Part shown: positions 1 through 64,000 of the stretch, piece by piece
Position numbering within the stretch: the stretch's first letter is position 1
Layout: every line of letters begins with the position of its first letter
Virus record (IMG/VR): IMGVR_UViG_3300035686_000004
Span: 1 to 64,000 of that record
Source: a virus
Length of the DNA stretch: 64,000 bases
Reading direction: 5' to 3' (one strand)
Notes under the pieces: generated by a model
The model's database searches: none
Told to the model about the DNA's origin: nothing
The model's input: only the letters and a program-made list of their open reading frames with translations
Program-made: the position numbers and the translations under genes

Positions 1-268
1 TTTGAGTTGTGATTACTTCTCCTTTATTCTTGAGTGTTTCTACAATATGACTCAGCAGAGCTAGTCTTAGCGCATCCGGAGCGCAAGCCTGATGAAATTC
101 TCTCGCCGCCTCAACCGCTACCCGAAAACTAGTATGCTTGCCCATCCAGTTGTAGAATGTTTTTTCTATAACTCCTAGTGATTCCCATGCAGCCTTATCT
201 GTACCTCCAAGAGCGATCGCCCGGTACGCGATCGCGTCATAATCTTGTGTGTATTTCTTAGTTTTCAC
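1..268 (-). CDS. HTH DNA-binding protein, terminase-small-subunit-like (3' end cut by window edge)
   Basis: Not in the ORF track. My translation from GTG at 268 is open to position 1: (M)KTKKYTQDYDAIAYRAIALGGTDKAAWESLGVIEKTFYNWMGKHTSFRVAVEAAREF... AGAGGA lies 8 nt upstream. The GxxxxAAxxLGVxxxTFYNW pattern is typical of small phage HTH / TerS-like proteins. Confidence 0.45.
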   Translation of the reverse strand, partial: MKTKKYTQDYDAIAYRAIALGGTDKAAWESLGVIEKTFYNWMGKHTSFRVAVEAAREFHQACAPDALRLALLSHIVETLKNKGEVITTQ

Positions 269-346
269 AACAAAAATCCTCTCGCATCTTTGTCTAGCAT
301 AGATCACGAGAGGATGAAAGGAGAATAATGGTGACAGCCATTCCTT

Positions 347-360
347 GTCTAATATAAGAC
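347..360. repeat. PAL14 variant GTCTAATATAAGAC (1 mismatch)
   Basis: Lies between the stop of 374..1441 and the start of the 1..268 gene. Confidence 0.7.
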
Positions 361-373
361 TTGAGTCACAACC

Positions 374-1441
374 TTAAAAGCCCACAGACTGGTGGATAAC
401 CGCTCCCTTCTGTTTTTGCTTGGGTAGGTATGCCCTGGCAAGACTATTTAACGCTGAGTCAACAGCTGAGGCGGCATCCGTAAAGACACGGCTTTTAATC
501 GCGCTTTCCGCGCTTGTGTAGCCTCCTCGAAAATGGCTGTAGTACGCAGTTACCGATTGGATAACCCCATAAGCAGTGCCATTGGTGTAATCGTTCAAGG
601 ATAAATCAATCCCCAGATCTTCCATCACATGGGCAGCTTCACCATTGTATATAGACTGCATTGTGCGCACAGAAACAGGTTGCTCAGTCAGTGCCTTTTT
701 CTTGTCTCCAACAAAATCAACAAAATGAGTCAGGGCATCCGCTTTACTAACTTTCACTCGCGCCAATGCCTCTAGCTTTTGTCGTTCAATGGAGATCATT
801 TCCTTATACTGCTGAAGCTGCTTATCCGCCGCGCGATACGCCTCAACACCCTTGCTAGTGTGAGCTAGATTCAGCCCATTTTTAATCCCAGTACGCACCA
901 TTCCATTGGTACATATTTTTCGCACAACTATAATCTTCATCCCCATGCCCGAACCAGGGGCGTGATGATTATAAAAGACAATCCTTGAACTATGGGCTTC
1001 ATCTACATCATCGTTGAACAGCGAAAATCCTAGCTCAGGAATCTCATCTGAAACCAGAAACACACAGCGATCGCCCAGTCGCAAGCTTGATTTTGATCCA
1101 TGCAAATAACCACCCCGCGCAACGGAAGAACCTAGTTCAGCAAGCGATCGCATCGCAGTATTGTAAAATTCTCGGTTACCTAATGGCGTCCAGTTATCAG
1201 AGCAGGGGGCAATGTCAACACCTGTTTTGCTATTAACCAAAATACGGAATTGCTGGCTCATTCGTCGTACTCCGTCAATCTCATAAGCAAGAGGGATTGA
1301 CAAAGGTTCCCAGTCCAAATCTATCGATGCCAATGGATTGGTGGGATCGACTGGCTTGCCAATCGAATTCCAGAAATTGCGCCGATCGCGTGAAACACTG
1401 CTGTCGCGTACCATGCTTACACTTAAATTGAATCTGTACAC
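374..1441 (-). CDS. DUF932 / TIGR03299-like phage-plasmid protein
   Basis: 355-aa ORF. The motif IVVRKICTNGMV matches the R-x-x-C-x-N-G-M core I recall for DUF932. The track start at 1441 is GTG; the ATG at 1414 (MVRDSS) is a plausible true start. Confidence 0.6.
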   Translation of the reverse strand: MYRFNLSVSMVRDSSVSRDRRNFWNSIGKPVDPTNPLASIDLDWEPLSIPLAYEIDGVRRMSQQFRILVNSKTGVDIAPCSDNWTPLGNREFYNTAMRSLAELGSSVARGGYLHGSKSSLRLGDRCVFLVSDEIPELGFSLFNDDVDEAHSSRIVFYNHHAPGSGMGMKIIVVRKICTNGMVRTGIKNGLNLAHTSKGVEAYRAADKQLQQYKEMISIERQKLEALARVKVSKADALTHFVDFVGDKKKALTEQPVSVRTMQSIYNGEAAHVMEDLGIDLSLNDYTNGTAYGVIQSVTAYYSHFRGGYTSAESAIKSRVFTDAASAVDSALNSLARAYLPKQKQKGAVIHQSVGF

Positions 1442-1446
1442 ATATC

Positions 1447-1475
1447 AGTGTAACACCCTAAAACCAAATTAGCCA
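1447..1475 (-). promoter_or_regulatory. early-type promoter-like motif (GGGTGT-TACACT)
   Basis: The minus strand reads TTAGGGTGTTACACT between the palindrome and the 374..1441 gene. The -35 is weak. Confidence 0.35.
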
Positions 1476-1489
1476 GTCTAATATTAGAC
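1476..1489. repeat. PAL14 perfect GTCTAATATTAGAC
   Basis: Core of a 32-bp perfect dyad at 1467..1498, between two minus-strand genes. Confidence 0.95.
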
Positions 1490-1519
1490 TGGCTAATTAT
1501 TCATGAAAAGAGCAGAAGC

Positions 1520-3592
1520 CTAGAAAGTAGAGCCGGGATCTAGTAAGGCGATCGCGCCTATGATTGCTAGTCGCTTTGCGGCTTGTTCATTTGGAAGTAT
1601 CAGGGTTTTGTCATGGTGATTATTTAGCTTGATGCTAAATCCTCCGCCTTCTTCAGCCAGTACTTGAGCTGCAACCCCAAAAACAGTGGCAGAAAACTTA
1701 CTGCGATCGTCCCCCTCGTGCCAAGCAATCTTATTGAGGACTGCTGGTAACTGGAAGGGGTTGAAGAGGGAGAAAGCCCGCCCTACCCAACCTAGCGAAT
1801 AAGCTACGTCATGGAAGGTCTGATAGTCATCCGAGTTAGCACTCCAAAACACAATAACTGATGGCTCTCTGTTTCCGTCTCCTTTTGCGCTGGGATTTTC
1901 GGCTAAAAGTAGCTCTCCCGGCTCAAATGACAGCCTTTTATTGGGCTTCAGAATGACAGGATTGTGATCCTTCAAAAGTTTCTGGTAAGCTTTCCCTGAC
2001 TGAACCGACACAGGAAGTATCAAAAACAACTTCTTAATATTTCCTGCGCATATTTGCCCATCAAGCAAGGCGATCGCTTCGCTTGATTTAGAATAAGGCG
2101 GATTGGCGAACACATTCCCGCGATGTTCTTGTGAAAAAGCATTATCTAAGATAGTATACCGATTCCTTGCTGGAATATAGCCCGGATCGGTAAGCATCGC
2201 AAATGAATCAAGATCGATTACACCCATGCAATCGAGCGCTAACGCGGCATACTCCTGTGGCGTTTTTCGGTTATCGGCAGGAATATCCTTTGCGTCTTTT
2301 GCTGCCTGAATTAACTGCGCTAATGTCGCAGCTGTATCGCCATCGGACACCGTAGTAGAAGCTAGTTTATCACTGATAATTTCCGAGGCGATCGCCTCTG
2401 AAGCGCGCTTGACAGATTCAGCTGGATTAGCTCGAACTCGTTCAAGCACCTTTGCCTGATAGGCTTCTTTGGGAATATCAATTACCTTGGGCGGTTCTAG
2501 CTTAACCAACTCTGCTGCTTTTGCAGGAACTTCATTAGCGTATGAGCGAATATCATTCTTAAGGCTTTCGTTCTCATATGCATCAGTCGCATCATGCACT
2601 CGCTTAACCTTAAAAGCCGTTTCGCGAGAAACTACCTTGCCGTCTTGACGCCCCAGTGCTTGACGCAAGCGATCAATCATCTCCGATGACGTAAGCTTCG
2701 CGTCAACTGGGATTGATGGACATGTGGACAAAGCAATTAAATTTTTGATTTCGGCGTCTAGTTGCTTTTTAGTTTTTGTCCTGACCTTATTATGTAAGAT
2801 CATGTGCTTGAATTCAGCCTCGGGTGAGGCAAAGTTGACTACTTCACACGGAATGAATTCAAATTTTGGCGGTTTTCCTTGCTCAATCAATTCTTGATTG
2901 ACACGTCGCGCTGCTTTGATGCGGCGATTACCGGCAAGTAGCTGCCCTTTTGAGTTAATTTCAACACGAAATACTTGACCGTCATTTTCACGCAAAACAT
3001 TAACCAAATCATCGACAGGCTCGTTCTCACCATAGACTAGGGAGTTGTAGGGATGCTCAATTAGTGCATCAATATCGACAAGCCCATCCGCTGTTGATAC
3101 TGTTTCGTGATAGGCAGCGATCGCATTTAAATGAGCCGCCTCAAGAGCATTAAGTCGCTTCGTATTGCCTACCACAGGAGGTAGCTCAACCTCATTGTAT
3201 GTCTGTTCAAAAATCAAATCATCTTCACGAGTGACTTTGGCGATCGCTTCACTCAAATTCCCTGTAATGATTACCTTATAATCGCCGATTGGCAACTCAA
3301 CGACCCGATCCTCATCCGTATTGCCAGACTTGCTCTCGCTCCTTGCTCTGTCTATTTCTTTTTGTTGCTCTGCCTCTGGTAGCACATCAAACGCCTCAAG
3401 TGCATTAGAAAGGTTGGTAACTATTTCTGAATCAGGCATTTCTTGCTCAGGCACGAGTGACTGAAGTCCTTCTACCGGAATCGCCATCTCTTCGTTAGAG
3501 GCAATGCTTTTGTCAGCTGCCTTGACTTTTGTAGATTGTTTTGCTTTTGCAGGCTTGTCATTAACTTGTTCTGACTTGGATTTTGCAGGCAT
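1520..3592 (-). CDS. ParB-like nuclease domain fused to phage Dam-type N6-adenine DNA methyltransferase
   Basis: 690 aa. The central LLAGNRRIKAARRV resembles the ParB GxxRxxA box. The C-terminal TPQEYAALALDCMGVIDLDSFA ... VFANPPYSKS ... LFLILPVS ... KRLSF follows the phage Dam (PF05869-like) pattern with an NPPY catalytic motif. Confidence 0.8.
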   Translation of the reverse strand: MPAKSKSEQVNDKPAKAKQSTKVKAADKSIASNEEMAIPVEGLQSLVPEQEMPDSEIVTNLSNALEAFDVLPEAEQQKEIDRARSESKSGNTDEDRVVELPIGDYKVIITGNLSEAIAKVTREDDLIFEQTYNEVELPPVVGNTKRLNALEAAHLNAIAAYHETVSTADGLVDIDALIEHPYNSLVYGENEPVDDLVNVLRENDGQVFRVEINSKGQLLAGNRRIKAARRVNQELIEQGKPPKFEFIPCEVVNFASPEAEFKHMILHNKVRTKTKKQLDAEIKNLIALSTCPSIPVDAKLTSSEMIDRLRQALGRQDGKVVSRETAFKVKRVHDATDAYENESLKNDIRSYANEVPAKAAELVKLEPPKVIDIPKEAYQAKVLERVRANPAESVKRASEAIASEIISDKLASTTVSDGDTAATLAQLIQAAKDAKDIPADNRKTPQEYAALALDCMGVIDLDSFAMLTDPGYIPARNRYTILDNAFSQEHRGNVFANPPYSKSSEAIALLDGQICAGNIKKLFLILPVSVQSGKAYQKLLKDHNPVILKPNKRLSFEPGELLLAENPSAKGDGNREPSVIVFWSANSDDYQTFHDVAYSLGWVGRAFSLFNPFQLPAVLNKIAWHEGDDRSKFSATVFGVAAQVLAEEGGGFSIKLNNHHDKTLILPNEQAAKRLAIIGAIALLDPGSTF

Positions 3593-3639
3593 AGCTTTTA
3601 ATTCCTGGGTTTATCTAGTGGTATTGGCTGATTGGCTTT

Positions 3640-3653
3640 GTCTAATATTAGAC
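3640..3653. repeat. PAL14 perfect
   Basis: In the leader of the 1520..3592 gene, downstream of promoter 3670..3699. Confidence 0.95.
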
Positions 3654-3669
3654 TTTGCCTCACTCCTTA

Positions 3670-3699
3670 AATTTAACACCCTTTTTAGAAGGGTGTCAA
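3670..3699 (-). promoter_or_regulatory. early promoter: TTGACA - 18 nt ending GGGTGT - TAAATT
   Basis: -35 at 3694..3699 and -10 at 3670..3675 (minus strand), upstream of the ParB-methylase gene. Confidence 0.6.
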
Positions 3700-3737
3700 A
3701 TTTATTCGCGGAAATCCTGGGGCTGAGAAAAGCTGAT

Positions 3738-4742
3738 CTAAATTATTGGAGCACCTCGATCCTCGATGGCTTGTGCTAGCCGATCTCCTTCAACCTTGTG
3801 CAGATCTTCTGCTGTGCCAGGGGAATCATCCTCAAGGGAATCAATCCAGCCATGCACGGCATCAATAAATGGCATCCTTTGCGAATCATGCAAAGTAAGT
3901 AACGCCCCGCCTAGATCATTTAGGGCAACATCGCGATCACTGAACTTCCTAGAGGCGATCGCCCAATGCACGGCAATGTCTTTTGCCAATGTCTGATAAT
4001 CTTCGATAGTAAGATTACCTGGATGGACATGATTGGTCTTAGCTAGAACGAAATCTGAACTAATGCCAAGGCGATCGCGTAACTTCCTGATATCCGCATT
4101 TTGCTTGGGATGTAGATACTGGGGTGCTGGCTTGGCTTCCTGTTGAGGCATTGGCGCGACTTTCTCTTGAGTTTTCTTTGATGTATCTGCCAATGCAGGT
4201 AGGAGTAATTCGGATGAAGCAGATGACTGCACTTTTTGCTTACTTGCACTGCCAGATCGCCCTGATTGTCGCGCTGTTAAATCTTTTTGAATTTCACCTA
4301 CAATTTTTTGCCGACGATGCTTTTTCGACTCCTCATCATCCAAGATACTCAACTCTAGAAGCGCTAACGTGTTGTACCTACGTCCATACTTTGAAGCAAT
4401 CCCAAACGACTTGGGATCATCCCCCGGCAGGGGTAAAGGATAGTAAGATTCAATGCTTTCACCCGATATATGCAGTAAACGAGTAACCAGGTATAACCGA
4501 CCCGAACCACCGACCAAGGAAGGATCACCCACATAGATATTTTGGCTGACCATTGTCAACCCGTTGCTAGATAAAGCAGGTGTTATAGCAGGGATGATGT
4601 CATCCAACTCAGCCCAGTCGTAACGAATCCGACCACCAGCTTTGGTCGAGTAGTCCGCACTGCTGTCAGCGATAATTGGCTCAAACGATAGCTTAGCGAT
4701 CGCAAGTGCAGCGGTTAAGTTTGGAGTAGAAGGAAATTGCAT
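3738..4742 (-). CDS. ERF-family single-strand annealing recombinase
   Basis: 334 aa. The N-terminal LTAALAIAKLSFEPIIADSSADYSTKAGGRIRYDWAELDDIIPAITPALSSNGL follows the ERF pattern (AL..aq.e...v.Kd....yrYa.Ld.v...v.p.L...Gl). Consensus promoter directly upstream (4890..4918). Confidence 0.7.
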   Translation of the reverse strand: MQFPSTPNLTAALAIAKLSFEPIIADSSADYSTKAGGRIRYDWAELDDIIPAITPALSSNGLTMVSQNIYVGDPSLVGGSGRLYLVTRLLHISGESIESYYPLPLPGDDPKSFGIASKYGRRYNTLALLELSILDDEESKKHRRQKIVGEIQKDLTARQSGRSGSASKQKVQSSASSELLLPALADTSKKTQEKVAPMPQQEAKPAPQYLHPKQNADIRKLRDRLGISSDFVLAKTNHVHPGNLTIEDYQTLAKDIAVHWAIASRKFSDRDVALNDLGGALLTLHDSQRMPFIDAVHGWIDSLEDDSPGTAEDLHKVEGDRLAQAIEDRGAPII

Positions 4743-4889
4743 GATATGCCTCTATGATTTGTCTTACAGAAGAGTAGTAGAGCACCCTAGCGACACACAG
4801 ATTGAAACTACTGAGCTTTTGCCTGTCTTTTTGCTTCTATTCGATCGGTTGTACGTAACGGGGCTTTACCTCCCCTGCTACCTTTACTT

Positions 4890-4918
4890 AATCTAACACC
4901 CTACCTAGACTCTGTCAA
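4890..4918 (-). promoter_or_regulatory. early promoter: TTGACA - 17 nt ending GGGTGT - TAGATT
   Basis: -35 at 4913..4918 and -10 at 4890..4895 (minus strand). TGT before the -10 gives a TGn extended -10. Confidence 0.7.
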
Positions 4919-4923
4919 TGAAA

Positions 4924-4937
4924 GTCTAATATTAGAC
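4924..4937. repeat. PAL14 perfect
   Basis: 5 nt upstream of the -35 of the ERF promoter, and 10 nt after the stop of 4948..5313. Confidence 0.95.
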
Positions 4938-4947
4938 TACCAATCGT

Positions 4948-5313
4948 TTATGATTCCTCATCGCACGGTGACAGCACCGCAAAAAACTCTTCTTTTGTGT
5001 CCGCCCACGTAAGCGCAGCATACACGAGTTTTTTCAACGGAATTTCAAAATTAGGGGCTTCAAGGTAAAAGCCCTTAAACTTTTGAATTTCATATACGAC
5101 ATCAACAAGTGAGTCAATGTTTGCTTCAAGGGAGGCGATCGCTCTTTCCAGTTGTAGTTGCCGATCAAGGCACTCAGAACGGGTTTGTTCAATCATTGCA
5201 ATATTTTCACTAATTTCTTTACGTTTACTCTCTAGGCTTCGGATATGAGTATCTAGCTCATCAATCTGCTCCAAAGAATTCTTGCGTAATTCACTGAATA
5301 CATGGTGTAGCAT
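4948..5313 (-). CDS. hypothetical coiled-coil protein
   Basis: 121-aa ORF with heptad-like charged sequence. Same strand as its neighbours, with a palindrome immediately after its stop. Confidence 0.55.
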   Translation of the reverse strand: MLHHVFSELRKNSLEQIDELDTHIRSLESKRKEISENIAMIEQTRSECLDRQLQLERAIASLEANIDSLVDVVYEIQKFKGFYLEAPNFEIPLKKLVYAALTWADTKEEFFAVLSPCDEES

Positions 5314-5372
5314 TGAAAGATGTCCTTATTGTGCAGAACCGTGAGGCGGCGCTATCCTGCCTCACCTTTACT

Positions 5373-5400
5373 AAACTAACACCTTATACAGCAAAATGCA
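5373..5400 (-). promoter_or_regulatory. early-type promoter-like motif (AGGTGT-TAGTTT)
   Basis: The minus strand reads AAGGTGTTAGTTTAGTAAAGG, nearly identical to the ERF promoter downstream region GGGTGTTAGATTAAGTAAAGG. The -35 is weak. Confidence 0.35.
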
Positions 5401-5632
5401 CACCAAACAAGGCAATAATTTAATTGCTCCAATCATCATTATTGTGTTGGGGTTAACAGCATGGTTACTAGGAAACGCAATAGGCGATCGCCAGGGGGGA
5501 ACCAACATAGGTCTAACACTGATCGGAATTGGCGGAGGGCTTGCCAAGCAAGAAAATTATGCCAAGACGGAGCACATAACATCCGAGAATATTGAAACGA
5601 TTAATCTAGAGAATAATCAATCTAAACCTTAA
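5396..5632 (+). CDS. small membrane protein (2 predicted TM segments)
   Basis: 78 aa. LIAPIIIIVLGLTAWLLGNAI and IGLTLIGIGGGLA are hydrophobic stretches. No clear RBS. Confidence 0.4.
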   Translation: MHTKQGNNLIAPIIIIVLGLTAWLLGNAIGDRQGGTNIGLTLIGIGGGLAKQENYAKTEHITSENIETINLENNQSKP

Positions 5633-5853
5633 TTCTGGCGTCAAACAAAAAGACTTAGTACCCTTCTCTTGACACTTGCCTTACGCTGTCAGCGATCGCT
5701 ACTCCATCCAATCGCAAAAAAATAAAATCCAATACTATGACACCATCCATCGTGCCATATCTTGCTGTACCCAACATACCGTGAATCTTTATGTAACCAA
5801 ATAAAACCATCAAATCTAGTCATTTACTTTTGCTATCTATTACAACCCGGCTT

Positions 5854-5882
5854 TTTACAGCGTATCTAGCACTTGCTAAAAT
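5854..5882 (+). promoter_or_regulatory. sigma70-like promoter TTTACA - 17 - TAAAAT
   Basis: -35 at 5854..5859 and -10 at 5877..5882. It points into the 5931..5960 dyad and runs antisense to the 6031..6291 gene. Confidence 0.45.
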
Positions 5883-5930
5883 ATCAATTCTAATACCATT
5901 GAATCGACTTAGGTAGGGCGATCACTTCAA

Positions 5931-5960
5931 AACCCCTTGTCTAATATTAGACAAGGGGTT
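5931..5960 (-). terminator. dyad terminator built around a palindrome copy
   Basis: A 13-bp stem with a 4-nt loop. On the minus strand the stem ends in GGGGTT followed by TT. Downstream of 6031..6291. Confidence 0.5.
5939..5952. repeat. PAL14 perfect
   Basis: Core of the 30-bp dyad AACCCCTTGTCTAATATTAGACAAGGGGTT at 5931..5960. Confidence 0.95.
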
Positions 5961-6030
5961 TGGGCTAAGCGCAACTATATACTTAGTGAGCCAAAGAATC
6001 TACATGCTCACATGATTCTGCACTGCAAGC

Positions 6031-6291
6031 TTAATCTCGATAGATTTCTATTACCCTGCCAACAATTTGGCTATGCGTTGTATCCCGCGTCGCAACGGTT
6101 TGATAATACTTGTCAAACAAGCGAAGATAAACAAAGTAGATTTCGCGATCGCCTTGTATTCTGTGACCACAGAAGCTTTCCGTGGTTATCCCGTTATAAA
6201 GAGTACGCCGCCTGGATTCAGACATCTCATAAAACAAATCCTCGGTAATTTCGGTAAATAAATGCGCAATCAACTCAGCTGATCTAGACAT
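6031..6291 (-). CDS. hypothetical protein
   Basis: 86-aa ORF. It has a consensus early promoter upstream (6323..6351) and a dyad terminator downstream (5931..5960). The overlapping plus-strand ORFs have implausible composition. Confidence 0.5.
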   Translation of the reverse strand: MSRSAELIAHLFTEITEDLFYEMSESRRRTLYNGITTESFCGHRIQGDREIYFVYLRLFDKYYQTVATRDTTHSQIVGRVIEIYRD

Positions 6292-6322
6292 CGCGAATCT
6301 CTGTTAGTGGCCTACAAGATTC

Positions 6323-6351
6323 AATCTAACACCCTTTTTAGTTAAGGTCAA
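6323..6351 (-). promoter_or_regulatory. early promoter: TTGACC - 17 nt ending GGGTGT - TAGATT
   Basis: -35 at 6346..6351 and -10 at 6323..6328 (minus strand), upstream of 6031..6291. Confidence 0.7.
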
Positions 6352-6378
6352 GTGATACAAAGATGATTTATCACTCAA

Positions 6379-6392
6379 ATCCAATATTAGAC
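6379..6392. repeat. PAL14 degenerate ATCCAATATTAGAC (2 mismatches)
   Basis: Upstream of the 6323..6351 promoter, in the same relative position as other copies. Confidence 0.5.
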
Positions 6393-6795
6393 AGGCAAAG
6401 TCTCAGTATTTGCACAATCGCCCTCTATCGCTAATTAGGTATTGACAAAAAGAGAAAAACGAAATAGCCTAGAGAAATGCTAGCGAGATGCTAGGACTTA
6501 GACGTTAGCCCTACGGGAAGCGAAGCCATCTTAGGAGCAATTAATCAGATAAGCAATACTAGCGAGATGCTAGATGCGTAAATTTAATAAGGCCGTTGGG
6601 GCGGTAATCGTCTTCTTGAGCGATCGCCTCAGAAATTTAAGCTGCATAAAAACAGAAATCAAATTTAAGTCAATAAAAAACGCGCCTCGAACCAATGAAG
6701 GACGCGTCAAACACAACTAATGAGATTCAATTCGATACTATCACATCAAGAGCGATCGCTATAGCTAAGTAACAGTAAGGGATTGACCCAACAAA

Positions 6796-6826
6796 ATAGC
6801 CCCTCTATTGTCCTTAGAGGGGCTAT
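6796..6826 (-). terminator. hairpin ATAGCCCCTCT/AGAGGGGCTAT, minus-oriented
   Basis: An 11-bp stem. The minus strand continues TTTGTTGGG; the plus strand lacks a T-run. Confidence 0.4.
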
Positions 6827-6966
6827 GTCTCATGCAAAGTCCCCAAAACCGGAAAACCGCACACAAAAGTTAAGTAAGTAAAGGGAGTATATCACATATG
6901 ACTGCCAGGAAAGCATCTATTTATTGGCTATCCAGAGATCTAGGCAAATACAGTACCATTGAAAAA

Positions 6967-6998
6967 GCGCCGCCCTTCTTGTCACTTGGGGGCGGCGC
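6967..6998 (-). terminator. GC-rich hairpin GCGCCGCCC/GGGCGGCGC, minus-oriented
   Basis: A 9-bp GC stem. The minus strand continues TTTTTC; the plus strand continues TTCAAAAAG. Confidence 0.5.
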
Positions 6999-7045
6999 TT
7001 CAAAAAGAGAAAGCTCATTAACTTAATTACCTAGGAGTATATCAC

Positions 7046-8422
7046 GTGAGTAGAGAGACTTGCATTACTCATCGACCCAAGCAAGCGATCGCCATTATCC
7101 GCCGCGACTACTTTGAGCTAATGAGTCGTGATTGCGTTGCAGCTGCATTGCTCAATGAGTTTGAGCACCGTGCTAATGGGGTGTTCCTCCGCAACCCCGA
7201 CATAGAGAATCCTTGGCTTGGAGAAATAACAGTCAAGGAGTTTGAGGCGGCGCTATTGGGCGTTGCTACCGATAAGCACATCAGAAAGCGCCTCAAAGCC
7301 TTAGAGGATAAAGGCTACATCCAAACACGACAGCCAATTAAGCACCGCAAAACTCTTGAATACAGATTGATGGTGACAATCTTGCAGGCTGACCTAAATA
7401 TCCTAAATGAGCCATACCTAAACCCATCAAAACCCAGCGGTCAAACGACCGTTGGGGGGTCACGACCCAGCGGTCAAACGACCGTTGACCCAGCGGTCAA
7501 ACAACCGTTGGGTTGCCAAAAGCCAGCGGTCAAACGACCGTTGCACTATATACAAGATCTAAATAAAGAATTAGATCAATTATGTATAGAGCAAAAGCCG
7601 TCACATACACATGCGGCTGAGGTAGTCGTGGAAGTAATCTCGGAGCCGGAGATAGATAATACTTGTCCCTTTGCTGACAAAGAGATTGATGCATCTAACC
7701 AAGAATTGAATTCTGGTAAAGAACCAGACGCGAGCGTGGGGCGTGATAACAAGCGCAAAAGACCTAGATGGTTAGTGAGTGAACAAAGGATTAATGAGCT
7801 AGAAGACTTGTTAGATAGCGGGGCAGACACGGGCTATATGACCGAGGATGAGCGTAAAGCCCTCTGCGATCGCATGATGGGACAAATCATCGCTAAGTAC
7901 CGCAAAAGTGGTGTCATCCTCACTGCAAGCCCCAATGATGTAGATACTGGCTTCCTGAAGTACCTAGCTCTAACTCAATGGAAGGACAGCAGCAAGATGG
8001 ATGCCGCATTTAACACGGTTCGTTCGTTTGAACGGGATGTTACCAAGTGGCAAGGACTAGCGATCGCTGTCTCTCAATGGGAAGAGTGGCTTAAGGATGA
8101 GGAAGGGCAAGTGACCGATGTAATCAAGCGGGGCACGAGTAAGGGTGCGAGCAAGGATGATGAAGCGATCGCAATCAAACTCATGGCACAGCAAGCCGCA
8201 GAAAATGCCTTTAAGTTTAAAGCCCCTGCAAGCCTCACGAATTTCGCCAGACAAGCAAATATACCAATAGCCCCCCTAACGCCCCCCGTAGCTGCACCTG
8301 ACTCCCAAGAGGTGAACATAGAACGCAAACCATTAGACCCCACAAAACTTAAGCCAGAAATTCAGGCGATTTTGGAACGTGCTAAATCTAAGGCTGAAGA
8401 GGTAGCTGCAAAGAAAGCCTAG
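7046..8422 (+). CDS. replication-initiator-like protein (N-terminal winged HTH, iterons inside the gene)
   Basis: 458 aa with a GTG start after TAGGAG. The N-terminal region ends in KHIRKRLKALEDKGYIQTRQ (wHTH-like). The linker KPSGQTTVGGSRPSGQTTVDPAVKQPL is encoded by four DNA iterons, as in lambda O/ori. Confidence 0.6.
   Translation: MSRETCITHRPKQAIAIIRRDYFELMSRDCVAAALLNEFEHRANGVFLRNPDIENPWLGEITVKEFEAALLGVATDKHIRKRLKALEDKGYIQTRQPIKHRKTLEYRLMVTILQADLNILNEPYLNPSKPSGQTTVGGSRPSGQTTVDPAVKQPLGCQKPAVKRPLHYIQDLNKELDQLCIEQKPSHTHAAEVVVEVISEPEIDNTCPFADKEIDASNQELNSGKEPDASVGRDNKRKRPRWLVSEQRINELEDLLDSGADTGYMTEDERKALCDRMMGQIIAKYRKSGVILTASPNDVDTGFLKYLALTQWKDSSKMDAAFNTVRSFERDVTKWQGLAIAVSQWEEWLKDEEGQVTDVIKRGTSKGASKDDEAIAIKLMAQQAAENAFKFKAPASLTNFARQANIPIAPLTPPVAAPDSQEVNIERKPLDPTKLKPEIQAILERAKSKAEEVAAKKA
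7433..7543. repeat. four 22-bp iterons CCCAGCGGTCAAACGACCGTTG (putative origin)
   Basis: Copies at 7433..7454, 7466..7487, 7489..7510 (one mismatch) and 7522..7543 (first base differs). Start-to-start spacing is 33/23/33 bp. Each contains the inner dyad CGGTC-AAAC-GACCG. An AT-rich stretch follows at 7544..7590. Confidence 0.65.
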
Positions 8423-8469
8423 TATTATCTGGGATTTCTTTCCAAAAGTCAATCCATGTTGCGATCGCT

Positions 8470-8483
8470 GTCCAATATTAGAC
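8470..8483. repeat. PAL14 variant GTCCAATATTAGAC
   Basis: Lies 48 nt after the stop of 7046..8422. Confidence 0.8.
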
Positions 8484-8601
8484 TGGATGCGATCGCGCCT
8501 TAGTGTAAGCGCATTAAATAGTCGATTGAATAAGTATTTCTACTAATAGCAGGTATAGCAGAAACCTCCTATGATAGAGATAGCTAAACGCAGGAGGCTT
8601 A

Positions 8602-8736
8602 ATGAAAAAAGAATATCGTTTCATGATCAATCCAGAACTGCACAAAAAGTTTAAGGTGCTTTGTGCAGAGAAGGAAGTGTCGATGAGTGAGGAGTTAGAG
8701 GCGATCATTATGCAAGCGATCGCCAGAATTTCCTAG
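8602..8736 (+). CDS. ribbon-helix-helix (CopG/Arc-like) small DNA-binding protein
   Basis: Below the ORF-track size cutoff. ATG at 8602 follows AGGAGG (8592..8597). Translation: MKKEYRFMINPELHKKFKVLCAEKEVSMSEELEAIIMQAIARIS, i.e. a beta-strand (YRFMI) plus two helices, typical of RHH. Confidence 0.6.
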   Translation: MKKEYRFMINPELHKKFKVLCAEKEVSMSEELEAIIMQAIARIS

Positions 8737-8759
8737 ATTCTAGTGCAAGACAATAGCTT

Positions 8760-8860
8760 GTTTCAATCCCTAATAGGGATTATTGGGAGCGATCGCCTTC
8801 CATCAGGGTATCCTTAGCTCCTACCAGAATGTTTCAATCCCTGATAGGGATTATTGAGAG
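8760..8860. CRISPR. two CRISPR-repeat-like 30-nt direct repeats with one 41-nt spacer-like insert (mini-array or solitary repeat units)
   Basis: R1 8760..8789 GTTTCAATCCCTAATAGGGATTATTGGGAG. R2 8831..8860 GTTTCAATCCCTGATAGGGATTATTGAGAG. They are 28/30 identical with a 71-nt period. The reverse complement ends in CCCTATTAGGGATTGAAAC, resembling (from memory) cyanobacterial repeats ending in ATTGAAAC. No cas genes in the window. Confidence 0.4.
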
Positions 8861-9059
8861 TGGATCACCCATCAATATAATACAGCCTATTTATGAACAC
8901 GGCAAGTTGAGTATCTTTTCGCAGCTGGTAATGCTGAATTTGTGGGGTACGAACTAATGGTGCGTGATGTCTGATTAAGTCAAGTGCAAAAGCATTAGGT
9001 TGTTAACGAGGGTTATCTGCGATAACTACAAAGCGCGATCGCCCACAGTATATCCTTAG

Positions 9060-9085
9060 CCCCTGCTAGCCAGGGGATTTTTGTT
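9060..9085 (+). terminator. intrinsic terminator CCCCTG-ctagc-CAGGGG + ATTTTTGTT
   Basis: Stem-loop plus T-run. Member of the repeated intergenic cassette. Confidence 0.65.
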
Positions 9086-9094
9086 GGAGTTACT

Positions 9095-9108
9095 GTCTAA
9101 TATTAGAC
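9095..9108. repeat. PAL14 perfect
   Basis: Between terminator 9060..9085 and promoter 9118..9146. Confidence 0.95.
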
Positions 9109-9117
9109 TAAGGCTGT

Positions 9118-9146
9118 TTGTCAATCCTAGTATAGGGTGTTAGATT
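9118..9146 (+). promoter_or_regulatory. early promoter: TTGTCA - 17 nt ending GGGTGT - TAGATT
   Basis: -35 at 9118..9123 and -10 at 9141..9146, upstream of 9174..9485. Confidence 0.7.
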
Positions 9147-9173
9147 AGATGAAGTGGAGATTCAACAAACGCC

Positions 9174-9485
9174 ATGACTTATTACGTCAACCAAGACAAA
9201 GCCGAATACAGCCAGCAAGAATTGATTGACTTGCTCATGGGTATTGCAAAACCGATGTGGACATGCCGCACTTATGAACCGGAATACGTGGAGGATGGAA
9301 TTCTAGCGGAAACGCTAGTAGATGACGAAGAATGGAATGCTTACCTTGAAGACTATGGCGTGCCTTATGAGTCGCTAGAATCGCCTTATATTCGGCAAGA
9401 ATTTAGGAAAGAAGTGCTAGCGATCGCTGAGGCTGCTTTTGCTTGCCGCTTGAATGCCTGGGAAAATATGACCCGTTCCATCTAG
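9174..9485 (+). CDS. hypothetical acidic protein
   Basis: 103-aa ORF bracketed by promoter 9118..9146 and terminator 9544..9571. Confidence 0.6.
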   Translation: MTYYVNQDKAEYSQQELIDLLMGIAKPMWTCRTYEPEYVEDGILAETLVDDEEWNAYLEDYGVPYESLESPYIRQEFRKEVLAIAEAAFACRLNAWENMTRSI

Positions 9486-9543
9486 AGGCCTTACACTGAA
9501 TCTGAATTGAAGCGAAGAACACGCGATCGCTGTATGTCCTCTC

Positions 9544-9571
9544 AATCCCCTGCTAGTCAGGGGATTTTATT
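9544..9571 (+). terminator. intrinsic terminator AATCCCCTG-ctagt-CAGGGGATT + TTAT
   Basis: A 9-bp stem after 9174..9485. Confidence 0.65.
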
Positions 9572-9583
9572 GGCGCGATCGCT

Positions 9584-9597
9584 GTCCAATATTGGAC
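9584..9597. repeat. PAL14 symmetric variant GTCCAATATTGGAC
   Basis: Both half-sites changed in a compensating way. Between terminator 9544..9571 and promoter 9608..9636. Confidence 0.8.
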
Positions 9598-9607
9598 TGA
9601 ACGTCCT

Positions 9608-9636
9608 TTGCAATTTCAGCGCAAAGGTGTTAGACT
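9608..9636 (+). promoter_or_regulatory. early promoter: TTGCAA - 17 nt ending AGGTGT - TAGACT
   Basis: -35 at 9608..9613 and -10 at 9631..9636, upstream of 9670..10578. Confidence 0.7.
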
Positions 9637-9669
9637 GCATTGATAAATGTGTAGTAGTAAGTAGAAAAC

Positions 9670-10578
9670 ATGAATAATCAACCCTGGCTAATTACGAATA
9701 ATTCTTGTGATTTTGATCCAAAGGAAATAATTGACGGGGCGATCGCGGCTCACAATATAGATGAAATTTGGGCAATGTTTAGCGGTGGTCATGATTCATT
9801 GGTATCTACGCATATTGCAAGTTCTCATGAAAAGTTCAATGGAGTTTTACATATTGACACAGGCATTGGCATTCCACAGACACAGCAATATGTCATAGAT
9901 GTGTGCGATCGCTTTGGCTGGGAATGCAATATTTATAGGGCAATAGAGAACACAAAAGCAGACGGAACGCCCGATCCAATATTTTATCGGGATTTAGTCT
10001 TGCAATGGGGATTTCCCGGTGCAAATCTTCATCAATTCATGTATAGCTGTCTTAAAGAAAGGCAAATAGCTCGCTTTGTTCGCGATCGCAAAAAGAAAGG
10101 AATAAAACGCATTGGCTTGGTAAGTGGCGTCCGAACTGCCGAAAGCGATCGCCGTAATCGCAAACTCATGAGTGGAAGTCAAATGCATCACCGCGTAGGA
10201 ATGAAGGTTTGGATTGCGCCAATAATCTTGTTTACCGAGGAGGACTGTCAGGCATATATGAAAAGTCATGCACTGCCTCGCAATCCAGTTAAAGACAATC
10301 TTTGTATGAGTGGGGAGTGTTTATGCGGTGCATTTGCTCAACGTAACGAATTAACCCAATTAGAAGTTTTTTATCCTGAAGTTGCCGAACGCATTAGAAA
10401 ACTAGAAAAAGAAGTTTATCCTTCATTTCCTTGGGGTTGGGAAGATCAGCCGCCAAAATGGTGGAAAAATAAGCAAAAATCGGAGCGATTAGAAGCTAAC
10501 GGCCAGTTAAACTTGTTTACCTCACCTCTTTGTTACTCTTGTGCAATAAATCACCATACCAAGCTACACGAAGATTGA
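9670..10578 (+). CDS. PAPS reductase / PP-loop ATP pyrophosphatase family protein
   Basis: 302 aa. MFSGGHDS matches the SGGxDS PP-loop. There is a Cys cluster, CMSGECLCGAF. Own promoter (9608..9636) and terminator (10611..10634). Confidence 0.75.
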   Translation: MNNQPWLITNNSCDFDPKEIIDGAIAAHNIDEIWAMFSGGHDSLVSTHIASSHEKFNGVLHIDTGIGIPQTQQYVIDVCDRFGWECNIYRAIENTKADGTPDPIFYRDLVLQWGFPGANLHQFMYSCLKERQIARFVRDRKKKGIKRIGLVSGVRTAESDRRNRKLMSGSQMHHRVGMKVWIAPIILFTEEDCQAYMKSHALPRNPVKDNLCMSGECLCGAFAQRNELTQLEVFYPEVAERIRKLEKEVYPSFPWGWEDQPPKWWKNKQKSERLEANGQLNLFTSPLCYSCAINHHTKLHED

Positions 10579-10610
10579 TGTAATCCGCGATCACCCACAG
10601 TATATCCTTA

Positions 10611-10634
10611 ACTCCTGCGGATCAGGGGTTTTTT
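10611..10634 (+). terminator. intrinsic terminator ACTCCTG-cggat-CAGGGGT + TTTTT
   Basis: Stem (one G-U pair) plus a T6 run, after 9670..10578. Confidence 0.7.
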
Positions 10635-10649
10635 ATTGGGGTAATTATT

Positions 10650-10663
10650 GTCTAATATTAGAC
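10650..10663. repeat. PAL14 perfect
   Basis: Lies 16 nt after terminator 10611..10634. Confidence 0.95.
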
Positions 10664-10824
10664 TCGACGCGATCGTAGACAAAATGCGATCACCTGACAG
10701 GTAGAGCGATCGCATGAAACAGGGTGGTAATTGATTTTTATAAATACCGTCTCAATCCGGGTAATTTTCCTGGATTTGAGACGGTAACCTGTGCATCTAC
10801 TTCAACAATATCATAAAGAATAAA

Positions 10825-10844
10825 AGCAGGTATTGCTACCTGCT
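10825..10844. terminator. hairpin AGCAGGTA-ttgc-TACCTGCT, bidirectional
   Basis: Flanked by AAAA upstream and TTTGTTGCTTT downstream. Lies 40 nt beyond the endolysin stop. Confidence 0.55.
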
Positions 10845-10883
10845 TTGTTGCTTTGTGTATGTTCCTGACAACTATATTATCGC

Positions 10884-11684
10884 TCAACATCCATAAGAAA
10901 AAACAATTTTGCTGTTAGACTGTCCTTTTCTGATATCGGTGTGAATAAACCCTTTGCACATGCCTAGACCGATCGCCGTGAAAGGCGACACCTTGATGAC
11001 TGCCAATAACTCATAAATACTACCCGTTATAGGGAAGACATCGCCTGCGTTGGCATACGGGTGTTGTGAACCACTCACTCCGCCCACGGCGCGGTTAATC
11101 GCAGGGGGTCTGAATCCAGACGTCATCCCAATAGGAGAACCCCATTTGTCACGAACCCATGCAAATGTTTTGGCATAGGCGATCGCGTTAGCAATTTGAT
11201 ACTTTTCTTCCAGTGGTCGGGTACAGTTTTTGGTGAATTCGCCCCAAGTGAGATAAGAACCAGGGGCAATAAGCTCATTGGCAAATACAAGCCGATTATC
11301 AGGTAACCGCATTGACGCCCCTGTACGGGTTCCGATTATTTCGCTAGACAAAGGTGTTTGATTCAAATCCTGTGTCTGCTCGGTTACAGGATGCACCCCT
11401 TTCGCCACCTCTAGCAATGCAAGGATGGTAGAGCGCCCCAAGATATCTGGATATTGCAACCAATGATCTTCTTTGAATCTTGCAAAGGCGATCGCAGTTT
11501 GCCTCCCTGGTATGCCGTCAACTTCTCCGGTATAGTATCCACTTGGATACTCAGATGTTTTTACATTGCTCAGTATTCGTTGGATTTCTGTGAGCGTTGC
11601 AGGGGCGATCGCATTGATACTAATATGTCCACTCAGCGTTGTCAGTAAACGATTAAGTTGAGGGCAAATGTCTAATGTGCTCAT
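10884..11684 (-). CDS. endolysin: peptidoglycan-binding domain + peptidase M15 (zinc D-Ala-D-Ala carboxypeptidase-like)
   Basis: 266 aa. YTGEVDGIPGRQTAIAFARF resembles a PG_binding_1 repeat. SGFRPPAINRAVGGVSGSQHPYANAGDV ... GFIHTDIR matches the M15 pattern (H..G.A.D ... H.D). Confidence 0.8.
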   Translation of the reverse strand: MSTLDICPQLNRLLTTLSGHISINAIAPATLTEIQRILSNVKTSEYPSGYYTGEVDGIPGRQTAIAFARFKEDHWLQYPDILGRSTILALLEVAKGVHPVTEQTQDLNQTPLSSEIIGTRTGASMRLPDNRLVFANELIAPGSYLTWGEFTKNCTRPLEEKYQIANAIAYAKTFAWVRDKWGSPIGMTSGFRPPAINRAVGGVSGSQHPYANAGDVFPITGSIYELLAVIKVSPFTAIGLGMCKGFIHTDIRKGQSNSKIVFSYGC

Positions 11685-11689
11685 GATTT

Positions 11690-11703
11690 GTCTAATATTA
11701 GAT
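11690..11703. repeat. PAL14 variant GTCTAATATTAGAT
   Basis: 5 nt upstream of the endolysin ATG (minus strand). Confidence 0.8.
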
Positions 11704-11833
11704 CTGTCGATTTTATCACAACAACAAAAATCGTATATTAACCATCAGGATTTAAAACAGACAAAAAAAGAATAAGCGATCGCCTGCCTATCGCTATTGC
11801 AAGTCGGGTATTAGACCAGCTAATATAGATAAA

Positions 11834-11868
11834 GCCGCCTCAACTACTAGGGAAAGGCGGCTTACTAC
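11834..11868 (+). repeat. hairpin AGCCGCCTcaact...AAGGCGGCT, copy 1
   Basis: About 80 percent identical to 13693..13722. Lies upstream of 11891..12658. Confidence 0.55.
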
Positions 11869-11890
11869 TCAATTAAATTCAAGTAACACC

Positions 11891-12658
11891 ATGTTAACAG
11901 TTTTCAAGCAAGATGGCATCGAGCTGGCAATCAATACTCAAACGGGCGAAGCTTTTGCAACCGTTTCTGGCTATGCTCGGATGAGTGGAAAGGATAAATC
12001 AGTGATCTCTCGTCGTTTAGGAACCGTTGCAAAAGAAGGCATAAAAAACGCTGAAATCCAGACAGTGCAAGGATTACGAACCGTTGCATTAATACCAGAA
12101 ACTCTGATCTCTCAGTGGATCGTGAAAGATAACCCTGGGCTGGCAACACAGATGTTAAACGCAGGTTGCCGTCTCTACCTCTACCAGATCGCAGGCTATA
12201 AAATCAAAGTCGAGGATGCAGCGCCTACGGTAACACCAGCATTAACTTCTTGCGATCGCGTTGATAAAGCCGTACAACTCAAAGAATCTTTGGAGTTTTT
12301 TGGTATAGACATCAAGAATCCACGCTTCTTGCAATCTGCCCAAGATTTGGTGTGCGATGTCTTGGGACTTGGACAACAACCTGCTTTATCTCCTGCTGAG
12401 ACTTGGCTAGGTGTTGCAGAAAGAGCCGAGGAGCTTGGTTACCCCATCAGTTTGGTTACTAAACATCGTAGCCAGCTGGGTAAGTGGGTTAAGCAGTACG
12501 ACTTGACCCGTAAGCTAGAGAAGCGACTTTGTAATGGCACTCAACGAGAGATTAATCTGTATCTCCAGTGCCCACAACTAGATGAGGCAATTAAGGAGTT
12601 TCTGGATGCTAAGGTGCTCGCAACTCGCGCTAGATCAATCCTAACGGAGTTAGTCTGA
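11891..12658 (+). CDS. hypothetical protein, antirepressor/DNA-binding-like
   Basis: 255-aa ORF. The N-terminal DGIELAINTQTGEAFATVSGYARMSG is loosely like antirepressor N-domains. It sits between two copies of the endolysin 5' segment. Confidence 0.55.
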   Translation: MLTVFKQDGIELAINTQTGEAFATVSGYARMSGKDKSVISRRLGTVAKEGIKNAEIQTVQGLRTVALIPETLISQWIVKDNPGLATQMLNAGCRLYLYQIAGYKIKVEDAAPTVTPALTSCDRVDKAVQLKESLEFFGIDIKNPRFLQSAQDLVCDVLGLGQQPALSPAETWLGVAERAEELGYPISLVTKHRSQLGKWVKQYDLTRKLEKRLCNGTQREINLYLQCPQLDEAIKEFLDAKVLATRARSILTELV

Positions 12659-12781
12659 TATTCGACTAATGGACGGATAGTAAAGAGCGGATCGCCTTGC
12701 CAATGATCCGCTTTGTTCATTGCTTTCTTACGCGCATGTTCCTGATGTCCTACTTTACCGCCCCCGTCAAGCCTGAAACTA

Positions 12782-12865
12782 TTACATAATCGTATTGATG
12801 CTGATGTGCTCACTTAGCGTTGCCAGTAGACCATTAAGCTGAGGACATGTGTCTAGCGTGCCCAT
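12782..12865 (-). pseudogene. truncated duplicate of the endolysin 5' end (27 codons)
   Basis: Minus-strand ATG at 12865 gives MGTLDTCPQLNGLLATLSEHISINTIM*, compared with the endolysin N-terminus MSTLDICPQLNRLLTTLSGHISINAI. The same variant palindrome GTCTAATATTAGAT lies just upstream of both. Confidence 0.55.
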
Positions 12866-12869
12866 GGTT

Positions 12870-12883
12870 GTCTAATATTAGAT
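12870..12883. repeat. PAL14 variant GTCTAATATTAGAT
   Basis: 4 nt upstream of the endolysin-fragment ATG. Same variant as at 11690. Confidence 0.8.
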
Positions 12884-12902
12884 AAAAAGAATTTTACCAT
12901 TT

Positions 12903-12933
12903 TTGCAAATTACGACAGAACGGGTGTTAGAAT
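12903..12933 (+). promoter_or_regulatory. early-type promoter-like motif (GGGTGT-TAGAAT)
   Basis: -10 TAGAAT at 12928..12933. TTGCAA at 12903..12908 gives a long 19-nt spacer. Confidence 0.45.
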
Positions 12934-12966
12934 AGTTAAAAGCTACCATACAGGCAATTCACACTA

Positions 12967-13338
12967 ATGAGCGAACATACTTTTCCTGCTGCGATAGATC
13001 GACCAAAAATTGTTTGCTTATGCGGAAGCACGAGATTTAAAGAAGCGTTTGAAGAGTCTAATAAGCTCGAAACATTAAAAGGAAATATCGTGTTATCGGT
13101 AGGGTTCTTTATGCATCGCGAATTGGAACCTATTAGCACCGAAGCAAAAACTCAGCTTGATTGTCTCCATCTGGAAAAAATCAAATTGGCTGATGAAGTT
13201 CTATTTCTGAATATTGATGGGTACATAGGCGAGTCAACGTATCAAGAGTTTTTGTTTGCCATTGGATTAAGTAAAAGAATTCGGTTTTTAGAGCCAACAA
13301 GGATTCCTGACCGCATTCTTGATGTATTGTCTCCCTGA
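12967..13338 (+). CDS. small Rossmann-like protein (nucleoside 2-deoxyribosyltransferase-like family, tentative)
   Basis: 123 aa. KIVCLCGSTRF ... LDCLHLEKIKLADEVLFLN..GYIGEST..E recalls a conserved phage family. This assignment is from memory only. Confidence 0.5.
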   Translation: MSEHTFPAAIDRPKIVCLCGSTRFKEAFEESNKLETLKGNIVLSVGFFMHRELEPISTEAKTQLDCLHLEKIKLADEVLFLNIDGYIGESTYQEFLFAIGLSKRIRFLEPTRIPDRILDVLSP

Positions 13339-13692
13339 AAAAAATATACGCATACTAATAGCAACTAAAGAACAAGCGATCGCCCTGGAATAAGGCGATC
13401 GCTTAGAAGCATGGTAAGACAGTATACACTGCATCGATAGAAAAAGCGGTGAAGCATCTCCTTTCACCGCTTCCTAAGACTCTATACCTATCGGGCATTC
13501 TACTCATAATACATGAAATACCTCCTGTGGCAATAGCCTTCCAAGCTACAGGAGGTAGGTTGCTCTGAGTGTCGAAAGAGAACCTTTGCATGGTAGCTTA
13601 ACCATTAATATTATAGGTGACCTGTGCTTTGTATTTTCGCTTCGCGATAGCGAAGCGCTGCTGCGAAGCGCAGATCGCCTCAGATCAAGGTA

Positions 13693-13722
13693 AAACCGCC
13701 TCAACTGACAAGAAAGGCGGTT
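13693..13722 (+). repeat. hairpin AACCGCCTcaact...AAGGCGGTT, copy 2
   Basis: Related to 11834..11868. Lies upstream of the Bro-N gene. Confidence 0.55.
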
Positions 13723-13794
13723 GTTATCAAGTCTAAGATGCTACAAGCATTTTACCATGAGCGATCGCAGCCAAAATCAAATTAGATTGCATCC

Positions 13795-13823
13795 TTGGCA
13801 CCCTAACTTTAATTAGGCATAAT
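13795..13823 (+). promoter_or_regulatory. sigma70-like promoter TTGGCA - 17 - CATAAT
   Basis: Upstream of the Bro-N gene. Lacks the GGGTGT element. Confidence 0.5.
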
Positions 13824-13849
13824 TAGGGTAGTCTCACTAAAGTTAGAGT

Positions 13850-14542
13850 ATGTTCTTGAACTTTTTCAACAATACAGAGCTGAAATCTTTCGTGGATGAA
13901 GACGGCGTTTTGTGGTTTCATGGCTATCAAGCTTGCAAGATTCTGCAATACAGTAACCCATCCGTGTCTATCCTTGCCAATACAGATGAAGATGAGCGAC
14001 AAAAGGTTGATCTTGGCGGACTTGAGGAAGTTTGGTTTATTTCTGAGTCGGGTCTTTACCAAATGGCATTTCAGTGTCGCAAGCCAGTAGCAAAACCGTT
14101 TAAGCGCTGGCTTTCTCGCGAGGTTATTCCTGCTATCCGCAAGGAAGGAGCATACATTTCACCTACTATTACCAAAGACCAAGCTTTGGCGACCAAAATC
14201 AAATTAGACCGCATCCTTGACACGCCGTCCCCCTGGAAGCGCATGTATGACAAGGAAGCTTGCGAGAAAGCCTTTGCTTGGTATGGCGCTAATTTCTACT
14301 GGACTTACTGCTATTCTTGGATGACACCAGGGGAACAGTGCAAAGTCAATCGTCTCAATCCACCTATCAACGGTAAGCGCGATGTCGCAATCCACCAGTT
14401 TATTGACCAAGACATCCGCGATCGCCTCACTCCCCATGTAACTCGTCTTGTAGACTTCCTCGTAAGTTCTACCAGTAAGCAGGATTTTGAGACACGCATG
14501 GGCAGGGTTTTTGGGTCTAACCAGCTTGAGTTGCCAGTCTAG
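13850..14542 (+). CDS. Bro-N domain antirepressor-like protein
   Basis: 230 aa. LWFHGYQACKIL ... WFISESGLYQMAFQCRKPVAKPFKRWLSREVIPAIRKEG is a classical Bro-N signature. A sigma70-like promoter lies at 13795..13823. Confidence 0.8.
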   Translation: MFLNFFNNTELKSFVDEDGVLWFHGYQACKILQYSNPSVSILANTDEDERQKVDLGGLEEVWFISESGLYQMAFQCRKPVAKPFKRWLSREVIPAIRKEGAYISPTITKDQALATKIKLDRILDTPSPWKRMYDKEACEKAFAWYGANFYWTYCYSWMTPGEQCKVNRLNPPINGKRDVAIHQFIDQDIRDRLTPHVTRLVDFLVSSTSKQDFETRMGRVFGSNQLELPV

Positions 14543-14607
14543 CGGTGCATCAATGAAGAATAAGCATACCCACAGTCAATTACTCTAAGATTTCACACGA
14601 AAAAGAG

Positions 14608-14877
14608 ATGAGCAAAAATACAAACAACACAGAAGAATTGATTGAAAAGCTAAGTGCAGAACTAGCTGAGATCTGGTATTCCGCCGAAGATTATGGTGAG
14701 GATAAATTCACAGAGATTTGGTCAAAAGAACACGTGACAACGAGGGAAGCATTTGAGGCTACTTGCTATTACGCTATCCAGTGCCTTGTTTATTCAGACG
14801 ATTCAGAAGATGACGAGATGTTAAAAGCGATCGCTGCGGCGCGTGGTTTTGACTTAGTAAAGAGAACTTTGCAGTAA
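14608..14877 (+). CDS. hypothetical acidic protein
   Basis: 89-aa ORF, co-directional, with no competing ORF. Confidence 0.55.
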   Translation: MSKNTNNTEELIEKLSAELAEIWYSAEDYGEDKFTEIWSKEHVTTREAFEATCYYAIQCLVYSDDSEDDEMLKAIAAARGFDLVKRTLQ

Positions 14878-14972
14878 GTAGAAAAATAAGCGATCGCCCC
14901 TTATAGTCTCCTGATTCAAGGTAAGCAATCGCTTTGTGTCAAATAATTCCATCACCGTAAAAGGAGTGTACC

Positions 14973-15563
14973 ATGATTCACGATATTGAGCAATTTACTA
15001 AGGTTTTGAAAGAGTTACTGGAATACTACGGCAAGCCTGCCAATGAAACAGCAATTTCGGTATGGTTTTCTGTGTGCAGCGAAAGCTTGACAGACGAGGA
15101 ATTCTTGCAGGCTGTCACGCTTTGCATGAGGCAGCGCGATCGCATCCCAGCCATTGATGAGTTTGTGGGATTGCTTAAAGGCGACCCTGCCGCACTTCAA
15201 GATATTACGCTTCAGGATGCGTGGGGGTCAATCTTGGAAGCTGCTGCGATCGCTAATTCACGAGACAAGGATCATACTGCTTTTCGGCTAAAAGTAAAAG
15301 AGAGCCTGACCCCCGCTCAGTCGTATGCATTGACTCAATTAGGTAACTTTACCGGACTAGGGGAGCTTAGCAGCGAAGATCTTGTTTGGCGGCAAAAACG
15401 ATTTGTCCAGCTATGCAAATCATATGAGCAAGGACAAAAACAGTTGAGGTTGGCAGGTGGAGAAAGCTCTGATCCAGTAGATATTAGGTGCTTGATCAGC
15501 GAACAAAACACCTCGATTACCAAATCCAAGGGGTTTAGCTCTCTTGGTGACGCCCTGTTGTAA
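14973..15563 (+). CDS. hypothetical protein
   Basis: 196-aa ORF with AGGAG 8 nt upstream, followed by a strong terminator at 15600..15626. Confidence 0.65.
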   Translation: MIHDIEQFTKVLKELLEYYGKPANETAISVWFSVCSESLTDEEFLQAVTLCMRQRDRIPAIDEFVGLLKGDPAALQDITLQDAWGSILEAAAIANSRDKDHTAFRLKVKESLTPAQSYALTQLGNFTGLGELSSEDLVWRQKRFVQLCKSYEQGQKQLRLAGGESSDPVDIRCLISEQNTSITKSKGFSSLGDALL

Positions 15564-15599
15564 AAGCTGTTCACACAGCACGGTGGAGGTAATGATCTA

Positions 15600-15626
15600 G
15601 ACTGCGACATAAACGCAGTCTTTTTT
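15600..15626 (+). terminator. intrinsic terminator GACTGCG-acataaa-CGCAGTC + TTTTTT
   Basis: A perfect 7-bp stem plus T6, after 14973..15563. Confidence 0.8.
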
Positions 15627-15632
15627 GTCCTA

Positions 15633-15646
15633 GTCTAATATTAGAC
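15633..15646. repeat. PAL14 perfect
   Basis: Between terminator 15600..15626 and promoter 15669..15698. Confidence 0.95.
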
Positions 15647-15668
15647 AAATAATCGCCTTGCAGAAATG

Positions 15669-15698
15669 TTGCCAGTCACACAAAGAGGGTGTTAGTAT
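15669..15698 (+). promoter_or_regulatory. early promoter: TTGCCA - 18 nt ending GGGTGT - TAGTAT
   Basis: -35 at 15669..15674 and -10 at 15693..15698, upstream of 15733..16122. Confidence 0.55.
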
Positions 15699-15732
15699 TT
15701 AGAGGTAAGATTCGTGATTGAGTTAAAAACAA

Positions 15733-16122
15733 ATGTCAACCAAGGCACAGCTTCTTGACTTTAGCGTTGCGTGCAGTAATTGCCCTTTTGCTGAAGATCG
15801 GGGACTAGGGCGCGATCGCCTTTATTGCTTAAAAGACGAGCAGGTAGTAAAAGCTCATTGGACTGCTACTCTGGATTGCGTTGAAGCAATCGAAGCGACT
15901 AATTCTAATGGCTTTGTCGGCGATGAGGATAACCGAGGAAGTGGACGCTGGAAGGTACTTTTACAGGCTTTGAGCAATAAGCATAATGATTGGACAGACG
16001 AATTAGATAGGTCGCAGTTTGATTTAGGACTACGCCACGGGATGACGCGCGAACCCAAAATTACTGAATTTACTGAAGATAGTCCATATTATGAGGGTTA
16101 CGGAATTGGACTTGAGTATTAA
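15733..16122 (+). CDS. hypothetical Cys-containing protein
   Basis: 129-aa ORF downstream of the palindrome plus promoter at 15633..15698. Confidence 0.6.
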   Translation: MSTKAQLLDFSVACSNCPFAEDRGLGRDRLYCLKDEQVVKAHWTATLDCVEAIEATNSNGFVGDEDNRGSGRWKVLLQALSNKHNDWTDELDRSQFDLGLRHGMTREPKITEFTEDSPYYEGYGIGLEY

Positions 16123-16183
16123 TTAATAAGCACACAGGAGATCGGTTCTCCTGTGCTTGTACTGTAGTCGATAGGAGTCACTT

Positions 16184-16627
16184 GTGGAAGTTTCTGCATT
16201 AACAATTACTGCTCAGTCCCTTAGCGATATTCAGGCAGATAGCGAAAGAGTAGAGCAAGTTAAGGCATTTCAAAGGATGGGTTTTTGGGTTATTGCTTTG
16301 CGATCGCCGTTACCACGTGGCGGCTACAAACACAAGGTTTTGGAAGCTCATAGTAATGTAACCAACGCGGATACGCGACATGATTACCTAATTAAATACT
16401 TTTGGAATACAGGGTATCGTAGCGTTGAAGTGATTCTCTTGGAACCATTCTGGAAGGTTTGGGGAATGCAGGTAGACACTGAGGGCATCGAAGCCATTGG
16501 GTTATTCCCTAGTAAGGCGATCGCCGAACAATTTTGTGCCGCTGTCGATGGCTCCCTGTATAATGCCTTGTGGATAACTTTAGCGTCAGAGTCGATAAAC
16601 GAAGATACGGCTTATAACGCAGATTAG
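16184..16627 (+). CDS. hypothetical protein
   Basis: 147-aa ORF (GTG start after AGGAG), followed by a palindrome variant and a bidirectional terminator. Confidence 0.6.
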   Translation: MEVSALTITAQSLSDIQADSERVEQVKAFQRMGFWVIALRSPLPRGGYKHKVLEAHSNVTNADTRHDYLIKYFWNTGYRSVEVILLEPFWKVWGMQVDTEGIEAIGLFPSKAIAEQFCAAVDGSLYNALWITLASESINEDTAYNAD

Positions 16628-16636
16628 TTAGAACCT

Positions 16637-16650
16637 GTCTAATATTTGAC
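16637..16650. repeat. PAL14 variant GTCTAATATTTGAC
   Basis: 9 nt after the stop of 16184..16627, before the bidirectional terminator. Confidence 0.75.
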
Positions 16651-16663
16651 AAGTCAAAGAAAA

Positions 16664-16696
16664 AACCGTTTAGCGCTAGGGTAGCTAAACGGTTTT
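16664..16696. terminator. bidirectional terminator AACCGTTTAGC/GCTAAACGGTT
   Basis: An 11-bp stem flanked by AAAAA and TTTT, between the convergent genes 16184..16627 and 16744..17037. Confidence 0.7.
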
Positions 16697-16743
16697 GTAG
16701 TGTAAGATTCGCTTGATACGCCTGTACGCGCAGTAATCCTTTA

Positions 16744-17037
16744 TTATACCTCTTCTTGTGGCGCGTCGTTTTCTTCGGCAACTTCTCCGTTTGCCCGTAA
16801 ATGTATCATTAATTCAGCCGCGAGATCTTCTGAGATTTCATTTTTAGCGATCGCGCTAAAGAGTGCGTTAGATGCCCGGAAGCTACTAGAGGCTGCCTCT
16901 TCAATTTGGGGAAGAATTAAGCGCTTGAGTAACGCTCCTACTGGCTCTTGGTTTTTTGCCGCAAGTGCCCTCGCCAGTAAATAGTGAAATCCTGGAATGT
17001 ACAGATTCACCTTGTAGGTCTGCCTTTTGTCTGCCAT
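16744..17037 (-). CDS. small putative DNA-binding protein (RHH-like), candidate switch regulator
   Basis: 97 aa. The N-terminal YKVNLYIPGFHYLLARALAAKNQEPVGALLKRLI looks like strand-helix-helix. It is divergent from the 17218 gene across a region holding inverted operator-like repeats. Confidence 0.5.
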   Translation of the reverse strand: MADKRQTYKVNLYIPGFHYLLARALAAKNQEPVGALLKRLILPQIEEAASSSFRASNALFSAIAKNEISEDLAAELMIHLRANGEVAEENDAPQEEV

Positions 17038-17081
17038 TTTTAGTCCCTTTTAGCCTTGAAGCTTTTACTTTATCATTTGCG

Positions 17082-17098
17082 GGGGTGTCTGCAACGTG
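17082..17098. promoter_or_regulatory. operator-like 17-mer GGGGTGTCTGCAACGTG (site A)
   Basis: In the divergent region between 16744..17037 (-) and 17218..17601 (+). 15/17 identical to the reverse complement of site B. Confidence 0.5.
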
Positions 17099-17170
17099 TA
17101 CGCAGGTTGTTTTATGTATTTTGCCTTAATCAATCTAATTTGTTTATACCTAGCACTATAGGGTTGCCAG

Positions 17171-17187
17171 CACGTTGCACGCACCCC
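17171..17187. promoter_or_regulatory. operator-like 17-mer, inverted (site B, CACGTTGCACGCACCCC)
   Basis: Overlaps the candidate -35 (GTTGCA at 17174..17179) of the promoter-like GTGTTAGATA at 17192..17201. Confidence 0.5.
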
Positions 17188-17217
17188 TATAGTGTTAGAT
17201 ATAGGGACAAGAGGTCG

Positions 17218-17601
17218 ATGCAAATGCAGCAACTAGAGGTTAGACGGCTTTCTCCGTCAGAGTCAGCAAAAGAGAGGCAAGAGTTCTTTTTTGATACCTG
17301 CTCTACTGGATCAGCTGAAATTCCAAAGTCGGCGCGGGTAAAGTGGATTTGTCAGTATCTTGGCAAGAGCGATCGCACTGTAAAGCGATATCGCGATTTG
17401 TTGTTTGAGCATTGCTACGAATACCAGCAAATTACTTGTATCAATGGCATTGACAATCGAATTTTGCGCCGACGCCAAATTGAGTTACTCAAGGAGTTTT
17501 CCGATCTAGTCAATATATGGAATGACATTGAGTTCTCTTTAGAATGCTATCGGGTGAATCATTTGCATCCCCTCGATATCCCTGAAAACACAACTTCTTG
17601 A
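17218..17601 (+). CDS. hypothetical protein (possible HTH)
   Basis: The track ORF begins at 17056. I prefer the ATG at 17218 (MQMQQLEVRR), preceded by AAGAGG and lying downstream of the promoter-like GTGTTAGATA. Confidence 0.5.
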   Translation: MQMQQLEVRRLSPSESAKERQEFFFDTCSTGSAEIPKSARVKWICQYLGKSDRTVKRYRDLLFEHCYEYQQITCINGIDNRILRRRQIELLKEFSDLVNIWNDIEFSLECYRVNHLHPLDIPENTTS

Positions 17602-17613
17602 GATTGATACACC

Positions 17614-17865
17614 ATGCCGTCATTACCTCAAAATACAATTGAGGCATTGTTTCAAGAAATACCAGAAGACATGGCACGTCGCTACCCTTACGGCAGATGC
17701 AGGCTATGCAGCAAGGCGATCGCCGTTCCTGGCTTAGATGCCTATAAATGCAGTAATGCCGACTGCATCGCGTATACGCAATGGACGGTACCAAGTCTAA
17801 TATTAGACACTCTCAAGTATCAACCACAGTCTACAACTCGGAAAAAATCACCAAGGAAAAAATAA
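17614..17865 (+). CDS. small Cys-rich (zinc-ribbon-like) protein
   Basis: 83 aa with CRLC...CSNADC. It contains an in-frame palindrome copy (LILD). Its stop overlaps the next start (TAATG). Confidence 0.5.
   Translation: MPSLPQNTIEALFQEIPEDMARRYPYGRCRLCSKAIAVPGLDAYKCSNADCIAYTQWTVPSLILDTLKYQPQSTTRKKSPRKK
17795..17808. repeat. PAL14 perfect, inside coding sequence
   Basis: Within 17614..17865, read as LILD. It lies 57 nt upstream of the 17865 start. Confidence 0.95.
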
Positions 17866-18635
17866 TGACTAGCAAAAATGGCAAAACAGAGACATTAACA
17901 GCTCAATTATTAGCAGAGGAACTGCTAATAGACGCCAATGACCTTATCCCTCTTTTGTCAAAGATGGGCATCAAGAATGCAAAGGAGGACTCTATTGTTT
18001 CTGAGGCGATCGCTCGTAATGCCCGATTGGCTGTAGCAGCTATTAAGGCCAGAAGCAGCGTAGGTGATGCGATGCCTGCCTTGTCTGCCGGGAAGGAAGT
18101 AGATCCAGGGAGAGAGAGTGAAGTATCTAGCAACACTCAAGAATCCGTAAATGCACCAAAAGAGCAGTCAGGTAGCGGTGAAATTCAAATTCACCAAAAG
18201 CTAAAGCTAGCAGAGATCAAAGACGTCGCAGCTGCGACTGGGTTAAGTCAGACTATTATCAAGAAGTTTGATCAGGCACTTCATGATCGCGAATGTCAGA
18301 TTGCTTTTCTGGAAGGCTTTCAGCGATCGCAACGACAGAAAGAATTATTTGCTGCACGTGAAACAGGGCAAATTGCGGCGGAGTTGCAGGAAATTCAGCG
18401 ACGAGAAAAAGAACTAAGCGATCGCGAAGACTTGCTAGTCGAGCAAGGAACTTCAACGGCTAACCATCCAGTTGAATTAGCTAAGGCATTGGGGATAGAC
18501 ATCGATGCCATCCTGGGACAGCTGGAAGTCCAGGAACAACAGAAAGCCGAGCAACGATTAAACCAAAATACCGTCGAGGATGAGTCGCTAGACCCTTTTC
18601 AGAGGCTAGCAGCAAGGAAAAAACAGCAGGGCTAA
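17865..18635 (+). CDS. hypothetical coiled-coil protein
   Basis: The track ORF starts at 17781. The ATG at 17865 (MTSKNGK), preceded by AAGGA and overlapping the upstream stop, is more plausible. Confidence 0.6.
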   Translation: MTSKNGKTETLTAQLLAEELLIDANDLIPLLSKMGIKNAKEDSIVSEAIARNARLAVAAIKARSSVGDAMPALSAGKEVDPGRESEVSSNTQESVNAPKEQSGSGEIQIHQKLKLAEIKDVAAATGLSQTIIKKFDQALHDRECQIAFLEGFQRSQRQKELFAARETGQIAAELQEIQRREKELSDREDLLVEQGTSTANHPVELAKALGIDIDAILGQLEVQEQQKAEQRLNQNTVEDESLDPFQRLAARKKQQG

Positions 18636-18640
18636 ATCCC

Positions 18641-19186
18641 TTGTCGCAGCTAGCTAAACTAAAAAAATCCACTAGTTTAGCTAGCTTGCAATTAGAGGCA
18701 AAAGAGGTCGCTAAAATTGAACGTGATCTCCTTTGCTTTTTACTTGTTGCTAGCTATTCGGAGTCAGACAGTATGCTTTTCCCAACCTTTGCCGCGATCG
18801 CCGCCAAAGTCAGAAAACTTATTAGCGATCGCTCTGAAATATCCAGAGCAAAAAACGACATTGATTTAGAAATTCGCACGGAAGCCTTGGTGGGGGCGCT
18901 CTACAGGACAGGAATACCTCTCTATCTGTGCAAACGGAACGCAAAGGTCTTTATGGTTTTGCGTCCAGATTTTGATCTTAATGCCCCAAAATACAGAAGA
19001 ATCAAGGGCTTACTGGATTTTCATGCCGACGAATTTGTCAATGCTTATCTAAGCATTGGTGAGCAAAATGGGCGTCACGTCGCCGATCAGTGGCTTAAAT
19101 ACATCAGGGATAATGACATCATTTTTGCGAGAATTTGCGCATTGCCTGATGATATGCCTACAAAATATCTGTTTGGTGGGCTGTAG
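18641..19186 (+). CDS. hypothetical protein
   Basis: 181-aa ORF with a TTG start as given by the track. Start uncertain. Confidence 0.5.
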   Translation: MSQLAKLKKSTSLASLQLEAKEVAKIERDLLCFLLVASYSESDSMLFPTFAAIAAKVRKLISDRSEISRAKNDIDLEIRTEALVGALYRTGIPLYLCKRNAKVFMVLRPDFDLNAPKYRRIKGLLDFHADEFVNAYLSIGEQNGRHVADQWLKYIRDNDIIFARICALPDDMPTKYLFGGL

Positions 19187-19194
19187 TAGATGTT

Positions 19195-19208
19195 GTCTAA
19201 TATTAGAC
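19195..19208. repeat. PAL14 perfect
   Basis: Between the 19186 stop and the 19222 start (followed by GGAG). Confidence 0.95.
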
Positions 19209-19221
19209 TGGAGAACAAACA

Positions 19222-19689
19222 ATGAAAAAAGCAGCAAGATTATTTAAGGAAGAGTACACAGCGATCGCTATCACTTTACTCCAGTTGTGTTTTGCTCTTG
19301 GTACAGATCAAGTAAAAGCACCCTGGCAATTATTTGTTTTTTCCCTTATCAGCTACATATTGACGTCTTATTTGGTTGACAACTGCATTGAATTGCACAG
19401 GATTCGCAAAAGGCTAGAGACAATGCAGCGACATCAACTGCAATCAACTGAGCTTGCCCTACGGTTTGGTTTTGAGTGGAGGCAATACCTGACCAGTGAG
19501 GAACTTGATCTGTTTTGGCGTAAAGAATTAACAGAAGCGCAGATTATAGAGCTATTGCGATCGCGCCAAAGCATATTGTGGAGCCATGTGAAGACTGATT
19601 GTAGGTTTTTTTCGGGCAATGCATATTTAAAGTGCGCTGTTAACCCGAATTTGCCGTGTTGTGACTGCCCGGAGCATAGCCGCAACTAA
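19222..19689 (+). CDS. membrane protein with C-terminal Cys cluster
   Basis: 155 aa. Two N-terminal hydrophobic segments, a C-terminal CAVNPNLPCCDC, and GGAG upstream. Confidence 0.6.
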   Translation: MKKAARLFKEEYTAIAITLLQLCFALGTDQVKAPWQLFVFSLISYILTSYLVDNCIELHRIRKRLETMQRHQLQSTELALRFGFEWRQYLTSEELDLFWRKELTEAQIIELLRSRQSILWSHVKTDCRFFSGNAYLKCAVNPNLPCCDCPEHSRN

Positions 19690-19831
19690 CACTCATGCTT
19701 CAAGTCGTACTACAGGATTTAAGGAAGTATCACGGAAGTTAGGCGATCGCTGGAAGTATTTTATTGACACAAATCGGTGTATTTTGCGGTAAGCACATCA
19801 CTGATTTCGCGAAATGAACCCGACATGAAAA

Positions 19832-19914
19832 GCGAAATGCTTTAACCATGCGGGTTTTAGCGTTTTGGTGATGAGATATCGTCAAAATGCGAAATCCTTC
19901 AACCATGCGGGTTT
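19832..19914. repeat. two 26-nt direct repeats GCGAAATSCTTYAACCATGCGGGTTT (57-nt period)
   Basis: Copies at 19832..19857 and 19889..19914 are 24/26 identical. A partial third copy (GCGAAATGAACC) starts at 19809. They lie in the 530-bp non-coding gap 19690..20221. Confidence 0.7.
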
Positions 19915-20221
19915 CACATACGTCAAAGTAGGTTACGTAAAATACGTCAGGAAGATATAAAACGCGGCATTAATGACAGGGAAGATTTTGATCGGTTGGT
20001 TTTGTAAAGAATTGTTACGATTTTGATAATTTTCCGTTGCTGCAACCTTTGCAGGAAGAGGATTTCAGGACTTCCGACGCAAAATCAAGGTTTTCAAATC
20101 CTTTCGACTTCCTCCTTCCAGTAAGGGTTTCAGGCGTCATTTATTTAACTGGAATGAAGTCTGCTGTTTGCTTCCTTTTGTAGTATGTGCTACCCTTTTC
20201 TTTTTGTTGATGGGTGTTAGA

Positions 20222-20995
20222 ATGAATTACAGCACACCACCATCACCGATTAACATCATGAATTCCGAGCAAAAGCTGGATGTAATCCTTGAGCGCTTAG
20301 ATGCTATTTGTCTGCACCAAAACGAGCTGGCTCAACAGCAAGAGAGAACTCGAAAATTAATTGCTGAGATGATTCAGTTATGTCAACACATCGTTAACAT
20401 TCATGCCACGAACCAAGGTGACGAAGTCAAAGGCATTTCTGCTCGAACATTATCGCTAGCCGAGCGATTAAGTGAAGAATCGAGAATGAGAAAAGAATTT
20501 GGCGATCATGAATTGTCTGAGGAATTAAGGCTATTTGCGCGGCGCTTGCTAAAGCATTCCGTTAATGGCTCTACAGATTTAGATGCACAACTGGCAAGCA
20601 TTTATTCACAGACCGTGCAATTACAGCGGCATCCCGGTTCTTTGGCGATCAAGTATTCCACGGGGATTACATCAAATATTGCTGCGGAAGATTCTCAGCC
20701 TTTTCCTTCTAAACAGATAGATATGCTGAATTTTAGACCTCCTGTCCCTTTGCCAATACCTCAGTCTCGTCAACTTACTCCACCGGAATTGCTTTCTTGT
20801 GCATGGTTTTATTATTGGCGTGAAGCTGCAACAGGCGAAGCAAATATTAAAACGAGGAAATTGTTACTTCGGCATTTATACGGAGTTGAGGAGGGGCGCG
20901 CATCGTCGGTTTACCGACCTGCGATCGCGGAAAACCTGGGGACAAGAGTTAAGCGCTTAATTTCTGCAATTACGCAATCCGCAGAGCAAGGTTAG
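20222..20995 (+). CDS. hypothetical protein sharing a C-terminal domain with the 22599..24293 product
   Basis: The track ORF starts at 20168 (TTG). ATG at 20222 or 20258 is more likely. The C-terminal WFYYWREAATGE...LLLRHLYGVEEGRASSVY...ENLGTRVKRLI is paralogous to WFFFWRALATDG...LLWHVYGVREGRASSSY...ESLGQRVKRIL. Confidence 0.6.
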   Translation: MNYSTPPSPINIMNSEQKLDVILERLDAICLHQNELAQQQERTRKLIAEMIQLCQHIVNIHATNQGDEVKGISARTLSLAERLSEESRMRKEFGDHELSEELRLFARRLLKHSVNGSTDLDAQLASIYSQTVQLQRHPGSLAIKYSTGITSNIAAEDSQPFPSKQIDMLNFRPPVPLPIPQSRQLTPPELLSCAWFYYWREAATGEANIKTRKLLLRHLYGVEEGRASSVYRPAIAENLGTRVKRLISAITQSAEQG

Positions 20996-21033
20996 CAAAA
21001 TACCTAGGGTGTCATCTACTCTTTTAGTCAATT

Positions 21034-21047
21034 GTCTAATATTAGAC
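21034..21047. repeat. PAL14 perfect
   Basis: 8 nt upstream of the TTGACA at 21056. Confidence 0.95.
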
Positions 21048-21055
21048 CCGCAGTA

Positions 21056-21087
21056 TTGACATTAAAATAGGGTGTTAGATATAGTAT
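21056..21087 (+). promoter_or_regulatory. early-type promoter-like motif (TTGACA ... GGGTGTTAGATATAGTAT)
   Basis: The motif is present, but the spacer to TAGATA is only 14 nt, so the exact -10 is ambiguous. Confidence 0.4.
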
Positions 21088-21112
21088 ATAAAGTTGCGTA
21101 CAACTAAATGAG

Positions 21113-21433
21113 ATGAGTTATCCCACTAGAATCAAGCGTCTAGCAAAGCATTTAAAAGTCGCGCCTAGCCAAGTAAAGATTGCCCAGGAATGGTGTAATT
21201 GCTGGTTTGTGGTAATTAGAGGTGTAGGTGCTCGTTTTGTCTCCAAGGCAATCACAAGTATCAAGACGGTGGTTGCTAAGGTGTTCTCAATCGTCGAGGG
21301 CTATACCATTGCACCCTGGGAAGTACAAAAGCTAGAGGTAGTCGGAGATCAGGTGCATGTACGGATAAGAGGGCAATTGACATATTGTGGAGTGGATTAT
21401 TTCAGAGAGTTAGTGCAACAACTGAGTGATTAG
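21113..21433 (+). CDS. hypothetical protein
   Basis: 106-aa ORF downstream of a palindrome plus the GGGTGTTAGAT motif. Confidence 0.6.
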   Translation: MSYPTRIKRLAKHLKVAPSQVKIAQEWCNCWFVVIRGVGARFVSKAITSIKTVVAKVFSIVEGYTIAPWEVQKLEVVGDQVHVRIRGQLTYCGVDYFRELVQQLSD

Positions 21434-21481
21434 CGCGATCGCCTCGGTTACGACTAATCAATTACTAAGTCTTATCAAAAA

Positions 21482-21498
21482 AGGGGTGCATGCAACGT
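21482..21498. promoter_or_regulatory. operator-like 17-mer GGGGTGCATGCAACGTG (site C)
   Basis: 16/17 identical to the reverse complement of site B. Lies 56 nt upstream of 21554..22375. Confidence 0.45.
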
Positions 21499-21553
21499 GC
21501 TGAGAGGGCTATCATGGTATTAGTTCACCATCTAATACCAATCTAATCCCAGT

Positions 21554-22375
21554 ATGCCAAGAGCAAAAGCAACGTTCCAAAAAACACACAAGCTTGATTC
21601 TTCGGATTCCAGTGCTCCGGCAACCGAGGCAAATGCAGCACAATCATTGAATGTATCTAATGAAGTTGCAGGGGGCTTAAGCGTTGTCCCGCGACCCACT
21701 CAGGCTATATCTGCTGAGTTAATAGATGAGCAGCACCCTCAAAAGCAAGATGCCTTTAAGTTGCTGGAGCAAGCATCCAGTCTAGTTGCAAAATTTACGG
21801 CGGTTACCAGCGATCGCGTTGAATTAGTCGAGCAGGAAATGATGGGATTGATGAGCGGTGATCTAACCGTTGATCAATTGCAGGCTAAGTATGGAGCGCT
21901 TGATGCAGTAGAGGCAGATGCAATCAAGCATCAGCTGTCTCGTGTAATGAACGCGATGGGGGTCGAAATTGAGAAAACTCTCGTTGAACGCAAGGGCATC
22001 CAAGTTCAAAAGGAAAAAGCTTTGACTGCATTGTCCGGGCTAAAAGCTGCATTTGAGTTGCAGTCAGAGGCAGAAAAAGTAGCCGACACCAGAGATGAGG
22101 CAGCCTACCAAGGCGATAAGCGACAACAGTCTAATATTACCCGTACTCAGGATATTCGATATCGGAGCGACTGGAACCGATTAGATCAGGAGGATAAAGT
22201 AGATCGCATCAATCACAAGTCCCAGATCAATGACATTGAATCCAGAATTCGCGCTGTTATTCGCAAAGGTGCTCAGTCGCGCCTAGACGTGCAAACGTAT
22301 AAGACGGCGAATCAGCTGACGGTAGCCGATCGCATAATGGCAAAAGTTAAAGCAAGGGGAGAAATCAGTAAATGA
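21554..22375 (+). CDS. hypothetical protein
   Basis: 273-aa ORF. An operator-like 17-mer lies at 21482..21498 upstream. Confidence 0.65.
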   Translation: MPRAKATFQKTHKLDSSDSSAPATEANAAQSLNVSNEVAGGLSVVPRPTQAISAELIDEQHPQKQDAFKLLEQASSLVAKFTAVTSDRVELVEQEMMGLMSGDLTVDQLQAKYGALDAVEADAIKHQLSRVMNAMGVEIEKTLVERKGIQVQKEKALTALSGLKAAFELQSEAEKVADTRDEAAYQGDKRQQSNITRTQDIRYRSDWNRLDQEDKVDRINHKSQINDIESRIRAVIRKGAQSRLDVQTYKTANQLTVADRIMAKVKARGEISK

Positions 22376-22530
22376 AGTGTGACATCTACACAGTGTTTTT
22401 GCTACTCAGTGGGCTACTCATTGCATTGACCCTGCATTCATTGCTACAGCTGGTCATGCCTTCCCTGGTGGCAGGAGTTATTTTAAGCGCGATCGCTGTA
22501 ACTGTGGTTTTCAGGGTGGTTGAATTATAA
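22372..22530 (+). CDS. 52-aa two-TM membrane peptide
   Basis: Not in the track. Its ATG overlaps the upstream stop (ATGA). Translation: MKCDIYTVFLLLSGLLIALTLHSLLQLVMPSLVAGVILSAIAVTVVFRVVEL. The stop is immediately followed by a palindrome copy. Confidence 0.5.
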   Translation: MKCDIYTVFLLLSGLLIALTLHSLLQLVMPSLVAGVILSAIAVTVVFRVVEL

Positions 22531-22544
22531 GTCTAATATTAGAC
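22531..22544. repeat. PAL14 perfect
   Basis: Starts on the base after the TAA of 22372..22530. Confidence 0.95.
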
Positions 22545-22598
22545 AGGGCTAGGTTGTTATTGGCGACCTAGCCCATCACAACTAAGGGAGATGGAGAA

Positions 22599-24293
22599 AT
22601 GACAAAAAAAGAAGAAAGAACCAAAGGTAAAGAGCGTGAACGATTGATGGCGCTCGTGTTTGCTGTTGCTGGCATAGGAGTACTATTAAGCCCTTTGCCG
22701 AATGCAACTAAGTTAATCGTAGGATTGTCAGGGAGTGGGCTTTGTGCATTGCAGGCGATTGATATTAAGGAATCGCGGCATAGGGATGCTTTAAGGAAGC
22801 TAGACAGAGAAGCTGAATTGAATCAAAAGGAGATTTTACTAGAGGCAAAATATAAAGAGCTAGATGCAGCTCTGATTTTGTTGGAAACCAAAGAGGCGGA
22901 GATTGCTTCAAAAAAACGAACCATTGAGACAGAGATCGGTTTAGCGAAAAAGGAATTAGAGGCAGAATTAGCACGTGACCGAGATAGGTTTCGGCGTAAA
23001 TTAGAGCACGATGAAAACATGTTCAGAGATGAACTGAAACAGGTGCAAGAGCTTGAGTTATCTAGGCTAAAAAAAGAATCAGAAATATTGCGCCAGCAGA
23101 TTGAACAACTTGAAAGCGATCGCGCCTTGAAGCTACAGCAAATTGCAATTGAAGCAGGACAACTAAAAGACGAACTAAAAGAAGAATTAGACATTTTAGA
23201 AGAGGAACTAGAAGAAATAAGAGCAGCAAAAATAAACGAGATTGAAACCGAAGTTAAAAAACTTTGGGATGCATGGGAGAAAGAAAGAGAATCTAAGCGT
23301 GCAGCGGATGCAAAAGAATTAGAAGAGGCAGAGGAAGCTTTGGCTAATCAATTTGTTGAAAACAGAGATCAATTAATTGTGGAGCTAGAGGAACTAAAAA
23401 CAAGTTTAAGAAAGGAGGCTGAACAAAATTACGAGAATTGGTTAGTGCCTCACTGCCAAGAGATGGATGAAAAGATCCGAGAGATTGAGGCATTAAAGGC
23501 AACAATTCAAATGCTACGTGAGCAAATAGCAGAAAGCAGGGATATTAAGTTGTCTGGGCAAGATGGCACGGAATGGGGTGACCGTTCGGACAAGGTGTTA
23601 CTTTGGCTTAAAGAAAATGGGATTCCCTGCGATTATTGCAACTCTGATATTCTCCCTGACGGGCGCTTTGTGCTTAATTTTATGCCGTGGGTTGTCGGCA
23701 AGAAAACCGAATCGGCGCTTAAAGGTTTACTGATATGGATGATTGACAAGTTTGGACTAAAAGAAATACCTGTCCTGGAACCGAATGGCTATGCACGGGC
23801 ATGGCGGCTAACAATGGTAAGTGTTCATACAAGAATTAATGGACGATCGCCTAATGTTGACTTGCATCGCATGGATCAGTTTTACACTCAGCAAGTACCT
23901 GAAATTGAGCAAATGAGGGTTGGCGAAACATTTAAGGATATAGAACCGGAAATCAGAAGAGGTGTTGCCCAGCAACTGAACTATCAACAGCAAGTGGCTG
24001 AGATGATGGCATTTAAGCCGTCGATTTTACCAAAACCAAGAACACAGCAAATAACCGAATTGGAGCTGGTAACCTGCAAATGGTTCTTTTTCTGGAGGGC
24101 ACTTGCTACGGACGGAGATCAGCCGAATGTAACTACCAGAGAGGGGTTACTTTGGCACGTTTACGGTGTGCGAGAGGGGCGCGCATCTAGCTCTTACGAT
24201 TCGTTGATGTGTGAATCCCTTGGGCAGCGCGTTAAGCGAATCCTTGACATTCTTAAGGTCGAATCCACTGAATTAGAAAATAATGAGGAGTAA
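22599..24293 (+). CDS. membrane-anchored long coiled-coil protein with conserved C-terminal domain
   Basis: 564 aa. N-terminal TM segments are followed by about 270 aa of E/K/L-rich coiled coil, and then the C-terminal domain paralogous to the 20222..20995 product. Confidence 0.75.
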   Translation: MTKKEERTKGKERERLMALVFAVAGIGVLLSPLPNATKLIVGLSGSGLCALQAIDIKESRHRDALRKLDREAELNQKEILLEAKYKELDAALILLETKEAEIASKKRTIETEIGLAKKELEAELARDRDRFRRKLEHDENMFRDELKQVQELELSRLKKESEILRQQIEQLESDRALKLQQIAIEAGQLKDELKEELDILEEELEEIRAAKINEIETEVKKLWDAWEKERESKRAADAKELEEAEEALANQFVENRDQLIVELEELKTSLRKEAEQNYENWLVPHCQEMDEKIREIEALKATIQMLREQIAESRDIKLSGQDGTEWGDRSDKVLLWLKENGIPCDYCNSDILPDGRFVLNFMPWVVGKKTESALKGLLIWMIDKFGLKEIPVLEPNGYARAWRLTMVSVHTRINGRSPNVDLHRMDQFYTQQVPEIEQMRVGETFKDIEPEIRRGVAQQLNYQQQVAEMMAFKPSILPKPRTQQITELELVTCKWFFFWRALATDGDQPNVTTREGLLWHVYGVREGRASSSYDSLMCESLGQRVKRILDILKVESTELENNEE

Positions 24294-24301
24294 CAAAAAA
24301 C

Positions 24302-24814
24302 ATGACTACGCCGACAGAATATGAACATATGCCCGAATATATGAGTCGCGATGACAAGAATGGGGAATTTATCTATCTTGTTGAGGCGAAAGGTTTTCAC
24401 GGCATTCTTTCGTTCGTTTTGAAACGCAGAAAGATTGGCTTGAGTAACGACCCAGAACGCAGACTGAAAGAATTAAATAGCGAACAAGCCCCGTGCCCGA
24501 TAACAGGAATTCGGTACATCCAGGTTAAAGATTCCAAGAGAACAGAAGCCGAGTTACATAAACTATTTGCCTCTAAGCGAAGACATGGGGAATGGTTTGA
24601 TTTCTGGGTCTGGGAAATGCCGGTCGTAAATTGGCATTACGAACGCCGTGCAGCTGGGACAGTTTTAAACAAGCTACCTATCAAGGCGATCGCTTATTCA
24701 TGCCTGGTAACAGCCCTAGTAGTAGGTACTGTTGTAGCTGGTATTAGTTACCGAGCAGTCCAATATAAGACTGATTCCCCCGTAGACGCAGGAGGTGTTA
24801 GACACCTAGAATAG
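24302..24814 (+). CDS. T5orf172 (GIY-YIG-like) domain protein with C-terminal TM
   Basis: 170 aa. FIYLVEA...KIGLSNDPERRLKELN...EAELHKLFASKRRHGEWFDF is the T5orf172/MUG113 pattern. Hydrophobic tail CLVTALVVGTVVAGI. Confidence 0.7.
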   Translation: MTTPTEYEHMPEYMSRDDKNGEFIYLVEAKGFHGILSFVLKRRKIGLSNDPERRLKELNSEQAPCPITGIRYIQVKDSKRTEAELHKLFASKRRHGEWFDFWVWEMPVVNWHYERRAAGTVLNKLPIKAIAYSCLVTALVVGTVVAGISYRAVQYKTDSPVDAGGVRHLE

Positions 24815-24840
24815 GAAGATAGTTGCTAGGCTAGCTAATC

Positions 24841-25230
24841 GTGGGTCTTAAAATCAGAGACGGAAATAAATATAAATATGCCCTTTATCTCCGTCCGCAG
24901 GCAGCGAAGCTAATAGAGAGCTTGAAAGGGGATGCTAGAAGTGAATCTAGTGTAGTAGCTAGGCTTATTGCACAGTATCGCTTGATTCAAAAACAAAAAC
25001 CGGAGGTAATTTTGCAGGCAAAAAAGCATATTGAAAAGCATAAAATTGATTTTTCATCTGCTAAATCGGTCAAGAAATTGCAAGTGTATCTTGACCCAAA
25101 AGATTGTGAATGTTTGGAGAATTTCGCAGATTCTATTAATAGCAATATATCTGTTGCAATTAACAGAATGTTAACCGAGATTATGGCGATCGCATTGATA
25201 AATCCTGCTGCATTGAATATCAGGTATTGA
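24841..25230 (+). CDS. hypothetical protein
   Basis: 129-aa ORF (GTG start) in the same operon. The antisense ORF 24987..25289 is judged spurious. Confidence 0.5.
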   Translation: MGLKIRDGNKYKYALYLRPQAAKLIESLKGDARSESSVVARLIAQYRLIQKQKPEVILQAKKHIEKHKIDFSSAKSVKKLQVYLDPKDCECLENFADSINSNISVAINRMLTEIMAIALINPAALNIRY

Positions 25231-25248
25231 TTCATTTCAAGAAGCACA

Positions 25249-26676
25249 ATGATGATTAATTTAAGAGACTTCCAACTAGAGTGTGTCAATATTCTGGATC
25301 AATTAGATAGCGCTTGCCTTGTTTCGGGCACCGGAAGCGGTAAGACTATGATGGCAGCTGCACTGTCATGGCGGGAAGTGATGAGAGGAGGGTATGTTGC
25401 GTTTATCGTCCCCCGCGACAACCTCGCGAGGCAGACAGAAGTTACATTGAAAAAATGGGGGTTGACATGTGGGTATATTTTAGGTGGAGAACAGGAGAAC
25501 AGATCAGCACAAGTTCAGATTGTTTCCTACCAGTCGCTCGGATCAAAGACGCGATCGCTTGATTGGCTGGCTAATCGTGTTACTTTATACTGTGTTGATG
25601 AATGCCACATAACGGCATTCGCTAAAAGCCTAGAGGAGCCGTTAAGGCACGCTAAGCGCAAAATAGGAGTCACTGCGACTCCGTGGCAGTTAGGAGGAAA
25701 GCGATCGCTTTTAGACATTTTCCACGCTCCTGTATTTGCGCCGCCGTCTAACGAGTTGATCCAGCGCGGTTATCTTGCTGCTCCTGTTTATTTCCGTCCC
25801 AAGAGAAAGGGGAAATTAGATGCTTCTCCTGAGTTTATTTTTGAACAATGGGACACTATCAGCCCAGGAGAAAAGACCTTTATTTTCACGGGATCAATCG
25901 CAGCTAGTGATGCTGTCGCAGCTTACTTTTTAGATCAAGGCATTGCCGCAGCTAGTGTAACTTCTAAGTTGTCTGCAAAAACAGTTGATTCAATTTTTGA
26001 CGAATTTCGATCAGGAACTATTCGAGTTTTAGTTTCGTGCAATAAGTTAGCAGAGGGGTGCGACATTCCCGATGCAACTTGCGTGATACTTGCAAACCGG
26101 AGCGAGAGCAAGTCAGGAGTAATGCAGAGGATTGGGCGTGGGGCAAGAATCGCACCCGGTAAAACGCATTTTAAGGTGATTGATTGTGTTGGTGTGGTCA
26201 AAAAGTTTGGAAGGTTTGAAGAGACAATAATTACTAGAGAAGACTTTGATTTATCAGAGCCAAGTGGCGAGGGTGATTTTCCGGAAAAATCCTGTCCTGT
26301 ATGTTTTGCCTCTAATCATTTAATGCGGAAAACATGTGAAGTATGTGGCGAAGCATTCATTATTGAGGGGACTAAATACGAGTCCCCTGGTGAGTTGGAA
26401 CGCCTGGTTCATAATGACAGTGAAGCACGAGCGATCGCGGCATTCCACTCAATGTTGCTACGTGATTTTAAGCATGGTTTAGATGGGTGCATAGAGGAGT
26501 TTTTTGCTCAATATAGCTACTATCCACCAGATCATTGGGTTGCAGACGCAGCATTACCGGAAGCGCTTAGGTCGGGCGCGGTCAATGCAGCATGGAAAGA
26601 AAAAAAGAAACATGTTGCAGCAAAACTACCAAAAGGCAATATCCAGTTAACGCTACCAGGGTTTTTAGTTAGTTAA
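25249..26676 (+). CDS. SF2 DEAD/DEAH-box helicase with C-terminal zinc ribbon
   Basis: 475 aa. Motifs: GTGSGKT (I), VDECH (II), VTATPW (III), QRIGRGAR (VI) and CPVC...CEVC. Confidence 0.85.
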   Translation: MMINLRDFQLECVNILDQLDSACLVSGTGSGKTMMAAALSWREVMRGGYVAFIVPRDNLARQTEVTLKKWGLTCGYILGGEQENRSAQVQIVSYQSLGSKTRSLDWLANRVTLYCVDECHITAFAKSLEEPLRHAKRKIGVTATPWQLGGKRSLLDIFHAPVFAPPSNELIQRGYLAAPVYFRPKRKGKLDASPEFIFEQWDTISPGEKTFIFTGSIAASDAVAAYFLDQGIAAASVTSKLSAKTVDSIFDEFRSGTIRVLVSCNKLAEGCDIPDATCVILANRSESKSGVMQRIGRGARIAPGKTHFKVIDCVGVVKKFGRFEETIITREDFDLSEPSGEGDFPEKSCPVCFASNHLMRKTCEVCGEAFIIEGTKYESPGELERLVHNDSEARAIAAFHSMLLRDFKHGLDGCIEEFFAQYSYYPPDHWVADAALPEALRSGAVNAAWKEKKKHVAAKLPKGNIQLTLPGFLVS

Positions 26677-26679
26677 TTT

Positions 26680-26693
26680 GTCCAATATTAGAC
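26680..26693. repeat. PAL14 variant GTCCAATATTAGAC
   Basis: Between the helicase stop and the C5-methylase RBS. Confidence 0.8.
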
Positions 26694-26709
26694 AATAGTA
26701 GGAGTTAAA

Positions 26710-27684
26710 GTGGCACAGCTAACTGGGATTACATTGTTTTCGGGTATCGGTGGGGTATCGTGTGGAATGAGAATGGCGGGTATAGAAGTAGCCGCCTCTG
26801 TTGAGTTTGATATTGAAAATCAAGCATATTCGGCAACATGCCAGGAGATTTCAAATGCAAATTTTCCTGACGCGGATTTCTATTTGAATCCCGTAGGGGA
26901 GGTTGCAGACTTGCTACCAGGTTGCGACATCTTGCAGGCATCGCCTGTGTGTGCAAGTTTTAGTGCTTTGTCGGCGTTTCGCAATAACGGAGTGATTCAA
27001 GAGACTTTAGCCGATACGCAGATGGCAACAGATACCGTCAAGGCGATCATCCGCTGTGACGCGCCGTACTTTTGCTTGGAGCAAGTAGTTGGTTATCAAA
27101 AAACTAGGAGCCTGGACATAATAGTCAAAGCTCTTAATCAAGGTAACTATACTATTTCAACAGCAATTCTTGACGCGGCTGATTATGGAGTTGCCCAAAA
27201 CAGAAAGCGCTTATTTTTGTTAGCGTCAAAGCAAGGGAAGTGGGAATTTCCTCTACCAGCAAAGCGTCAAGTGGGGTGGAAAGAAGCGATCGCGGGAATT
27301 GAGTTAATTCCTTCCGCTACGTTAACCAAAGAGCAGCGCGCCGCACTAGTGCGATCACTTGATTCTAGCTATGATTTAAGTAAAGGTGTACTAATTCAGC
27401 GCACTGGAATCAATATCTGCGTAAGGCGGCACAACGAACCATGCTGGACGCTCACTCGAAGTAGTTTCACGGACGGGAAGAATGCGGCAAGGAAAGAAAT
27501 CATAAACGTAGTTAACGATAGAGGGATATGGTCACTCCCTATCCGAGCGATCGCGCGTTTATGCTCGTTTCCTGATAGCTACCAGTTACCGGGTCGGCAC
27601 GTTGGACAAGGCTTAGGGTATTGTGTTCCTCCCAAGTTAGTAAAGCAATTGCTTTTACCTATTTCTAGCAAGGTTAGTGTATAA
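26710..27684 (+). CDS. DNA (cytosine-5)-methyltransferase
   Basis: 324 aa with a GTG start after AGGAG. Motifs: LFSGIGG (I), SPVCASFS (IV, catalytic Cys), LEQV (VI), QNRKRLFL (VIII), GYCVPP (X). Confidence 0.85.
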   Translation: MAQLTGITLFSGIGGVSCGMRMAGIEVAASVEFDIENQAYSATCQEISNANFPDADFYLNPVGEVADLLPGCDILQASPVCASFSALSAFRNNGVIQETLADTQMATDTVKAIIRCDAPYFCLEQVVGYQKTRSLDIIVKALNQGNYTISTAILDAADYGVAQNRKRLFLLASKQGKWEFPLPAKRQVGWKEAIAGIELIPSATLTKEQRAALVRSLDSSYDLSKGVLIQRTGINICVRRHNEPCWTLTRSSFTDGKNAARKEIINVVNDRGIWSLPIRAIARLCSFPDSYQLPGRHVGQGLGYCVPPKLVKQLLLPISSKVSV

Positions 27685-27743
27685 TAATTGGGTTAGTATC
27701 TACCTATAAATTTAAAATTTTTCCCAACACAATGCGTCATGCA

Positions 27744-27778
27744 CCCCTGTATTTACTGCTATAAATACAGGGGCTTTT
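27744..27778 (+). terminator. intrinsic terminator CCCCTGTATTTA/TAAATACAGGGG + CTTTTGTT
   Basis: A 12-bp stem and T-run after the C5-methylase gene. It abuts the 3' end of the convergent PadR gene. Confidence 0.75.
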
Positions 27779-27779
27779 G

Positions 27780-28094
27780 TTATGGCTTGATATCTTCGGC
27801 AATGACTCTACCTGTAGATGTTATTTTGTAGTATTTCCTGCGAGCGATACCTGTTTCATTGAAATTATTATTCCATCGCCATGAAATTAAATCATTTTTT
27901 TCTAAGCGGTTTAATGCAGGATACAGATCCCTGAAGCCAAGTCGCAAAAACAGCTTTTCTTGATTCAATGCCTCTAATATTTCTGAGCTATACAACTCTT
28001 TGTTTAGCAATACCTTAAGAATCTTTGATTCAGTTATTGAAAGTCGAGTCAACTCTAATCTCTTTTTCATGGTAAACACAGTAAAGATATTCAA
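27780..28094 (-). CDS. PadR-family winged-helix transcriptional regulator
   Basis: 104 aa. ILKVLLNKELYSSEILEAL ... DLYPALNRLEKNDLISWRW ... RRKYYKITSTGR follows the PadR pattern. An alternative start is at 28070 (MKKRLE). Confidence 0.65.
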   Translation of the reverse strand: MNIFTVFTMKKRLELTRLSITESKILKVLLNKELYSSEILEALNQEKLFLRLGFRDLYPALNRLEKNDLISWRWNNNFNETGIARRKYYKITSTGRVIAEDIKP

Positions 28095-28176
28095 GAGGAG
28101 AAGCAGCTCGGGTTCGCAACTTACCTAAGATTGCATTTACCGTAACGCATTTGGTGCCTACAAATCAAGGCTTGAT

Positions 28177-28190
28177 GTCTAATATTAGAC
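28177..28190. repeat. PAL14 perfect
   Basis: Between the portal-like gene stop (28199) and the PadR start. Confidence 0.95.
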
Positions 28191-28198
28191 ATTGAATG

Positions 28199-29647
28199 TC
28201 AAAATTTAACTAAACTTTCTATCAATCTTTCTCTAATCTGCCTTGGGACATCGCCCCAATTGGGGCTATCCAGATCGGTTAGATTTTCTGGAAGGCAACA
28301 GCCAATCCAGTGATTAGGATTAGCATTAAGTTGATAATTCGATTTGTAATTGACGGCTGAAATATCATCAATTCCCTTTTTGTCAGCTTCAACTGATAGC
28401 CCGTTAGTGGATTGATATACAGACACATAAGCAGGGGGGAAAATGATTCTATACAACCATCTTTCTTTGGGAATGTCTGCGAGCGCTAATGCCAAATTGA
28501 ACAAATGCCTTAATCCAGAATCGTAACCGGGTTGTCCTAGTCCTGTAAAGTCATTACGGATTGAATTAATGAGGCGCGCAAAAGCCATTGCAGGTTGCTC
28601 TCCTATCTCCTTAGCCCCAGATATCTCGCGCCCTGAAAGGTAAGAAGGGACAGAGGACTGATCCAGGATACGATCGCTCCTTAGCTTGAAATATTGAATT
28701 AATCCATCAATGTTGGGTGTTGTACTGTAGGCGGGTTGGATGATGACATCCGCAGGGGGGTAATAGGCATTGACCACACCCCTAGCCTGTTGCTCCTCTA
28801 TAGCGCGTTTATAGGCTGCCACCTCTTCGTCAGTGTAAACATCTGGTAGTTGATGAATCAAGGGGTTGACGCCCACGGCGTTAGCCCCCTTGGCTAAATC
28901 CTCATCAGCTTGGCAAAGTCGATGCCAATCGTTCAATGCAGCGCTAAACATTGGAGTGCCATAGATATTCCCCCATTGCCGTGCATAGCGCCAATGAATG
29001 CAGGTAAGCGGATGGAAGGACACAGCGTTTCGAGTATCGCTCGTTGACCATCTTTGCTGAAAACCTAAAAGCCTGCCTTGCCTATCTTCAACTCTGAACA
29101 TTTCAAACGTCGGCAATTCAGTGATCGCCTCGATCTGCGATGTCCTGGGATTGATCGAGACAGACATAAAGCAGTCACCATAGGCAATCATTTCGCGTGT
29201 TACTGGCTTGAGGCGCGATCGCCCCACCAAAACTTCTTGCACATTCATCAAGATTTCATAGACCTCTGGATCTATTGGCGTTTCCTCATCATCCAATGTA
29301 TCGCTTACTGTAAACCCGTTTTCTCCCTCATGAGAACCCCATAAGGCGTCTTGAATGCGACCTAGGCATAGTCTCACTTCAGGTGATCGCTCTACCATTT
29401 CAACAACCGGAATGTTGCGCTCCGGATCTCGAATGACCCAACTATAAATCTCCTGATCGTAGTTGCGATCGCTATCTAGTTCTCTATCTAAGCTTACTGG
29501 ACTATAAATATGCGCGATCGGGCGTTTATATCCTTGGATAATTGATTTACGGAACTGATTAAGTGTTCTCCATAGTTGGTCAATAACTCGTGGTCTACCG
29601 GGTTGCGGCGCAATAGGCGATCTCATAGAATTAACGTGAAAGTCCAA
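28199..29647 (-). CDS. portal-like protein (tentative)
   Basis: 482 aa. IDGLIQYFKLRSDRILDQSSVPSYLSGREISGAKEIGEQPAMAFARLINSIRNDF resembles the ieDv.yf..KL..aL.iP..yL....k..la.qD.rFAR.I.riQ segment I recall from Gp20-type portals. The track start is a TTG inside the palindrome; ATG at 29626 is more likely. Confidence 0.5.
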   Translation of the reverse strand: MDFHVNSMRSPIAPQPGRPRVIDQLWRTLNQFRKSIIQGYKRPIAHIYSPVSLDRELDSDRNYDQEIYSWVIRDPERNIPVVEMVERSPEVRLCLGRIQDALWGSHEGENGFTVSDTLDDEETPIDPEVYEILMNVQEVLVGRSRLKPVTREMIAYGDCFMSVSINPRTSQIEAITELPTFEMFRVEDRQGRLLGFQQRWSTSDTRNAVSFHPLTCIHWRYARQWGNIYGTPMFSAALNDWHRLCQADEDLAKGANAVGVNPLIHQLPDVYTDEEVAAYKRAIEEQQARGVVNAYYPPADVIIQPAYSTTPNIDGLIQYFKLRSDRILDQSSVPSYLSGREISGAKEIGEQPAMAFARLINSIRNDFTGLGQPGYDSGLRHLFNLALALADIPKERWLYRIIFPPAYVSVYQSTNGLSVEADKKGIDDISAVNYKSNYQLNANPNHWIGCCLPENLTDLDSPNWGDVPRQIRERLIESLVKF

Positions 29648-29655
29648 TATTAGAC
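29642..29655. repeat. PAL14 variant GTCCAATATTAGAC
   Basis: Sole element in the roughly 36-bp gap between the divergent starts 29626 (-) and 29663 (+). Confidence 0.8.
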
Positions 29656-29662
29656 ATTATAA

Positions 29663-30112
29663 ATGTTAGTTTATCCGTCCACTCCTAAGCCTAATAGAAT
29701 CAGCCCTGTTATGACAGCATCATACAAGGGTTCACGCTCTGAATTTCGTGACGGGAATACTCAGAATGTAAGGACTCAATTTTTGCCCATAGGGCAAACA
29801 ATGACATTAGAATACCAGGCAATTCAACCCGATAACTTGAGGGCAATTTGGTATTTTTGGGATTTAGTCGGCGGCATGTATGGTGACGCTTTTCTGTTGC
29901 CAAATAGCATTTTCTATCATCCCGATGAAATAGTTAAACGAATTGCAAATACCAGTAATGCATATTGGCGATTCAATCAAGAATCTTTATCAATGGAGGT
30001 AGTTGTAAGCCAGCAGGACAGGGAGATTATTGTAGATGGAGAATTAATTATGGTACTGAAAGGGTGTGGTATTTATAATGTAAATGTTGAGTTAAAAGGA
30101 GCGATCGCTTAA
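29663..30112 (+). CDS. lambda gpM-like minor tail protein
   Basis: 149 aa. SEFRDGNTQNVRTQF..GQTMTLEYQAI....LRAIWYFWDLVGG parallels the gpM pattern FGDGYeQr...Gln...w.l.w......i..Fl...gG. Synteny with the L/K/J-like genes supports it. Confidence 0.5.
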   Translation: MLVYPSTPKPNRISPVMTASYKGSRSEFRDGNTQNVRTQFLPIGQTMTLEYQAIQPDNLRAIWYFWDLVGGMYGDAFLLPNSIFYHPDEIVKRIANTSNAYWRFNQESLSMEVVVSQQDREIIVDGELIMVLKGCGIYNVNVELKGAIA

Positions 30113-30333
30113 TGGAACTACCCATTGAAGAGTATTTCACTTATCATCCGCCGCAAACAGAAAGCCGTAAACTTAAGCATGAGCAGATCGGCAATAGTGC
30201 TCTTGCTTTTGCAAGAATTGTCAATGAAATTAAAGACGAGAATTGCAGGAAAATGGCGCTATTTGCTATACAGCAGGCGAGAATGTTTGCAAATCAAGGG
30301 ATAACAATTGATGAACTCAGGGAACACAGATGA
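30112..30333 (+). CDS. small conserved phage protein (YHPP ... ARMFANQGI family, function unknown)
   Basis: 73 aa. EEYFTYHPPQTESRKLKHEQIGNSALAFARIV...ALFAIQQARMFANQGI matches a widespread small phage family that I recall only by pattern. Translationally coupled on both sides. Confidence 0.55.
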   Translation: MELPIEEYFTYHPPQTESRKLKHEQIGNSALAFARIVNEIKDENCRKMALFAIQQARMFANQGITIDELREHR

Positions 30334-30857
30334 CAATTCAATCCTATGATTTAGCGTCAGTTCAGGTTGGGTTATTAGTAAGATTGCAATTACAGGATGG
30401 TCTAATTTTTCTGTATCAAAACTTTAGTATTGAACCCATTGAATGGGATGGGGACGGTAAGGTATACAATTACCTTGCCATGGGAGAGTTCACCCCTCCA
30501 CCCCGAAGTTTAGAGCCGAATTCTAGCAATGCAACGCTAGAGTTGCCCAACGATAAAACATATAGGCAATTTATAGAGGACAATGGCGGGCTGAGGCGAT
30601 CGCTTCTTAATGTAAGCCTTGTGTATTTGCCTTACTTGGCTAGTGACATTCCTCAAGTGTGGCGATTTCAGTTATCTGATGATCCAATTCAGTATGATGG
30701 AGCATCGATCAGAATCAATATGCAGTCGCCATTAAGCATCACAGGTAGGGGTTCTATCCCCTCTGTACATTGGCGAACTGGTACAGGTAACGGCAATCCT
30801 GATTTACCGGGTCTAGTACAGGTGCCTAGAAGTTCATCGACATTGCAACTATCATGA
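30330..30857 (+). CDS. lambda gpL-like minor tail protein
   Basis: 175 aa. Its position after the M-like gene, and the pattern GLLVRLQL....IFLYQN...IEWDG..Y..LAMGEF.PP, are gpL-like. Start and stop overlap the neighbouring genes. Confidence 0.45.
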   Translation: MTIQSYDLASVQVGLLVRLQLQDGLIFLYQNFSIEPIEWDGDGKVYNYLAMGEFTPPPRSLEPNSSNATLELPNDKTYRQFIEDNGGLRRSLLNVSLVYLPYLASDIPQVWRFQLSDDPIQYDGASIRINMQSPLSITGRGSIPSVHWRTGTGNGNPDLPGLVQVPRSSSTLQLS

Positions 30858-31309
30858 AAATTACAATTAAAAGCGGCAATTTACTTGATATAAAAAAGGG
30901 AGGTATTTGTCATCAGGTTAACTTGAAGGGGGTTATGGGATTAGGTTTGGCAAAACAAATAAAGACAAAGTATCCTGTAGTTTTCAGTAGCTATAAGTTA
31001 GCTCTTGAGCAAAATCAATTAAAATTAGGTGACGCACAAAAAATCAAAGTAAATGATGAATTATGGATTTTTAATTTAGTCAATCAGGATAATTATGGAA
31101 AAACAAAAGGAGTGTGCTATACAAATTACAAGGCAGCGGCAAATTCTTTTAAGGCTGTAAGTCTTTGGCAACAAGAGACGGGTTATCCTGTTTATTTACC
31201 TTATGGGATTGGAGCTGGTTTAGGTGGTGGTAAATGGGATATGATGCTTTATTTAATTGAAAAATACTTACCGAATGCTATTATCATTAAACTTCCTTCT
31301 TGTTATTGA
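30854..31309 (+). CDS. macrodomain protein (TARG1/OARD1/DarG-type, Macro_2-like)
   Basis: 151 aa. IKSGNLLDIKKGGICHQVNLKGVMGLGLAKQIKTKYP and LPYGIGAGLGGGKWDMM parallel TARG1 (GDLF....laHCiS.D..MGaGIA ; PrIGCGLD.l.W). Confidence 0.7.
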   Translation: MKITIKSGNLLDIKKGGICHQVNLKGVMGLGLAKQIKTKYPVVFSSYKLALEQNQLKLGDAQKIKVNDELWIFNLVNQDNYGKTKGVCYTNYKAAANSFKAVSLWQQETGYPVYLPYGIGAGLGGGKWDMMLYLIEKYLPNAIIIKLPSCY

Positions 31310-31321
31310 TGACATAAAATT

Positions 31322-31708
31322 ATGAATAATCAAACTAATAGTTTGCCGACTAGTGAATACTGTTGGCAAACCTGGGATTGTTTCACTTTAGCTTATTGGG
31401 TGAGGAATCAATACAGTTTTTCTGTGTTACCTAATTTAGATTGGCTGTATCAAAAATATGATGAGACAACATTACCTGATGACTTTGTAGTGCAAATGCT
31501 GGGGTTTTATGGAGCCAAGGTTAACACTACGAAAGATGGTGATTTAGCTGCATTGAAATTTGGGAAGGCGATCGCGCTGGGCACCATACTAAACAATGGT
31601 ATTGTGTTTATGTCTTATTCTAGAGGCGCTCAATGGCTGCCAATGGAGCAATTGCAAAGTAAGATTCACGGGATTTGGCGACTATATGCAGTGGGGACGG
31701 TTATCTAA
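31322..31708 (+). CDS. NlpC/P60-like tail protein (lambda gpK C-terminal-like, tentative)
   Basis: 128 aa. The candidate catalytic Cys context WDCFTLAYWV and its position after the L-like gene support the call. The stop lies inside the 28-bp dyad. Confidence 0.4.
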   Translation: MNNQTNSLPTSEYCWQTWDCFTLAYWVRNQYSFSVLPNLDWLYQKYDETTLPDDFVVQMLGFYGAKVNTTKDGDLAALKFGKAIALGTILNNGIVFMSYSRGAQWLPMEQLQSKIHGIWRLYAVGTVI

Positions 31709-31716
31709 TATTAGAT
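31703..31716. repeat. PAL14 symmetric variant ATCTAATATTAGAT within a 28-bp perfect dyad
   Basis: The dyad GACGGTTATCTAATATTAGATAACCGTC at 31696..31723 holds the stop codons of both convergent genes. Confidence 0.85.
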
Positions 31717-34700
31717 AACCGTCACTAATCCCTCATTTCCTAGCATCCGTTCATCCCATCGTGTAGCGGCAATAGAGCATTTAAATTCCGACTGAATCTC
31801 AATGCCAGCAATCCTAAAAACTCGCCTAAGCTGCGAGTTTTTGCCAACGACTATATAGTCGCCCGTTCTGTTGCGTCCGTTAGGCATTATAGGATTGTCT
31901 AATTCAGATATTGATAGCCAGACTTCACTGTTTTTTGTAGCCGTATTAACTGGAAGGTTTGATTGATTGTTAGTGCCATCAATATGATAAACGGAAACTG
32001 TATAGCTGCTGTCAAACCCAATCTCAATTGGCTGTGACAGCTTAATAACTTGTGATCGCATCACTGAATCATAAGGCTCTACTTCAACAACGAATCCTGA
32101 TTTCTCAAGATAAATCTGAGTAATTGTAGAGAGTGCAACAATCAGGCTACCTGGTCTAGCACCTAAGCCTTGCAATCCGGTTGAGAAGTTGATGCCTCTA
32201 TCTTGGAACCTAGAGGATTGCAAAAAAATTTGTCCTATTCTTTCGGCTTGGGCAAAGTTGGTAACCGAGCTAATTGCATCGATTGTAGGTGCCTCGTATA
32301 TAGGCTCTAACCCGTTAAATGCTTCGATAGTTGCAATGGTCACTGTTTTCTCTTTAAACCGTGTATCACTGCCATCTTTGTACCGGACATTAACTTGATT
32401 GTATTCCTTGGGTTGCAGTAGGGTTTCGCTGTAGGATTCCATTACAGCATCATTGAAGGTTGCGATCGGGGGTTCGTACTGTTCAGGGACTAGCGCCAAT
32501 CTTCCGTCAATGATGGAAGGAAACAGTAGAGAGAGGGGCGCTTCTCTTTCAGCCCAATCAACGATATTAGATGTTTCTGCCAGGGTTCCGTCCCAGTAGA
32601 AATTATTGGCTTTGCAGAACCGCTTAGATTTTAAGAAACTCACATAATCAATTACTTGATCGGCGTCCACCAGCTCATGCAGTCCTCCGTCTGGCGATCG
32701 CACTGCATCCGCCAAAACGTCTGGGAAATAGCAGAGAGACTCCTCCACATAGACTAGATAGCGATCGCCCTTCTCCCATTGCATACTTGCAATAGTGCTC
32801 AATGCAGACATGGCGACAGAGGCGATCGCCTCATCAGTTTTCTTGTCAAGATTTCTGATTCTATTGCCCGGCTGTATACCAAGTGCAACAAAATTCTCAG
32901 CGAAGCTTACCAATTGATTGTCTAGAGAAGGGATAGCCGCCTCACCAGCAGCAAGCAACGCCCATCCTATTCTACCCTTACGAAAGAGAGCGCTAGGGGT
33001 TGGAGTTGATTGTAGGCGCTCCGAGGCGATCGCTTTTAACCCCAGTAATGAAAGCTTAGGGTAACGCGATACTTGAGGGTGACCTAAATCAATCGGCAGT
33101 GTAATCTCATTGATGGAGGTGATGCGACCCGGTGCCCCGTTTTGGCTACTAATTTGCTCTTTGTCATCAAAATCTAAATCATCATTGGCGTCATCATCAT
33201 CTGGTGGTTCTGCATACTCAGTTTCAAGGATGATAGAATTTGCTCCAATAGTGATGCCTGACGGCGTGCTCGTGAGCGCACCTCCATCGCCTAATCGGAG
33301 AATAGGCAAATCACCAGACACTCTTTCAAGCGAGCGGAACTCAAATTGATATTTTCCGAACGGTAAATTTTTGATTTTTAAGCCGCGCCGTATTTCCCCC
33401 TGATTTTTGTTCGCAACAAATATTCGGTAGAGGCGGACAAATTCAGTGGAAGTAGTAGGTTTTATATAGATGTCAAAAGCGATCGCGTGCCGTTTTAATT
33501 TTCCGTCTTCATCTCTTCCCCACAAGCTAAAGATGAAGTTGAAATCCACTTGACTGACGTTTTGTGTATTCTCAAACTTTGCTGTATACACAGCGTAAAT
33601 CTCGTCGTTGCCGTTAACAGTTATAGGTACATCAACTGTTAATATGTTTTCGTTCTTATCGACAATGGAGAAGTTTACGCCATTAACTCGATAGCGATCG
33701 CTTGGCGTAAACTTCTCTATGTCATCCTCATTAACACTAAGCGTAGTTGAACCCGTCACAGGTTCAACATTGCCAAACTCATCAAGTTTGACATCAGCTA
33801 GTCGCAAATCATAGACTTGCACGTCAGACGCACTAATGGCACCATCAATGATTTGGCATTGCAGCTTCGCGGGATAGGCAGGCAGTAGCGTAGAGGTAAA
33901 AACGACGTTGCCGTTCTTACGGTACAGCAGTGTACCCGATTGATATTCAACCCGAAAAACATCATTAACTACGTAAGTGGGTGGAGTTGGAGGTGTGCCC
34001 GACGTAAAGACAATAACGTCATTTTCAATAATTACATAATGTCCATTCTCCAGAGTCTGGAAGTAAAACCTGAATGCATTATTAATGGACATTCCGAGCC
34101 GAATAACGCGATCACCTAACAAAACTTGTCCTTGCACCCATCCGTCATCTTGGGTAATCTGTTCTTCACTGGTGAAAGTTGCAATCGTTCCCGCATTTTT
34201 TACAAACCGAGTAGGATTTACTGAGGCGAGATACCCATTACTTACACTTCCATTAACCGAAATGTCATTAATGATTGAATTGATACGCTTAGCTTCTCCA
34301 CGCAAATCTACCCCAAGTGAAGTATTTGTATTAGGGCTGATTGCTTGCGAATAAAACGGGAATTCATTGATTATTGTTTGATCTGCCGTTCCTAGTCGGA
34401 CATATTGCTCGATATCGCCAGCAAAGAAATTATCAAGTGGTTGATCATCTATTAGTAGCTCAGACTCGTCAATTTCTCCGACTCTTCCATAGCCAAATGC
34501 TTGCAATCCGTAGTAGCGCTGTGAACCTTTGAACGTTTCCACCCTGGCATGGATTAAAAACCCACTGGCGCGCACTCCCCCATTTGCATTGATTTCTCTA
34601 TTGCACCAAATCAAGGGAATTGCCCCTGACAATGGCACCAAGTTGACAACAGAATCAAAACCATAGGCTCTTGTGGGTTCCTCTTCTTGCTTTGGTCTAT

Positions 34701-34977
34701 TGAACAAATCGAATAATTTTGAGAATAGAGAAGCACCAATCAAAATACCTGCGATTGTACTTACTCCTAGCGCAGGCGCAAAAAATCCACCTAGTGCCCC
34801 TCCAACAGCTGCAACCGCAACAGGTAGGTTTTGTACTTCACCTGACTCTAGCCGATGATTACGTTCTGTCTTTGATATTTCCTGGATATAGACTATAAGC
34901 GATCGCAGCTCGCCCGGCTCTAACTCAATTCCATGATATGCGCTTAAATGCACAAGAAGCGATCGCTCATCTATCAT
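31711..34977 (-). CDS. tail tip / host-specificity protein (lambda gpI-gpJ-like fusion)
   Basis: 1088 aa. The N-terminal Gly/Ala-rich hydrophobic VAAVGGALGGFFAPALGVSTIAGILIGASLF is gpI-like. It is followed by LSGAIPLIWCNREINANGGVRASGFLI...GYGRVGEIDE.LIDDQPL, which is gpJ-like (ip.vyG..r). Confidence 0.6.
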   Translation of the reverse strand: MIDERSLLVHLSAYHGIELEPGELRSLIVYIQEISKTERNHRLESGEVQNLPVAVAAVGGALGGFFAPALGVSTIAGILIGASLFSKLFDLFNRPKQEEEPTRAYGFDSVVNLVPLSGAIPLIWCNREINANGGVRASGFLIHARVETFKGSQRYYGLQAFGYGRVGEIDESELLIDDQPLDNFFAGDIEQYVRLGTADQTIINEFPFYSQAISPNTNTSLGVDLRGEAKRINSIINDISVNGSVSNGYLASVNPTRFVKNAGTIATFTSEEQITQDDGWVQGQVLLGDRVIRLGMSINNAFRFYFQTLENGHYVIIENDVIVFTSGTPPTPPTYVVNDVFRVEYQSGTLLYRKNGNVVFTSTLLPAYPAKLQCQIIDGAISASDVQVYDLRLADVKLDEFGNVEPVTGSTTLSVNEDDIEKFTPSDRYRVNGVNFSIVDKNENILTVDVPITVNGNDEIYAVYTAKFENTQNVSQVDFNFIFSLWGRDEDGKLKRHAIAFDIYIKPTTSTEFVRLYRIFVANKNQGEIRRGLKIKNLPFGKYQFEFRSLERVSGDLPILRLGDGGALTSTPSGITIGANSIILETEYAEPPDDDDANDDLDFDDKEQISSQNGAPGRITSINEITLPIDLGHPQVSRYPKLSLLGLKAIASERLQSTPTPSALFRKGRIGWALLAAGEAAIPSLDNQLVSFAENFVALGIQPGNRIRNLDKKTDEAIASVAMSALSTIASMQWEKGDRYLVYVEESLCYFPDVLADAVRSPDGGLHELVDADQVIDYVSFLKSKRFCKANNFYWDGTLAETSNIVDWAEREAPLSLLFPSIIDGRLALVPEQYEPPIATFNDAVMESYSETLLQPKEYNQVNVRYKDGSDTRFKEKTVTIATIEAFNGLEPIYEAPTIDAISSVTNFAQAERIGQIFLQSSRFQDRGINFSTGLQGLGARPGSLIVALSTITQIYLEKSGFVVEVEPYDSVMRSQVIKLSQPIEIGFDSSYTVSVYHIDGTNNQSNLPVNTATKNSEVWLSISELDNPIMPNGRNRTGDYIVVGKNSQLRRVFRIAGIEIQSEFKCSIAATRWDERMLGNEGLVTVI

Positions 34978-34994
34978 TTTTTTGTCCTAGCGCT

Positions 34995-35008
34995 GTCTAA
35001 TATTGGAC
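34995..35008. repeat. PAL14 variant GTCTAATATTGGAC
   Basis: 17 nt upstream of the J-like gene start, and 4 nt after the stop of 35013..35297. Confidence 0.8.
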
Positions 35009-35012
35009 TCAA

Positions 35013-35297
35013 CTACATCAGCAGATTATCTTTGCTGTTGATTTTCTTGACGTCTGCCACTATATCACTAACATTTAGTCCATACGCCAATAAAATAATT
35101 AATTCCGCCCCATACAAGCGCCGCTTTCCCGTTGCCAGTGCTTGTATGCGTTGCAAGTCATTGACCTCTAGCCCGTGTTTTTTAAAGATTTGAGCGATCG
35201 CTTTATTGCCCCAACCTCTTCGTGCTCTTAATACTCGAAATTCAGCCGCGATCGCTGCGTTAATTTCCTTTTCACGCTTAGAGATAATGGCTGACAT
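35013..35297 (-). CDS. small HTH-like protein
   Basis: 94-aa ORF upstream of, and co-directional with, the J-like gene. RARRGWGNKAIAQIFKKHGLEVNDLQRIQ looks HTH-like. Confidence 0.45.
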   Translation of the reverse strand: MSAIISKREKEINAAIAAEFRVLRARRGWGNKAIAQIFKKHGLEVNDLQRIQALATGKRRLYGAELIILLAYGLNVSDIVADVKKINSKDNLLM

Positions 35298-35406
35298 AAT
35301 TAACTGATATTGGAGAAGGATATTTTAATAGGATACCAAGGTTTATGATTGTTTTAAATAACTAGCTAAGGTTTTTCAAGACAATTAAAGCCGCAAGATA
35401 TATAGT

Positions 35407-35967
35407 ATGAAGCTATTGCAGGAAAATTTTTACATGACAATCCTGACAGGTCAAATAATATGCAATGACGACGCACTAACCGGAAGGTTGCGGCTAATAG
35501 CTAACGATGCTCAATCAGAACCTATAGAAATTTCTGTCTTTAATGGGTATTTTATCGAGACAGAAATCAAACCAGGAATTTATACCGCCCAATTACTAAG
35601 CGATCGCCCGGTAGGAACAATACCTGAACTTAAGTTCAAGATTCAGGGAGAAAGACTGGAGTGGCGATCGCTTTTTGAGCGAAAAGCACCTAAAAGATTA
35701 CCTGCGATCGCGCAAGTACCGCCTCAAAACCTTCCCCTTGACGCTAACCACGTCGAGCGACTAAAGCAAATTCCACCGCCCGATCCAATCCCTAAAGATC
35801 CATTTCCTAGTTATTGGGCAAAAGAAGAATTTGTAATTATCGAGGAAGATGAGTTTCAGGAATTATTGCGACATGAGGAGGCCATAGACCAACGCCCACC
35901 ACTGGATCGAAAAACAAAGCGCTTGCTAGAAATGGCTAGACGTATCAATAAACCCACTGGTAAATAA
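35407..35967 (+). CDS. hypothetical virion-associated protein
   Basis: 186-aa ORF (alternative ATG at 35434). Its stop overlaps the next start. Confidence 0.6.
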   Translation: MKLLQENFYMTILTGQIICNDDALTGRLRLIANDAQSEPIEISVFNGYFIETEIKPGIYTAQLLSDRPVGTIPELKFKIQGERLEWRSLFERKAPKRLPAIAQVPPQNLPLDANHVERLKQIPPPDPIPKDPFPSYWAKEEFVIIEEDEFQELLRHEEAIDQRPPLDRKTKRLLEMARRINKPTGK

Positions 35968-37079
35968 TGGCAACCCGATCATTACCTTTATGTTTTGAGC
36001 CTGTTTTCAAGCCACACGTTCAAAATTTATGCTTCTACAAAGGGGCTGACTTTACTTTTTCTTTATTGGTCGCAGATTACCCCATTGACTTTCGAGGTGC
36101 AAGCTTTGCAATGGAAGTTCGTCCCCCCAACGGAGATGTGCGACAAATCACAAATGTACTGGGGTCAACTGTTGCTGGCACTTCGATCATCAAGCTTGAA
36201 TTTGAAAAGTTGGATTGCTCCAACGAATGCAAGGCTGATCGAGATATCAAGAAACTAGCATCATTGCCAATTTCTGAAGGAGATTTCATCTCCCTTGAAG
36301 GGTCTGGTATTAATCTGTTCAAGATTCTCAGTGTAACAGCAACTTCAGTATTAGTTGAAGGGCTGGCTACCAGAGATGTCTCTAAGGGAAGGGTGTTTTT
36401 TCGTTACAAAAGCTGGACTAGCTTTACTGTTCTTCCTAGTTTCACGCCTACTTTTATTGCTGTTGAATCTACTGCATTAATAGGTGCTGAGACAATACTA
36501 GTGCAGTCGTTGCCGCGCAAATTCTTGAAGGGAGATACTTTAGTTTTCTCGGATGGAACTAGCGACACGCTAGTAGCTGTCTTGAACGAAGATGCACCCC
36601 TGGCAGCGCGATCGCTTACCGTTCAACCACTAGCGGCAGAAATAGCGGCAAACTCGATTGCTAATATTGATGCGTTCCCTGTCATCCTGACTGATGCCTC
36701 ACTCGCGGGAATGAATCAGTTAGTCGTGCCTGCCACTCCGGCTGCCATTCCCGTAGGCACAACCTTACATTTTAGTCGTCGCACCGATCAGGGCTGGGAA
36801 TATTTGACTGCGGTTGATGTCACTGATACGGCTCCCAAGGGTAGTGTTGAAATTTCAATCACTCCCGTAGATATCGAGGAGTTGCCAATAGGCGCGATCG
36901 CCTTTTTTGGTAGCGTTGCATTCAATACCTTAACGATTGGTATTACAGCTGACGATACCAGGGGCTTGTATCTCAAGGAATATTCCTATGATCTAATCGT
37001 CCGTTTAGCGGATGGAGAGAAGATCCCAATCATGAAAGGGAATATTAACTTTGATGGGTATGTTTCAGACTTCATCTAA
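35967..37079 (+). CDS. hypothetical structural protein (fibre/baseplate module)
   Basis: 370-aa ORF, translationally coupled, with beta-rich composition. Confidence 0.65.
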   Translation: MATRSLPLCFEPVFKPHVQNLCFYKGADFTFSLLVADYPIDFRGASFAMEVRPPNGDVRQITNVLGSTVAGTSIIKLEFEKLDCSNECKADRDIKKLASLPISEGDFISLEGSGINLFKILSVTATSVLVEGLATRDVSKGRVFFRYKSWTSFTVLPSFTPTFIAVESTALIGAETILVQSLPRKFLKGDTLVFSDGTSDTLVAVLNEDAPLAARSLTVQPLAAEIAANSIANIDAFPVILTDASLAGMNQLVVPATPAAIPVGTTLHFSRRTDQGWEYLTAVDVTDTAPKGSVEISITPVDIEELPIGAIAFFGSVAFNTLTIGITADDTRGLYLKEYSYDLIVRLADGEKIPIMKGNINFDGYVSDFI

Positions 37080-37097
37080 TTTACTTAAACTTACTGA

Positions 37098-37111
37098 GTC
37101 TAATATTAGAC
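37098..37111. repeat. PAL14 perfect
   Basis: 9 nt upstream of the ATG at 37121. Confidence 0.95.
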
Positions 37112-37120
37112 TTCTCAAAA

Positions 37121-38848
37121 ATGGTTGATCCAGTTGTTGTAATTGCCTATAACGAGCCTGTCAAGAAAGGGCAGGCGATCGCGCAGGAAAGTATTCCTGT
37201 TGTTTTGCCCCCCGATCAAACTCAGATTCCGGTTTATGATGCCAATAAGCCCATCTCTGAGCTACAGACAGACCAATTCGGTTTTAGCGTCAATCAAGAG
37301 CCTTACTATTATCTGCAAAACGTCCTGAGTACAGGCATTGATCCAAATATCTGGTTCATCGATACTGATACTGGCAAAGGTACAGTAACTTATGTCCCTG
37401 AGATATCGGCAGCGGAATTTCGGCTAAGTCAAAATGACAGCGCTGTTGTTAAGCAGACAAAGTATGCTTATCAATACCAGCCAGGTAAGGAGATAGATAC
37501 CTCCTATGCGATTCAAGTTAATAAGGGCGCGGCTGCAAGTGCCGTCATGTACCAATGGGGGAACTTTACGCGGCGTGATGGATACGGTTGGCGATTATTA
37601 ACTCGCTGGAATGCAGGGCTTGGGCATTGGGAGTCTGATCTTTATATGTTCAGGCGTTCAAGTGCCATTGAAGGGACGGCACTGGAGGGGTTGACAGGGA
37701 CTGTTGTTGGCTCAGTCGATCCAAGTGATGGACAGCATGTAAATGGCGCGGCATTGGGAGATTCATCAATGTTTCGCCCAACCTATCTAGTGGGGGCAAC
37801 AGGGGCTGATACTAAATTAATTGACGTTGACACGTTTGAGGAAATTATTCATTACAGCCAGTTTAATCGGGATAAGCTAACTGGACGGGTTAATGATGGC
37901 AATCCGTCAGGCGTTTCGACCCGTGCGACTTCAGCCCGTTCCCTATCTCTATTACAGCCTGTTTCAGGGTTGAATAACTCGGAAGTCAGTAACATCATTA
38001 TGTTTCTGACTCGTTTTAGCTGGTATGGTGCGTCTGGTGGCTCCGGGCATGTTTACTGCCCTGATCAAAACTCTCCATCACTGGGGTCAACACGATGGGT
38101 GCAAGCCCATGAAATTCGGCATGGAGATACTCTACCTGTCCCTACAATGGAATCGCCCAATCTACCGATCACCTTCCAGGTAGCCCATCGGCGCGATCGC
38201 TTGGCTGAATCAGTGTCTTCAGCTGCATTCATGCGACGTTACGGCGTTAGCTGTTGGATACCAGGAGGCGATCCTGATCCAATGGTTATAGGCAGCTATG
38301 GATCGCCTATTGTTGCCGTTGCCAATGCCGCCTATCAGCCTATCTTGGCGATCGCGGTCAAGTCATTTGTTTTTAATCGCAACCTTCCAGTAAGCACACA
38401 GCGACGCCCACAAAAGTCACGAGTATTCCCCTTGTCTCTGTCTATCGCGGTTAGCGGGGGTATTCCGGTTGAAGTGTACTTACTGAAAAACCCAACGAGC
38501 TTACAAGGGGCTGGATCGCCTAATGTTGCAACTTGGTATGCATTGACAGGGGATGCTGAGCACTTGAAAGTAGTTGCCGCCACTTCTGCGTTTACAGGGA
38601 CTTATGCAGGAGCAGGGGGGAGACCCGCTGACAGTAATGGTGGGAAACTATTCGGCGCTTATTATTGCGCAGGTAATGGATCAGCATTTATTGACCTGCA
38701 ACCTCTATTTAGTCCAAAACGGGAACAACTAGGACGTGCCGAACAAGTTGCCCCAACAGATCCGGGTGATGTCTTGGTGGTTATTGCGCGTACATTAGTT
38801 GCCGGATCTGCTAACGTTTCCTGCTCACTAACGTGGGGTGAACAGTAA
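37121..38848 (+). CDS. large structural protein, paralogue A (putative tail fibre/baseplate)
   Basis: 575 aa with a palindrome 9 nt upstream. Shares TDQFGFS, YQWGNFTRRDGYGW, FNRDKLTG..NPSGV and FSWYGASGG-type landmarks with the next gene. Confidence 0.7.
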   Translation: MVDPVVVIAYNEPVKKGQAIAQESIPVVLPPDQTQIPVYDANKPISELQTDQFGFSVNQEPYYYLQNVLSTGIDPNIWFIDTDTGKGTVTYVPEISAAEFRLSQNDSAVVKQTKYAYQYQPGKEIDTSYAIQVNKGAAASAVMYQWGNFTRRDGYGWRLLTRWNAGLGHWESDLYMFRRSSAIEGTALEGLTGTVVGSVDPSDGQHVNGAALGDSSMFRPTYLVGATGADTKLIDVDTFEEIIHYSQFNRDKLTGRVNDGNPSGVSTRATSARSLSLLQPVSGLNNSEVSNIIMFLTRFSWYGASGGSGHVYCPDQNSPSLGSTRWVQAHEIRHGDTLPVPTMESPNLPITFQVAHRRDRLAESVSSAAFMRRYGVSCWIPGGDPDPMVIGSYGSPIVAVANAAYQPILAIAVKSFVFNRNLPVSTQRRPQKSRVFPLSLSIAVSGGIPVEVYLLKNPTSLQGAGSPNVATWYALTGDAEHLKVVAATSAFTGTYAGAGGRPADSNGGKLFGAYYCAGNGSAFIDLQPLFSPKREQLGRAEQVAPTDPGDVLVVIARTLVAGSANVSCSLTWGEQ

Positions 38849-38895
38849 GTAGCGGACAAAACATTGAAGTGCATGTCGTAGGACAGAGAGTATCG

Positions 38896-38909
38896 GTCTA
38901 ATATTAGAC
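38896..38909. repeat. PAL14 perfect
   Basis: 8 nt upstream of the ATG at 38918. Confidence 0.95.
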
Positions 38910-38917
38910 TAACAAGA

Positions 38918-40534
38918 ATGAGTGAAATAGTAGAAATTCGCAAAGGTTATTTCCCTGCCAACTTAGGCGATCTCCCTGATGAAAGAGGCATTCATTCCTT
39001 AGAGGAAAGTTACCCGGTTACACTAACCGGGGACATCTCAGGAAAAGTTGCCACCAAGGAAATAATTGTTCAGAACAAAGATCTTCTTTTTGATCAATTT
39101 GGAAGCAATAATACCAAGAATCGCAAGCTGCTTTACGCAGACGTCAACCGCTACGGACTAGATTTACAGGACTGGGATGTCTCAAATTCATTAGCAGGGA
39201 CATTAACTGAAAGGGTGCCTGCGATACATCCTGGTATTGCAACAAACATTGAGAATCTAATTGTTTCCTACGAAACAACCCCAGACATCGCTACGGTTTA
39301 CTTTGCTCAATCTGGCATTGAGTTGCTGTTGCCTGCAAACCCAGCAAACTTTTACGGTACGCGCCAATCACTGCTGGCTAGTAAGAGGCGCTTTCGTGTA
39401 CCACCCGGATCGCCTGTAATGTTCACGATGGGCGTTAAGGCAATTGGTCAAGGCGATAGCTTTATCAAGCAGTGGGGGGCATTTAGTAGTAACACAGGTT
39501 ACTACATGGAGTCGATTGGAGACGGTCAAGGCGATAAACTTAGGATTGTGCGGCGGTACGTAGAGGCGGGGGTTGTCAAGAATCAGGTTTTGCCGCGATC
39601 TCAATGGGCTGATCCACTAGACGGAACGGGGGCAAGCAAGGCGTTTGTCAGCTTAACAAATGTCACTATGTGGGGCTTTCAAATCTCTGCAAGTGATGGA
39701 GGGATAGCGGACTTCTACGTTTATTGCGAAGATGCCGCTAATATGGGTATCTTTCGATGGATTAAGTTTGCAACCATCGGATCGGCTGACTCCAGCTTTT
39801 TGCGTGCTGTGATGGAAGAGGGATTGCCCATTACATTTAGCAATATTGGGCTAGTCGCTCCGTCCACTGATCAATTACTCTGCAAATACGGTGTATCTGT
39901 CACATTGAGTGGCGACAGTCAGGATGGCTATTCCCCTCGCGCTAATGGGTCTTTTTCAATATCGGGCGAATTGCGGCGCGATATCGAGAAAACAGCGATC
40001 GCCCTGATTGAAGCAAAAGCATTGATAGGCGATCGTCCAATGTCGTCCATCATTTGCCCAGTTCAACTATCGGCTTACAGTCAATATCCCGTCGAGCTTT
40101 CCCTAGTTCTTAATCCGGACACTGATCCACAACAAAAGTCACTAATTACCTCTAATTACTACTCGGACTATTTCCTGAGTTTGTATAGTTGCAATGCAGA
40201 GATTAGCGGGGGAATTGCTATTGGAAGTTTTAGCGTCGTAGGTCATGCCCTCTACGATTTGCGAAGCGTGTTCAGTCGGGTGCGATCATTTTTAGGTGCT
40301 CAATTTAACAACCCTTTTCAGATTGAAGGATCATCTGATTTTCTAGCCGTATTAGCACAATCACGACTATACCTTGTTTGCCAGCCTTTAGTCCCTGGCT
40401 ACAGCAGCTCAGCAACCCAAGCTGGCTTGGCAACAAACGTAGAAGAAATGATCATTGAGTATGCTAATGGAGCACCCCCGGTCATCATCCCTACGATCAA
40501 CACAATTGTCAGCTTATTCTTTGAGGATTTCTAA
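38918..40534 (+). CDS. large structural protein, paralogue B (putative tail fibre/baseplate)
   Basis: 538 aa with a palindrome 8 nt upstream. FDQFGSN, KQWGAFSSNTGYYM and QWADPLDGTGASKAF..MWGFQIS parallel the upstream paralogue. Confidence 0.7.
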   Translation: MSEIVEIRKGYFPANLGDLPDERGIHSLEESYPVTLTGDISGKVATKEIIVQNKDLLFDQFGSNNTKNRKLLYADVNRYGLDLQDWDVSNSLAGTLTERVPAIHPGIATNIENLIVSYETTPDIATVYFAQSGIELLLPANPANFYGTRQSLLASKRRFRVPPGSPVMFTMGVKAIGQGDSFIKQWGAFSSNTGYYMESIGDGQGDKLRIVRRYVEAGVVKNQVLPRSQWADPLDGTGASKAFVSLTNVTMWGFQISASDGGIADFYVYCEDAANMGIFRWIKFATIGSADSSFLRAVMEEGLPITFSNIGLVAPSTDQLLCKYGVSVTLSGDSQDGYSPRANGSFSISGELRRDIEKTAIALIEAKALIGDRPMSSIICPVQLSAYSQYPVELSLVLNPDTDPQQKSLITSNYYSDYFLSLYSCNAEISGGIAIGSFSVVGHALYDLRSVFSRVRSFLGAQFNNPFQIEGSSDFLAVLAQSRLYLVCQPLVPGYSSSATQAGLATNVEEMIIEYANGAPPVIIPTINTIVSLFFEDF

Positions 40535-42303
40535 TGAGTTTAACCGCAACTAGAACAGGCAACCCAGCCAACACAATTTTCTTGCAAGATGTATCTTCCA
40601 GTTTTGCTGCAAATACTAGGGGGTATTCGACCCTACAGCAGTTAGTCGGCAATGGCTATATTGAGTTTGGTTTTAATCAAAACACGGCAGACGCATTAAG
40701 CGCAGCTGCTGGGTTTACCTATGCCGTCTATCCTCATGCCGTAAAGAATGCAATGTCTGCATTGCATTTGATCGCCTATGGATTTTGCGTAAGAGCACAT
40801 CAGGATACCAACCGTATCTTTGTAAAACTGCCTGCAAATAATGCATTTGTCGATACAACGGTTGATTACACCCCAAGTATCAGGATGCGAATTGAGCGTG
40901 CAGGCGACACCATTAATTTCTATACGATTAGTGGTTCAACGGCAACGCTAAGGCACTCAGCTATTAGTACGACTCCACTACCAACTGTTGCCGATTTCAT
41001 CTTGCTGTCAGGTCGCAACGGCGCGAGAATTACTAATGTGTTGATTTCTGGCGTCACACAAGCCTCTCCTGCATTAGACTTAGCCAAAAATGTCTATATT
41101 CCTGTTCAGGGATACCTAAATTTCAGCAATATTCAGCCACGTCTCGCTGTCGTTATGGCAAACGCAGAGGATTTTACTTGGCATTTTCCAGACGGAACAA
41201 CATCTAAGGATACCAACCCCAGTAAAACTCTTGATTTACGAGATTACACCCGATTAATCAGGCTAGAAGTGCCTGACGGGGTAACAGCAATTCGTGAGTT
41301 AATTTTGCCAATTCTTACACGAACCCCACAGCGTTATACTTCATCGGATTTTTCTCAAATTACAAATTTGAGAAAATTAACGTTCGTTACGGGGGCAATC
41401 TACACCCGTGATGGTAATGGGCAAATTGATGAGCGTCGCCAAATACTACTAACATCTCAATTGCGTTTACCTGTATCAATTCAAAGTCTCAGCTTTGAGG
41501 CATTACAAGAAGAGGTTGCCGCAGGTGGTGATGGGGGATTTGATATGGCACCTCTCCTGTTGCCTACTGATTTTAATTTGTCGGGTTTAACAAACCTAAC
41601 AAATCTTCGCCTAGGATTTGCAGATGACCCACAATCGCTTTATCAAGCAAACTTCAAGGCGATCGGAGGGTTTCCAAATCTTGCTGGCTGTATCAATTTA
41701 GAAAATGTATTGATTACGGCTTGGGGTGATTTGATTTTTTACCCCGAGTATGCTGCCTTCTTGAATTCGTTTAGCGGTAATCGTGTAGCACCATTTAGCT
41801 ATTATGCGAGTTTAGCTAATGCCACAAAGGTGACGATTACTCACGGAATTGGCAATGGTGACTTCGATCCAGAATTTACTACTTCTGTGATCGTTAATAT
41901 GGCAAAAGCCGTTGATACACGCACGGATGCGACGCCATTTACACTTGACTTTACGCGAGTTAATGGTGCTCGTGAAACAGTAAGAGGTACCGTACTATCA
42001 TTAGCCGCTAATGCCTCAGCTGGCGCTAATTCAATTCAAGTCACTGCGGCAACTGGGCTTAATGTGGGCGATCGCTTACTACTACAAGACGGGGCAACCA
42101 ATAGTCTAGGTACGAATTTGGTTATTGCATCAATCGCTGGCACCGCAAGCCCTTTTACTGTAACATTTCAAGCAGGACAAACTTTATCAAATAATTACAC
42201 TACTGCGACAGGGCGAGTTTTTAATCTTGAATCAGGTATTGGCTCTACTCAGAAAATGAGATTACAAGGGCATGTAGTCTTAGTAGAACCTGCTTCGATT
42301 TGA
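40534..42303 (+). CDS. putative tail fibre / receptor-binding protein
   Basis: 589-aa ORF. Its start overlaps the previous stop, it is rich in T/N/G/S, and a palindrome begins at the last base of its stop codon. Confidence 0.65.
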   Translation: MSLTATRTGNPANTIFLQDVSSSFAANTRGYSTLQQLVGNGYIEFGFNQNTADALSAAAGFTYAVYPHAVKNAMSALHLIAYGFCVRAHQDTNRIFVKLPANNAFVDTTVDYTPSIRMRIERAGDTINFYTISGSTATLRHSAISTTPLPTVADFILLSGRNGARITNVLISGVTQASPALDLAKNVYIPVQGYLNFSNIQPRLAVVMANAEDFTWHFPDGTTSKDTNPSKTLDLRDYTRLIRLEVPDGVTAIRELILPILTRTPQRYTSSDFSQITNLRKLTFVTGAIYTRDGNGQIDERRQILLTSQLRLPVSIQSLSFEALQEEVAAGGDGGFDMAPLLLPTDFNLSGLTNLTNLRLGFADDPQSLYQANFKAIGGFPNLAGCINLENVLITAWGDLIFYPEYAAFLNSFSGNRVAPFSYYASLANATKVTITHGIGNGDFDPEFTTSVIVNMAKAVDTRTDATPFTLDFTRVNGARETVRGTVLSLAANASAGANSIQVTAATGLNVGDRLLLQDGATNSLGTNLVIASIAGTASPFTVTFQAGQTLSNNYTTATGRVFNLESGIGSTQKMRLQGHVVLVEPASI

Positions 42304-42316
42304 TCTAATATTAGAC
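42303..42316. repeat. PAL14 variant ATCTAATATTAGAC
   Basis: Begins at the last base of the TGA of 40534..42303, and lies 7 nt upstream of the GTG at 42324. Confidence 0.8.
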
Positions 42317-42323
42317 TGACATT

Positions 42324-42710
42324 GTGCCATACAAGCTAATCGTAAACTATCACGGAATTGACAGGGAGGAGTTTATTCTCCCTGAATTTCCTAAAACTTT
42401 AACGATTGGACGATCAACAAAAGTTGAGGCAAATGACATTTCAATTAAATCCCCTAATGTTAGTAGACGTCTAGGGGCAATTAAAACTAGTATCATAAAT
42501 GGCAACTCTGTCCATTCAATGGCGCGATCGCCTGTCGCGCTAAACAAGTTTAGGAAAAAAATCGGGGTTGATGCTTACATAGAAATTGGTGATAATTTTG
42601 TCTTAAATGACGGGGATATTTTTTTAATATCTAATAGTAATGTATGGCTCCAATACATGATTTGCGAAAATGATAAAACCCAAATTTCAGAAAATGAAAC
42701 TCTCTTTTAG
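42324..42710 (+). CDS. FHA-domain-like protein
   Basis: 128 aa (GTG start). LTIGRSTKVEANDISIKSPNVSRRLGAI ... LNDGDIFLI matches the FHA pattern tiGR....di.l....vSr.Ha.i ... L.dGD.i.iG. Confidence 0.5.
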   Translation: MPYKLIVNYHGIDREEFILPEFPKTLTIGRSTKVEANDISIKSPNVSRRLGAIKTSIINGNSVHSMARSPVALNKFRKKIGVDAYIEIGDNFVLNDGDIFLISNSNVWLQYMICENDKTQISENETLF

Positions 42711-43176
42711 GGGTAAAGGCAATAAAGCATTAATCTTGCTGATTATTGCTGCCATTATTGCCGTTACCCTAGGGTTAGCCCCAGTAACGGCAGATAGCCA
42801 GAGTTTGATTTTGGTGATACTGGGCGCAATCGGAGGTGTACCTGCATTATTTGAAATAGGCGATCGCATCGTTAAAAACTTAGAGCGCTTTGATCAGCAA
42901 TTGCTACGCCTAGAAGAAACAGAAGCCCTCAAGCAAATGGTTGCCGATGCTACACGGCAATTAGAGGAGGAACGTGAGCGTGTTGAGATATTGAGGAAAG
43001 CGATCGCCCTAGAGGTAGAAACGCTTAGGGGGGTAACCTATAATGCTACTTCGGACGCCCAAGCCGCACGAAATGACGCTCAAGCTGCGAGGGAAATTGC
43101 ATTAAGAGCAGAGTCTAATTTAGTTCTTCAATTGGTAGAACGCCTTGTTAAGCTCGAAGATAAAGCCCAAGTCTAA
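42670..43176 (+). CDS. membrane-anchored coiled-coil protein
   Basis: 168 aa (alternative ATG at 42694). TM segment ALILLIIAAIIAVTLGLAPV, then coiled coil. The stop TAA is part of the palindrome at 43171. Confidence 0.55.
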   Translation: MIKPKFQKMKLSFRGKGNKALILLIIAAIIAVTLGLAPVTADSQSLILVILGAIGGVPALFEIGDRIVKNLERFDQQLLRLEETEALKQMVADATRQLEEERERVEILRKAIALEVETLRGVTYNATSDAQAARNDAQAAREIALRAESNLVLQLVERLVKLEDKAQV

Positions 43177-43184
43177 TATTAGAC
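43171..43184. repeat. PAL14 perfect
   Basis: Provides the TAA stop of 42670..43176. It lies between this gene and the convergent kinase gene. Confidence 0.95.
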
Positions 43185-43191
43185 TCGTTCA

Positions 43192-44562
43192 TTAGGGTTT
43201 TAGTTTTAAAGTAAAAACCGTATTAAATTCCATCTGTTGTATAAATCCGGGGCTAGCTACAGAAACACTGCCGCCATGAGCGATCGCGCAAGCCTTGACA
43301 ACTGATAAACCCAGTCCAACACCCTCAACCGCTCCAACATTATCAGCCCGTTGAAACGCCTCAAAAACAGTATTGCCTATATTTTCGGGAATTCCTATAC
43401 CTTTGTCACCTACCGAAACAGACCAAGCTTGAAGATCAACTAAAATATAAATCATTCCTCCTTTTGGGGAGTATTTAACTGCATTACTAATTAAGTTGCG
43501 AATAGCGCGATCACAAAAATCAGGATCAATTCTAATAATCTGCGGTTCTCCCAAAGCCCTAACAATCAGTTCATGTATTTCAGTAGATTGGCTATATTCA
43601 GATGCAATAGTGTTAACTAGCTCAGGTAAGTCTACTTCTTGGATGTCTAGTCGAATCTGATTGGTCTCTGACTGACAAACCAGGATTAAGTCATCAGCTA
43701 GATCTTTAATCCTGTTGGTGCCTTTTGGAATTTGTGCAACCCATGTTTTTAATCGATCAGGTCTAGTATTGCCATAGTGTTGGATCAACTCTGATGCTGT
43801 TAATATAGGCTGAAGACATAGGCGCAAGTCATGAGCGATCGCGCCTATTACTCGTGCTCGTTCCGCTCTTGCATTTTGCATTACCTTGATCTCGCAAGCA
43901 TCCGCATGATGCTTGATGAGTAACTGCTTATTTCTCCATGCGATCAATAGGATTGTGGAGGCGATCGCGCCAGATAACGTAGCTGATAATGCTAGACGCC
44001 TTGCCAAGAGCGAGTTTAAATAATGAATAGATTTGTATTGTTTTTGACGAATTAACACACGAATTTGGTTCGCCTCTTGTTCTACCTTGGCAATTAGCTG
44101 CCTGTCTTGTAACAGGAGTGAAGCAATGTTTTTGTCTTGCGTCAAAAATCTAATTTGTAGAGTAGCCTGAAATACCTTAATTTTTTCTTGTTTGATTTGT
44201 TGCAATTCATAAACATCCAACCTATCAACGTAGCGATTGTTAATTAATTCTTTAGTATAAACATCTACACTATTCAGGTTCTTATTAAAGGTGGTAATGT
44301 AGTAACTACGATCACTTAGATTCCCTAGCGCGCTTTTAATTAGATATTCTTTAGCGGTAATATCCGACTGAGTAAATGCAGTGACAATGCGTTCTAGATG
44401 TATCGTATCAACGTGCAATTTCTCAATAGTTTGTAATGTATTGTGAATATTTACTTGAGTAATTAAAAGCAATGGACTGGCTACGGCGGCAACAACAGCG
44501 CAAGCGATCGCTCCCATCAATAGCTTTTCTTTGAAGTAATCCCTTAGACGGAGAGTTTTCAC
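43192..44562 (-). CDS. sensor histidine kinase
   Basis: 456 aa with two TM segments flanking a roughly 150-aa helical sensor region. H-box IGAIAHDLRLCLQPI, N-box NLISNAVKYSPKGG, G-boxes GDKGIGIP and GVGLGLSVVK. Confidence 0.85.
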   Translation of the reverse strand: MKTLRLRDYFKEKLLMGAIACAVVAAVASPLLLITQVNIHNTLQTIEKLHVDTIHLERIVTAFTQSDITAKEYLIKSALGNLSDRSYYITTFNKNLNSVDVYTKELINNRYVDRLDVYELQQIKQEKIKVFQATLQIRFLTQDKNIASLLLQDRQLIAKVEQEANQIRVLIRQKQYKSIHYLNSLLARRLALSATLSGAIASTILLIAWRNKQLLIKHHADACEIKVMQNARAERARVIGAIAHDLRLCLQPILTASELIQHYGNTRPDRLKTWVAQIPKGTNRIKDLADDLILVCQSETNQIRLDIQEVDLPELVNTIASEYSQSTEIHELIVRALGEPQIIRIDPDFCDRAIRNLISNAVKYSPKGGMIYILVDLQAWSVSVGDKGIGIPENIGNTVFEAFQRADNVGAVEGVGLGLSVVKACAIAHGGSVSVASPGFIQQMEFNTVFTLKLKP

Positions 44563-44617
44563 TGTACGCTTAGTTACGATTGATTAATATTAATTATAGA
44601 CTAGGGACAATAGGACT

Positions 44618-44860
44618 ATGTTGCGTCAAATCGAACCGTCAACAGCGATTGAGCAAAACAATCATTACTATCGCAATGCTCTTACGCCTGCACTATCCTC
44701 AGTGGAATTACTGAAGCAGTACGGCGATCGCATGACGCCAGAACAAAAAGATAAGCATCTAATAAGAATTGAGCAATCTTTAGTTAGATTGTTGTCATTG
44801 GTTGAAGAGAGAAATGAAAGCGTTGAACAGGGAAACATACTGATGTTCCGTCGCAGTTAA
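44618..44860 (+). CDS. stand-alone DHp-like (HisKA-like) helical protein, paralogue of the adjacent kinase H-box region
   Basis: 80 aa. NHYYRNALTPALSSVELLKQYG aligns with the kinase AHDLRLCLQPILTASELIQHYG (His, Arg, Pro and ELxxxYG conserved). No ATPase domain. Confidence 0.55.
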   Translation: MLRQIEPSTAIEQNNHYYRNALTPALSSVELLKQYGDRMTPEQKDKHLIRIEQSLVRLLSLVEERNESVEQGNILMFRRS

Positions 44861-44872
44861 TGTTAGCAATCA

Positions 44873-45268
44873 GTGCCAATGCTACGAATTCTAGTCATTG
44901 AAGATCAGCAAGAATGCAGAGAAAACTTAATTGAAATCTTGGAACTAGAAGGACACAGCGCATTAGGAGTGAGCAACGGAAATGAGGCGATCGGTATCCT
45001 TGGTAATCAGCATTTTGATCTGATTTTTTGCGATATTGTTCTTTATGAAATATCCGGATGGGAAATATTAGCACATGTCCGTACACTGAGGCGATCACGA
45101 AAGGTTTATCTCCCTTTTGCTTATGTAACAGCACAAGCGGGAACGGTCAATCAACAACTAGCGATGCAATTAGGCGCAGACTATTTTATCACAAAACCTT
45201 ATCGGATCAAAGAAATACAAAAGGCGATCGGTCATTTGTTTATACTGAAAAATCTAATATTAGACTAA
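44873..45268 (+). CDS. single-domain response regulator (CheY-like receiver)
   Basis: ILVIEDQQE, DLIFCDIVL (phospho-acceptor Asp), YVTAQ and FITKPY match the receiver landmarks. The likely ATG is at 44879. The C-terminal LILD is encoded by a palindrome copy. Confidence 0.85.
   Translation: MPMLRILVIEDQQECRENLIEILELEGHSALGVSNGNEAIGILGNQHFDLIFCDIVLYEISGWEILAHVRTLRRSRKVYLPFAYVTAQAGTVNQQLAMQLGADYFITKPYRIKEIQKAIGHLFILKNLILD
45252..45265. repeat. PAL14 variant ATCTAATATTAGAC
   Basis: Encodes the last residues (LILD) of the response regulator. Confidence 0.8.
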
Positions 45269-45307
45269 CCCCCTATCATAATCTTTGATTTGCTAGGGGG
45301 TATACGA

Positions 45308-45508
45308 CTACGCTGGCAAAAGCGCCTGTAGTGCCGCCTTATGGCCTGCAAGAAGTGCCTGATCATGAGGCGACTTTACATTGTCAGGGGTGTATGTAGA
45401 CGTCCTATTGACGACACTGAGTTCATATTGGACTCTCAGTACGTAAGCGTTATTGGGGGGCGTGGAAGGGATAGCCTCGGGCAACCCCACTGATTTAGCG
45501 ATCGGCAT
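45308..45508 (-). CDS. hypothetical small protein
   Basis: 66-aa ORF only. Weak support. Confidence 0.3.
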   Translation of the reverse strand: MPIAKSVGLPEAIPSTPPNNAYVLRVQYELSVVNRTSTYTPDNVKSPHDQALLAGHKAALQALLPA

Positions 45509-45616
45509 ATTTAGTCCTCATTAACTAGGGTAATCTTTTTAATTTTATCGCTAATTATCAGCAGGAATTGTATTCAAAAAGCTATATAATTTTATAAAAA
45601 CAACACCATTCATACT

Positions 45617-45880
45617 ATGCGGTGGAGATATCTAGACGCTTTTACGTGGAGCTTACAACTATCGGAGAAAGATGCTTATTTGGCATGGCAGCAAAGTCAC
45701 CCTGGCGGAAGTAAGCTACTGTACACGAACTGTCGAGATATTAAAGAATTTTGGCGTAGCCCAATAGGGAGGCTAATTTACGGGATTTATTCCATTAATA
45801 GCCAAATTGCCGCGATCGCTCGCAATCCGATCCGTAAACTAAGGTATTGGAACTGGTGCGTGCGCTTTAACCGTTCTTAG
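45617..45880 (+). CDS. hypothetical small protein
   Basis: 87-aa ORF, Trp/Arg rich. Weak support. Confidence 0.35.
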   Translation: MRWRYLDAFTWSLQLSEKDAYLAWQQSHPGGSKLLYTNCRDIKEFWRSPIGRLIYGIYSINSQIAAIARNPIRKLRYWNWCVRFNRS

Positions 45881-45997
45881 TAGATAAATAAATTGGTTGA
45901 ACTAGAAAACATATTCACTAAACTGTCTACTAGTGGCAATTTGATAGAAAGAGGGTAGCAATTAGAAGCAGAGTATCAATATTAATTAAGGAAGCTT

Positions 45998-46276
45998 ATG
46001 CCTAAGCGGTGCTTGACCAAAGTACAGAAAAAAGCCGTAGAGATTTTAACAAAACATAGAAGTCCTGAATATGAGCTTGACGAAAAAACGGGTATACAGA
46101 TTCAGGATGATCTTCACATTAAAGCTGTTACTGTGCAGGCTTTGATAGATAAGGGTTTACTGGTAAAAGTCAAAGAAATAAGTTTTGTGTCACAGCCAGG
46201 AAGTTACAACCTTGTTGCCCGCAAATGGAATCATGCTAAATGCCATTCTATTGTTATCGTAAAAACAAATTTTTGA
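45998..46276 (+). CDS. hypothetical small protein (possible wHTH)
   Basis: 92-aa ORF with AAGGAAG upstream. Confidence 0.45.
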   Translation: MPKRCLTKVQKKAVEILTKHRSPEYELDEKTGIQIQDDLHIKAVTVQALIDKGLLVKVKEISFVSQPGSYNLVARKWNHAKCHSIVIVKTNF

Positions 46277-46335
46277 GTCTATGATTAACCATGAAGAATT
46301 ATACCCTGAGTAAGGGTTGATTAGATGGTTGCACC

Positions 46336-46349
46336 GTCTAATATTAGAC
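46336..46349. repeat. PAL14 perfect
   Basis: 6 nt beyond the tape measure stop codon. Confidence 0.95.
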
Positions 46350-46355
46350 ACATAA

Positions 46356-49300
46356 CTATAGCCCATGACGTCTTCTTTCGTTGGGAGAATTCCTCATCCA
46401 GTTTGAGGTTATCTTAGCACCACCTCGCGCCCCTTCTTGCGCGGCGTATTGAATGCCCTGTTCAAATTGTTCACGGGTGACGTACTCGCGATCGCCTATC
46501 TTTTCGTACTGGATGCTGATACTGCGACTACTTTCTACAGGTTCACCACTGGAGTATTCACGCTGTTGGTAGGACGGCATAGCCCCGCCTGAATTTAGAG
46601 AATCAAGGAATGCCGTCCCCATGTTTGTTACGCCGTCACGAGACACAACAAACTCTCCGGGTCGTAGCATAGCAGGAACACTATCCTTGCCTTTATCAGT
46701 TCCAGGAACAACGCCACCTTCAGAAAAACCAAGGATACCTGTCAGTAATCCTAATGGATTGCCACCGCCGCCAATAACAGAGCCTACAATACTGCCTAGT
46801 AATCCTCCACCAGTGTCTTGACCCGTGTTTTTACCCTTGAATATGCTTTCAACTCCAATGTCAATCAACCGACCAATAATTTGGTCTTTCATCTGATTGA
46901 ATGCATCTTTGAGGGATTCAAAAACACCTTTACCCTCAATCAGAAAACCCTTAAAGAAGTTCTTCGTTGCATCTCTGCCAGCTAACTCTACTTCGCGAGA
47001 TAAGTCAGCAAATTGTTGGCGAATTTGATCCAGTTTGAGTTGGTTAATCTGGATCAAATAATCACGCATCCGCTCAAATTCATCATTTGGAATCTGCCCC
47101 TTCAATTGGTTCAATTGCTCCATTTGATTCTTGAACGTCATATTTTGCTGAGCGATCGCCACATTGCGCTTAATGAATGTAGCTGAGAAGTCCGCGCCAT
47201 TCCCTGCTAATACATCCGCTCTCAAGTTAAGCATCTCTGCATTGCGGTTGAAGCGTGCTTGCTGTTGGGCGATCGCGGCTTGCTGTCGTTGCAAAGATAG
47301 TATTTGTTCTAGACTTTGGCGTTGCCGTTCATAATCCTCGGCTGAAAGATTCGTCAATGCACGCGCTTTTTCTAGTTCCCTGATTGCGGAGTCATATTGC
47401 ATACTTGCATTGAACTCCTGCGCTTGACGGGATAGAGAATCAACTTCGATACCCACTGAACTTAACAGCCCTGTCCTAGCCTGTAGGGTTGCTAGGTCGG
47501 CTTGCTGGTTCTGTTGCTTCCGTCGTAATTCAAAGTCAAGCCTATCTTGAGTAAACCGGGTCTGTGTTTGCTGTAATTCAATCCTGGCATTCTCTAGTCG
47601 TTGATCCGCCGCTTGATTGATAGTCGCAAGGATTGCATTCAAATCTTCTTGAGAGCGGTTTTGATTGGTCAACTGAAAGCGCTGTTGCTCTAATATTGCC
47701 TGTTGACGCTCCTGCTCGACTTGTAGCACTGTTTGCTGGTAGCGCAACAACGCAGGATCACCTTGACTTAAATCAAATGGGCGGAACTGCTGGAATAATT
47801 CAGCCGCCTGCTGTTGTGCTTGAGTTAGCTGTCCTGATGCCTGATTGCGGCGCTGCAAAAATGCAAAGTCAGCCTCTCTAAACTGAAGTTGCCGCTCCTC
47901 TTGACCAAACGCCCGCGCGGCTTCTGTATTTGCAGTCAAAGCTTTCTCTTGCTGGTTGAGAAGGGCGATCGCATCATTGTATTCTTGGGGCTTAATCCGT
48001 TCTAGCCTCAACTCTTCTTGCAATTGCCGACGTTTTTGATCGAGAGGAAGTAGGCGTTGCATTAGCTCAATCTCTGCCTGTAATGCGATCGGGTCACCCT
48101 GGGAAAAGTCGCGGGGGTTGCGCTGTTGTGCAAGTTGGGCACGTCGTAGTTGCTCTTGCTTGAGAGCGATCGCCTCTTGGGTAATCATGTCACGAGCCGC
48201 CAACCGTCGCAGCTTTTCCTCTCTCGCAAACCGCTCTTTCTCAAATGCTTGGCGGCGCTTTTCTTGGTCATCAATCTGACCAATGATGGTATTCACTTCT
48301 TTAAGTGTCTTGGAACCAACCGCGATCGCTCTACGGGTTGTCTCAATATCCTTGGCGACATCTTGACCGGGCTGTGCTTGATAAGTTGGGGAAGTTAATT
48401 CTTTCTCGGTAGCACGCGCCTGTTCCACCCCTGCTGTAGTCTGACGCTGAAATTCTAGTAGGCGTCTCCTTAAGTCTGAATAAGTATCACTGGTTGCTGT
48501 TAAATTTTGTTGGAATTCTCGCAAGGGGGTAGGGTCACCAATTACACTCCCCAAGTTTCTAAATTCTCGTTGAATACCAAGGGACTGCTCTACAAGCTGA
48601 TTAAGGGATTGGCGCGTTTGTTCTGTCCGGTTGCGCTGCTCTTGCGCCCCCCTTGTTTGCAAATCTTGAAGCGCTTGTTGCTCTTGCTGGATGGCAAGCT
48701 GATCTTGGCTTTCACGGTTACGGATAACTTGACTTTGACCACTGACAACACGCTGCCTTAAGCCCATATCAACAACAGGTACTGGTTTGGTAGATACCAC
48801 TGATACTGGGACTGGAGTTGGCTTAGCCACAGGTGCTTTAGGGGGTTGGACAATTTGTGTGGCTTGCCTTGCTTTTGCTGCCTCTTCCGCCACTACTTCA
48901 GGATTGACCATGCTTATACCTAGAACGGCACTACGCTTTACCCCTGTCCCTCCTTGGCGATACAGATTAAGTCGATTTTGGAAGTAGGGAATGGCTGACC
49001 GTCTACGCCCCTGCGGTGTACCTTGTCCATAAGGATTTCCCTCAAAGCTTGCCCAAATCTGCCCTAAGCGCCGCCACATACCATTTATATCTCCTTTCTC
49101 CGCCCTACCAAGGATTCCAGCTTCGTCCAATAGCGCGAGTGCCGCAATGTCTTGGCTAGTAGGACTGAAGTCTGGCACTCCAGTAATGTCTCTTACTCCA
49201 GGCCCTGGTCTTTGCTTTCTCCGTCCATACCACGTGTAATCCATGAATTGGTATTTCCCCGCCGCACTTGACGGAATCCAGCCGGGTCGCCTTACTACTC

Positions 49301-52300
49301 TATCGGGATGTCTCGATAAATTCGAGAGTTTACTGCCTCCGTAAAGCATATCGTATGTTGCACCCTCAGCCCGCCCAATAGTATCTAGTAATGCTCGAAT
49401 CTCCGGATCATTCAGCAACTGAGCATAGCGCTGTCCTTTTGCTGTCAGTCCCCTAGGAATAGCTCGATTAGTGGGTGCAGTGCCGTTACTTCTGAGTGAG
49501 TTTGCGATCGCAGCCCCAATTGCATTAGCACCCCCGCTGATAGTCCCCTGATCTTCCGTTCGACTGCTAGCACGCTTTGTCGTAGTTGATACCGCTGTTG
49601 GTCGCATTTGCCCTTTGAGTTGTTGCTCATAGGGCGCTAACCCTCCAATTACCCTAAGCCTAGTTCCCTCTTCGCGAATTAATCCTAGTTTTTCGAGATA
49701 TTTAACGGGATCGGTTGTCCCAGGGAATCCAAGACCCCCAACCCCATTAGTATGCTTAGTCCGAATTTCGTAATGTATAACTCCTGTATATGATTCTCCT
49801 CTTCCTACTGCTTGACCGGGTTGTACGACATCACCTTTTTTAACCAATAAGCGTGACGCTTCCGCTATGCGTTCAACAACATTTAACGCTTTGTTGTAAA
49901 TATCTACATAATGCCCATAACCTTTCCAGCTTCCGTCATACCCTATGTTCGTGACAACACCACCCAAGAAACTTTGTGCATCCTGTCTTCCTGTGATATC
50001 AAAATCTTGCCCAGCGTGACGCCTACGCCCACCACTTCTAGGCGCACCGTAGTCCTGACCCGGTATCAAGTTTGTACGGTAATTAATAGTGACGCGCCCA
50101 TCGCCTCTGACTATATTTCCACTACCCTTTTTTCCGCCTGAGTCTAATATTAGACTGGTACTACTTGTCGCTGATCGTTGCTTTGGCTTTTGTGGCGTTG
50201 CTGCACTCCCCCGATCAGCGCTTAGTAACCCCTCTTGCACATATTGCTCAAAGTTGGCAGAGTCACCTTTGATTGACGCGATCGCTTCTTTACTTTTTTG
50301 CTTAATCGCATCAATTGATTTACCAAATGAACCGACTAGCGTTTCACCTAAACTTGTAACTGAACTGCCAAGTTTATTAAATTCATTTCCTAGACTAGCT
50401 ACTTGCTTTTTGGCTGCGTCTACTAAATTGGGATACTTGGATAGTTTCAAGCCAATTTCAGTCACAATACCAAGGATGGGATTAAATGCCTTGAGCAAGT
50501 TAACCCCTACAATAGTTGCAAACTCTTTGGTACTGGCTTTGATTTTCCCCGTTAAATCATTGATGCCAAATTGCTTTTCAATGATTTGGATATGTGCCGC
50601 GATCGCCTGATTAAGGGCTTCATTCATTCGGGCTAATTCTGCACGAATTGATTGAATGCCCGGTATTGATTGAAGTTGCTTTTCGATAATTTGCAAATAT
50701 GACGCAATTGTTTGACCTAAATCCTGATTCATTCGTGATAACTCTGCACGAATAGATTGAATCCCAGGGATAGATTCAAACTGCTTTTTTATTATTTCAA
50801 TCTGTGCGGCAATGCTTTCTCTTAGTACTTCGTTGATACGCTTAAACTCAGTATTTATGTTCCTGATAGCTGGAATCGATTGGTCAACATAGGTTACAAA
50901 AGATTGCCAACTAGCCTGTAGTGAGGCGATCGCGTCATTCCACGCAGTACGAGGATTAGTGAAAATATTGAGTAGGAAATTTTTGCTCTGTTCAACAACA
51001 TTCAAGAATGCTTGCCATCCAGTCTTTAACGCATCTTCAAATTGCTTACTCGTGCCAATCAAGCCAGCAAATAACGCAATTAAACCGGGAATTCCACCAG
51101 CAATTGATGCACTAAATGAGCCAAAACTTAATTGCCCGTTTTCAAAAGGCTTGGAAATAGCCGCAGATAAACCAGGAAAGCGCTGCTTAACGAACTCTAC
51201 AAACTCATTCCATTTTGCTTTTAGAAAGTCAATGGCTTGATTCCAGGGATTTGGATCGGGGTGCGGCAACTGTGTCTGTTGCAGAGATGTATTTACATTA
51301 GCGATCGCGCCGTTAAGATTTTTGGTTGTCACTCCTGCGCTTTCCAGCCCCGCCTTGAGTTGCTTGACCGTTGCATCGGCATTCACGGCATCAATATCAA
51401 GTCTAATGGGAATCCTTGAGATAGGCGTTGTAGATATTGAATCAGGGACTAAATTACTAGGCAATCCATCTGGCAATTGACGGGTTAGTTCAGTGCCTTG
51501 GCGCAACAAATCAGATGCTTGAATCTGGTTTTGATAGAGTTGTTGTCGCTTTTGTATTTCCGCCTGTTGTGCCGACTGGATGCTGTCCAGTCCTGATATG
51601 AGTGAATCAACAAATCCTGAGAAGAAATTAGACTGAAATCCTTGCAACTTAGATATCAAGCGATTCTTTTCAGCCGCGATCGCTAACTGTGATTCACTTG
51701 CCTCAATAGTCAATTGCAGTTCTTGAGTCTGCCTGCTAATCCCCCGTAAATACTCATCTACGGACTTGCCCAGTTCGTATAACTGCTGTGCTGCATCTGC
51801 CTGTGATTGACTTAGTTGTACCTCTAATTGACCTAGCTGTCCTTCTATTTCCCTCATCTTGGTCAACCGTTCATACAGCAGCTTTTCTTCAGCCCCCGTC
51901 GCTAAACCCGATAGTCTATTTAATTCTTCTGTCCCTATCGTTTCAGGGTTAATGCCTCGCTGAAACATTAGTTGCACATTGTCGGGCGTATTTACATACT
52001 GACTGAGTTTACCAAGGGCTTGAGTTGCGTTGTTAACCTGTGCTTCCAGTGATCGCTGTTGCAATAATTGCTGACCATACTGTGCTTGACCAGGAGTTAA
52101 TCCATTGCGCTGTGCTATTGATAACCCTGTTTGATAACGCGCTGTATTGCCTGTGATCGCTGTATTAGCATCAGCATAAGCCGTTACAGTTTTTGTTAAT
52201 TGGTCACGAATTAACTTAACTAAACTAATTTGCCCTGATGTAAAGTTTTCGAGTTCTTTTTGTGCAGCTTCCAGCGCGGGAATTGATTGTCTAATATTAG

Positions 52301-55300
52301 ACTTTAAGACGTCTACCTGTTTCCGAGAAATCTGATTTTTTGCCCATAATTCATCTATTGATTCAATCTCTGCATTGGCGGCCTCTAGCAAAGAATCCAC
52401 CAGTTCCTTTTGATTACGGACTCTAACGTCAATTTGCTCTTTTTCTTTGCTGTAAATGTCTCGTTGATAGCTTGGCAAAAACGGATCAGCGGTTAACGCA
52501 CTAAGTTGTCGCGATCGCGCTGCATCGTCAGGTTTGACCTGAGAATTATTGAGGGTAACATTAACTCGATTATTGAATTCTTGAATATCTTTTAAGTTAG
52601 AGCGCGATCGAATTATTGATTGTAGGTTATTGTAATTACCCAAAATTGATGCGATCGGATTAAATGTATCAAGTGCTTTTTGCTGGGCATTGCGGTTCAG
52701 GAATTTATCTAAATCATTGAAGGTCTTGGGTATACCTTTGCCAACCCCGTTGGCGGCATCCTCTAAACGCTTGAATTGCTTGATGTTTTTCTCGATTGCT
52801 GAATCTAAATTTTGAGAGCCTTGGAATGATTGCCAAGTATCTGATACTACCTTGAGGGCTACTGCCAAGGCAGCTGTTTGTAGGGAGAACTTAGCGATCG
52901 CGGCAGCTGCAACATTAAATCCACCAGCAAGCGCAGGCAATGCAACTTGGGCAATCTTAAGAATCAATCCAAGGACAACTGGAAGCTGCTGTAACGCTAA
53001 TGCGCCAAGAATTAAAGCGATTTTGTCAGCGTTGGCAATGACTGCTTCTAGTGCGACATTCAATCCTTTCAGCCCAGTATTAACTAGAGGCATTACCGCA
53101 CTCCCTAGCATCCGCTCTAACTGAATTCTTGTATTGCTTAACCTATTCTCTAGTGCCTGCGTTGAGTTTGTAGCTTCATCTACTCCAGACGCAAACTCAA
53201 CGCGCAGTTGACGCGCAAACTTCAAGACAGACTCAGCACCAGAATACTGACCCGTTACCAGGTTTTTCCTAAACGTTTCTGGTGATTCACCATATGCTCT
53301 AGCAAAAATATTCGCCGCGCCCGGAAATGCCTCACCGATTTGTTGATTGACTTCCTCACTAGATAATACAGGTTTACCAGCTGCCTGAACTACACCATAA
53401 ACAAATCGACGTCGCCTCTCTGGCGTTAACTGCCTGACCAGTGCCGCCTCATTAAGTGCCGTAAAAATTTCACGGGTATTGCCTTGTAGCTTTGTCCCTT
53501 GCAATGCTGAGGATAAGTCATTAAAGCTTTCTGTCGCATCTTGTAATGGTGCGTTGAGTCGTTCTACTTCGCTTCTGATATATGCAATGTTTTTTGCGCC
53601 CTCACTTTCAGATCCGGCACTATACCTAATTGAGCGCTCTAAGCTATCGAAAGCTTTTGCTGTTTGGTAAGCTTGATTTGCAATGTTGCCTAGAACTGGA
53701 ATGAGTTGCAATGCAAGTAATGCAACGCCTACTCCTCGTATTCCACTAGACAGCGATCGCAGCAAGGGATTAGCTTTTATTAATTCATTGATCGCTTCTC
53801 TAACTTGCATTACCTTATCAATTGCCCCTTGACTAGGCTTAGTAATCAATTCTCTTGCCCAGTCAAGCCCCTGTTGTCCCTTCTGAATGCCTTGGTTAAA
53901 TCCCTCTACGACAAACTCGCCAATGCGTTGAAACACTCGCGATGGACTTTGTATATCTAGTGTGTCTTTCGCCTGGTTAATTGCTGATTTAGCTAATTCT
54001 TCAGCAGCGGCTTCAACTTGCTGAATTGATTGACTCATTCCCTCGCTTAAGCCTTGTCCAATATTAGACCCAATTCCTTGAGATTGGATGAGGGATTCAG
54101 CAGTGGATGAGGCAACCGTTATCCTAATCCTGGCTGACTTAGCGATCGCTTTCAGCTCTTGCGAAGCATTGCCGCCTAGCGACTTCATCAAGTCATCAAT
54201 TGCTTTCTTTGCTTCCTTAGCCCCTGTCAACACTTCATTGGCTAATTTCTGAGACTCGATTGGATCAAGTGTTGAAAGTTTTCTGGCTGACTTGATTTTT
54301 TCAGTAAATTGTAATCCTAAACTCTTGACACTAGCGCCAGGATCTATTGCTTGAGTTAACGGTTTATTAATTTGCTTGATAGATTCTTCTGTACGTTTTT
54401 GAATTTTAACTACTTGTGATTTTAGGTTGGCTAATTGATTGCCTAGCTCAGAACTGAGACGTTCATTGACTGGGAGAGAGGCGATTGCCTGTTCTATTTC
54501 TTGAGATAATCCAGGTAGTAAGTCTTTGACTACATCGGCGTAGGCAGCTGAAATGTTAGGTACTCCCCTGGATAAATCACTAGCCGTTAAAGAGCTTTGT
54601 GCTAACGCCTCAGTCCGTTGCTTTATTTGATCAATCAGGGATGCATCAGGGCGCGATATTTCTTGTATTAACGGTTGACCAATTGCCCCAATAACTTGAT
54701 TGATTAATATATCTGATTTCTTAATTACTTCCTTGACGTTGCGCTGCAAAGCTTCATCTGTCGCGTTTTGGGCTGTTGATTTTAAGGAAGTTTGATTAAC
54801 AGGTAAAATAGCCGTTAATTCAGTTTGTGGGGACTGAATATTAGCAGGTAAATTAACAGGAGCAAAAGTCTTTTCAGTTGTCTTAATTAGCTTGTCTAAC
54901 TGCTCTAATGGCTCTCCGTTAATGAATGAATTAATAGATTGCTTGAGCGTCTCTAGATAATCTAAATAGCTATCGACGTCTTGTTGAGTGACATTAGTTA
55001 ACTGTGCAGCGTCAACCTTGATTTGCTTGATTAACTCATCAATATCTCTACGGGAGTCTATTAATTCACGAGTCGATGCTGACTGATTTTGCAATAAAGA
55101 AATTGCTCCCCTGGGAACTTCAGGGTATCTGTACAAATTGGTTGTGTTTTGCTTTCTAAGTGCCTCAGCCTCAGCGATCGCTCGTGCCTCTTGCGCTTGC
55201 TTTTGCGCTCTCGCCGCACGCTCTCGATCTATGTTTGCGTTGAGAGTAGGCGTCAGTTGCTGTTGCAATGCCTGAACAGGCTCATAATATTGAGCGCCTA

Positions 55301-57587
55301 AGTCTAATGCAGACTTAATTTTTTCAGATGATACTTCACCCTGAGCAATAGTGTCTTTGATTGCAGCTTCGATACTGCTTAAAAACTGAAGATAATTCTC
55401 CAAATCTTCTTTCATCACCCCCCGAAGTTCACCTGTATTTTGTCTAAAATCCTCACTCAGCTTCTCAACATTACGCAAACTCCGCTTTAGGTCACTCGTG
55501 CTAATTTCTTCCCCCGTTAGTGACTGAATTGCTTTAATGGGGATGTCTGCTTTTAGACCGCGATCGCGAATGAACTTGTAGGTTTCGGGGTCTTTAAATT
55601 CCTTGGCTATTTCATCCGGCAATGCTCCCGTTAAACGCTGTTGCATTTCCTTCTGAATCCTAGGGTTAGACAAATACATCGGCAATGCATGAGACTTACC
55701 CGCGCCCGGTATAAGCGTCATGGGCGTTAACGCAGGATTGAAAATGCCTTGTAATAACGTCTTACGCGCCTCTGCTTCAACTCCTTTTTCTACCAATAGC
55801 TTGATATCAGCAGCATCTAACTTGTTAGCTTCAAACATCTGGGTATAAACATAATCCTTCTTACCCATGAGTGAGGTGTAATTGGCTTGCTGATTCCCTA
55901 CGTTGCCAGCATAAACAAGCCCTGTCATGGGCGTGCCTAAGCCCACTGCATTAACTGTTACTCCAGCCTTAGCGGTAATCTCGGCAACCCCCGCCGCAAC
56001 CTCCCCGCCAGCTGAGTGCCCAACTACATTAATTTTCTTCCCAGGGTATGCTTTTTGATAAGCGATCGCATAAGCTGCGGCGGTCAAGGCATCCGGGTTG
56101 TAACCCTTGACAGCACCTGTATATGCCATCTGTTCTAGCCCAAGCAATGAACCCGACTTATCTTTCTCGTAAATTGCCTGAGCAAACGTGGTTTTTCCAG
56201 TCAAATGCTTGCTTAAATTCCCGATGTCAATATTGCGATTAGTGAGGAATTTGTTAAGGTTCCCCATCAACCCTTTATCAGCCTTCTTGAGTTCGTCTAA
56301 AAAGTCATCTAGGCCCGCCAATCCTGAGTCCGTGTAAGGATTGGCGACGGGCACAACATGCGTTTTTTTGCCCATCAATGCCTGAAATTCAGGGGCAATT
56401 ACCGCCGATCCAGCTCCTTGAACATTATTTTTGCCCGCGATCGCGATCGTAATTGTCGGCGCATCTCCTACTTTACTTGCTGGTGCAACCTCAATATTCT
56501 GTGCAAGCTTTTCAGCTTGCATTGCCAGATCTTGGGCTTTGACACTTCGCCTTATTTTGAATGGATATGCCCCAACTTTTAAGCCCGCACCTACATACGG
56601 TCTAATGGCTTCATTTTGAGCCAACTCACTAGCCGCTTTTGCGACATTCTGAGCCTCTCGCTTTGCCGCTTCCTTGGCTTTTCTTACATCTTTAAAGACA
56701 AAAATATTTTCTAGTAATTCTACTAATAACGCCTCTGCTTTTTTGGCGGCTTTTTCGATTGGTTCGGGGTCTGTTGCTTTATCAAATGCCTTGGCAAAGG
56801 CGATCGCGTCATTCTTAATCTGCTCAGTTGTTAACCCAAGTGTTCCTAGGCTTGCCTGAGTAATTCGCTGTACCTTGGTGGACGAATAATCCTCTATCTT
56901 TTCCCCAACTTTAATAAACGAAGTATTTAGCTTTCGCTCTAAATTTTTAGTAATTCCAATGCCTATTTTTTCCCCTAACGGAAACCCTATAGAAGTAAAA
57001 ACGCCAGACACAACTTCCTTTATGGGAGCTGTTATTGTGCTAGCTACTCCACTCAGTAATCCGCGATCGCTCGTTTTTTTACTATTAGCTTTCTCGATCG
57101 AATTTTTTAATACTACTGCTGAATCTTTAAACGCTTCTTTAATCCCAGATTCAAGCGCTACATTTAATTTTTGTGTTTCACTTTTATCTACAGTAGCCTT
57201 AACTTTAACTGATGCCTCTAACTTGCTAGATAACTCATTTATCTGCGATCGCAGCGCAGCTTCATCTATTTTTTGTACAACAGCTTTTACCTTAATTGGA
57301 TTAGATGCCATCCAATTATTGATATCAGTAACTGTTGCTTTTAACTTAATTAACTCAGCGATATCGGTATATACTTTTATGGGATTTCTTTTAAAATGTG
57401 CGTTAACTCGTGCAACATGAACCACTTTTTCATCAATGTGCTCATTTAGCTTATATAAAGCCGTATGATCAACAGTCGGCACAACATGGATGATCGGGAG
57501 TTTTACCCTCTTTATCTGCTCTAATCCCGCATAAAATCCAGAGAGATCTAAGCCTGTCCCAATTCCAATAGACGCAATGTAATCCAT
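46356..57587 (-). CDS. tape measure protein, 3743 aa, with alpha/beta-hydrolase-like, peptidase M23 and lambda-type lysozyme (GH104-like) domains
   Basis: A giant ORF immediately downstream of the chaperone-like genes. Long Q/L/A-rich helical stretches. NVVGHSAGGEV (GxSxG) at nt about 56010..56030. RRRHAGQDFD ... GVIHYEIR (M23) at about 49740..50070. TIGRAEGATYDMLYGG ... SSAAGKYQFMDYTW (lambda R-like) at about 49010..49430. Gly-rich C-terminus. Confidence 0.9.
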   Translation of the reverse strand: MDYIASIGIGTGLDLSGFYAGLEQIKRVKLPIIHVVPTVDHTALYKLNEHIDEKVVHVARVNAHFKRNPIKVYTDIAELIKLKATVTDINNWMASNPIKVKAVVQKIDEAALRSQINELSSKLEASVKVKATVDKSETQKLNVALESGIKEAFKDSAVVLKNSIEKANSKKTSDRGLLSGVASTITAPIKEVVSGVFTSIGFPLGEKIGIGITKNLERKLNTSFIKVGEKIEDYSSTKVQRITQASLGTLGLTTEQIKNDAIAFAKAFDKATDPEPIEKAAKKAEALLVELLENIFVFKDVRKAKEAAKREAQNVAKAASELAQNEAIRPYVGAGLKVGAYPFKIRRSVKAQDLAMQAEKLAQNIEVAPASKVGDAPTITIAIAGKNNVQGAGSAVIAPEFQALMGKKTHVVPVANPYTDSGLAGLDDFLDELKKADKGLMGNLNKFLTNRNIDIGNLSKHLTGKTTFAQAIYEKDKSGSLLGLEQMAYTGAVKGYNPDALTAAAYAIAYQKAYPGKKINVVGHSAGGEVAAGVAEITAKAGVTVNAVGLGTPMTGLVYAGNVGNQQANYTSLMGKKDYVYTQMFEANKLDAADIKLLVEKGVEAEARKTLLQGIFNPALTPMTLIPGAGKSHALPMYLSNPRIQKEMQQRLTGALPDEIAKEFKDPETYKFIRDRGLKADIPIKAIQSLTGEEISTSDLKRSLRNVEKLSEDFRQNTGELRGVMKEDLENYLQFLSSIEAAIKDTIAQGEVSSEKIKSALDLGAQYYEPVQALQQQLTPTLNANIDRERAARAQKQAQEARAIAEAEALRKQNTTNLYRYPEVPRGAISLLQNQSASTRELIDSRRDIDELIKQIKVDAAQLTNVTQQDVDSYLDYLETLKQSINSFINGEPLEQLDKLIKTTEKTFAPVNLPANIQSPQTELTAILPVNQTSLKSTAQNATDEALQRNVKEVIKKSDILINQVIGAIGQPLIQEISRPDASLIDQIKQRTEALAQSSLTASDLSRGVPNISAAYADVVKDLLPGLSQEIEQAIASLPVNERLSSELGNQLANLKSQVVKIQKRTEESIKQINKPLTQAIDPGASVKSLGLQFTEKIKSARKLSTLDPIESQKLANEVLTGAKEAKKAIDDLMKSLGGNASQELKAIAKSARIRITVASSTAESLIQSQGIGSNIGQGLSEGMSQSIQQVEAAAEELAKSAINQAKDTLDIQSPSRVFQRIGEFVVEGFNQGIQKGQQGLDWARELITKPSQGAIDKVMQVREAINELIKANPLLRSLSSGIRGVGVALLALQLIPVLGNIANQAYQTAKAFDSLERSIRYSAGSESEGAKNIAYIRSEVERLNAPLQDATESFNDLSSALQGTKLQGNTREIFTALNEAALVRQLTPERRRRFVYGVVQAAGKPVLSSEEVNQQIGEAFPGAANIFARAYGESPETFRKNLVTGQYSGAESVLKFARQLRVEFASGVDEATNSTQALENRLSNTRIQLERMLGSAVMPLVNTGLKGLNVALEAVIANADKIALILGALALQQLPVVLGLILKIAQVALPALAGGFNVAAAAIAKFSLQTAALAVALKVVSDTWQSFQGSQNLDSAIEKNIKQFKRLEDAANGVGKGIPKTFNDLDKFLNRNAQQKALDTFNPIASILGNYNNLQSIIRSRSNLKDIQEFNNRVNVTLNNSQVKPDDAARSRQLSALTADPFLPSYQRDIYSKEKEQIDVRVRNQKELVDSLLEAANAEIESIDELWAKNQISRKQVDVLKSNIRQSIPALEAAQKELENFTSGQISLVKLIRDQLTKTVTAYADANTAITGNTARYQTGLSIAQRNGLTPGQAQYGQQLLQQRSLEAQVNNATQALGKLSQYVNTPDNVQLMFQRGINPETIGTEELNRLSGLATGAEEKLLYERLTKMREIEGQLGQLEVQLSQSQADAAQQLYELGKSVDEYLRGISRQTQELQLTIEASESQLAIAAEKNRLISKLQGFQSNFFSGFVDSLISGLDSIQSAQQAEIQKRQQLYQNQIQASDLLRQGTELTRQLPDGLPSNLVPDSISTTPISRIPIRLDIDAVNADATVKQLKAGLESAGVTTKNLNGAIANVNTSLQQTQLPHPDPNPWNQAIDFLKAKWNEFVEFVKQRFPGLSAAISKPFENGQLSFGSFSASIAGGIPGLIALFAGLIGTSKQFEDALKTGWQAFLNVVEQSKNFLLNIFTNPRTAWNDAIASLQASWQSFVTYVDQSIPAIRNINTEFKRINEVLRESIAAQIEIIKKQFESIPGIQSIRAELSRMNQDLGQTIASYLQIIEKQLQSIPGIQSIRAELARMNEALNQAIAAHIQIIEKQFGINDLTGKIKASTKEFATIVGVNLLKAFNPILGIVTEIGLKLSKYPNLVDAAKKQVASLGNEFNKLGSSVTSLGETLVGSFGKSIDAIKQKSKEAIASIKGDSANFEQYVQEGLLSADRGSAATPQKPKQRSATSSTSLILDSGGKKGSGNIVRGDGRVTINYRTNLIPGQDYGAPRSGGRRRHAGQDFDITGRQDAQSFLGGVVTNIGYDGSWKGYGHYVDIYNKALNVVERIAEASRLLVKKGDVVQPGQAVGRGESYTGVIHYEIRTKHTNGVGGLGFPGTTDPVKYLEKLGLIREEGTRLRVIGGLAPYEQQLKGQMRPTAVSTTTKRASSRTEDQGTISGGANAIGAAIANSLRSNGTAPTNRAIPRGLTAKGQRYAQLLNDPEIRALLDTIGRAEGATYDMLYGGSKLSNLSRHPDRVVRRPGWIPSSAAGKYQFMDYTWYGRRKQRPGPGVRDITGVPDFSPTSQDIAALALLDEAGILGRAEKGDINGMWRRLGQIWASFEGNPYGQGTPQGRRRSAIPYFQNRLNLYRQGGTGVKRSAVLGISMVNPEVVAEEAAKARQATQIVQPPKAPVAKPTPVPVSVVSTKPVPVVDMGLRQRVVSGQSQVIRNRESQDQLAIQQEQQALQDLQTRGAQEQRNRTEQTRQSLNQLVEQSLGIQREFRNLGSVIGDPTPLREFQQNLTATSDTYSDLRRRLLEFQRQTTAGVEQARATEKELTSPTYQAQPGQDVAKDIETTRRAIAVGSKTLKEVNTIIGQIDDQEKRRQAFEKERFAREEKLRRLAARDMITQEAIALKQEQLRRAQLAQQRNPRDFSQGDPIALQAEIELMQRLLPLDQKRRQLQEELRLERIKPQEYNDAIALLNQQEKALTANTEAARAFGQEERQLQFREADFAFLQRRNQASGQLTQAQQQAAELFQQFRPFDLSQGDPALLRYQQTVLQVEQERQQAILEQQRFQLTNQNRSQEDLNAILATINQAADQRLENARIELQQTQTRFTQDRLDFELRRKQQNQQADLATLQARTGLLSSVGIEVDSLSRQAQEFNASMQYDSAIRELEKARALTNLSAEDYERQRQSLEQILSLQRQQAAIAQQQARFNRNAEMLNLRADVLAGNGADFSATFIKRNVAIAQQNMTFKNQMEQLNQLKGQIPNDEFERMRDYLIQINQLKLDQIRQQFADLSREVELAGRDATKNFFKGFLIEGKGVFESLKDAFNQMKDQIIGRLIDIGVESIFKGKNTGQDTGGGLLGSIVGSVIGGGGNPLGLLTGILGFSEGGVVPGTDKGKDSVPAMLRPGEFVVSRDGVTNMGTAFLDSLNSGGAMPSYQQREYSSGEPVESSRSISIQYEKIGDREYVTREQFEQGIQYAAQEGARGGAKITSNWMRNSPNERRRHGL
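50142..50155. repeat. PAL14 perfect, inside the tape measure gene
   Basis: Read as SLILD, just upstream of the M23 domain. Confidence 0.95.
50600..50910. repeat. three tandem 105-nt (35-aa) repeats inside the tape measure gene
   Basis: Protein units IPAIRNINTEFKRINEVLRESIAAQIEIIKKQFES / IPGIQSIRAELSRMNQDLGQTIASYLQIIEKQLQS / IPGIQSIRAELARMNEALNQAIAAHIQIIEKQFG. The two best DNA units start at 50622 and 50727. Confidence 0.7.
52289..52302. repeat. PAL14 perfect, inside the tape measure gene
   Basis: Read as KSNIRQ. Confidence 0.95.
54056..54069. repeat. PAL14 variant GTCCAATATTAGAC, inside the tape measure gene
   Basis: Read as GSNIGQ. Confidence 0.75.
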
Positions 57588-57608
57588 GGTAATTCTCCAT
57601 AATTACCT

Positions 57609-57622
57609 GTCTAATATTAGAC
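57609..57622. repeat. PAL14 perfect
   Basis: Core of the 22-bp dyad at 57605..57626, 21 nt upstream of the tape measure ATG. Confidence 0.95.
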
Positions 57623-57636
57623 AGGTTGCCTATTTA

Positions 57637-57650
57637 GTCTAATATTAGAC
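57637..57650. repeat. PAL14 perfect (second tandem copy)
   Basis: 28 nt from the previous copy, in the same 72-bp intergenic gap. Confidence 0.95.
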
Positions 57651-57659
57651 AACTTGGAA

Positions 57660-58406
57660 TTAATAATGGACTCCTCGCCTATCCATCATTCGTACCTTTT
57701 GGGCAATGATCGCCAATTCCTCTTCAGTCGGCAAGCTTACTCGCCTTGGTTTATCGTCGGTACTATAACCAGCCTGTTTTTGTAAATTAGAAATTGTTTG
57801 CTTGACGTCATCAGCCTTGCCACCAAATGCCATAGCAGACATATGAAAGTGATCTAATGAATTCCTGGCACGGGTTCGCAATACGTGCTCAGTTAGCAAA
57901 TCAAATTCCCACGATGGTAATTCAAGAGCGATCGCTCTTGAGAGTCCATACATTTTCAATAGAGTGGGCAGTGCCTCATCGAGCACCTCCCTAAAATGCT
58001 TTATCGCTTCAATCGTTGCCTGCCCTTTCTTCAGAGTTTGCCGAGCATCGGACTTACCAGAAGGTTCGTAAAAAACAGGGAGACAACTAATCGTTTCCCG
58101 GATCGAGTTAGTTATCATGGTTAACCAAATCCGCTTACCTCGATCATTGCTGTGCTTCTGATCAATCAAGCTTCTCAGCAAACAAGCATCTTCTTTGCAG
58201 GCAGAGGCGATATAAGCGATCGCTGTATCATAAGAAAAGCCATTATCGGCAAGTTTAGCTTGCGCTAATTGAAGCTTGAGATAATGGCGTTTTGGCAGTG
58301 TCAATGGATGAAACAATTGAAAACAATGGGAGCCCAATATAAAGCTAGCACTGCTTTCGAGTTCATCGAATATTATTTTTTCTAAAAATTCCTCACTAAT
58401 CCTCAT
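57660..58406 (-). CDS. tail assembly chaperone-like protein (by position)
   Basis: 248-aa ORF directly upstream of the tape measure gene. Confidence 0.5.
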   Translation of the reverse strand: MRISEEFLEKIIFDELESSASFILGSHCFQLFHPLTLPKRHYLKLQLAQAKLADNGFSYDTAIAYIASACKEDACLLRSLIDQKHSNDRGKRIWLTMITNSIRETISCLPVFYEPSGKSDARQTLKKGQATIEAIKHFREVLDEALPTLLKMYGLSRAIALELPSWEFDLLTEHVLRTRARNSLDHFHMSAMAFGGKADDVKQTISNLQKQAGYSTDDKPRRVSLPTEEELAIIAQKVRMMDRRGVHY

Positions 58407-58408
58407 TA

Positions 58409-59044
58409 TTAAGTAGCAATTTTATCCTTCTTTTTGTTAGGCAAGCCGTTATTAAGTGTATGTGCCTCAGCAATAGAATCGCTACTAGATGCCAATAGTG
58501 CAATAGATTTCTCAGGTTTTAACGAGGCGATCGCTGTAGTGACTGCATCCTGAGCGCGTTGTATCTCCTGGCGAATCATTAAAGATAACTTTGCGTAGAA
58601 GGTAATCCGCTGAAGATTCACGCGCTTGATTTGCTCGCTTTCATCAATCACCAACTTACTGACTTGTTCTTTAAACACAGCAAGCTTTTGTTCCACTAAT
58701 TCAACTAGTTCACTAGGGGCAACCTCAATATGTGCAGCAATGTAGGCAATGTTAGCGTCTAGCATTTCTCTGTCTTGTTTCAAGACAGTTAAAGCGCTCT
58801 GCTCATAATCTTTATCGGTTACCCGCTCCCCTGCATCCTGTCTTTGATTGAGCTTGATGATTGGCTCGAAGAATGCTTGCAGTTTACTCTGTGATTTAGC
58901 CAGCAATTCTTGAGATGCACTACCTAACACACTTGTGTCGTAGACATCGAACGAGCGATCGCCGATAGTGATGACAGCGATCGGGTCTTGCAATCGCAAA
59001 CAAATTTCAAACAATTCATCGCCATTCAGTACTTTCTTAGTCAT
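58409..59044 (-). CDS. tail assembly chaperone-like protein (by position)
   Basis: 211-aa acidic ORF between the tail-tube-like gene and the second chaperone-like gene. Confidence 0.5.
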   Translation of the reverse strand: MTKKVLNGDELFEICLRLQDPIAVITIGDRSFDVYDTSVLGSASQELLAKSQSKLQAFFEPIIKLNQRQDAGERVTDKDYEQSALTVLKQDREMLDANIAYIAAHIEVAPSELVELVEQKLAVFKEQVSKLVIDESEQIKRVNLQRITFYAKLSLMIRQEIQRAQDAVTTAIASLKPEKSIALLASSSDSIAEAHTLNNGLPNKKKDKIAT

Positions 59045-59612
59045 CGCGTGCTCCTACTCCAAATAACGTGTAATCCCCTCTAATTATCTTAGGCAATGAC
59101 AATTCTGCGGGGGGCGGGAATGCGTCAATCATAATCCCGATTGACGTCTGGTCAGTATTTGAGAAAGTGAACGTCGCATCCTGAGTTGACAGCCCAGCAT
59201 ATGGAGAATACCACCATAAATCAGGATGCCGTGTCGGGCCGTCACAACTTGCCGCTTTTACCAAGATTGGAAATTTATCAACTGGACATCCGGCGCGATC
59301 ATAGAAACCTAACGCTTTGCGCGATTCATCTTCCGGATCAACCCGTAGTTGTGCACCATGATAAACCAAATCAATGATATCAAGGCTATCTCCACCCCAA
59401 ACCCGCGCAAGGCTGAAAGAAAACTGCCAGCGATACCCAGACACAATCTTGTCCGCAGGGGCGGTAGACGATTGCGTCATCTGCTCAGTAAACTCTTCAG
59501 TATCCGTAATAGTTCCCGCGCCCATTTGGTCATCCGGAGTAAGAACGATTTCCCGTTCCGTGCCCCAATGCAAATAAATATACGCGGGCCCGGTAAATAA
59601 ATTTCTTGCCAT
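59037..59612 (-). CDS. major tail (tube) protein (by position)
   Basis: 191-aa ORF preceding the two chaperone-like genes and the tape measure gene. Overlaps the downstream start. Confidence 0.5.
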   Translation of the reverse strand: MARNLFTGPAYIYLHWGTEREIVLTPDDQMGAGTITDTEEFTEQMTQSSTAPADKIVSGYRWQFSFSLARVWGGDSLDIIDLVYHGAQLRVDPEDESRKALGFYDRAGCPVDKFPILVKAASCDGPTRHPDLWWYSPYAGLSTQDATFTFSNTDQTSIGIMIDAFPPPAELSLPKIIRGDYTLFGVGARDD

Positions 59613-59618
59613 TTATTT

Positions 59619-60068
59619 TTATTCCTCTCGATAACAGCTAATACACGTTTGCAAGAAAAACTCAAATACGCACGCACTTACGTAAAGAGCTACCTGATCA
59701 ACAAAACGGACAGGCAACCATTGGCGACGTTGTACATGATCAAGTCGTTGTCCATTCATCCGCAGGCAGCAACATTTCAACTTAACAATTGAATCCACTT
59801 CTTCCATTAATTGCCCCGCGATCGCCTCGTTTTGATGGTAAGTTGCAAATTGCAACGCGGGGGAGGACGCAACTTGTGTAGTCAATTGACGTTGAATTGT
59901 TCGATTATCGATCTCAGTAATAACAACCCGTCCGCCCTTCAGAAGGATGTCATCAAGTGTTCGTGGGTGAGTATTTGTTAGTTCGATAAACTCATCAAGA
60001 TGCGATCGCAGGCAACCCCACAAAACCCGTTTCAATTCAACTGTTGATGGAGGCGTTCTAATCATCAC
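59619..60068 (-). CDS. tail terminator / head-tail joining protein (by position)
   Basis: 149-aa ORF whose start overlaps the upstream stop. Confidence 0.45.
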   Translation of the reverse strand: MMIRTPPSTVELKRVLWGCLRSHLDEFIELTNTHPRTLDDILLKGGRVVITEIDNRTIQRQLTTQVASSPALQFATYHQNEAIAGQLMEEVDSIVKLKCCCLRMNGQRLDHVQRRQWLPVRFVDQVALYVSACVFEFFLQTCISCYREE

Positions 60069-60454
60069 ACATTGCCCTGCTTGCCAACCTTACGCGCCGC
60101 CCTAATGCGCTGCAATTGAATGATTAACTCTCTGCCAATAGAAGGCAGATTTGGGCGAATATATGGGTTTCTGATTTCTACCCAATACGCATAATTCACG
60201 TCTCTCTCAATACCCTGCTCCCTTAATTCACCCGGTAAGCTAACACCACCAGCAACAAAGTCACACTGGACAATATTGCCTGATAAAACAACAGTTTCGG
60301 CTCTCGTTGAGTTGTATAACCGCTTAGTATCTACAGGGGTCAATTCTTGAATTAAAGGGACGGTATTAGCGCAGGCTTTCTGGTAATCTTGCGCTAGTGA
60401 ATTAAGGAATTTGTCTAGCGATCGCCCATCAATAATCACTCCCTGTTTAACCAT
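60065..60454 (-). CDS. HK97 gp10-like head-tail joining protein
   Basis: 129 aa. QELTPVDTKRLYNSTRAE resembles the gp10-family PvDTGrLrnS motif. Confidence 0.6.
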   Translation of the reverse strand: MVKQGVIIDGRSLDKFLNSLAQDYQKACANTVPLIQELTPVDTKRLYNSTRAETVVLSGNIVQCDFVAGGVSLPGELREQGIERDVNYAYWVEIRNPYIRPNLPSIGRELIIQLQRIRAARKVGKQGNV

Positions 60455-60803
60455 AGGTTCTTACCTCCAACACATAAGCTTGCACCAAATTAGCCGACAC
60501 GTCAGTCCCCAATGCAGTAAATTCAACAGTGCCACTGAAAGTCGTAGAAGGAAGCGCCCCAAACACCCTAGTCTCACCAGGGGCGATCGCCTCAACAGGA
60601 TCTTCTATCTCATAGTTGCTTGACGCTTTTGCGGGGGTTACAAAGTTGATATGGGCATTCCCTTCTGGTGAAGCTGGATCAAGATGATCAACCACAAGCA
60701 CTGTAGAGGCACTATTGGCAAATGTGTATCGTTCTCCTAGCGCAAGTGTTGTACGCTTTACTTCCGTGCCTTTCAAGGTTGAAATATTGATCGGTAATTG
60801 CAT
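60447..60803 (-). CDS. hypothetical virion protein
   Basis: 118-aa beta-rich ORF with AAGGAG upstream, preceded by a palindrome copy. Confidence 0.55.
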   Translation of the reverse strand: MQLPINISTLKGTEVKRTTLALGERYTFANSASTVLVVDHLDPASPEGNAHINFVTPAKASSNYEIEDPVEAIAPGETRVFGALPSTTFSGTVEFTALGTDVSANLVQAYVLEVRTYG

Positions 60804-60819
60804 TGTTACTCCTTAATTT

Positions 60820-60833
60820 GTCTAATATTAGAC
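60820..60833. repeat. PAL14 perfect
   Basis: Between the 60840 stop and the 60803 start, followed on the minus strand by AAGGAG. Confidence 0.95.
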
Positions 60834-60839
60834 TGGTGC

Positions 60840-61277
60840 CTACCCACCTAGATTTACTGGATCAAAGGGAACGTTTTGAGCTGCATCAATAAACAAGTGA
60901 AAGCGCTCACTAACTCCTTTTGGATCAATTCTGTCCAATACTCCTTTAATGATCGATTCTTGCCAATTAATGACAGCAAATAAACCAATGCGAAGTATAT
61001 CTGGGCTAGAAAGGCGATTAATCATACATCGATACACCTTGGCTTCTGTGTAGCCAGATACAGGGCGATCGCCTCCTTTGCCTGCATCTAGTAGCTTAAT
61101 AGCTGCGCAGGGAGCATCTAGTACTACTTGAGGCCGTGAAGGAATTGGAATTTCATAAGGGTTTCTATTGACAACTTCAGGAAATTCGATTAACCTGATA
61201 CGCCCTGTTGCTCTTGCATTAGTCAATCGAGAATAAAGAGCGTAAGTATCAATTCGAGGGACGGAATTAATGGCCAT
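60840..61277 (-). CDS. hypothetical head-tail connector-region protein
   Basis: 145-aa ORF that overlaps the upstream gene by 11 nt. Confidence 0.55.
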   Translation of the reverse strand: MAINSVPRIDTYALYSRLTNARATGRIRLIEFPEVVNRNPYEIPIPSRPQVVLDAPCAAIKLLDAGKGGDRPVSGYTEAKVYRCMINRLSSPDILRIGLFAVINWQESIIKGVLDRIDPKGVSERFHLFIDAAQNVPFDPVNLGG

Positions 61278-62058
61278 AAACCCGCCGTTTCCTGAAAGAA
61301 GAAAGGAACATCAATGCATTTTCAAATCCTTTATTAATTAATCCAACGCCCCCCGAGCTATCGATCACGTTTGCATATTTGACTTTGATGTCATCAACAA
61401 CATCAATCTCAATGGGCAACCCCCCTAGCAAATTACCGGGCGTCGATGTATTACTGCCTTGTACAAAATTAATCAATCCATCCGAAAAAAGCAAATACTT
61501 CAATATTGCGGCAACGGCAGATTTGATTGCTAAAACATCAGGCGTGTTAATTGAAAAATCGTAGCCGCCGTAATAAGTGATTCGCAAGCTAGAGGCGATC
61601 GCCCAATGCCGTAACTCGACCCTCCCTGACGCTGACTCAATCCAATATTGGACTGGATCGATTAATTGCCAATTTAGTCCAAATGTTTGATCGATGGGAG
61701 CAATATCTTGAGGATAAACAGGAATTATTGCTCGATAGGCTAACGGGCTTAACCGATTATATAGGGAGCGATGATAAAAGCTTGGCGCTTGATACCCAAA
61801 AGTATGGGGGTACGGATTTTGGGAGATTTTTTGTTCAATAATTGGCAGTGGATCGAGGGAGATTGGGGTATTGTCCAGGAAGAATAAACTAGCTGGAATC
61901 TCTAAATTAGAAATGTGTTGTCGAAGTTCTAGTGGGCGATTCGCCCCTTGGCTTGACTCTGCGATCGCTTGCGCTCTGACAAGATAGCCCAATAATGTAC
62001 TCTCTTCTAAATCAATAGAAGGAAAAAATATAGGCTTATCGTCAAGAGTTAGAATCAT
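61267..62058 (-). CDS. hypothetical head-associated protein
   Basis: 263-aa ORF in the operon, with ATGA-type overlap to the upstream gene. Confidence 0.6.
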   Translation of the reverse strand: MILTLDDKPIFFPSIDLEESTLLGYLVRAQAIAESSQGANRPLELRQHISNLEIPASLFFLDNTPISLDPLPIIEQKISQNPYPHTFGYQAPSFYHRSLYNRLSPLAYRAIIPVYPQDIAPIDQTFGLNWQLIDPVQYWIESASGRVELRHWAIASSLRITYYGGYDFSINTPDVLAIKSAVAAILKYLLFSDGLINFVQGSNTSTPGNLLGGLPIEIDVVDDIKVKYANVIDSSGGVGLINKGFENALMFLSSFRKRRVYGH

Positions 62059-62393
62059 GTGTTTCTAGGACATTTCGTATCTTCAACTGGGCACAAATCT
62101 TTCTGTGCGATCGGGTCAGTATGCCGTGATTGTCCGCAGGCTTTGCAATAATAGATATTCTCTATGACTTGAAAGCTATAATCCCCCGGAGTTACGTCAA
62201 TCTGAGGTGGGGGTGGAGGGGCATCATTAGGCGTCAAGGATACCGTAACAACCTCTTCTACTGCGCTAGCCGCTTGCAATTTTACTGGATCAGGAGTCGC
62301 AGTCAACGTAACATGAGCGGGTTGCTCGGCGATCGGCTTGTCTTTTTTGGTGGTGTCTAGCCCAGGCTGGTTTTCCACCTTATCCTTCCTCAC
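62055..62393 (-). CDS. small zinc-ribbon protein downstream of the capsid gene
   Basis: 112 aa with a Pro-rich linker and CKACGQ...CPVEDTKCP. Confidence 0.5.
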   Translation of the reverse strand: MRKDKVENQPGLDTTKKDKPIAEQPAHVTLTATPDPVKLQAASAVEEVVTVSLTPNDAPPPPPQIDVTPGDYSFQVIENIYYCKACGQSRHTDPIAQKDLCPVEDTKCPRNT

Positions 62394-62409
62394 TGTTTTT
62401 CTTTACTCC

Positions 62410-64000
62410 TTAGACAGGGGTTTTAGATGTACGGACTTGCACCACCCTAGCTTGCTGTCCAGGACTCAGGGCTGGATCAACATCCAAAGCACCAAAGCCT
62501 TCATGAGATAGCCAATAGAAATCACGCGATCGTTGGTCGTTGACAATAATTTCTCGAATTGTAAAGGGCAAAGCTTGCGCTCTACCTATCGTGCCCATGC
62601 CAAAAGCAAAAGCAGTTTGAGTGGTTACCGCAGTTCCCCCCAATGTCTCAGCCTGAACACCAAGTGAGCCTGGATTGCCTACCCCAAATGTGTTTTGTCG
62701 GAAAATGTGGAAATTTGCAAGCATCCCGACATAACCACTCACCCTGCCAATTTGCTGACCTGTTTCCATTGCCAGGTAGTTAGTTAGCTCCGTCACGGGG
62801 GAACCTTCATACCAGCGCTGATCAAGCTTTGGATCGCGCAGTAGTTGCTCTAACTGAGTAGTGTTAAGGACTAATCCATAGCACTCGTCATAAGGGGGGA
62901 TACGCAACTCATCCGCCATGTATGCAGCTAGTGAACCCAGGAAATTCAGTGACATTTGTCCCTCCCCGCCAGCGGTTACAGCTGCGGGGGTTAGCACTAA
63001 ATTGCCGCCATTGTTATAAGCCGTAATCGTGCTTTGAAACCAAAGATTGCTGATACTTAGATCTTCAAAGTATTCATAGTTATAACGCAGGCGCTCACGC
63101 AATACTCGCAACAGATCAATCAGGGAGTATGCAGTCAGAAATTCAGGGATGGCAACGGGGCGAACCTTGCCATCCTTGCCTACGCCATTTTCGCGAATGA
63201 AGATAGGTTCTGATGTTGCATTCAATGGCTGACGCTGATCGGTTAGCGGCACCCCTGGCATTAAGTGCCAGTCAGAAGGGACGTCGCCCTCTTCTAGTAA
63301 AAGTACACGAGGAATAGATGCCGTTTGACCAGGCGGAACACCAACATTGACGCGGTTGTTGCAAAACTGCCATAGCACAAACCGCTTCATATGCGTTAAC
63401 CGCATCTCTGTAGAAAGAAACGTCAGAAATGCAGGGGGGATATTACTAAACCCTGTAGGCGCAGCGGATTCCACAATTGAAACTGTCGAGCCACGCAACA
63501 ACCCTAGTTTATCCTTTGCGTATTTTTCCCATCCTTTACGCAATGCCGCTTGATTCTCAAGTGCAAACTCATCCAAATGGCGCGTATCGATTTGGACTTC
63601 CACAGAACCACGAGGGCTGGCCACCATTGCGCGAGGGGTTGCTGTAGAGTCATCACAAATACGGGTAAATTCGCGTACTGCATCCCGATCGCTAATCCCA
63701 CCCCGCAACGAAGAGGGGGCGATATAAGAGGATGACGCATTAGAGGTTGAATCAATCAATCCAGGAATGTAATCCCCAAATCCCATGCTAGAACTAGCTG
63801 CTTGAATTAATCGCAGCTTCCGCTCATTGGCGGCGATCGCGTCCTTAGACTGTTGCTCAATCCTGGCTTTCTCTTCTTTCTGCTGATCCAATTCACTCTG
63901 CACATGAGCAATTTGATCACGCAAGTCTTTTATAGTTGCGCTGTATTCAGCTTCGACTTGACGCCGTTGCCCACTAGCGATCGCAATAAGTATATCTTCA
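62410..64000 (-). CDS. major capsid protein with N-terminal coiled-coil (scaffold/delta-like) region; 5' end beyond the window
   Basis: The track ORF starts at a TTG (63924), but I found no in-frame stop between 63925 and 64000, so the ORF is open to the window edge. Its size, its position at the head of the morphogenesis operon and the coiled-coil N-terminus fit a capsid gene. No motif-level proof. Confidence 0.55.
   Translation of the reverse strand, partial: EDILIAIASGQRRQVEAEYSATIKDLRDQIAHVQSELDQQKEEKARIEQQSKDAIAANERKLRLIQAASSSMGFGDYIPGLIDSTSNASSSYIAPSSLRGGISDRDAVREFTRICDDSTATPRAMVASPRGSVEVQIDTRHLDEFALENQAALRKGWEKYAKDKLGLLRGSTVSIVESAAPTGFSNIPPAFLTFLSTEMRLTHMKRFVLWQFCNNRVNVGVPPGQTASIPRVLLLEEGDVPSDWHLMPGVPLTDQRQPLNATSEPIFIRENGVGKDGKVRPVAIPEFLTAYSLIDLLRVLRERLRYNYEYFEDLSISNLWFQSTITAYNNGGNLVLTPAAVTAGGEGQMSLNFLGSLAAYMADELRIPPYDECYGLVLNTTQLEQLLRDPKLDQRWYEGSPVTELTNYLAMETGQQIGRVSGYVGMLANFHIFRQNTFGVGNPGSLGVQAETLGGTAVTTQTAFAFGMGTIGRAQALPFTIREIIVNDQRSRDFYWLSHEGFGALDVDPALSPGQQARVVQVRTSKTPV

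Follow-up and report, generated by a model that had tools for sequence, protein, structure and literature searches.

What is the function of a 14-bp palindrome, GTCTAATATTAGAC, that recurs throughout a cyanophage genome? Within the window analyzed here, a 64-kb stretch of viral DNA, the element had been described from sequence inspection as marking almost every intergenic gap, and four roles had been offered for it: a stoperator-like operator network, a hairpin-type promoter or RNA-processing site, a module-boundary recombination site, or a target of a ParB-domain methylase.

A sharply bounded family of sites

A motif search reproduced all of the previously listed start positions of 21 exact and 11 one-mismatch copies, and identified six sites at two mismatches (6379, 9584, 12653, 22129, 24758, and 31703). 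Dinucleotide-preserving shuffles of the window, used as the null, lead one to expect 0.00 exact copies and 0.22 copies at up to two mismatches. Three sites make up the three-mismatch class, which is the chance level, and the family is therefore sharply bounded. The match at 22129 is a doubtful member because its sequence changes in a relative that is ~90% identical; about 37-38 conserved sites are present, mostly at the edges of genes or transcription units. Palindrome positions 1/14 and 4/11 are tolerant of change. All sites have the 14 bp alone in common and their flanks are unrelated, such that gene conversion would be unable to maintain them and a trans-acting factor that reads the sequence is implied. 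The sites are listed below, where "relative" denotes the ~90%-identical phage and "centre" the distance of the motif centre from the promoter named.

347..360, one mismatch (GTCTAATATAAGAC): 13 nt past the stop of the DUF932 gene 374-1441 (minus strand); same sequence in the relative
1476..1489, exact: tip of an intrinsic terminator, 1467-1498 (minus strand, 14-bp stem), past the ParB-like/Dam gene; centre at about -42.5 relative to the early 374-1441 promoter
3640..3653, exact: leader (about +10 to +23) of promoter 3699-3670 (minus strand), upstream of the ParB-like/Dam gene
4924..4937, exact: 10 nt past the stop of 4948-5313 (minus strand); the -35 of the ERF gene promoter, 4918-4890 (minus strand), follows 5 nt downstream
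5939..5952, exact: at the tip of the 5931-5960 terminator hairpin, after which the minus strand reads TTTT
6379..6392, two mismatches (ATCCAATATTAGAC): centre about -69.5 from promoter 6351-6323 (minus strand)
8470..8483, one mismatch (GTCCAATATTAGAC): convergent junction with a HIP1 copy on each side; also the left junction of a 2.2-kb replacement versus the relative
9095..9108, exact: between intrinsic terminator 9060-9076 and promoter 9118-9146 (plus strand); centre about -51.5
9584..9597, two mismatches (GTCCAATATTGGAC), both half-sites changed: upstream of the PAPS-reductase gene promoter, at about -52.5
10650..10663, exact: convergent junction, 19 nt past terminator 10610-10630; also the right edge of the segment replaced versus the relative
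11690..11703, one mismatch, in the gene-distal end: M15 peptidase gene 10884-11684 (minus strand) starts 5 nt downstream of it
12653..12666, two mismatches (GTCTGATATTCGAC): overlaps the stop of 11891-12658; variant kept in the relative
12870..12883, one mismatch: centre at about -63.5 relative to the 12967-13338 promoter; its edge is exactly where a 510-bp gene cassette starts versus the relative
15633..15646, exact: between terminator 15599-15621 and promoter 15669-15698 (plus strand); centre about -65.5
16637..16650, one mismatch: convergent junction, 9 nt past the stop of 16184-16627; adjoins a separate terminator-like hairpin
17795..17808, exact: 5' end of ORF 17781-18635, probably upstream of its true start at ~17860
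19195..19208, exact: 8 nt past the stop of 18641-19186 and 13 nt before ATG 19222, directly 5' of the Shine-Dalgarno sequence GGAG
21034..21047, exact: centre at about -47.5 relative to the 21113-21433 promoter; the relative has this palindrome-plus-promoter unit twice, on either side of an inserted cassette
22129..22142, two mismatches, doubtful: within ORF 21554-22375; not kept in the relative
22531..22544, exact: directly past the 22372-22530 stop codon, with a 9-bp hairpin after it
24758..24771, two mismatches (GTCCAATATAAGAC): inside the T5orf172 gene, at its 3' end; centre at about -46.5 relative to the 24841-25230 promoter; variant kept in the relative
26680..26693, one mismatch: 3 nt past the helicase stop, 16 nt before the C5-methylase start
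28177..28190, exact: 8 nt past the portal gene stop, upstream of the PadR cassette
29642..29655, one mismatch: on its own in the short gap that separates the portal gene from the divergently oriented 29663-30112
31703..31716, two mismatches (ATCTAATATTAGAT): 7-bp flank-extended stem; its TAA codons end both convergent genes
34995..35008, one mismatch: 4 nt past the stop of 35013-35297 (minus strand), 17 nt before the start of the tail gene 31711-34977 (minus strand)
37098..37111, exact: 18 nt past a stop, 9 nt before the ATG of structural gene 37121-38848
38896..38909, exact: 8 nt before the ATG of structural gene 38918-40534
42303..42316, one mismatch: begins on the final base of the upstream TGA stop; GTG 42324 lies 7 nt on
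43171..43184, exact: convergent junction lacking a canonical terminator; contains the stop codon of 42670-43176
45252..45265, one mismatch: convergent junction, 3' end of the receiver-domain gene 44873-45268; a 562-bp insertion in the relative starts 5 nt past the site
46336..46349, exact: convergent junction, 6 nt past the tape-measure gene stop; a 462-bp cassette abuts its edge
50142..50155, exact: within the tape-measure gene, encoding SLILDS at aa 2478; kept in the relative, flanks 20% different
52289..52302, exact: within the tape-measure gene, encoding KSNIRQ at aa 1762, in a frame other than that of 50142
54056..54069, one mismatch: within the tape-measure gene at aa 1173; variant kept in the relative
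57609..57622, exact: 21 nt upstream of the tape-measure start, 4-bp extended stem; the sole aligned site lost in the relative
57637..57650, exact: 9 nt past the stop of 57660-58406 (minus strand), 28 bp from the 57609 copy
60820..60833, exact: 6 nt past the stop of 60840-61277 (minus strand), 16 nt before the start of 60447-60803 (minus strand), just 5' of the Shine-Dalgarno sequence AAGGAG

Placement relative to genes, promoters, and terminators

In a census based on a crude ORF-based gene model and gaps of at least 10 bp, a site is present in 26 of 44 gaps (59%), comprising 7 of 8 convergent, 16 of 29 tandem, and 3 of 7 divergent gaps; a strong intrinsic terminator (27744-27773) lies at the one convergent junction without a site. 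Thus most gaps are indeed marked, although "almost every" overstates the occupancy and the palindrome is not strictly intergenic: seven sites lie fully within ORFs, among them those at 50142, 52289, and 54056, deep inside the 11-kb tape-measure gene (3743 aa). Because this gene carries three internal sites, the largest inter-site distance is 3806 bp (P = 0.002 versus uniform placement). At least 17 sites overlap a stop codon or lie 0-13 nt past one, and at 12 sites a start codon follows 4-21 nt downstream, often with a Shine-Dalgarno sequence directly after the site.

The particular placements originally noted all hold: the copies at 4924, 9095, and 15633 precede a -35 element, that at 3640 falls within a leader, and others stand 5-21 nt before a start codon. 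Throughout the early region the distance from site to promoter varies without helical phasing; the copies at 9095, 10650, and 15633 lie downstream of an intrinsic terminator, with those at 9095 and 15633 also upstream of the next promoter, while at 1476 and 5939 the palindrome is itself part of a real terminator. Matches to sigma-70-like promoters are not enriched in the late region (36 versus 42.6 expected). At five of five informative start-proximal one-mismatch sites, the mismatch falls in the gene-distal half and leaves the gene-proximal arm intact.

Conservation and dyad symmetry

The proposal that the motif is under selection is supported by the ~90%-identical relative, which retains 27 of 28 alignable sites without change against a flank divergence of 10.6%. 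Only 7 differences are found among 392 aligned site positions, six of them at the one lost site; variant sites are kept as variants, and the three tape-measure-internal sites are unchanged despite their different reading frames. The exact 14-bp sequence, judged by this alignment, is under purifying selection.

Selection on the symmetry itself had been suggested by two variants in which both half-sites differ, those at 9584 and 31703. These variants are real, but since positions 1/14 and 4/11 are simply tolerant, they are by themselves weak evidence. Selection on symmetry is borne out instead by an unrelated group of metagenomic phages that carries the identical 14-mer: close relatives within this group (TerL 83-95% identical) possess genome-specific palindromes of the same build, whose arms change together (TTCTAA/TTAGAA, TTATAA/TTATAA, TCTTAA/TTAAGA). 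Here the element shares the orientation of the genes, keeps a constant spacing to the Shine-Dalgarno sequence (GGAGAA-ATG), is confined to an early module of roughly 10 kb, and has a non-palindromic centre (CC in the gene sense) that follows the direction of transcription in most copies. Within ±10 kb of the TerL or DUF2201 gene of these phages, no protein co-varying with motif type was found.

A putative duplex-DNA site for a dimeric regulator

As RNA, the bare palindrome would form a weak hairpin (-2.9 kcal/mol), and its variants show no wobble bias, with contexts of clear sense yielding mostly A.C or other mismatches rather than G.U. Together with the sites located between a terminator and the next promoter, these features favor recognition as duplex DNA by a dimeric, phage-encoded reader. 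Of the four roles offered, a stoperator-like operator network fits best, and the palindromes look like binding sites of one regulator, most probably encoded by the phage. The explanation that we tentatively prefer, with somewhat less than even confidence, is that the palindrome is the duplex-DNA site of a two-fold symmetric regulator acting across the genome as a roadblock or insulator.

Under this explanation, a dimeric sequence-specific protein would bind the 14 bp, and the bound dimer could form an orientation-independent barrier that keeps RNA polymerase from entering the next unit. Four kinds of position are occupied. At each early site the protein would sit beyond the terminator of the preceding unit and cover the UP-element region (about -42 to -70) of the sigma-70-type promoter that follows, where it could also tune early promoters; as such a site lies upstream rather than downstream of its promoter, a roadblock there would be unable to silence that promoter. 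In the late region the protein would sit directly before the ribosome-binding sites of the main structural genes. The two other kinds of position are convergent gene ends that lack an intrinsic terminator and, within the 11-kb tape-measure gene, an internal site every 2-4 kb. One step further removed from the data, a single protein could gate late-gene expression until it is removed or titrated.

The original prediction knew of no described equivalent in cyanophages, which holds within the literature searched; a close equivalent, and the closest precedent, is nevertheless found in Cluster O mycobacteriophages, whose 17-bp dyad repeat is present in more than 30 copies, is of unknown function, and was judged by the authors to be a site for dimeric proteins (PMC4351075). 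Stoperators vary between related phages, tracking their repressors (PMC6550527), and the present network would be a dimer-read, palindromic counterpart of those of Cluster A mycobacteriophages. No integrase, partition system, or recognizable immunity repressor was found among the genes of the window, and no prophage relatives were found in genomes, leaving a lysogeny-type silencing role without support.

Promoter, RNA, and recombination alternatives

The gene-distal mismatches and the oriented element of the unrelated phages hint at a directional, promoter- or leader-like function. An unlikely alternative is a bidirectional, phage-specific promoter core that would drive middle or late transcription, with host RNA polymerase redirected to the palindrome by a phage factor and transcripts starting just downstream with very short leaders. 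The 12 start-proximal sites, often just before a Shine-Dalgarno sequence, the lack of late sigma-70-like enrichment, the intact gene-proximal arms, the fixed spacing and early-module confinement in the unrelated group, and a TAATAT core that matches a TAnnnT -10 box on both strands are all consistent with such a core. Arguing against it, occupancy is most consistent at convergent junctions and least so in divergent gaps, which likewise weakens the proposed hairpin-type promoter. Moreover, the three deep tape-measure sites have no downstream start codon, early sites stand at variable distances upstream of complete sigma-70 promoters, and a one-directional promoter needs no perfect two-fold symmetry at each copy; start codons 4-5 nt from the motif would make transcripts nearly leaderless, and no phage RNA polymerase or sigma factor was found among the genes of the window.

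Recognition as an RNA hairpin by a sequence-specific RNA-binding protein or nuclease, serving intercistronic processing, mRNA-end protection, or translational control, is improbable. The four predicted flank-extended dyads (1467..1498, 5931..5960, 31696..31723, and 57605..57626) are real, fold at -12.6 to -22.5 kcal/mol, and are far above chance; sites adjoin ribosome-binding sites and closely follow stop codons, a perfect palindrome yields identical RNA from both strands, and the CC centre of the unrelated group follows the sense of transcription. Such a role is nonetheless weakened by the instability of the bare hairpin, by variants that break pairing (26680, 34995, 42303, 45252, 24758, and 12653) without favoring G.U, and by sites past an intrinsic terminator, including those at 9095 and 15633 that also precede the next transcription start, in spacers that are probably untranscribed. 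In addition, cleavage within the tape-measure coding sequence would be harmful, and no Rfam match was obtained.

Similarly doubtful is the idea that the palindromes are primarily recombination points or parts of mobile regulatory cassettes swapped between co-infecting relatives. Comparison of the window with the ~90%-identical relative revealed about 13 indels or replacements, five of which have a junction within 0-6 nt of a palindrome (exactly at it at 12883, 46336, and 21033; within 6 nt at 8489, 10668, and 45270), and inserted genes arrive with a palindrome-plus-promoter unit of their own. The window also encodes an ERF-family recombinase (3738-4742), and the early-region order of terminator, palindrome, and strong sigma-70 promoter resembles that of PeSLs, proposed cassette-swapping elements of T4-type phages (PMC2839356). 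Against an intergenic-only null, however, enrichment is modest (about 6 of 20 boundaries near sites, 3 expected), and sites that delimit functional units would have junctions close by in any case. Fourteen bp is very short for homologous exchange, most sites hold stable positions in conserved syntenic regions, and the tape-measure sites, even spacing, and site-by-site purifying selection would be left unexplained. Recombination at module boundaries is at best a by-product.

Candidate readers

Among the binders originally put forward, PadR (27780-28094) is the only clear dimeric winged-helix protein, but its gene is replaced by unrelated genes in the ~90%-identical relative, which keeps the network, and it was rejected. 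The product of 35013-35297 also fails, being weakly ankyrin-repeat-like with no HTH match. For 24841-25230 and 16744-17037 a ribbon-helix-helix (RHH) fold was guessed, but the models behind it are of low confidence and gave no structural match.

Dispersed palindromes of 13-16 bp, KorB OB and Noc NBS, are bound by ParB-family proteins. By analogy with these and with parS, the sites might be loading or target sites of the ParB-like/Dam fusion (1520-3592), with a clamp spreading from the palindromes or the methylase acting beside them, a choice of reader that we consider slightly less probable again than a recombination role. It is one specific choice of binder within the preferred dimeric-regulator explanation. 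In the fusion, a ParB-like domain (residues 164-288) that contains the arginine patch GNRRIKAARR precedes a Dam-like domain; the fusion gene is kept in the ~90%-identical relative and has the palindrome in its own leader (3640) and terminator (1476). Cluster O phages likewise pair their dyad repeats with a ParB-like domain protein (PMC4351075). On the other hand, the region following the ParB-like domain gave no sign of a helix-turn-helix DNA-binding domain, such fusions are common among phages without networks of this kind, GATC is absent from the motif, and the sampled parts of the motif-sharing unrelated group yielded no homologue.

Distribution beyond the window

That the motif is a host-type genomic repeat like HIP1, acquired through amelioration alone, is largely refuted and very improbable: the cyanobacterial HIP1 octamer is present at 144 copies in the 64 kb, such that host-type repeats can accumulate in this phage, but it is spread throughout coding sequence, whereas copies of the 14-mer sit at boundaries. 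In relatives of ~70-76% portal identity, which are also HIP1-rich, no copy of the palindrome is present in up to 21 kb, nor was a substitute palindrome found. Across 185,579 species genomes, at least 120 matches were listed in bacteria, all of them single copies and few of them in cyanobacteria, and among the matches listed in IMG/VR only two phage lineages carry multiple copies. On these searches, the palindrome network is lineage-specific rather than host-wide.

Conservation of the palindrome family

The palindromic sites of the window form a network that is real, selected and phage-specific, and from whose features we infer a mechanism. The original prediction had listed 21 exact copies of the 14-bp palindrome GTCTAATATTAGAC, every one of which was reproduced at its reported coordinate; together with 11 copies carrying one mismatch and six carrying two, this brings the family to 38 sites at up to two mismatches in 64 kb, about 1 per 1.7 kb, against chance levels, from dinucleotide-preserving shuffles, of 0.00 exact copies and 0.22 at up to two mismatches. 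The family is sharp-edged, because allowing a third mismatch adds merely three sites where 2.9 are expected in total. The tolerant positions within the motif are 1/14 (G to A, or C to T) and 4/11 (T to C, or A to G). Two copies with compensating changes in both arms, at 9584 and 31703, had been offered as a sign of selection on pairing; both exist, but since each merely combines changes tolerated elsewhere, they constitute weak evidence for such selection when taken alone.

Comparison with the closest relative, IMG/VR contig 3300036939_000039 (67.6 kb, approximately 90% identical to the window and referred to here as the 90% relative), reveals seven differences in 392 positions across 28 alignable sites, as compared with a flank divergence of 10.6%. 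Six of these seven differences fall at 57609, the single copy lost in the relative. Variant copies are retained in the 90% relative as identical variants, and the three sites located within the tape-measure gene are identical in flanks that diverge by 7-20%.

Placement of the sites in the genome

The window derives from a tailed phage, for which megablast of 20 kb against cultured phages gave no match and tblastn of the portal protein gave 23.5% identity to Cylindrospermopsis phages. Two paralogous virion proteins are encoded in addition to the structural genes below, and other genes of the window encode ERF, DUF932, a ParB-like/Dam fusion, a C5 methylase, a helicase, Bro-N, T5orf172 and PadR.

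Structural genes of the window
28199-29647, portal protein
31711-34977, J-like tail protein
46356-57587, minus strand, tape-measure protein, a single ORF of 3743 aa

According to a crude ORF-based gene model, upon which all placement counts rest, 26 sites are intergenic, five overlap gene ends and seven lie inside ORFs, such that 31 of the 38 are intergenic or overlap a gene end. The initial description of the palindrome as marking almost every intergenic gap was too strong, as only 26 of the 44 gaps of at least 10 bp are occupied.

Occupancy of intergenic gaps by gene orientation
Convergent junctions, 7 of 8 with a site
Tandem gaps, 16 of 29 with a site
Divergent gaps, 3 of 7 with a site

A strong intrinsic terminator is present at the one convergent junction without a site (27685-27779). 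At least 17 sites overlap a stop codon or sit 0-13 nt past one; read in one frame of either strand, the motif itself supplies TAA and TAG, and at 31703 the stop codons of both convergent genes fall within the palindrome. Start codons are found 4-21 nt downstream of 12 sites. The 11.2-kb tape-measure gene is the only one with deep intragenic copies (50142, 52289 and 54056), which lie in two distinct reading frames and involve no protein repeat. Because this gene carries three internal sites, the largest distance between neighboring sites is just 3806 bp, a maximum so small that its probability under uniform placement is P = 0.002.

Early promoters and terminators

A second, strand-oriented motif, GGGTGTTAGA, is present in 14 copies at up to one mismatch (2.2 expected), all within the left 25 kb and all oriented as the genes are. 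Judged by its sequence, this motif is the spacer end and -10 box of predicted strong sigma-70-type early promoters (TTGACA-17-TAGATT, with TGT upstream).

Copies of GGGTGTTAGA
1449-1458, 3672-3681, 4892-4901 and 6325-6334, minus strand
9135-9144, 9625-9634, 11806-11815, 12922-12931, 15687-15696, 20212-20221, 21070-21079 and 24793-24802, plus strand

Approximately 11 early-region sites are paired with promoters of the TTGACA-17-TAGATT type, and the usual layout consists of an intrinsic terminator, 10-20 nt, the palindrome, 0-22 nt and the -35 box (for example, 9060-9146 and 15599-15698). At 10610-10663, a terminator is followed by a palindrome and no promoter was detected downstream. Relative to the predicted transcription start, the center of the palindrome is positioned at about -42.5 to -52.5 at seven promoters, at -63.5 to -69.5 at three and at -127.5 at one, while in a single case (3640) it is positioned at +16.5; no helical phasing of these distances was seen among the early promoters placed. 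Only two of the 38 sites, 1476 and 5939, qualify as rho-independent terminators (G/C-rich stem and U tract) when flanks are included, and at both the coding strand has a real terminator with the palindrome at its tip.

Several neighboring repeats were also observed. Three paralogous segments of approximately 50 nt (9030-9085, 9520-9575 and 10585-10640; …CACAGTATATCCTTAxCCCCTGCxxxxCAGGGGxTTTT…) each hold a copy or near-copy of the HIP1 octamer and an intrinsic terminator, with a palindrome 12-20 nt beyond. On the minus strand, two gene starts are paralogous, 11640-11703 reading ATCTAATATTAGAC-aaatc-ATGAGCACATTAGAC and 12820-12883 reading ATCTAATATTAGAC-aacc-ATGGGCACGCTAGAC, the latter being the start of a short ORF which simple ORF calling missed.

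Proposed recognition and mode of action of the palindrome

Several characteristics of the sites favor recognition of the palindrome as duplex DNA by what would be a symmetric dimer. Firstly, the hairpin of the bare motif is weak, folding at -2.9 kcal/mol. Secondly, where the sense strand is clear, pairing is broken by the variants at 26680, 34995, 42303, 45252, 24758, 12653, 16637 and 347, and compatibility with a G.U wobble is limited to 54056 and perhaps 6379. Thirdly, three sites have a terminator upstream, two of them also being upstream of the next promoter, and sites between a terminator and the next promoter probably lie in untranscribed DNA. Additionally, Rfam 15 at gathering score gave no match anywhere in the window. 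The weak fold, the preponderance of pairing-breaking variants and the empty Rfam search likewise speak against the earlier suggestion of an RNA hairpin or RNA-processing site. As the four extended stems demonstrate, the motif can be incorporated into a hairpin at places that call for hard-wired termination.

Bound in this manner, the palindrome would serve as a transcription boundary element, acting as a roadblock or an insulator. Such an element fits better than a promoter because of the preference for convergent junctions, the complementarity with intrinsic terminators, and the presence of sites in the tape-measure gene together with their even spacing. A reading of the palindrome as part of a promoter or leader is nevertheless still alive, being consistent with the proximity of late-operon sites to gene starts, with an intact gene-proximal arm in five of five informative variants, and with the oriented elements of family B, a second and unrelated phage lineage considered below.

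The palindromes may alternatively be points of cassette exchange, which would resemble the shuffling mediated by PeSLs (PMC2839356). Of the approximately 13 indels or replacements that distinguish the window from the 90% relative, five have a junction 0-6 nt from a palindrome, and inserted genes, including two that replace PadR, have a palindrome-plus-promoter unit of their own. This association may, however, simply follow from the position of the sites at the borders of functional units. Besides the five indel junctions, many sites are found in the conserved late region and the tape-measure gene. Clean single-gene indels, present in the window and absent from the 90% relative, were noted at 30112-30333, 30854-31309, 45874-46335 and 12884-13393, and two of the four (30112-30333 and 30854-31309) adjoin no palindrome.

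An N4-like hairpin promoter served by a giant virion RNA polymerase was dismissed, as the 3743-aa protein is a tape-measure with lysozyme-like (about aa 2705-2922) and M23 peptidase (aa 2523-2612) domains; its ORF is uninterrupted in the 90% relative as well.

Lineage specificity and the HIP1 repeat

The original prediction had set against itself the possibility that the 14-mer is a host repeat comparable to HIP1. That possibility is contradicted by the absence of the motif from HIP1-rich relatives and by its single-copy status in the genome matches listed. Specifically, four contigs sharing the structural module of the window (the 70% relatives, 70-76% identical in the portal protein) are HIP1-rich, contain no copy at up to two mismatches in up to 21 kb, and have no other repeated palindrome besides HIP1. 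A scan of 185,579 species genomes found the motif as a single copy in all 120 matches listed, and a scan of IMG/VR found, among the matches listed, multi-copy loci only in the 90% relative and one other lineage. No further relatives were recovered by portal searches of genome and metagenome contigs; a search of metagenomes for the composite palindrome-plus-promoter DNA pattern returned only two small contigs, of which the one checked (L284) is single-copy.

The HIP1 octamer itself, GCGATCGC, occurs 144 times in the window as compared with about one expected copy (examples at 213, 8461, 8489 and 63977), and this abundance makes a cyanobacterial host likely. Its copies are scattered throughout, mainly within coding sequence, in contrast to the 14-mer, which is placed at boundaries. 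The palindrome at 8470 is flanked by two HIP1 copies capable of pairing with one another (-20 kcal/mol), and a C5 cytosine methylase is encoded at 26710-27684 in this HIP1-dense window.

Genome-specific palindromes in family B

Family B is a large uncultured phage group seen in 233 IMG/VR stretches (loci L126-L282; for example, L152, L135, L194, L132 and L258). Its full contigs span 60-67 kb, examples being IMGVR_UViG_3300037493_000871, 3300031787_000100, 3300043444_000196 and 3300032233_000543. Its GC content is 48-61%, the five loci checked contain one copy of HIP1 or none, and its TerL shares approximately 40% identity with the TerL proteins of HTVC023P-type pelagiphages and Planktothrix phage Pag-Yong1. 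No gene or protein common to family B and the window phage was found by tblastn, blastp or phmmer (~800 kb).

GTCTAATATTAGAC or ATCTAATATTAGAT is present in a few members, and others with TerL proteins 83-95% identical have different genome-specific palindromes, built of 6-bp arms and a 2-bp center.

Palindromes of family B
Types: TTCTAA-SS-TTAGAA; TTATAA-CC-TTATAA; TCTTAA-SS-TTAAGA; TTTTAA-NN-TTAAAA; others
Motif types by arm: GTCTAA, ATCTAA, TTCTAA, TTATAA, TCTTAA, TTTTAA
Genome-specific 14-bp palindromes: TTCTAASSTTAGAA, TTATAACCTTATAA, TCTTAASSTTAAGA, TTTTAANNTTAAAA and others

Both arms vary jointly between close relatives, which provides the best evidence for what appears to be selection on dyad symmetry, and for a fast-evolving specificity factor encoded by the phage. 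The element is restricted to an early module of ~10 kb between the packaging and replication genes (DNA polymerase A, SNF2 helicase), where it precedes almost every gene, with GGAGAA-ATG at a fixed distance, and where its non-palindromic center is oriented with the genes.

A gene for an RHH/Mor-like regulator is located in the densest cluster of family B sites. No protein within 10 kb on either side, this regulator included, tracks the motif type: the regulator and a 179-aa protein are fast-evolving, but their phylogeny conflicts with motif type and both were rejected as co-varying binders. The only products of a second scan, around the DUF2201 gene, were a family of small acidic paralogues and a 46-aa ORF that is probably not a genuine gene.

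Candidate binding proteins

Proteins of the window that had been proposed as binders fared variably. PadR (27780-28094), which has no close homologue in IMG/VR, is excluded, as its gene is replaced in the 90% relative despite the kept network of sites; two unrelated genes of 112 and 290 aa occupy its position there (11540-12876 of L116, the locus of that relative), each preceded by its own palindrome copy and promoter. The proposed helix-turn-helix binder at 35013-35297 gave only weak ankyrin-like matches. A tentative RHH assignment for 24841-25230 and 16744-17037 found no support: PDB sequence searches were empty, single-sequence AlphaFold models of the two reached pLDDT 54 and 62, and Foldseek found no match. 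The 690-aa ParB-like/Dam fusion (1520-3592, minus strand) has a long, low-complexity, lysine-rich N-terminus, a ParB-like domain at aa 164-288 (E = 7.5e-7) with a GNRRIKAARR arginine patch, and a Dam-like adenine methylase domain at aa 440-593; no helix-turn-helix domain was detected in it.

Comparison with known repeat networks

Dyad-repeat networks of the kind seen in the window are already known, and functionally unexplained, in Cluster O mycobacteriophages. The 17-bp dyad-symmetric repeat of these phages, TGTTCGGNNNCCGAACA, occurs in more than 30 copies over siphovirus genomes of ~70 kb (34 in Corndog), with invariant arms; most copies are intergenic and one third lie in coding regions (Cresawn et al. 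2015, PMC4351075). The repeat was not found in the host genomes its authors examined, and they infer binding by a dimeric protein, assigning no function and reporting no link to promoters, start codons or indels (PMC4351075). Cluster O phages lack an integrase, have not been shown to form lysogens, and encode a protein with a ParB-like domain (PMC4351075). Shared with the window are more than 30 genome-wide dyad copies with invariant arms, their mainly intergenic placement with some copies in coding sequence, a ParB-like domain protein, and the lack of an integrase and of signs of lysogeny. The two differ in build (7-bp arms and a 3-bp variable center in Cluster O; 6-bp arms and an invariant 2-bp center in the window) as well as in sequence, host phylum and phage lineage, with no homology, and window sites are regularly ordered with respect to terminators, promoters, stops and starts, occupy seven of eight convergent junctions and abut five of approximately 13 indels. 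By analogy, the Cluster O repeat is the closest precedent, though not a family member.

The stoperators of Cluster A phages (L5, Bxb1) are likewise present in dozens genome-wide, mostly in short intergenic spaces and over stop or start codons; their motif varies among related phages, and a block to elongation has been proposed (PMC6550527, PMC9283540). These 13-bp sites are asymmetric, follow the direction of transcription and are read by a repressor that acts as a monomer, in temperate phages with an identified immunity repressor (PMC6550527, PMC9283540). The stoperator-like network originally envisaged stands as regards copy number (38 sites, tens of copies of one short site genome-wide) and an intergenic and stop-codon placement (31 of 38 sites intergenic or at gene ends), but not as regards asymmetry and orientation: the window site is a perfect 14-bp palindrome and is also found upstream of early promoters. 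No immunity repressor, parAB system or integrase is recognizable in the window, in which many small ORFs are without annotation; neither an integrase nor a partition system was found in the ~3.3 kb of genome beyond it, as read from the 90% relative, and no prophage relatives were found.

The PeSLs of T4-type phages are stable, G/C-rich, sequence-variable stem-loops that are themselves terminators (PMC2839356, PMC4122927). Likenesses include the early composite of palindrome and strong sigma-70-like promoter in variable relative position, the flanking of small genes without known function, and the occurrence at indel junctions between close relatives. The window element differs in being one fixed, weak, A/T-rich 14-mer (-2.9 kcal/mol when bare), promoter-free throughout the late region and inside a gene.

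The repressor of the temperate phage phiC31 binds conserved inverted repeats (CIRs), and ParB-family proteins bind dispersed palindromes, namely the OB sites of KorB (RK2) and the NBS sites of Noc. In these systems, whose binders are identified, one dimeric protein binds the repeats and affects transcription, and KorB and Noc need a ParB-type CTPase and a helix-turn-helix domain. The likeness lies in conserved inverted repeats of 13-17 bp at many intergenic positions of one replicon; the difference is that a helix-turn-helix domain of the KorB/Noc type was not detected in the window's fusion protein. Resemblance to the integron attC core (RYYYAAC/GTTRRRY) was rejected, as the palindrome does not conserve the central GTT and is much shorter than such a site would be, and the NtcA, MetJ and McbR boxes show no evident match. 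In the papers searched, the exact motif string does not occur, and in agreement with the earlier view that cyanophages offer no described equivalent, a keyword search of the same literature for conserved intergenic palindromes of cyanophages gave nothing pertinent.

Wider significance

If one protein does indeed read approximately 40 identical palindromes and thereby govern where transcription starts and stops genome-wide, the result would be a compact and portable form of gene insulation, and the stoperator idea, drawn from temperate actinophages, would be widened to include a symmetric site and a cyanophage without signs of lysogeny. The Cluster O repeats have been unexplained since 2015, and the window provides a second, better-ordered case, in which the sequence of sites, terminators, promoters, stops and starts is fixed. 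Diversification of the motif between close relatives in family B makes the evolution of specificity testable, and the motif offers a ready means of marking the limits of genes and operons in genomes as poorly annotated as these.

More speculatively, and in our estimation improbably, genome-specific short palindromes at gene boundaries could represent a general regulatory architecture of apparently lytic tailed phages that has so far gone unrecognized. A fast-evolving dimeric protein and some 10-40 dyad sites would then work as an insulator or timer across the whole genome, comparable to an immunity "dialect" but in the absence of lysogeny; the window network, the family B palindromes and the Cluster O repeats would be one phenomenon, and the binder could be a ParB-type clamp.

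Additional observations

Two further genes of the window form a pairing that is unusual for a phage: one (43192-44562, minus strand) codes for a protein whose ATPase domain is of the histidine-kinase HATPase_c type, the other (44873-45268, plus strand) for a stand-alone CheY-like receiver domain; a small ORF at 44618-44860 has a weak HisKA match.

Follow-up and report, generated by a model that had tools for sequence, protein, structure and literature searches.

A cas-less CRISPR mini-array with cyanobacterial type I-D-associated repeats in a swapped module of a cyanophage genome

Why would a cyanophage without cas genes carry two CRISPR-like repeats around a single spacer, and could so small a locus act as a guide against other phages, as a decoy for the defences of its host, or not at all? 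The locus lies in a 64,000-nt stretch of DNA, the window analysed here (positions 1 to 64,000 of IMG/VR virus record IMGVR_UViG_3300035686_000004). The window is phage-like: its virion structural proteins are ~41% identical to those of Cylindrospermopsis phages, and a helicase and methyltransferases are also encoded. An initial annotation of the sequence had described two direct repeats (8760-8789 and 8831-8860, 28/30 identical, with a 71-nt period), each containing a 7-bp AATCCCT/AGGGATT stem. Both are present as described, and each repeat is predicted to fold as this hairpin with one extra pair, which is also the fold of the host repeat. The reading of the reverse complement as ...AATCCCTATTAGGGATTGAAAC was likewise correct, and the statement that the window holds no cas genes agrees with our search, in which none of the ORFs of 150 aa or more matched a Cas family.

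The repeat units are thus real, but the length of 30 nt given for them was too short, as the unit measures 37 nt, as it does in host arrays. Because a 37-nt repeat unit matches the host arrays, the spacer is 34 nt long and not the 41 nt first proposed; we rejected the 41-nt insert because its first 7 nt, the bases aligned with HIP1, are repeat sequence. HIP1 itself occurs 144 times in the window. The array therefore consists of a repeat at 8760-8796, a spacer at 8797-8830 and a second repeat at 8831-8868, all read on the minus strand. Copy 1 (37 nt) is leader-distal in the crRNA sense and reads GCGATCGCTCCCAATAATCCCTATTAGGGATTGAAAC. Copy 2 (38 nt) comes first in the crRNA sense and retains its hairpin and ATTGAAAC handle, with degeneration of its 5' 8-9 nt; in the alignment its outer 8 nt read GTGGATCAC versus GCGATCGC, and there is a 1-nt insertion. 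The spacer reads ATTCTGGTAGGAGCTAAGGATACCCTGATGGAAG in the crRNA sense. The 64 kb contain just two exact copies of the 26-nt repeat core, where shuffled sequences lead one to expect 0, and a search with the 3' repeat core allowing up to 3 mismatches recovered the same two copies alone.

Judged by their sequence, the repeat units are true homologues of the cyanobacterial type I-D-associated CRISPR repeat. Copy 1 shares 27 identical nt, and copy 2 shares 26, with the repeats of long arrays in Nostoc, Nodularia, Anabaena, Calothrix, Lyngbya and other filamentous cyanobacteria. The exact 26-nt core was found in 18 cyanobacterial genome stretches, 16 of them arrays of 6-52 repeats and the other 2 consisting of one or two units. 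Three host arrays directly follow, in the same direction, genes for Cas1d (scoring above its curated cutoff), Cas4 and Cas6; next to one of the three there are also Cas10d, Csc2 and Csc1. The repeat of an array in an Oscillatoriaceae MAG agrees with copy 1 at 34/37 positions and likewise ends in GCGATCGC. The kinship with cyanobacterial CRISPR repeats that had been proposed in the initial annotation is therefore borne out, both by exact matches in host arrays beside type I-D cas genes and by the Rfam family CRISPR-DR5 (RF01318). Against this model, on the minus strand, copy 2 scored 37.9 bits and copy 1 36.5 bits (E=3e-4 and 6e-4), narrowly short of the 40-bit gathering threshold and with only model positions 7/8-37 of 37 aligned; a search of the whole window at the gathering threshold returned no CRISPR-DR5 match. 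This narrow miss is due to the 5' 6-7 nt, which differ at the end that is variable in the family. When seven host and three phage repeats were compared, the invariant columns (the 3' 23 nt) proved intact in both copies, and the variable 5' part alone differed. The DR5/type I-D hallmark is present as AATCCCT, a 3-nt loop, AGGGATT and GAAAC, with the hairpin followed by the 8-nt handle. All 30 functionally relevant positions are intact in both repeats, and the two copies differ from each other only where host arrays also vary. The period of 71 nt and the spacer of 34 nt are the commonest values in the host arrays, 34 nt being the length of 77/324 host spacers.

The mini-array is real but of a known kind, since there is a published precedent in Nostoc phage N-1 and since we found further mini-arrays in phage YongM and in the MaMV phages of Microcystis; a few IMG/VR contigs also carry mini-arrays or DR5 units. 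The array of N-1 belongs to the same repeat family, lacks cas genes and is transcribed during infection (Chenard et al. 2016, PMC4916379), and its repeat is cut by Cas6 enzymes of Anabaena, of which the type I-D one is preferred (10.1101/2020.04.14.041012). Both N-1 and the window have cas-less, phage-borne arrays with 37-nt DR5/type I-D-associated repeats that are identical over the 3' 23 nt, similar spacer lengths and no known spacer targets. N-1, however, has five repeats, four spacers and a leader of ~100 nt with a TTGACA promoter, which it has in common with YongM, whereas the window has two repeats and no homologous leader, and its phage backbone is unrelated to that of N-1. The array of YongM (MT426122, in which it is unannotated) has the same 37+34+37 architecture, 71-nt period and repeat family as that of the window, but YongM is an N-1-type phage with an N-1-type leader, its two repeats are identical over 37 nt, and its spacer is unrelated. 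A further parallel is provided by the Sulfolobus viruses SPV1 and SPV2, whose case is one of interviral conflict (Medvedeva et al. 2019, PMC6858448), whose mini-arrays are also cas-less, hold one or two spacers and have repeats matching host arrays. In these viruses the spacers relate to loci near the array and the carrier's own copy is mismatched; in the window, too, the spacer partly resembles mismatched loci close by, but this self-similarity is statistically weak. The SPV1 and SPV2 arrays have leaders and known 100% targets in a co-occurring relative, whereas we found neither for the window. According to the discussion in PMC6858448, the phage mini-arrays of Faure et al. 2019 are without leaders, and in the window, likewise, none is recognisable.

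The array belongs to a recently swapped accessory module and is no core terminator, because a ~90% identical phage contig is without the whole module. The homology breaks at a flanking palindrome, and the content of the relative in this region is entirely different. On the left, the palindrome GTCCAATATTAGAC occupies 8470..8483, with the homology of the relative stopping ~6 nt beyond it; on the right, the boundary palindrome of the module is GTCTAATATTAGAC at 9095..9108. The same module encodes, on the plus strand at 8602..8736, a 44-aa ribbon-helix-helix (RHH, Arc-like) ORF that is preceded by a GGAGG ribosome-binding site and ends 23 nt upstream of the array, in the opposite sense. Its assignment comes from matches to Pfam RHH_10 (E=3.5e-4, short of the threshold set for the family) and to a PHROG of Arc-like repressors (E=5.6e-4), and its AlphaFold2 model has an extended N-terminus followed by two helices (mean pLDDT 81). 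The ORF is missing from the ~90% relative, found none but itself among 5.8 billion proteins, and gave nothing in tblastn against the host CRISPR loci. The locus and 24 kb of the window had no nucleotide match in 50,697 phage genomes, and a search of IMG/VR through the upstream 458-aa protein found no relatives. The PAPS-reductase-like protein led to four distant loci, none of which has the repeats, the palindrome or the cassette, and the large protein database yielded one 2.3-kb contig that stops before the locus and one distant contig.

By the handle rule, the crRNA sense is the minus strand, as the initial annotation had also suggested, and the array is antisense to both flanking genes. The arrays of N-1, YongM and MaMV, in contrast, run with at least one neighbouring gene. 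A consensus scan found a single, weak minus-strand promoter candidate, TTGCCG-17-TATTAT at 8877..8905 (9/12 matches), from which crRNA-sense transcription would start at the 5' edge of copy 2. The best promoter-like site in the region is TTGAGA-16-TATAAT on the plus strand at 8854..8881 (11/12), which points away from the array and whose -35 box is the degenerate outer end of copy 2; it would yield a non-coding transcript of ~200 nt ending at the 9060-9085 terminator. The predicted structure of this downstream RNA was in no way unusual, and little could be learned from folding the whole locus and the non-coding stretch downstream of it (z = -2.5, -1.8 and +1.0). No leader was recognised by homology to the common N-1/YongM leader or to the flanks of the host arrays.

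The spacer was said to be clearly related to an intergenic cassette of the phage itself, with copies at 9044 and 10596. These copies exist. The first, on the plus strand at 9034..9085, comprises HIP1, CACAGTATATCCTTAGCCCC and the intrinsic terminator CCCCTGCTAGCCAGGGG with its T run, and no other sequence in the window matches the spacer better; the second (10586..10642, plus strand) is 82% identical to 9034-9090 and is the second-best match. The spacer matches the 9034-9085 cassette at 19/24 positions ungapped, or 22/28 with one gap, the spacer-like stretches lying at 9042-9069 and 10598-10621, but the similarity is weak. Its best local score against the window, 14.5, was equalled by 31/300 shuffled spacers and by 68/324 real host spacers (p ~0.1-0.2), so a clear relationship does not stand. 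Counted within +-2 kb of the array, matches as good were obtained with 11/2000 shuffles and 5/324 host spacers (p ~0.005-0.015). We therefore regard the resemblance as weak overall and as suggestive only if proximity is counted. The two sites that match the spacer best in the whole window are both cassette copies close to the array, significantly so within this distance, which counts in favour of a guide; the pattern fits viral mini-arrays that hit nearby loci of close relatives and whose carriers have a mutated copy of their own (PMC6858448).

Canonical self-targeting or self-regulation of the cassette was rejected. The spacer has five mismatches to it among the PAM-proximal 8 nt, and the PAM position reads CCC instead of GTN, the PAM of type I-D systems. 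A protospacer elsewhere was sought in several collections. None was found in IMG/VR, either with a degenerate cassette/spacer pattern or with a seed pattern leaving every 6th base free. The seed pattern gave 31 matches in JGI metagenomes, all of them attributable to chance (best 27/34), and the 34-mer had one match among 50,697 isolated phages, in an Enterobacter phage and also due to chance. A comparison with ~46 kb of the closest relative yielded no protospacer either. Against the 18 host loci the spacer had no match of at least 13 nt and none longer than chance. In the reverse direction, the 324 spacers of the 18 matching host arrays gave nothing beyond chance against the window, and the spacers of the N-1, YongM, MaMV and IMG/VR arrays had no match in it. 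The database comparison proposed with the initial annotation thus recovered the repeat in host arrays but no spacer target in related phages or in the collections. That these searches gave no protospacer counts against a guide, as do the antisense position of the array, its weak candidate promoter, the want of a recognisable leader and the fact that the cassette similarity is not significant against the whole window.

What, then, is the locus for? We tentatively favour, at somewhat less than even confidence, the explanation that it is a cas-less mini-CRISPR array which a cyanophage acquired from a filamentous cyanobacterium, out of a type I-D array, and uses as a guide against competitors. The capture was probably by recombination and not by Cas1-Cas2 adaptation, because no leader is recognisable. 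The array would be transcribed from the minus strand, and host Cas6 would cleave at the base of both intact hairpins, cutting free one crRNA of ~71 nt with the 8-nt AUUGAAAC handle, the 34-nt spacer and a 29-nt 3' repeat part. The type I-D Cascade of the host would take up this crRNA and then destroy DNA with a matching protospacer. The likeliest target would be a competing phage of the same lineage, and the similar cassettes of the carrier itself would escape through their seed mismatches and the missing PAM.

The strongest competing explanation, which we consider possible though on the whole unlikely, is that the locus encodes an RNA anti-CRISPR, either with its repeats as Racr-like decoys that occupy host Cas6/Cas7 or as a Cracr-like regulator. 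In the latter version the spacer would pair partly with the promoter of a host cas or defence gene and silence it, and the locus would be no weapon against other phages. Phage repeat mimics of both sorts depend, as the array of the window would, on binding by host Cas6/Cascade. The elements that Cas6 would need, the hairpins and handles, are perfectly kept in the window, while the parts that matter to adaptation alone, the outer repeat end and the leader, are degenerate or not recognisable. The promoter-like site that immediately precedes copy 2, the first repeat of the crRNA sense, recalls those of viral solitary repeat units (PMC10651486), and solitary DR5 units do occur in other viral contigs. 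The array adjoins a gene for an RHH DNA-binding protein, regulators being frequent in anti-defence loci, and the failure to find an interference target in the collections searched would also be expected. Examples of crRNA-like regulators in phages are on record for types V-A, I-B, I-C, I-E and I-F (10.1101/2024.10.29.618823, 10.1101/2023.03.03.530964), but we found no published example for type I-D, and the orphan RHH protein has no known connection with anti-CRISPR loci. Published Racrs, moreover, are single repeats (PMC10651486), and in published regulatory mini-arrays one repeat is as a rule strongly divergent and the spacers are truncated, whereas both repeats of this locus are good and its spacer is full-length, at the commonest length. 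The spacers of Cracrs have seed matches to host promoters and are often shortened (10.1101/2024.10.29.618823; 10.1101/2023.03.03.530964). A Cracr would be expected to match a host cas or toxin promoter over at least 9 PAM-proximal nt; the comparison made here covered the 18 host loci outside the promoter regions of type I-D operons, and there the spacer had no match of 13 nt or more.

Rather unlikely, in our view, is that the locus is an inert relic, the scar of a recombination with a host CRISPR array that is neutral in a hypervariable region and silent in the crRNA sense. Several of the features already described would be expected of such a scar: the array opposes the local genes, no leader is recognisable, copy 2 is degenerate at its outer end, which has come to overlap a strong promoter-like site on the plus strand, and the ~90% relative has wholly different content in the region. 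Microhomology for recombination would also be available at the HIP1 end of the repeat and in the similar, neighbouring cassette. Nevertheless, the intactness of the 30 functional positions in both repeats is odd for a decaying scar, although it is compatible with a very recent one. In addition, mini-arrays recur independently in YongM, in the MaMV phages and in IMG/VR contigs, and such recurrence suggests selection.

We think it very unlikely that the array is transcribed on the plus strand only, as the 3' UTR of the RHH mRNA, to give an antisense RNA that pairs with the repeats of host pre-crRNA and either blocks their maturation or triggers their degradation. The geometry would permit it, as the plus-strand RHH ORF stops just 23 nt short of the array, the next predicted terminator is not met until 9060-9085, and RNA from the plus strand would have perfect complementarity to host repeats over 26-27 nt. 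The idea is nonetheless pure inference, for which we found no published precedent; our scan detects no promoter for the RHH gene, and an intact ATTGAAAC handle and a spacer of canonical length would be superfluous. Very unlikely, too, is the form of this idea in which the array is mainly or only read through from the RHH gene and the anti-repeat pairs either with all repeats of the host's type I-D pre-crRNA or with the hairpin and handle of mature crRNAs, disabling crRNA maturation. As a variant, RHH-controlled convergent transcription from the overlapping plus- and minus-strand promoter-like sites at 8854-8905 would toggle between production of the guide and of the anti-repeat. If true, the anti-repeat would be an anti-CRISPR mechanism of which we found no published description.

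That the hairpins are ordinary transcription terminators, degenerate copies of the phage's own family, as the initial annotation had cautioned, is effectively refuted: the stems are superficially alike (AATCCCT/AGGGATT versus AATCCCCTG/CAGGGGATT), as is the downstream ATTGG and HIP1 context, and copy 1 lies just past a stop codon, but the 26-27 nt of identity to host CRISPR repeats includes the GTTTC flank, the loop and ATTATTGG, all missing from the terminators, the hairpins are flanked 3' by ATTATTGG on the plus strand and by GAAACA on the minus strand with no T run on either, the terminator scan flags neither unit on either strand, the family in the window amounts to exact members at 9060 and 9547 and a degenerate third at 10612 (the last from the repeat listing alone), and the close relative is without the units.

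The locus opens no new question. We believe that it is convenient for separating the roles of guide, decoy and relic, given its opposite orientation, its Arc-like neighbour and its absence from a ~90% relative; Cas6 assays already exist for the Anabaena 7120 system. It also adds an independent case in which a cyanophage has captured a type I-D repeat-spacer unit, in a phage lineage without relationship to N-1, whose structural proteins are siphovirus-like and close to those of Cylindrospermopsis phages. Taken with YongM, MaMV and the IMG/VR contigs, it suggests that DR5 elements of one or two units are not a curiosity of N-1 but recur in freshwater cyanophages.

Within the 64-kb window, exact copies of the 26-nt core GTTTCAATCCCTRATAGGGATTATTG lie at only two plus-strand positions, 8760 and 8831, against none in shuffled sequence, and no copy of the repeat 3' core beyond these two was seen in the window with three mismatches allowed. 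The positions of the two repeat units in the initial annotation were confirmed in the sequence. Comparison with host arrays showed that the true repeat unit is 37 nt long and placed repeat copy 1 at 8760-8796, the spacer at 8797-8830 and repeat copy 2 at 8831-8868, all on the minus strand as the crRNA sense. The 41-nt insert described earlier therefore comprises a true 34-nt spacer and 7 nt that belong to repeat copy 1. The outer 8 nt are GCGATCGC in copy 1, which is one copy of the HIP1 octamer, versus a decayed GTGGATCAC in copy 2. Fold prediction gives each unit a hairpin of 7-8 bp capped by a 3-nt loop, as in a host repeat of the Rfam CRISPR-DR5 family.

The exact core was found in 18 stretches when one genome per prokaryotic species was scanned, all of them from filamentous cyanobacteria (Nostoc, Nodularia, Anabaena, Sphaerospermopsis, Calothrix, Lyngbya PCC 8106, Kastovskya and Oscillatoriales MAGs). 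Arrays, with 6-52 repeats of 37 nt and commonest periods of 71-73 nt, account for 16 of them. Three arrays lie downstream of cas genes: Cas10d, Csc2, Csc1, Cas6, Cas4 and Cas1d in Nostoc sp. T09; Cas6, Cas4 and Cas1d in Nostoc sp. 106C; and Cas4 and Cas1d in Calothrix NIES-2100. Cas1d exceeded the curated type I-D cutoff at all three loci. The earlier assignment to a cyanobacterial CRISPR repeat family is correct. These three arrays are co-directional with their cas genes when their repeats are read as ...AATCCCTATCAGGGATTGAAAC, which makes the minus strand the crRNA sense in the window. On that strand the two copies scored 37.9 and 36.5 bits against DR5. They narrowly miss the 40-bit threshold, as the outermost 6-7 nt at the 5' end, which vary within the family, do not align. 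In the alignment of host and phage repeats, all 21 invariant and two nearly invariant columns are intact in both copies; the closest full-length host repeat, from an Oscillatoriaceae MAG, matches copy 1 at 34/37 positions and likewise ends in GCGATCGC, and 34 nt is the commonest length among 324 host spacers. The units are CRISPR repeats, and it is nearly certain that the element is a captured type I-D repeat-spacer-repeat unit. Orphan units of the 26-nt-core repeat were also seen on host chromosomes, as a two-repeat mini-array in Nodularia sp. UHCC 0506 (stretch L012, 6781-6880) and a solitary repeat in Lyngbya sp. PCC 8106 (stretch L011, 1543-1569), consistent with what has been described in Anabaena 7120, where arrays are fragmented.

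The window is phage-like: the virion structural proteins it encodes share about 41% identity with Cylindrospermopsis phage proteins, and its other products include a helicase, methyltransferases, an ERF recombinase and an M15 peptidase. No nucleotide relatives were found among 50,697 phage genomes. The earlier statement that cas genes are absent held for window ORFs of at least 150 aa, among which no Cas family was found. The window belongs to a contig of 67,444 bp in metagenome assembly GCA_034690465.1, and a Logan contig assembled separately from SRR11830169 is identical over the locus, with reads possibly common to both assemblies. An assembly chimera is unlikely, since phage sequence flanks the 109-nt array at both ends. 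The cyanobacterial HIP1 octamer is present in 144 copies in 64 kb, a sign that the phage has long co-evolved with a host rich in HIP1. For a phage of about 67 kb, two minus-strand ORFs stand out as unusual cargo, one of 3743 aa with a single Peptidase_M23 domain (46356-57587) and one of 456 aa with a histidine-kinase-type ATPase domain (43192-44562).

The mini-array is not a core phage element. A 14-nt palindrome, GTCYAATATTRGAC, has 36 copies with at most one mismatch in the window against 0.03 expected (for example at 1476, 3640, 4924, 8470, 9095, 9584, 10650, 22531, 37098, 38896, 57609 and 57637); many are intergenic, and those near the mini-array follow a terminator hairpin. Searching IMG/VR with it returned one relative, IMGVR_UViG_3300036939_000039 (67.6 kb, ~87-93% identical). 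The palindrome is common to both genomes and module swaps break beside it. It resembles a phage-wide motif of the operator, promoter or recombination-boundary kind. Homology with this relative ends about 6 nt past the palindrome at 8470-8483 and returns weakly at 8942-9042 (68% identity); between these breaks the relative has an unrelated 165-aa ORF and zero repeat units. Over 8489-10668 as a whole, the window's RHH gene (a 44-aa ribbon-helix-helix ORF), mini-array, ORF103 and PAPS-reductase-like gene give way in the relative to about 1 kb (4398-5430 of stretch L045) that holds other genes, with unrelated 165-aa and 71-aa ORFs. The RHH gene and mini-array are therefore accessory: together they make up a swapped module, and the region around it is hypervariable.

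The resemblance of the spacer to the phage's own intergenic cassette had been overstated. The spacer matches the cassette at 9042-9069 in 22/28 positions with one gap, or in 19/24 ungapped, and the second copy at 10598 less closely. Against the whole window this score of 14.5 is unremarkable, being reached by 31/300 shuffled spacers and 68/324 real host spacers; within 2 kb either side of the array, a limit picked after the data were seen, it was reached by 11/2000 and 5/324, respectively. Scores of at least 12 occur in the window only at the two cassette copies, both no more than 1.8 kb away. Given the post hoc limit, we regard the relation as suggestive rather than established. In crRNA sense the spacer has five mismatches to the cassette in the PAM-proximal 8 nt, and the cassette has CCC at the PAM position in place of the GTN of type I-D. 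On both counts the carrier phage would not be a target. By exact pattern matching, which diverged targets would escape, no protospacer was found in IMG/VR, and the 31 matches in JGI metagenomes were all chance (best 27/34); none was found among isolated phages or in two-thirds of the relative.

Both flanking genes, the RHH ORF (8602-8736) and ORF103 (9174-9485), are on the plus strand, as is the sole strong terminator (9060-9085). In N-1, YongM and the MaMV phages, other carriers of such arrays, one or both adjacent genes run in the crRNA sense, whereas here neither does, and for this reason we only infer minus-strand transcription. The only promoter-like site in crRNA sense is TTGCCG-17-TATTAT (8905-8877, minus, 9/12), with a start predicted at the edge of copy 2; neither the leader that N-1 shares with YongM nor the flanks of host arrays showed homology to the locus. 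On the plus strand a stronger promoter-like site, TTGAGA-16-TATAAT (8854-8881, 11/12), takes its -35 box from the decayed end of copy 2 and faces away from the array. The stretch that follows it to 9085, with about 200 nt, ORFs of at most eight codons and then a terminator, may be a small RNA or 3' UTR element; its predicted structure is not unusual, and the 8942-9042 part is kept in the relative behind another gene. A motif of the -10 region, GGTGTTAGATTAGA, has five matches in the window against 0.55 expected (minus strand, 4887-4900, 5370-5383 and 6320-6333; plus strand, 9136-9149 and 12923-12936). At 9118-9146 a TTGTCA box precedes it, and the relative has a similar TTGACA...TAGATT arrangement; the motif is probably the signature of a class of early promoters. 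The RHH gene has a GGAGG ribosome-binding site, and its product gives weak Arc-like/RHH profile matches and a predicted model with an extended N-terminus followed by two helices; among 5.8 billion proteins it had no homologue but itself.

Three published concepts bear on function: viral mini-arrays in interviral conflict (PMC6858448), RNA anti-CRISPRs (PMC10651486) and viral crRNA-like regulators (10.1101/2023.03.03.530964, 10.1101/2024.10.29.618823). The first fits best because both repeats are good and the spacer is full-length, and we tentatively suggest, at somewhat short of an even chance, that the mini-array is a competitor-targeting guide. A decoy or regulator, as in the other two concepts, appears rather doubtful, and an inert recent scar is unlikely. 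That the locus is a source of plus-strand anti-repeat RNA is very improbable, and that the hairpin-forming repeat units are themselves terminators is scarcely credible.

Searching phage genomes with the mini-array returned N-1, whose repeat is cut by Anabaena Cas6 enzymes with the type I-D one preferred (10.1101/2020.04.14.041012), Nostoc phage YongM and four Microcystis MaMV phages, each of which has two repeats. YongM shares the architecture of the array in the window, 37+34+37 nt with a period of 71; its mini-array is unannotated (MT426122; stretch L169, 1432-1539), with two 37-nt repeats, a 34-nt spacer and an N-1-type leader, and a 'hypothetical protein' CDS, QLF85138.1, overlaps the second repeat and leader. 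MaMV-CH01 (PP681321; stretch L170, 1427-1590) has a DR5-like two-repeat mini-array with no annotated feature under the match, and corresponding matches are present in CH02, DL01 and DL02. The sequence directly past the second repeat of the CH01 array is 90% complementary to the 39-nt 'spacer', so that this repeat would form part of a long hairpin's loop. Across the 2.9 million contigs of IMG/VR, the invariant DR5 3' core was found in only eight stretches, from solitary units to five repeats: five single units, two of them the same sequence; a two-unit element (L178) with a TTGACA...TAATAT promoter directly upstream; a four-unit array (L180); and an N-1-like five-repeat array (L177). The element in the window is a further case of a known phenomenon, phage-borne mini-arrays without cas genes that belong to the cyanobacterial type I-D repeat family.

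Follow-up and report, generated by a model that had tools for sequence, protein, structure and literature searches.

We identified a cassette of three signalling genes in a virus of cyanobacteria (IMG/VR record IMGVR_UViG_3300035686_000004, positions 1 to 64,000; this 64-kb stretch, analysed as a whole, is hereafter called the window). A sensor histidine kinase is encoded on the minus strand. Divergently oriented on the plus strand are genes for an 80-aa protein that consists of a DHp domain (hereafter mini-DHp) and for a receiver. The open reading frames match the description in the first-pass annotation, which had reported a complete set of kinase, DHp protein and receiver. The locus contains the following features:

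43172..43183, no strand: palindrome copy (G)TCTAATATTAGA(C), a genome-wide element
43192..44562, minus strand: transmembrane HisKA-type sensor histidine kinase, 456 aa (Pfam, alignments, AF2)
44563..44617, no strand: divergent intergenic region between the kinase and the mini-DHp/receiver operon, 55 bp, containing a TTAATATTAA palindrome
44618..44860, plus strand: stand-alone DHp (HisKA-like) mini-protein, 80 aa, no ATPase domain (BLASTP, profiles, AF2)
44879..45268, plus strand: receiver-only response regulator, 129 aa (Response_reg, PF00072, E=2.9e-20)
45253..45264, no strand: palindrome copy (G)TCTAATATTAGA(C), a genome-wide element

Phage ownership of the cassette

The signalling cassette is a property of the phage and not host DNA, as had been claimed from the sequence earlier. 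An independent IMG/VR contig has the same gene order with identical junctions, at 95–98% amino acid identity. The triad is also present in other phage-like contigs with tail, DNA-replication and thymidylate-synthase genes. Uncultured phage-like contigs of at least four clades carry it, and it is kept across clades with only about 40% amino acid identity between them. Triad-type genes were not found in any cellular genome searched, and no relatives of mini-DHp were present in 185,579 species genomes. Ratios of dN/dS across the three cassette genes range from 0.03 to 0.16 (kinase, 0.09 versus contig L006; mini-DHp, 0.03–0.10; receiver, 0.07–0.16), indicating strong purifying selection on all three.

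Two features could be taken as signs that the cassette comes from a host, from a chimeric assembly or from a remnant in decay: its GC content (39.3%) lies some 2 SD under the mean of the window, and the 80-aa protein lacks annotated relatives. Against such an origin, the HIP1 density of the cassette equals that of the remaining phage sequence, and the shared junctions, dN/dS values and cellular-genome search effectively refute the host-island or chimera scenario that the first-pass annotation had raised. We consider it highly improbable.

Searches for close matches to the cassette returned little. Its DNA had no match in 50,697 phage records, and the kinase had no full-length match in the same records, where C-terminal matches covered at most 54% of the protein and mostly fell in unannotated or contaminated records. 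The NCBIfam search assigned no specific family, and PADLOC defence-system protein models gave chance-level matches only (E=0.004–0.008). A suggested link to lysis or lysogeny gained no support, as no integrase family was present among the scanned ORFs of at least 300 aa. Two neighbouring ORFs of 128 and 168 aa (42324-43176) were considered as counterparts of FHA and coiled-coil genes that lie beside the module of the related contig L016. The similarity is at chance level (Pfam FHA, E=0.048), and the correspondence is therefore not claimed.

The palindromes on either side had been read as delimiters of the cassette. We counted 34 copies of TCTAATATTAGA with at most one mismatch in the window (0.29 expected), 27 of them intergenic or at gene ends. 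The flanking pair are thus two copies of a genome-wide, mostly intergenic element and not specific markers of the cassette. One (43172-43183) is 9 nt beyond the stop codon of the kinase and overlaps that of the convergent upstream ORF. The other (45253-45264) does encode the receiver's terminal residues N-L-I-L-D, as originally noted, in clade A only. No conserved operator was seen in the divergent intergenic regions across three clades. A promoter scan of 44563-44617 was no better than shuffles (9 sites versus 11.5 expected), and the same was true of a terminator scan.

The sensor kinase and the receiver

The product of the minus-strand gene crosses the membrane twice and is a histidine kinase whose His and whose N, G1, F and G2 boxes are all invariant; the initial reading had likewise described a transmembrane kinase with H, N and G boxes. 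Its HATPase_c domain (PF02518) is matched at E=1.2e-19 (71 bits). His244, N356/N360, D386-x-G388-x-G390 and G414-x-G416-x-G418 are invariant both in an alignment of 25 kinases and across phage clades, and the F box (F400/F403) is invariant or nearly so. The protein has two hydrophobic segments, with centres near residues 25 and 199 (TM1 at about 16–35, TM2 at about 190–208). The AF2 model runs from TM1 through a four-helix extracytoplasmic domain to TM2, a DHp hairpin (helices H201-263 and H268-299) and a CA domain with pLDDT above 90. The sensor region is modelled as all-helical at low confidence, and CHASE3 (PF05227) has no direct match to it at E<=1. The homologous kinase of L016 carries a precomputed CHASE3 match and aligns with the window kinase over its full length (28% identity, E=1e-55). 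This homology suggests that the extracytoplasmic domain is CHASE3-like.

Judged from its residues, the DHp domain of the kinase is divergent. HisKA (PF00512) scores 18 bits, under the 26.9-bit gathering threshold, and the H box, which reads H-D-L-R-L-C-L-Q-P, has its Pro at H+8 and not at H+5. Clades A and B share the motif H-D-L-R-L, and L016 has H-D-I-K-H. H+1 is acidic (Asp in three clades), and H+4 is Leu, Leu or His, never Thr or Asn. The bifunctional motif H-E/D-x-x-T/N is incomplete in the kinase, with the acidic residue present and T/N absent; among related cellular DHps, 154 of 156 have T, N or S at H+4.

The plus-strand gene at 44879-45268 had been described as a receiver-only regulator, and this description holds: PF00072 is matched at 72.9 bits (cut-off 30.2), and there is no output domain. 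ATG 44879 is the best start, with an upstream GTG (44873) also possible. E8-D9, D52, T84 and K106 are conserved in nine homologues, except that T84 is replaced by Ser in contig L017. No second receiver domain is encoded in the 64-kb window. L016 encodes a second, longer response regulator (203 aa) three genes from its module.

The stand-alone DHp protein and its partner

The first-pass annotation had aligned mini-DHp with the kinase H box and treated the two as paralogues. The alignment is real and ungapped over 22 residues; it is also weak, with 9/22 residues identical (BLASTP E=0.001; hhalign E=0.007, probability 5%). Mini-DHp aligns with the DHp domain of a Geminocystis hybrid kinase (P0009) at BLASTP E=6e-10 and 31% identity, with His16 placed on the phospho-His. 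HisKA is the top Pfam family in 8/8 members of the mini-DHp family, sub-threshold in each (best, 7e-4). A profile of the family matched 207 proteins at E<=1e-3 among 1.84 billion. These comprise five small-protein clusters, the rest being mostly multi-domain proteins matched at the place expected of a DHp. Sampled multi-domain matches are sensor kinases, and kinase-like matches reach down to E=1e-7; the matches also include a few short proteins (80–107 aa) and two repetitive multi-stretch matches. AF2, run on the monomer, predicts a helical hairpin (H7-38 and H41-70, pLDDT 85), and the chain stops about 10 residues past helix 2. By these similarities we judge the 80-aa hairpin to be a genuine HisKA-type DHp domain.

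Foldseek searches of PDB and BFVD returned nothing for mini-DHp at E<=1e-3, because the hairpin fold is too simple; of the 50 best fold matches in PDB, roughly half are kinase DHps. An alignment profile run against PDB sequences gave chance coiled-coil matches only. We also considered an HPt domain and rejected this assignment, since HPt (PF01627) had no match at E<=1 in any of eight family members and the AF2 model has two helices only. Finding relatives of mini-DHp needed an alignment-based repeat search and an exhaustive profile search. None were recovered by tblastn against the 50,697 phage records, by a pattern scan of metagenome contigs or by a scan of viral contigs with P0131, and a word-index search retrieved only the query's own sequence.

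Across the 13 sequences of the family, the His, Arg at H+3 and Asn at H+4 are each present in 13/13. The invariant motif is N15-H16-x-x-R19-N20, and neighbouring positions are variable, with H+1 occupied by Q, E, H, Y, T, F or M. The C-terminal tail is conserved as G-x-I-x-x-F-R/K-R/K (G72, F77).

An origin of mini-DHp as a paralogue of the adjacent kinase is doubtful on these data. The family profile scores 25–41 bits for DHps of cellular PAS kinases versus 8–9 bits for the phage kinase, and mini-DHp and the phage-kinase DHp are only about 21% identical. In favour of paralogy, the two proteins have a derived Pro in common: both carry Pro at H+8 and none at H+5, a combination found in 0/156 related cellular DHps. 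This Pro is consistent with docking to one receiver; alternatively, it could reflect common descent and not a common partner. At other specificity positions, by inspection, the kinase and mini-DHp show no greater similarity to each other than to cellular DHps.

The receiver gene lies directly 3′ of the mini-DHp gene in 13/13 contigs, at distances from a 16-nt overlap to +30 nt; in the window it starts 18 nt past the mini-DHp stop codon. The kinase is not adjacent to the pair in two contigs (L014 and L017). This arrangement points to the receiver, and not the kinase, as the likely partner, and mini-DHp most likely acts on the receiver.

A proposed division of kinase and phosphatase activities between two proteins

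Two-component signalling is regarded as a property of cells, and a HisKA protein normally combines the kinase with the phosphatase activity. In the phage cassette, the kinase keeps the kinase-specific residue at H+1 and lacks the phosphatase-specific residue at H+4, and mini-DHp shows the reverse pattern. In HisKA kinases, an acidic H+1 is needed only for the kinase reaction and T/N at H+4 only for the phosphatase reaction (Willett & Kirby 2012, PMC3510030), the latter being assisted by the His (PMC7005713). We propose, with a probability of roughly 40%, a split system made up of a kinase-only sensor and a DHp-only protein that removes the receiver's phosphoryl group or accepts it. Two activities that an ordinary bifunctional HisKA kinase combines would then be divided between two phage proteins, with predicted phenotypes of K+P- for the kinase and K-P+ for mini-DHp. 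The proposal draws on observed domain identities, conservation, purifying selection, gene linkage and residue patterns.

All activities in the split system are predictions, as are the dimer, its docking and the output. The kinase would sense an extracytoplasmic cue through its helical CHASE3-like domain, autophosphorylate His244 and then phosphorylate Asp52 of the receiver, which it would be unable to dephosphorylate efficiently. Mini-DHp, presumably co-transcribed with the receiver, is probably a homodimer that forms a four-helix bundle. It would dock on the same receiver, where His16 and Asn20 may remove or accept the phosphoryl group and so set the level and lifetime of the phosphorylated receiver. 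Having no output domain, the phosphorylated receiver may act by binding a host or phage protein. In relatives without the kinase, the DHp/receiver pair could act as a sink for phosphate from a host kinase.

Two biochemical precedents bear on a phosphatase that consists of a DHp domain. An HK853 construct without its CA domain is reported to retain phosphatase activity (PMC7005713). Nucleotide-bound CA domains boost the phosphatase activity of HisKA proteins (PMC7005713), and a DHp without one might therefore have little such activity, which counts against the split system. Asn at H+4 is not discriminating, because Spo0B, a bona fide phosphotransferase, has it too (H30-D-W-M-N34).

The main rival is a phosphorelay of the Spo0F/Spo0B kind, in which phosphoryl groups pass from the kinase to the receiver, then to His16 of a mini-DHp dimer and on to a terminal regulator of the host; in some relatives the phage may supply this regulator. 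Such a relay would account for the invariance of His16, for a receiver-only regulator translationally linked to mini-DHp and for the persistence of the pair in L017 and L014, which have no kinase beside it, and Spo0B likewise has H-D-x-x-N on a DHp-like helix. The second response regulator of L016 fits a relay better than the split system. Because the window has no second receiver domain, however, the acceptor would have to be a host protein. Mini-DHp also lacks the C-terminal alpha/beta domain of Spo0B and ChpT and does not match Spo0B, ChpT or HPt in sequence, and a relay leaves the loss of Thr/Asn at H+4 of the kinase in three clades unexplained. We regard a relay as rather unlikely.

Two further readings are more improbable. 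As an adaptor without phosphoryl chemistry, mini-DHp would sequester or scaffold the receiver and alter its availability or localisation. The tight operon coupling would suit this role, as would the conserved basic/aromatic tail (G72, F77, R/K), which has no role in known DHp chemistry, but the invariant residues are exactly those of a catalytic H box, N-H-x-x-R-N, in a variable neighbourhood. Kinase inhibition through a heterodimer, suggested in the first-pass annotation, is the least favoured: mini-DHp would pair with the DHp of a phage or host kinase and block autophosphorylation, as RetS acts on GacS. A DHp hairpin without an ATPase domain is what such an inhibitor could look like, and the closer similarity of mini-DHp to the DHps of PAS and hybrid kinases from cells, some of them cyanobacterial, could suit the targeting of a host kinase. 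An inhibitor has no need of invariant His16, Arg19 and Asn20, however, the low identity to the phage-kinase DHp argues against pairing with that protein, and the linkage to the receiver, with no kinase beside the pair in two clades, favours the receiver as partner.

A viral system that is conserved and includes a separate DHp-only protein would offer a natural case of separable kinase and phosphatase activities, or else a minimal histidine phosphotransferase. It would mean that some cyanobacterial viruses own an extracellular sensor, and so may tune infection to the environment or disturb host signalling. At 80 aa, mini-DHp would also be a very small tool, simple to test, with which the phosphorylation of response regulators could be reset or rerouted. 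We tentatively suggest, at somewhat less than even odds, that the NHxxRN proteins (80–105 aa) are an as yet undescribed natural DHp-only family, restricted to phages, that forms, with the co-encoded receiver, a portable module for draining or rerouting phosphoryl groups. The module would be an autonomous viral sensory circuit when joined by the CHASE3-type kinase of the phage itself, and otherwise a plug-in for host kinases. In both forms it could let the virus detect a cue from the environment, or shut down a two-component pathway of the host, while it infects. Our search of the literature on phage-encoded two-component systems and DHp-only proteins found nothing equivalent.

Several known systems resemble the cassette in part. 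In the DivJ/PleC/DivK system of Caulobacter, a kinase and a phosphatase are two separate HisKA proteins with one single-domain receiver as substrate, as is proposed for the phage. Unlike DivJ/PleC/DivK, the phage system is phage-borne and known here from sequence, and its proposed phosphatase is a bare 80-aa DHp without sensor or CA domain. EnvZ domain A and HK853 DHp constructs are likewise lone DHp hairpins with His and with Thr/Asn at H+4, and isolated EnvZ domain A reportedly has phosphatase-type activity. These constructs are laboratory fragments, whereas mini-DHp belongs to a gene family conserved in nature, in which H+1 varies, the Pro has moved from H+5 to H+8 and the C-terminal tail is kept.

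Spo0B (Bacillus) and ChpT (Caulobacter) share with mini-DHp a DHp-like hairpin, a conserved His, the lack of kinase activity and a receiver-only partner, and Spo0B also has H-D-x-x-N. Both differ in having a C-terminal CA-like domain and a length of 190–225 aa, and neither has detectable sequence similarity to mini-DHp. Spo0B and ChpT stand between a receiver-only protein and a terminal regulator; the adjacent receiver is present in the phage, no terminal regulator is encoded in the window, and L016 has a second regulator.

Canonical HisKA/HATPase_c kinase and regulator pairs have the same H, N, G1, F and G2 boxes and the same receiver D-D-T-K residues. Among the few phage or prophage examples of such a pair is gp75/gp76 of the Mycobacterium prophage prophiGD05-1. 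Unlike canonical pairs, this one included, the phage system adds mini-DHp and has a regulator without a DNA-binding output domain; its kinase also lacks the canonical Thr/Asn at H+4 and has a DHp below the Pfam HisKA threshold. In RetS-GacS of Pseudomonas, too, a HisKA protein acts through its DHp on another signalling pathway (PMC5992135). RetS is a large hybrid kinase-like protein, unlike mini-DHp, for which linkage and conservation point to the receiver and not to a kinase.

Conservation of the cassette across phage clades

The three open reading frames that the first-pass annotation had reported as a signalling cassette are all present as described:

43192-44562, minus strand: histidine kinase, 456 aa, HATPase_c match at E=1.2e-19
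44618-44860, plus strand: small protein (mini-DHp), 80 aa, a stand-alone DHp hairpin with His16 and Asn20
44879-45268, plus strand: canonical receiver, 129 aa from the ATG at 44879

Comparison with related contigs indicates that this cassette is phage-borne, functional and conserved. Its genes and junctions recur in identical layout in an independent IMG/VR contig of 67,608 bp (95-98% amino acid identity for the kinase and small protein, 88% for the receiver), confirming the earlier assignment of the cassette to the phage and not to its host. A host-island or chimeric origin is effectively ruled out. Within-clade dN/dS values span 0.05-0.09 (kinase), 0.03-0.10 (small protein) and 0.07-0.16 (receiver).

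Several JGI contigs and a UViG of 107,653 bp belong to a second clade, at ~40-49% identity, which keeps the divergent arrangement of kinase and small-protein/receiver genes. Neighbouring genes in this clade are the same three large structural genes and those for ThyX, dCTP deaminase and a methylase. In the clade B loci (L001/L004 11431-12922), ThyX (Thy1) and dCTP deaminase lie directly behind the kinase gene, a position they do not occupy in the window; the internal order of the module is thus kept while its neighbours change. In the third clade (locus L016) the kinase is of the CHASE3 type; the small protein and receiver are again present, and genes for an FHA protein and a second regulator come after the triad. 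In a low-GC clade (L014 and L017), which lacks the HIP1 octamer, the small-protein/receiver pair lies between DNA polymerase A and a helicase, and the kinase is not adjacent to it. The small gene and the receiver gene are linked in every one of 13 contigs, and the distance between them varies between a 16-nt overlap and +30 nt; linkage of the small gene to the kinase is not obligatory.

Related contigs also carry inserted TnpB/IS605-type genes (OrfB_IS605 and Cas12f1-like_TNB):

L001 2939-4147
L004 1-855 and 3510-5123
L016 14693-16252

In a further contig (L002), several genes found intact in L001 are apparently degraded and split.

Kinase, receiver and a DHp-only protein

The kinase and receiver are assigned to the HisKA/HATPase_c and Response_reg superfamilies, the HisKA match of the kinase being weak and sub-threshold in Pfam. 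His244 and the N, G1, F and G2 boxes of the kinase are invariant in alignments. The kinase contains two hydrophobic segments, and in its AF2 model TM1 and TM2 enclose four extracytoplasmic helices, with a DHp and a CA domain after TM2; a HAMP domain is absent. The kinase aligns over its full length with an L016 relative that has a CHASE3-annotated sensor (28% identity, E=1e-55); the window kinase itself gave no direct CHASE3 match. Among 5.8 billion proteins, the best cellular match covers only the catalytic core (36% identity), and the N-terminal half has no cellular homologue.

Several observations identify the small protein as a true DHp domain, here without an ATPase domain. The DHp of a Geminocystis hybrid kinase matches it over 78 residues (E=6e-10), pairing His16 with the phospho-acceptor His, and the similarity extends by way of the loop (YGD..TPE.K) to the strand usually found ahead of the CA domain. 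Alignment-seeded and exhaustive profile searches recovered a family of 13 members (80-122 aa), and HisKA is the top Pfam family for all eight of the eight members scanned. After the family members, the profile search returned 207 proteins at E<=1e-3, most of them multi-domain and matched at the expected DHp place, together with a few short proteins and two repetitive multi-stretch matches; those sampled were PAS, LOV or hybrid sensor kinases. The AF2 model is a helical hairpin (pLDDT 85); of its 50 best PDB fold neighbours, none of them significant, about half are kinase DHps. Searches of 185,579 species genomes and of 50,697 phage records found no relative of the small protein.

The ungapped 22-residue match to the kinase H-box noted earlier is real and weak (BLASTP E=0.001; hhalign E=0.007, probability 5%). 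The small-family profile scores cellular DHps at 25-41 bits and the phage's own kinase at 8-9 bits, so the proposed paralogy of the small protein and the adjacent kinase is not established.

A proposed division of activities between kinase and mini-DHp

We tabulated H-box positions in register for 156 cellular DHps related to the small family, the 13 family members and the phage kinases of three clades.

H-box residues, counted from the phospho-acceptor His
Position; cellular DHps; small family; phage kinases
H+1; E/D 93%; variable, acidic 3/13; D
H+4; T/N/S 99%; N 13/13; L, L or H, never T/N
H+5; P 98%; A or V; not P
H+8; P 0%; P 12/13; P

The His and H+3 Arg are invariant in the small family (13/13). 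Published mutagenesis found that an acidic H+1 is needed for kinase activity only and T/N at H+4 for phosphatase activity only (PMC3510030). The phosphatase reaction is also aided by the His, and removing the CA domain from HK853 leaves a construct with phosphatase activity (PMC7005713). Together with this residue pattern, these studies make the two proteins complementary: the kinase looks kinase-positive and phosphatase-negative, and the mini-DHp the reverse. The shift of the helix-kinking proline is unique and common to both proteins, which suggests common descent or adaptation to one receiver.

The invariant link of the small gene to the receiver, and its dispensable link to the kinase, favour receiver-directed action. 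Our best model, to which we give a probability of about 40%, is a split bifunctional system. The CHASE3-like kinase would phosphorylate the receiver, the mini-DHp, probably a dimer, would dephosphorylate it or take the phosphoryl group back, and the phosphorylated receiver would act on its target through protein-protein contact. In phages that lack the kinase, the mini-DHp/receiver pair would draw on a host kinase as a phosphate sink. The closest functional parallels proposed for the mini-DHp are isolated DHp fragments of EnvZ or HK853, or PleC in its opposition to DivJ.

Of the two roles suggested in the first-pass annotation, that of relay intermediate survives as the main rival, though a rather unlikely one. 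A Spo0F/Spo0B-like relay to a host regulator would accord with the H30-D-W-M-N34 sequence of Spo0B itself and with the second regulator of L016, but no second receiver is encoded in the window, and the C-terminal domain found in Spo0B and ChpT is missing from the mini-DHp, which belongs to neither the Spo0B/ChpT families nor the HPt family. The other suggested role, inhibition of the kinase by heterodimer formation, fits poorly with the gene linkage and the conserved catalytic residues, and we rank it as the least probable of the roles considered for the mini-DHp, below the improbable case of a non-catalytic adaptor.

The L016 regulator lies near the triad:

L016 9802-10413, minus strand: second response regulator, 203 aa

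Its ~80-aa helical C-terminal extension resembles, by eye, a His-less DHp, and the protein could be the terminal relay acceptor in that clade.

Phage and prophage kinase-regulator pairs exist, as in Mycobacterium prophiGD05-1. Neither a natural DHp-only protein family nor a kinase/mini-DHp/receiver triad was found described in the literature searched. The triad is well conserved, is relevant to viral sensing and yields a biochemical prediction that is sharp and cheap to test.

Genomic setting and recurrent motifs

From its gene content and motifs, the window looks like most of the genome of a tailed phage with a cyanobacterial host. It encodes an ERF recombinase, a PAPS-reductase-like protein, an M15 peptidase, a Bro-N protein and a helicase, as well as a J-like tail fibre, a tape-measure-like protein and virion structural proteins. 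One structural protein shares 41% identity with proteins of Cylindrospermopsis phage and 27% with Synechococcus phage S-CBS4. No integrase family was detected among the scanned ORFs of at least 300 aa. Features discussed here are:

1520-3592: ParB/Dam-type methylase fusion
26710-27684: C5 methylase
42324-42710, plus strand: 128-aa ORF adjoining the kinase 3' end, faint FHA-like signature (Pfam E=0.048)
42670-43176, plus strand: 168-aa ORF, two hydrophobic segments and a coiled coil, 41-nt overlap with the 128-aa ORF
46356-57587, minus strand: tape-measure-like ORF, 3743 aa, Peptidase_M23 domain at residues 2523-2612

Should the last be a tape measure, the tail would be unusually long. L017 encodes a TMP_3 and M23 protein of >2099 aa.

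The cassette sits where the fibre operon (plus strand, ending at 43176) and the tape-measure operon (minus strand, ending at 46356) converge. Such meeting points are typical accessory-gene sites. Cassette GC content (39.3%) is ~2 SD under the window mean and near the minimum for any 2.1-kb stretch (mean 43.8%, SD 2.0, minimum 38.8%), and its HIP1 density is average for the window. The low GC is consistent with an accessory ('moron'-like) origin, despite long residence. Directly behind the receiver gene of L016 come a genuine FHA gene and one encoding a coiled-coil protein; their similarity to the 128-aa and 168-aa window ORFs is only at chance level.

The HIP1 octamer GCGATCGC occurs 144 times in the 64-kb window (2.25 per kb), against ~1 expected. 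This density is high for a phage genome; clade B and C relatives have ~1-2 per kb. HIP1 is absent from L014 and L017, implying different hosts. Either methylase might act on GATC or CGATCG within HIP1.

A palindrome, (G)TCTAATATTAGA(C) (14-mer GTCTAATATTAGAC), is present in 34 copies in the window, against 0.29 expected (<=1 mismatch in the 12-nt core). Copies do flank the cassette, as noted earlier; being 2 of 34, they say nothing specific about it and do not mark its boundaries. Examples lie at 1477, 19196, 28178, 31704, 42304, 46337, 57610 and 57638. Three copies fall inside the tape-measure gene, and 27 of the 34 are intergenic or at gene ends or over stop codons. Among the loci compared, the palindrome occurs outside the window only in the closest relative (L006/L009), and may serve this phage specifically as a regulatory element, a terminator or a site for protein binding.
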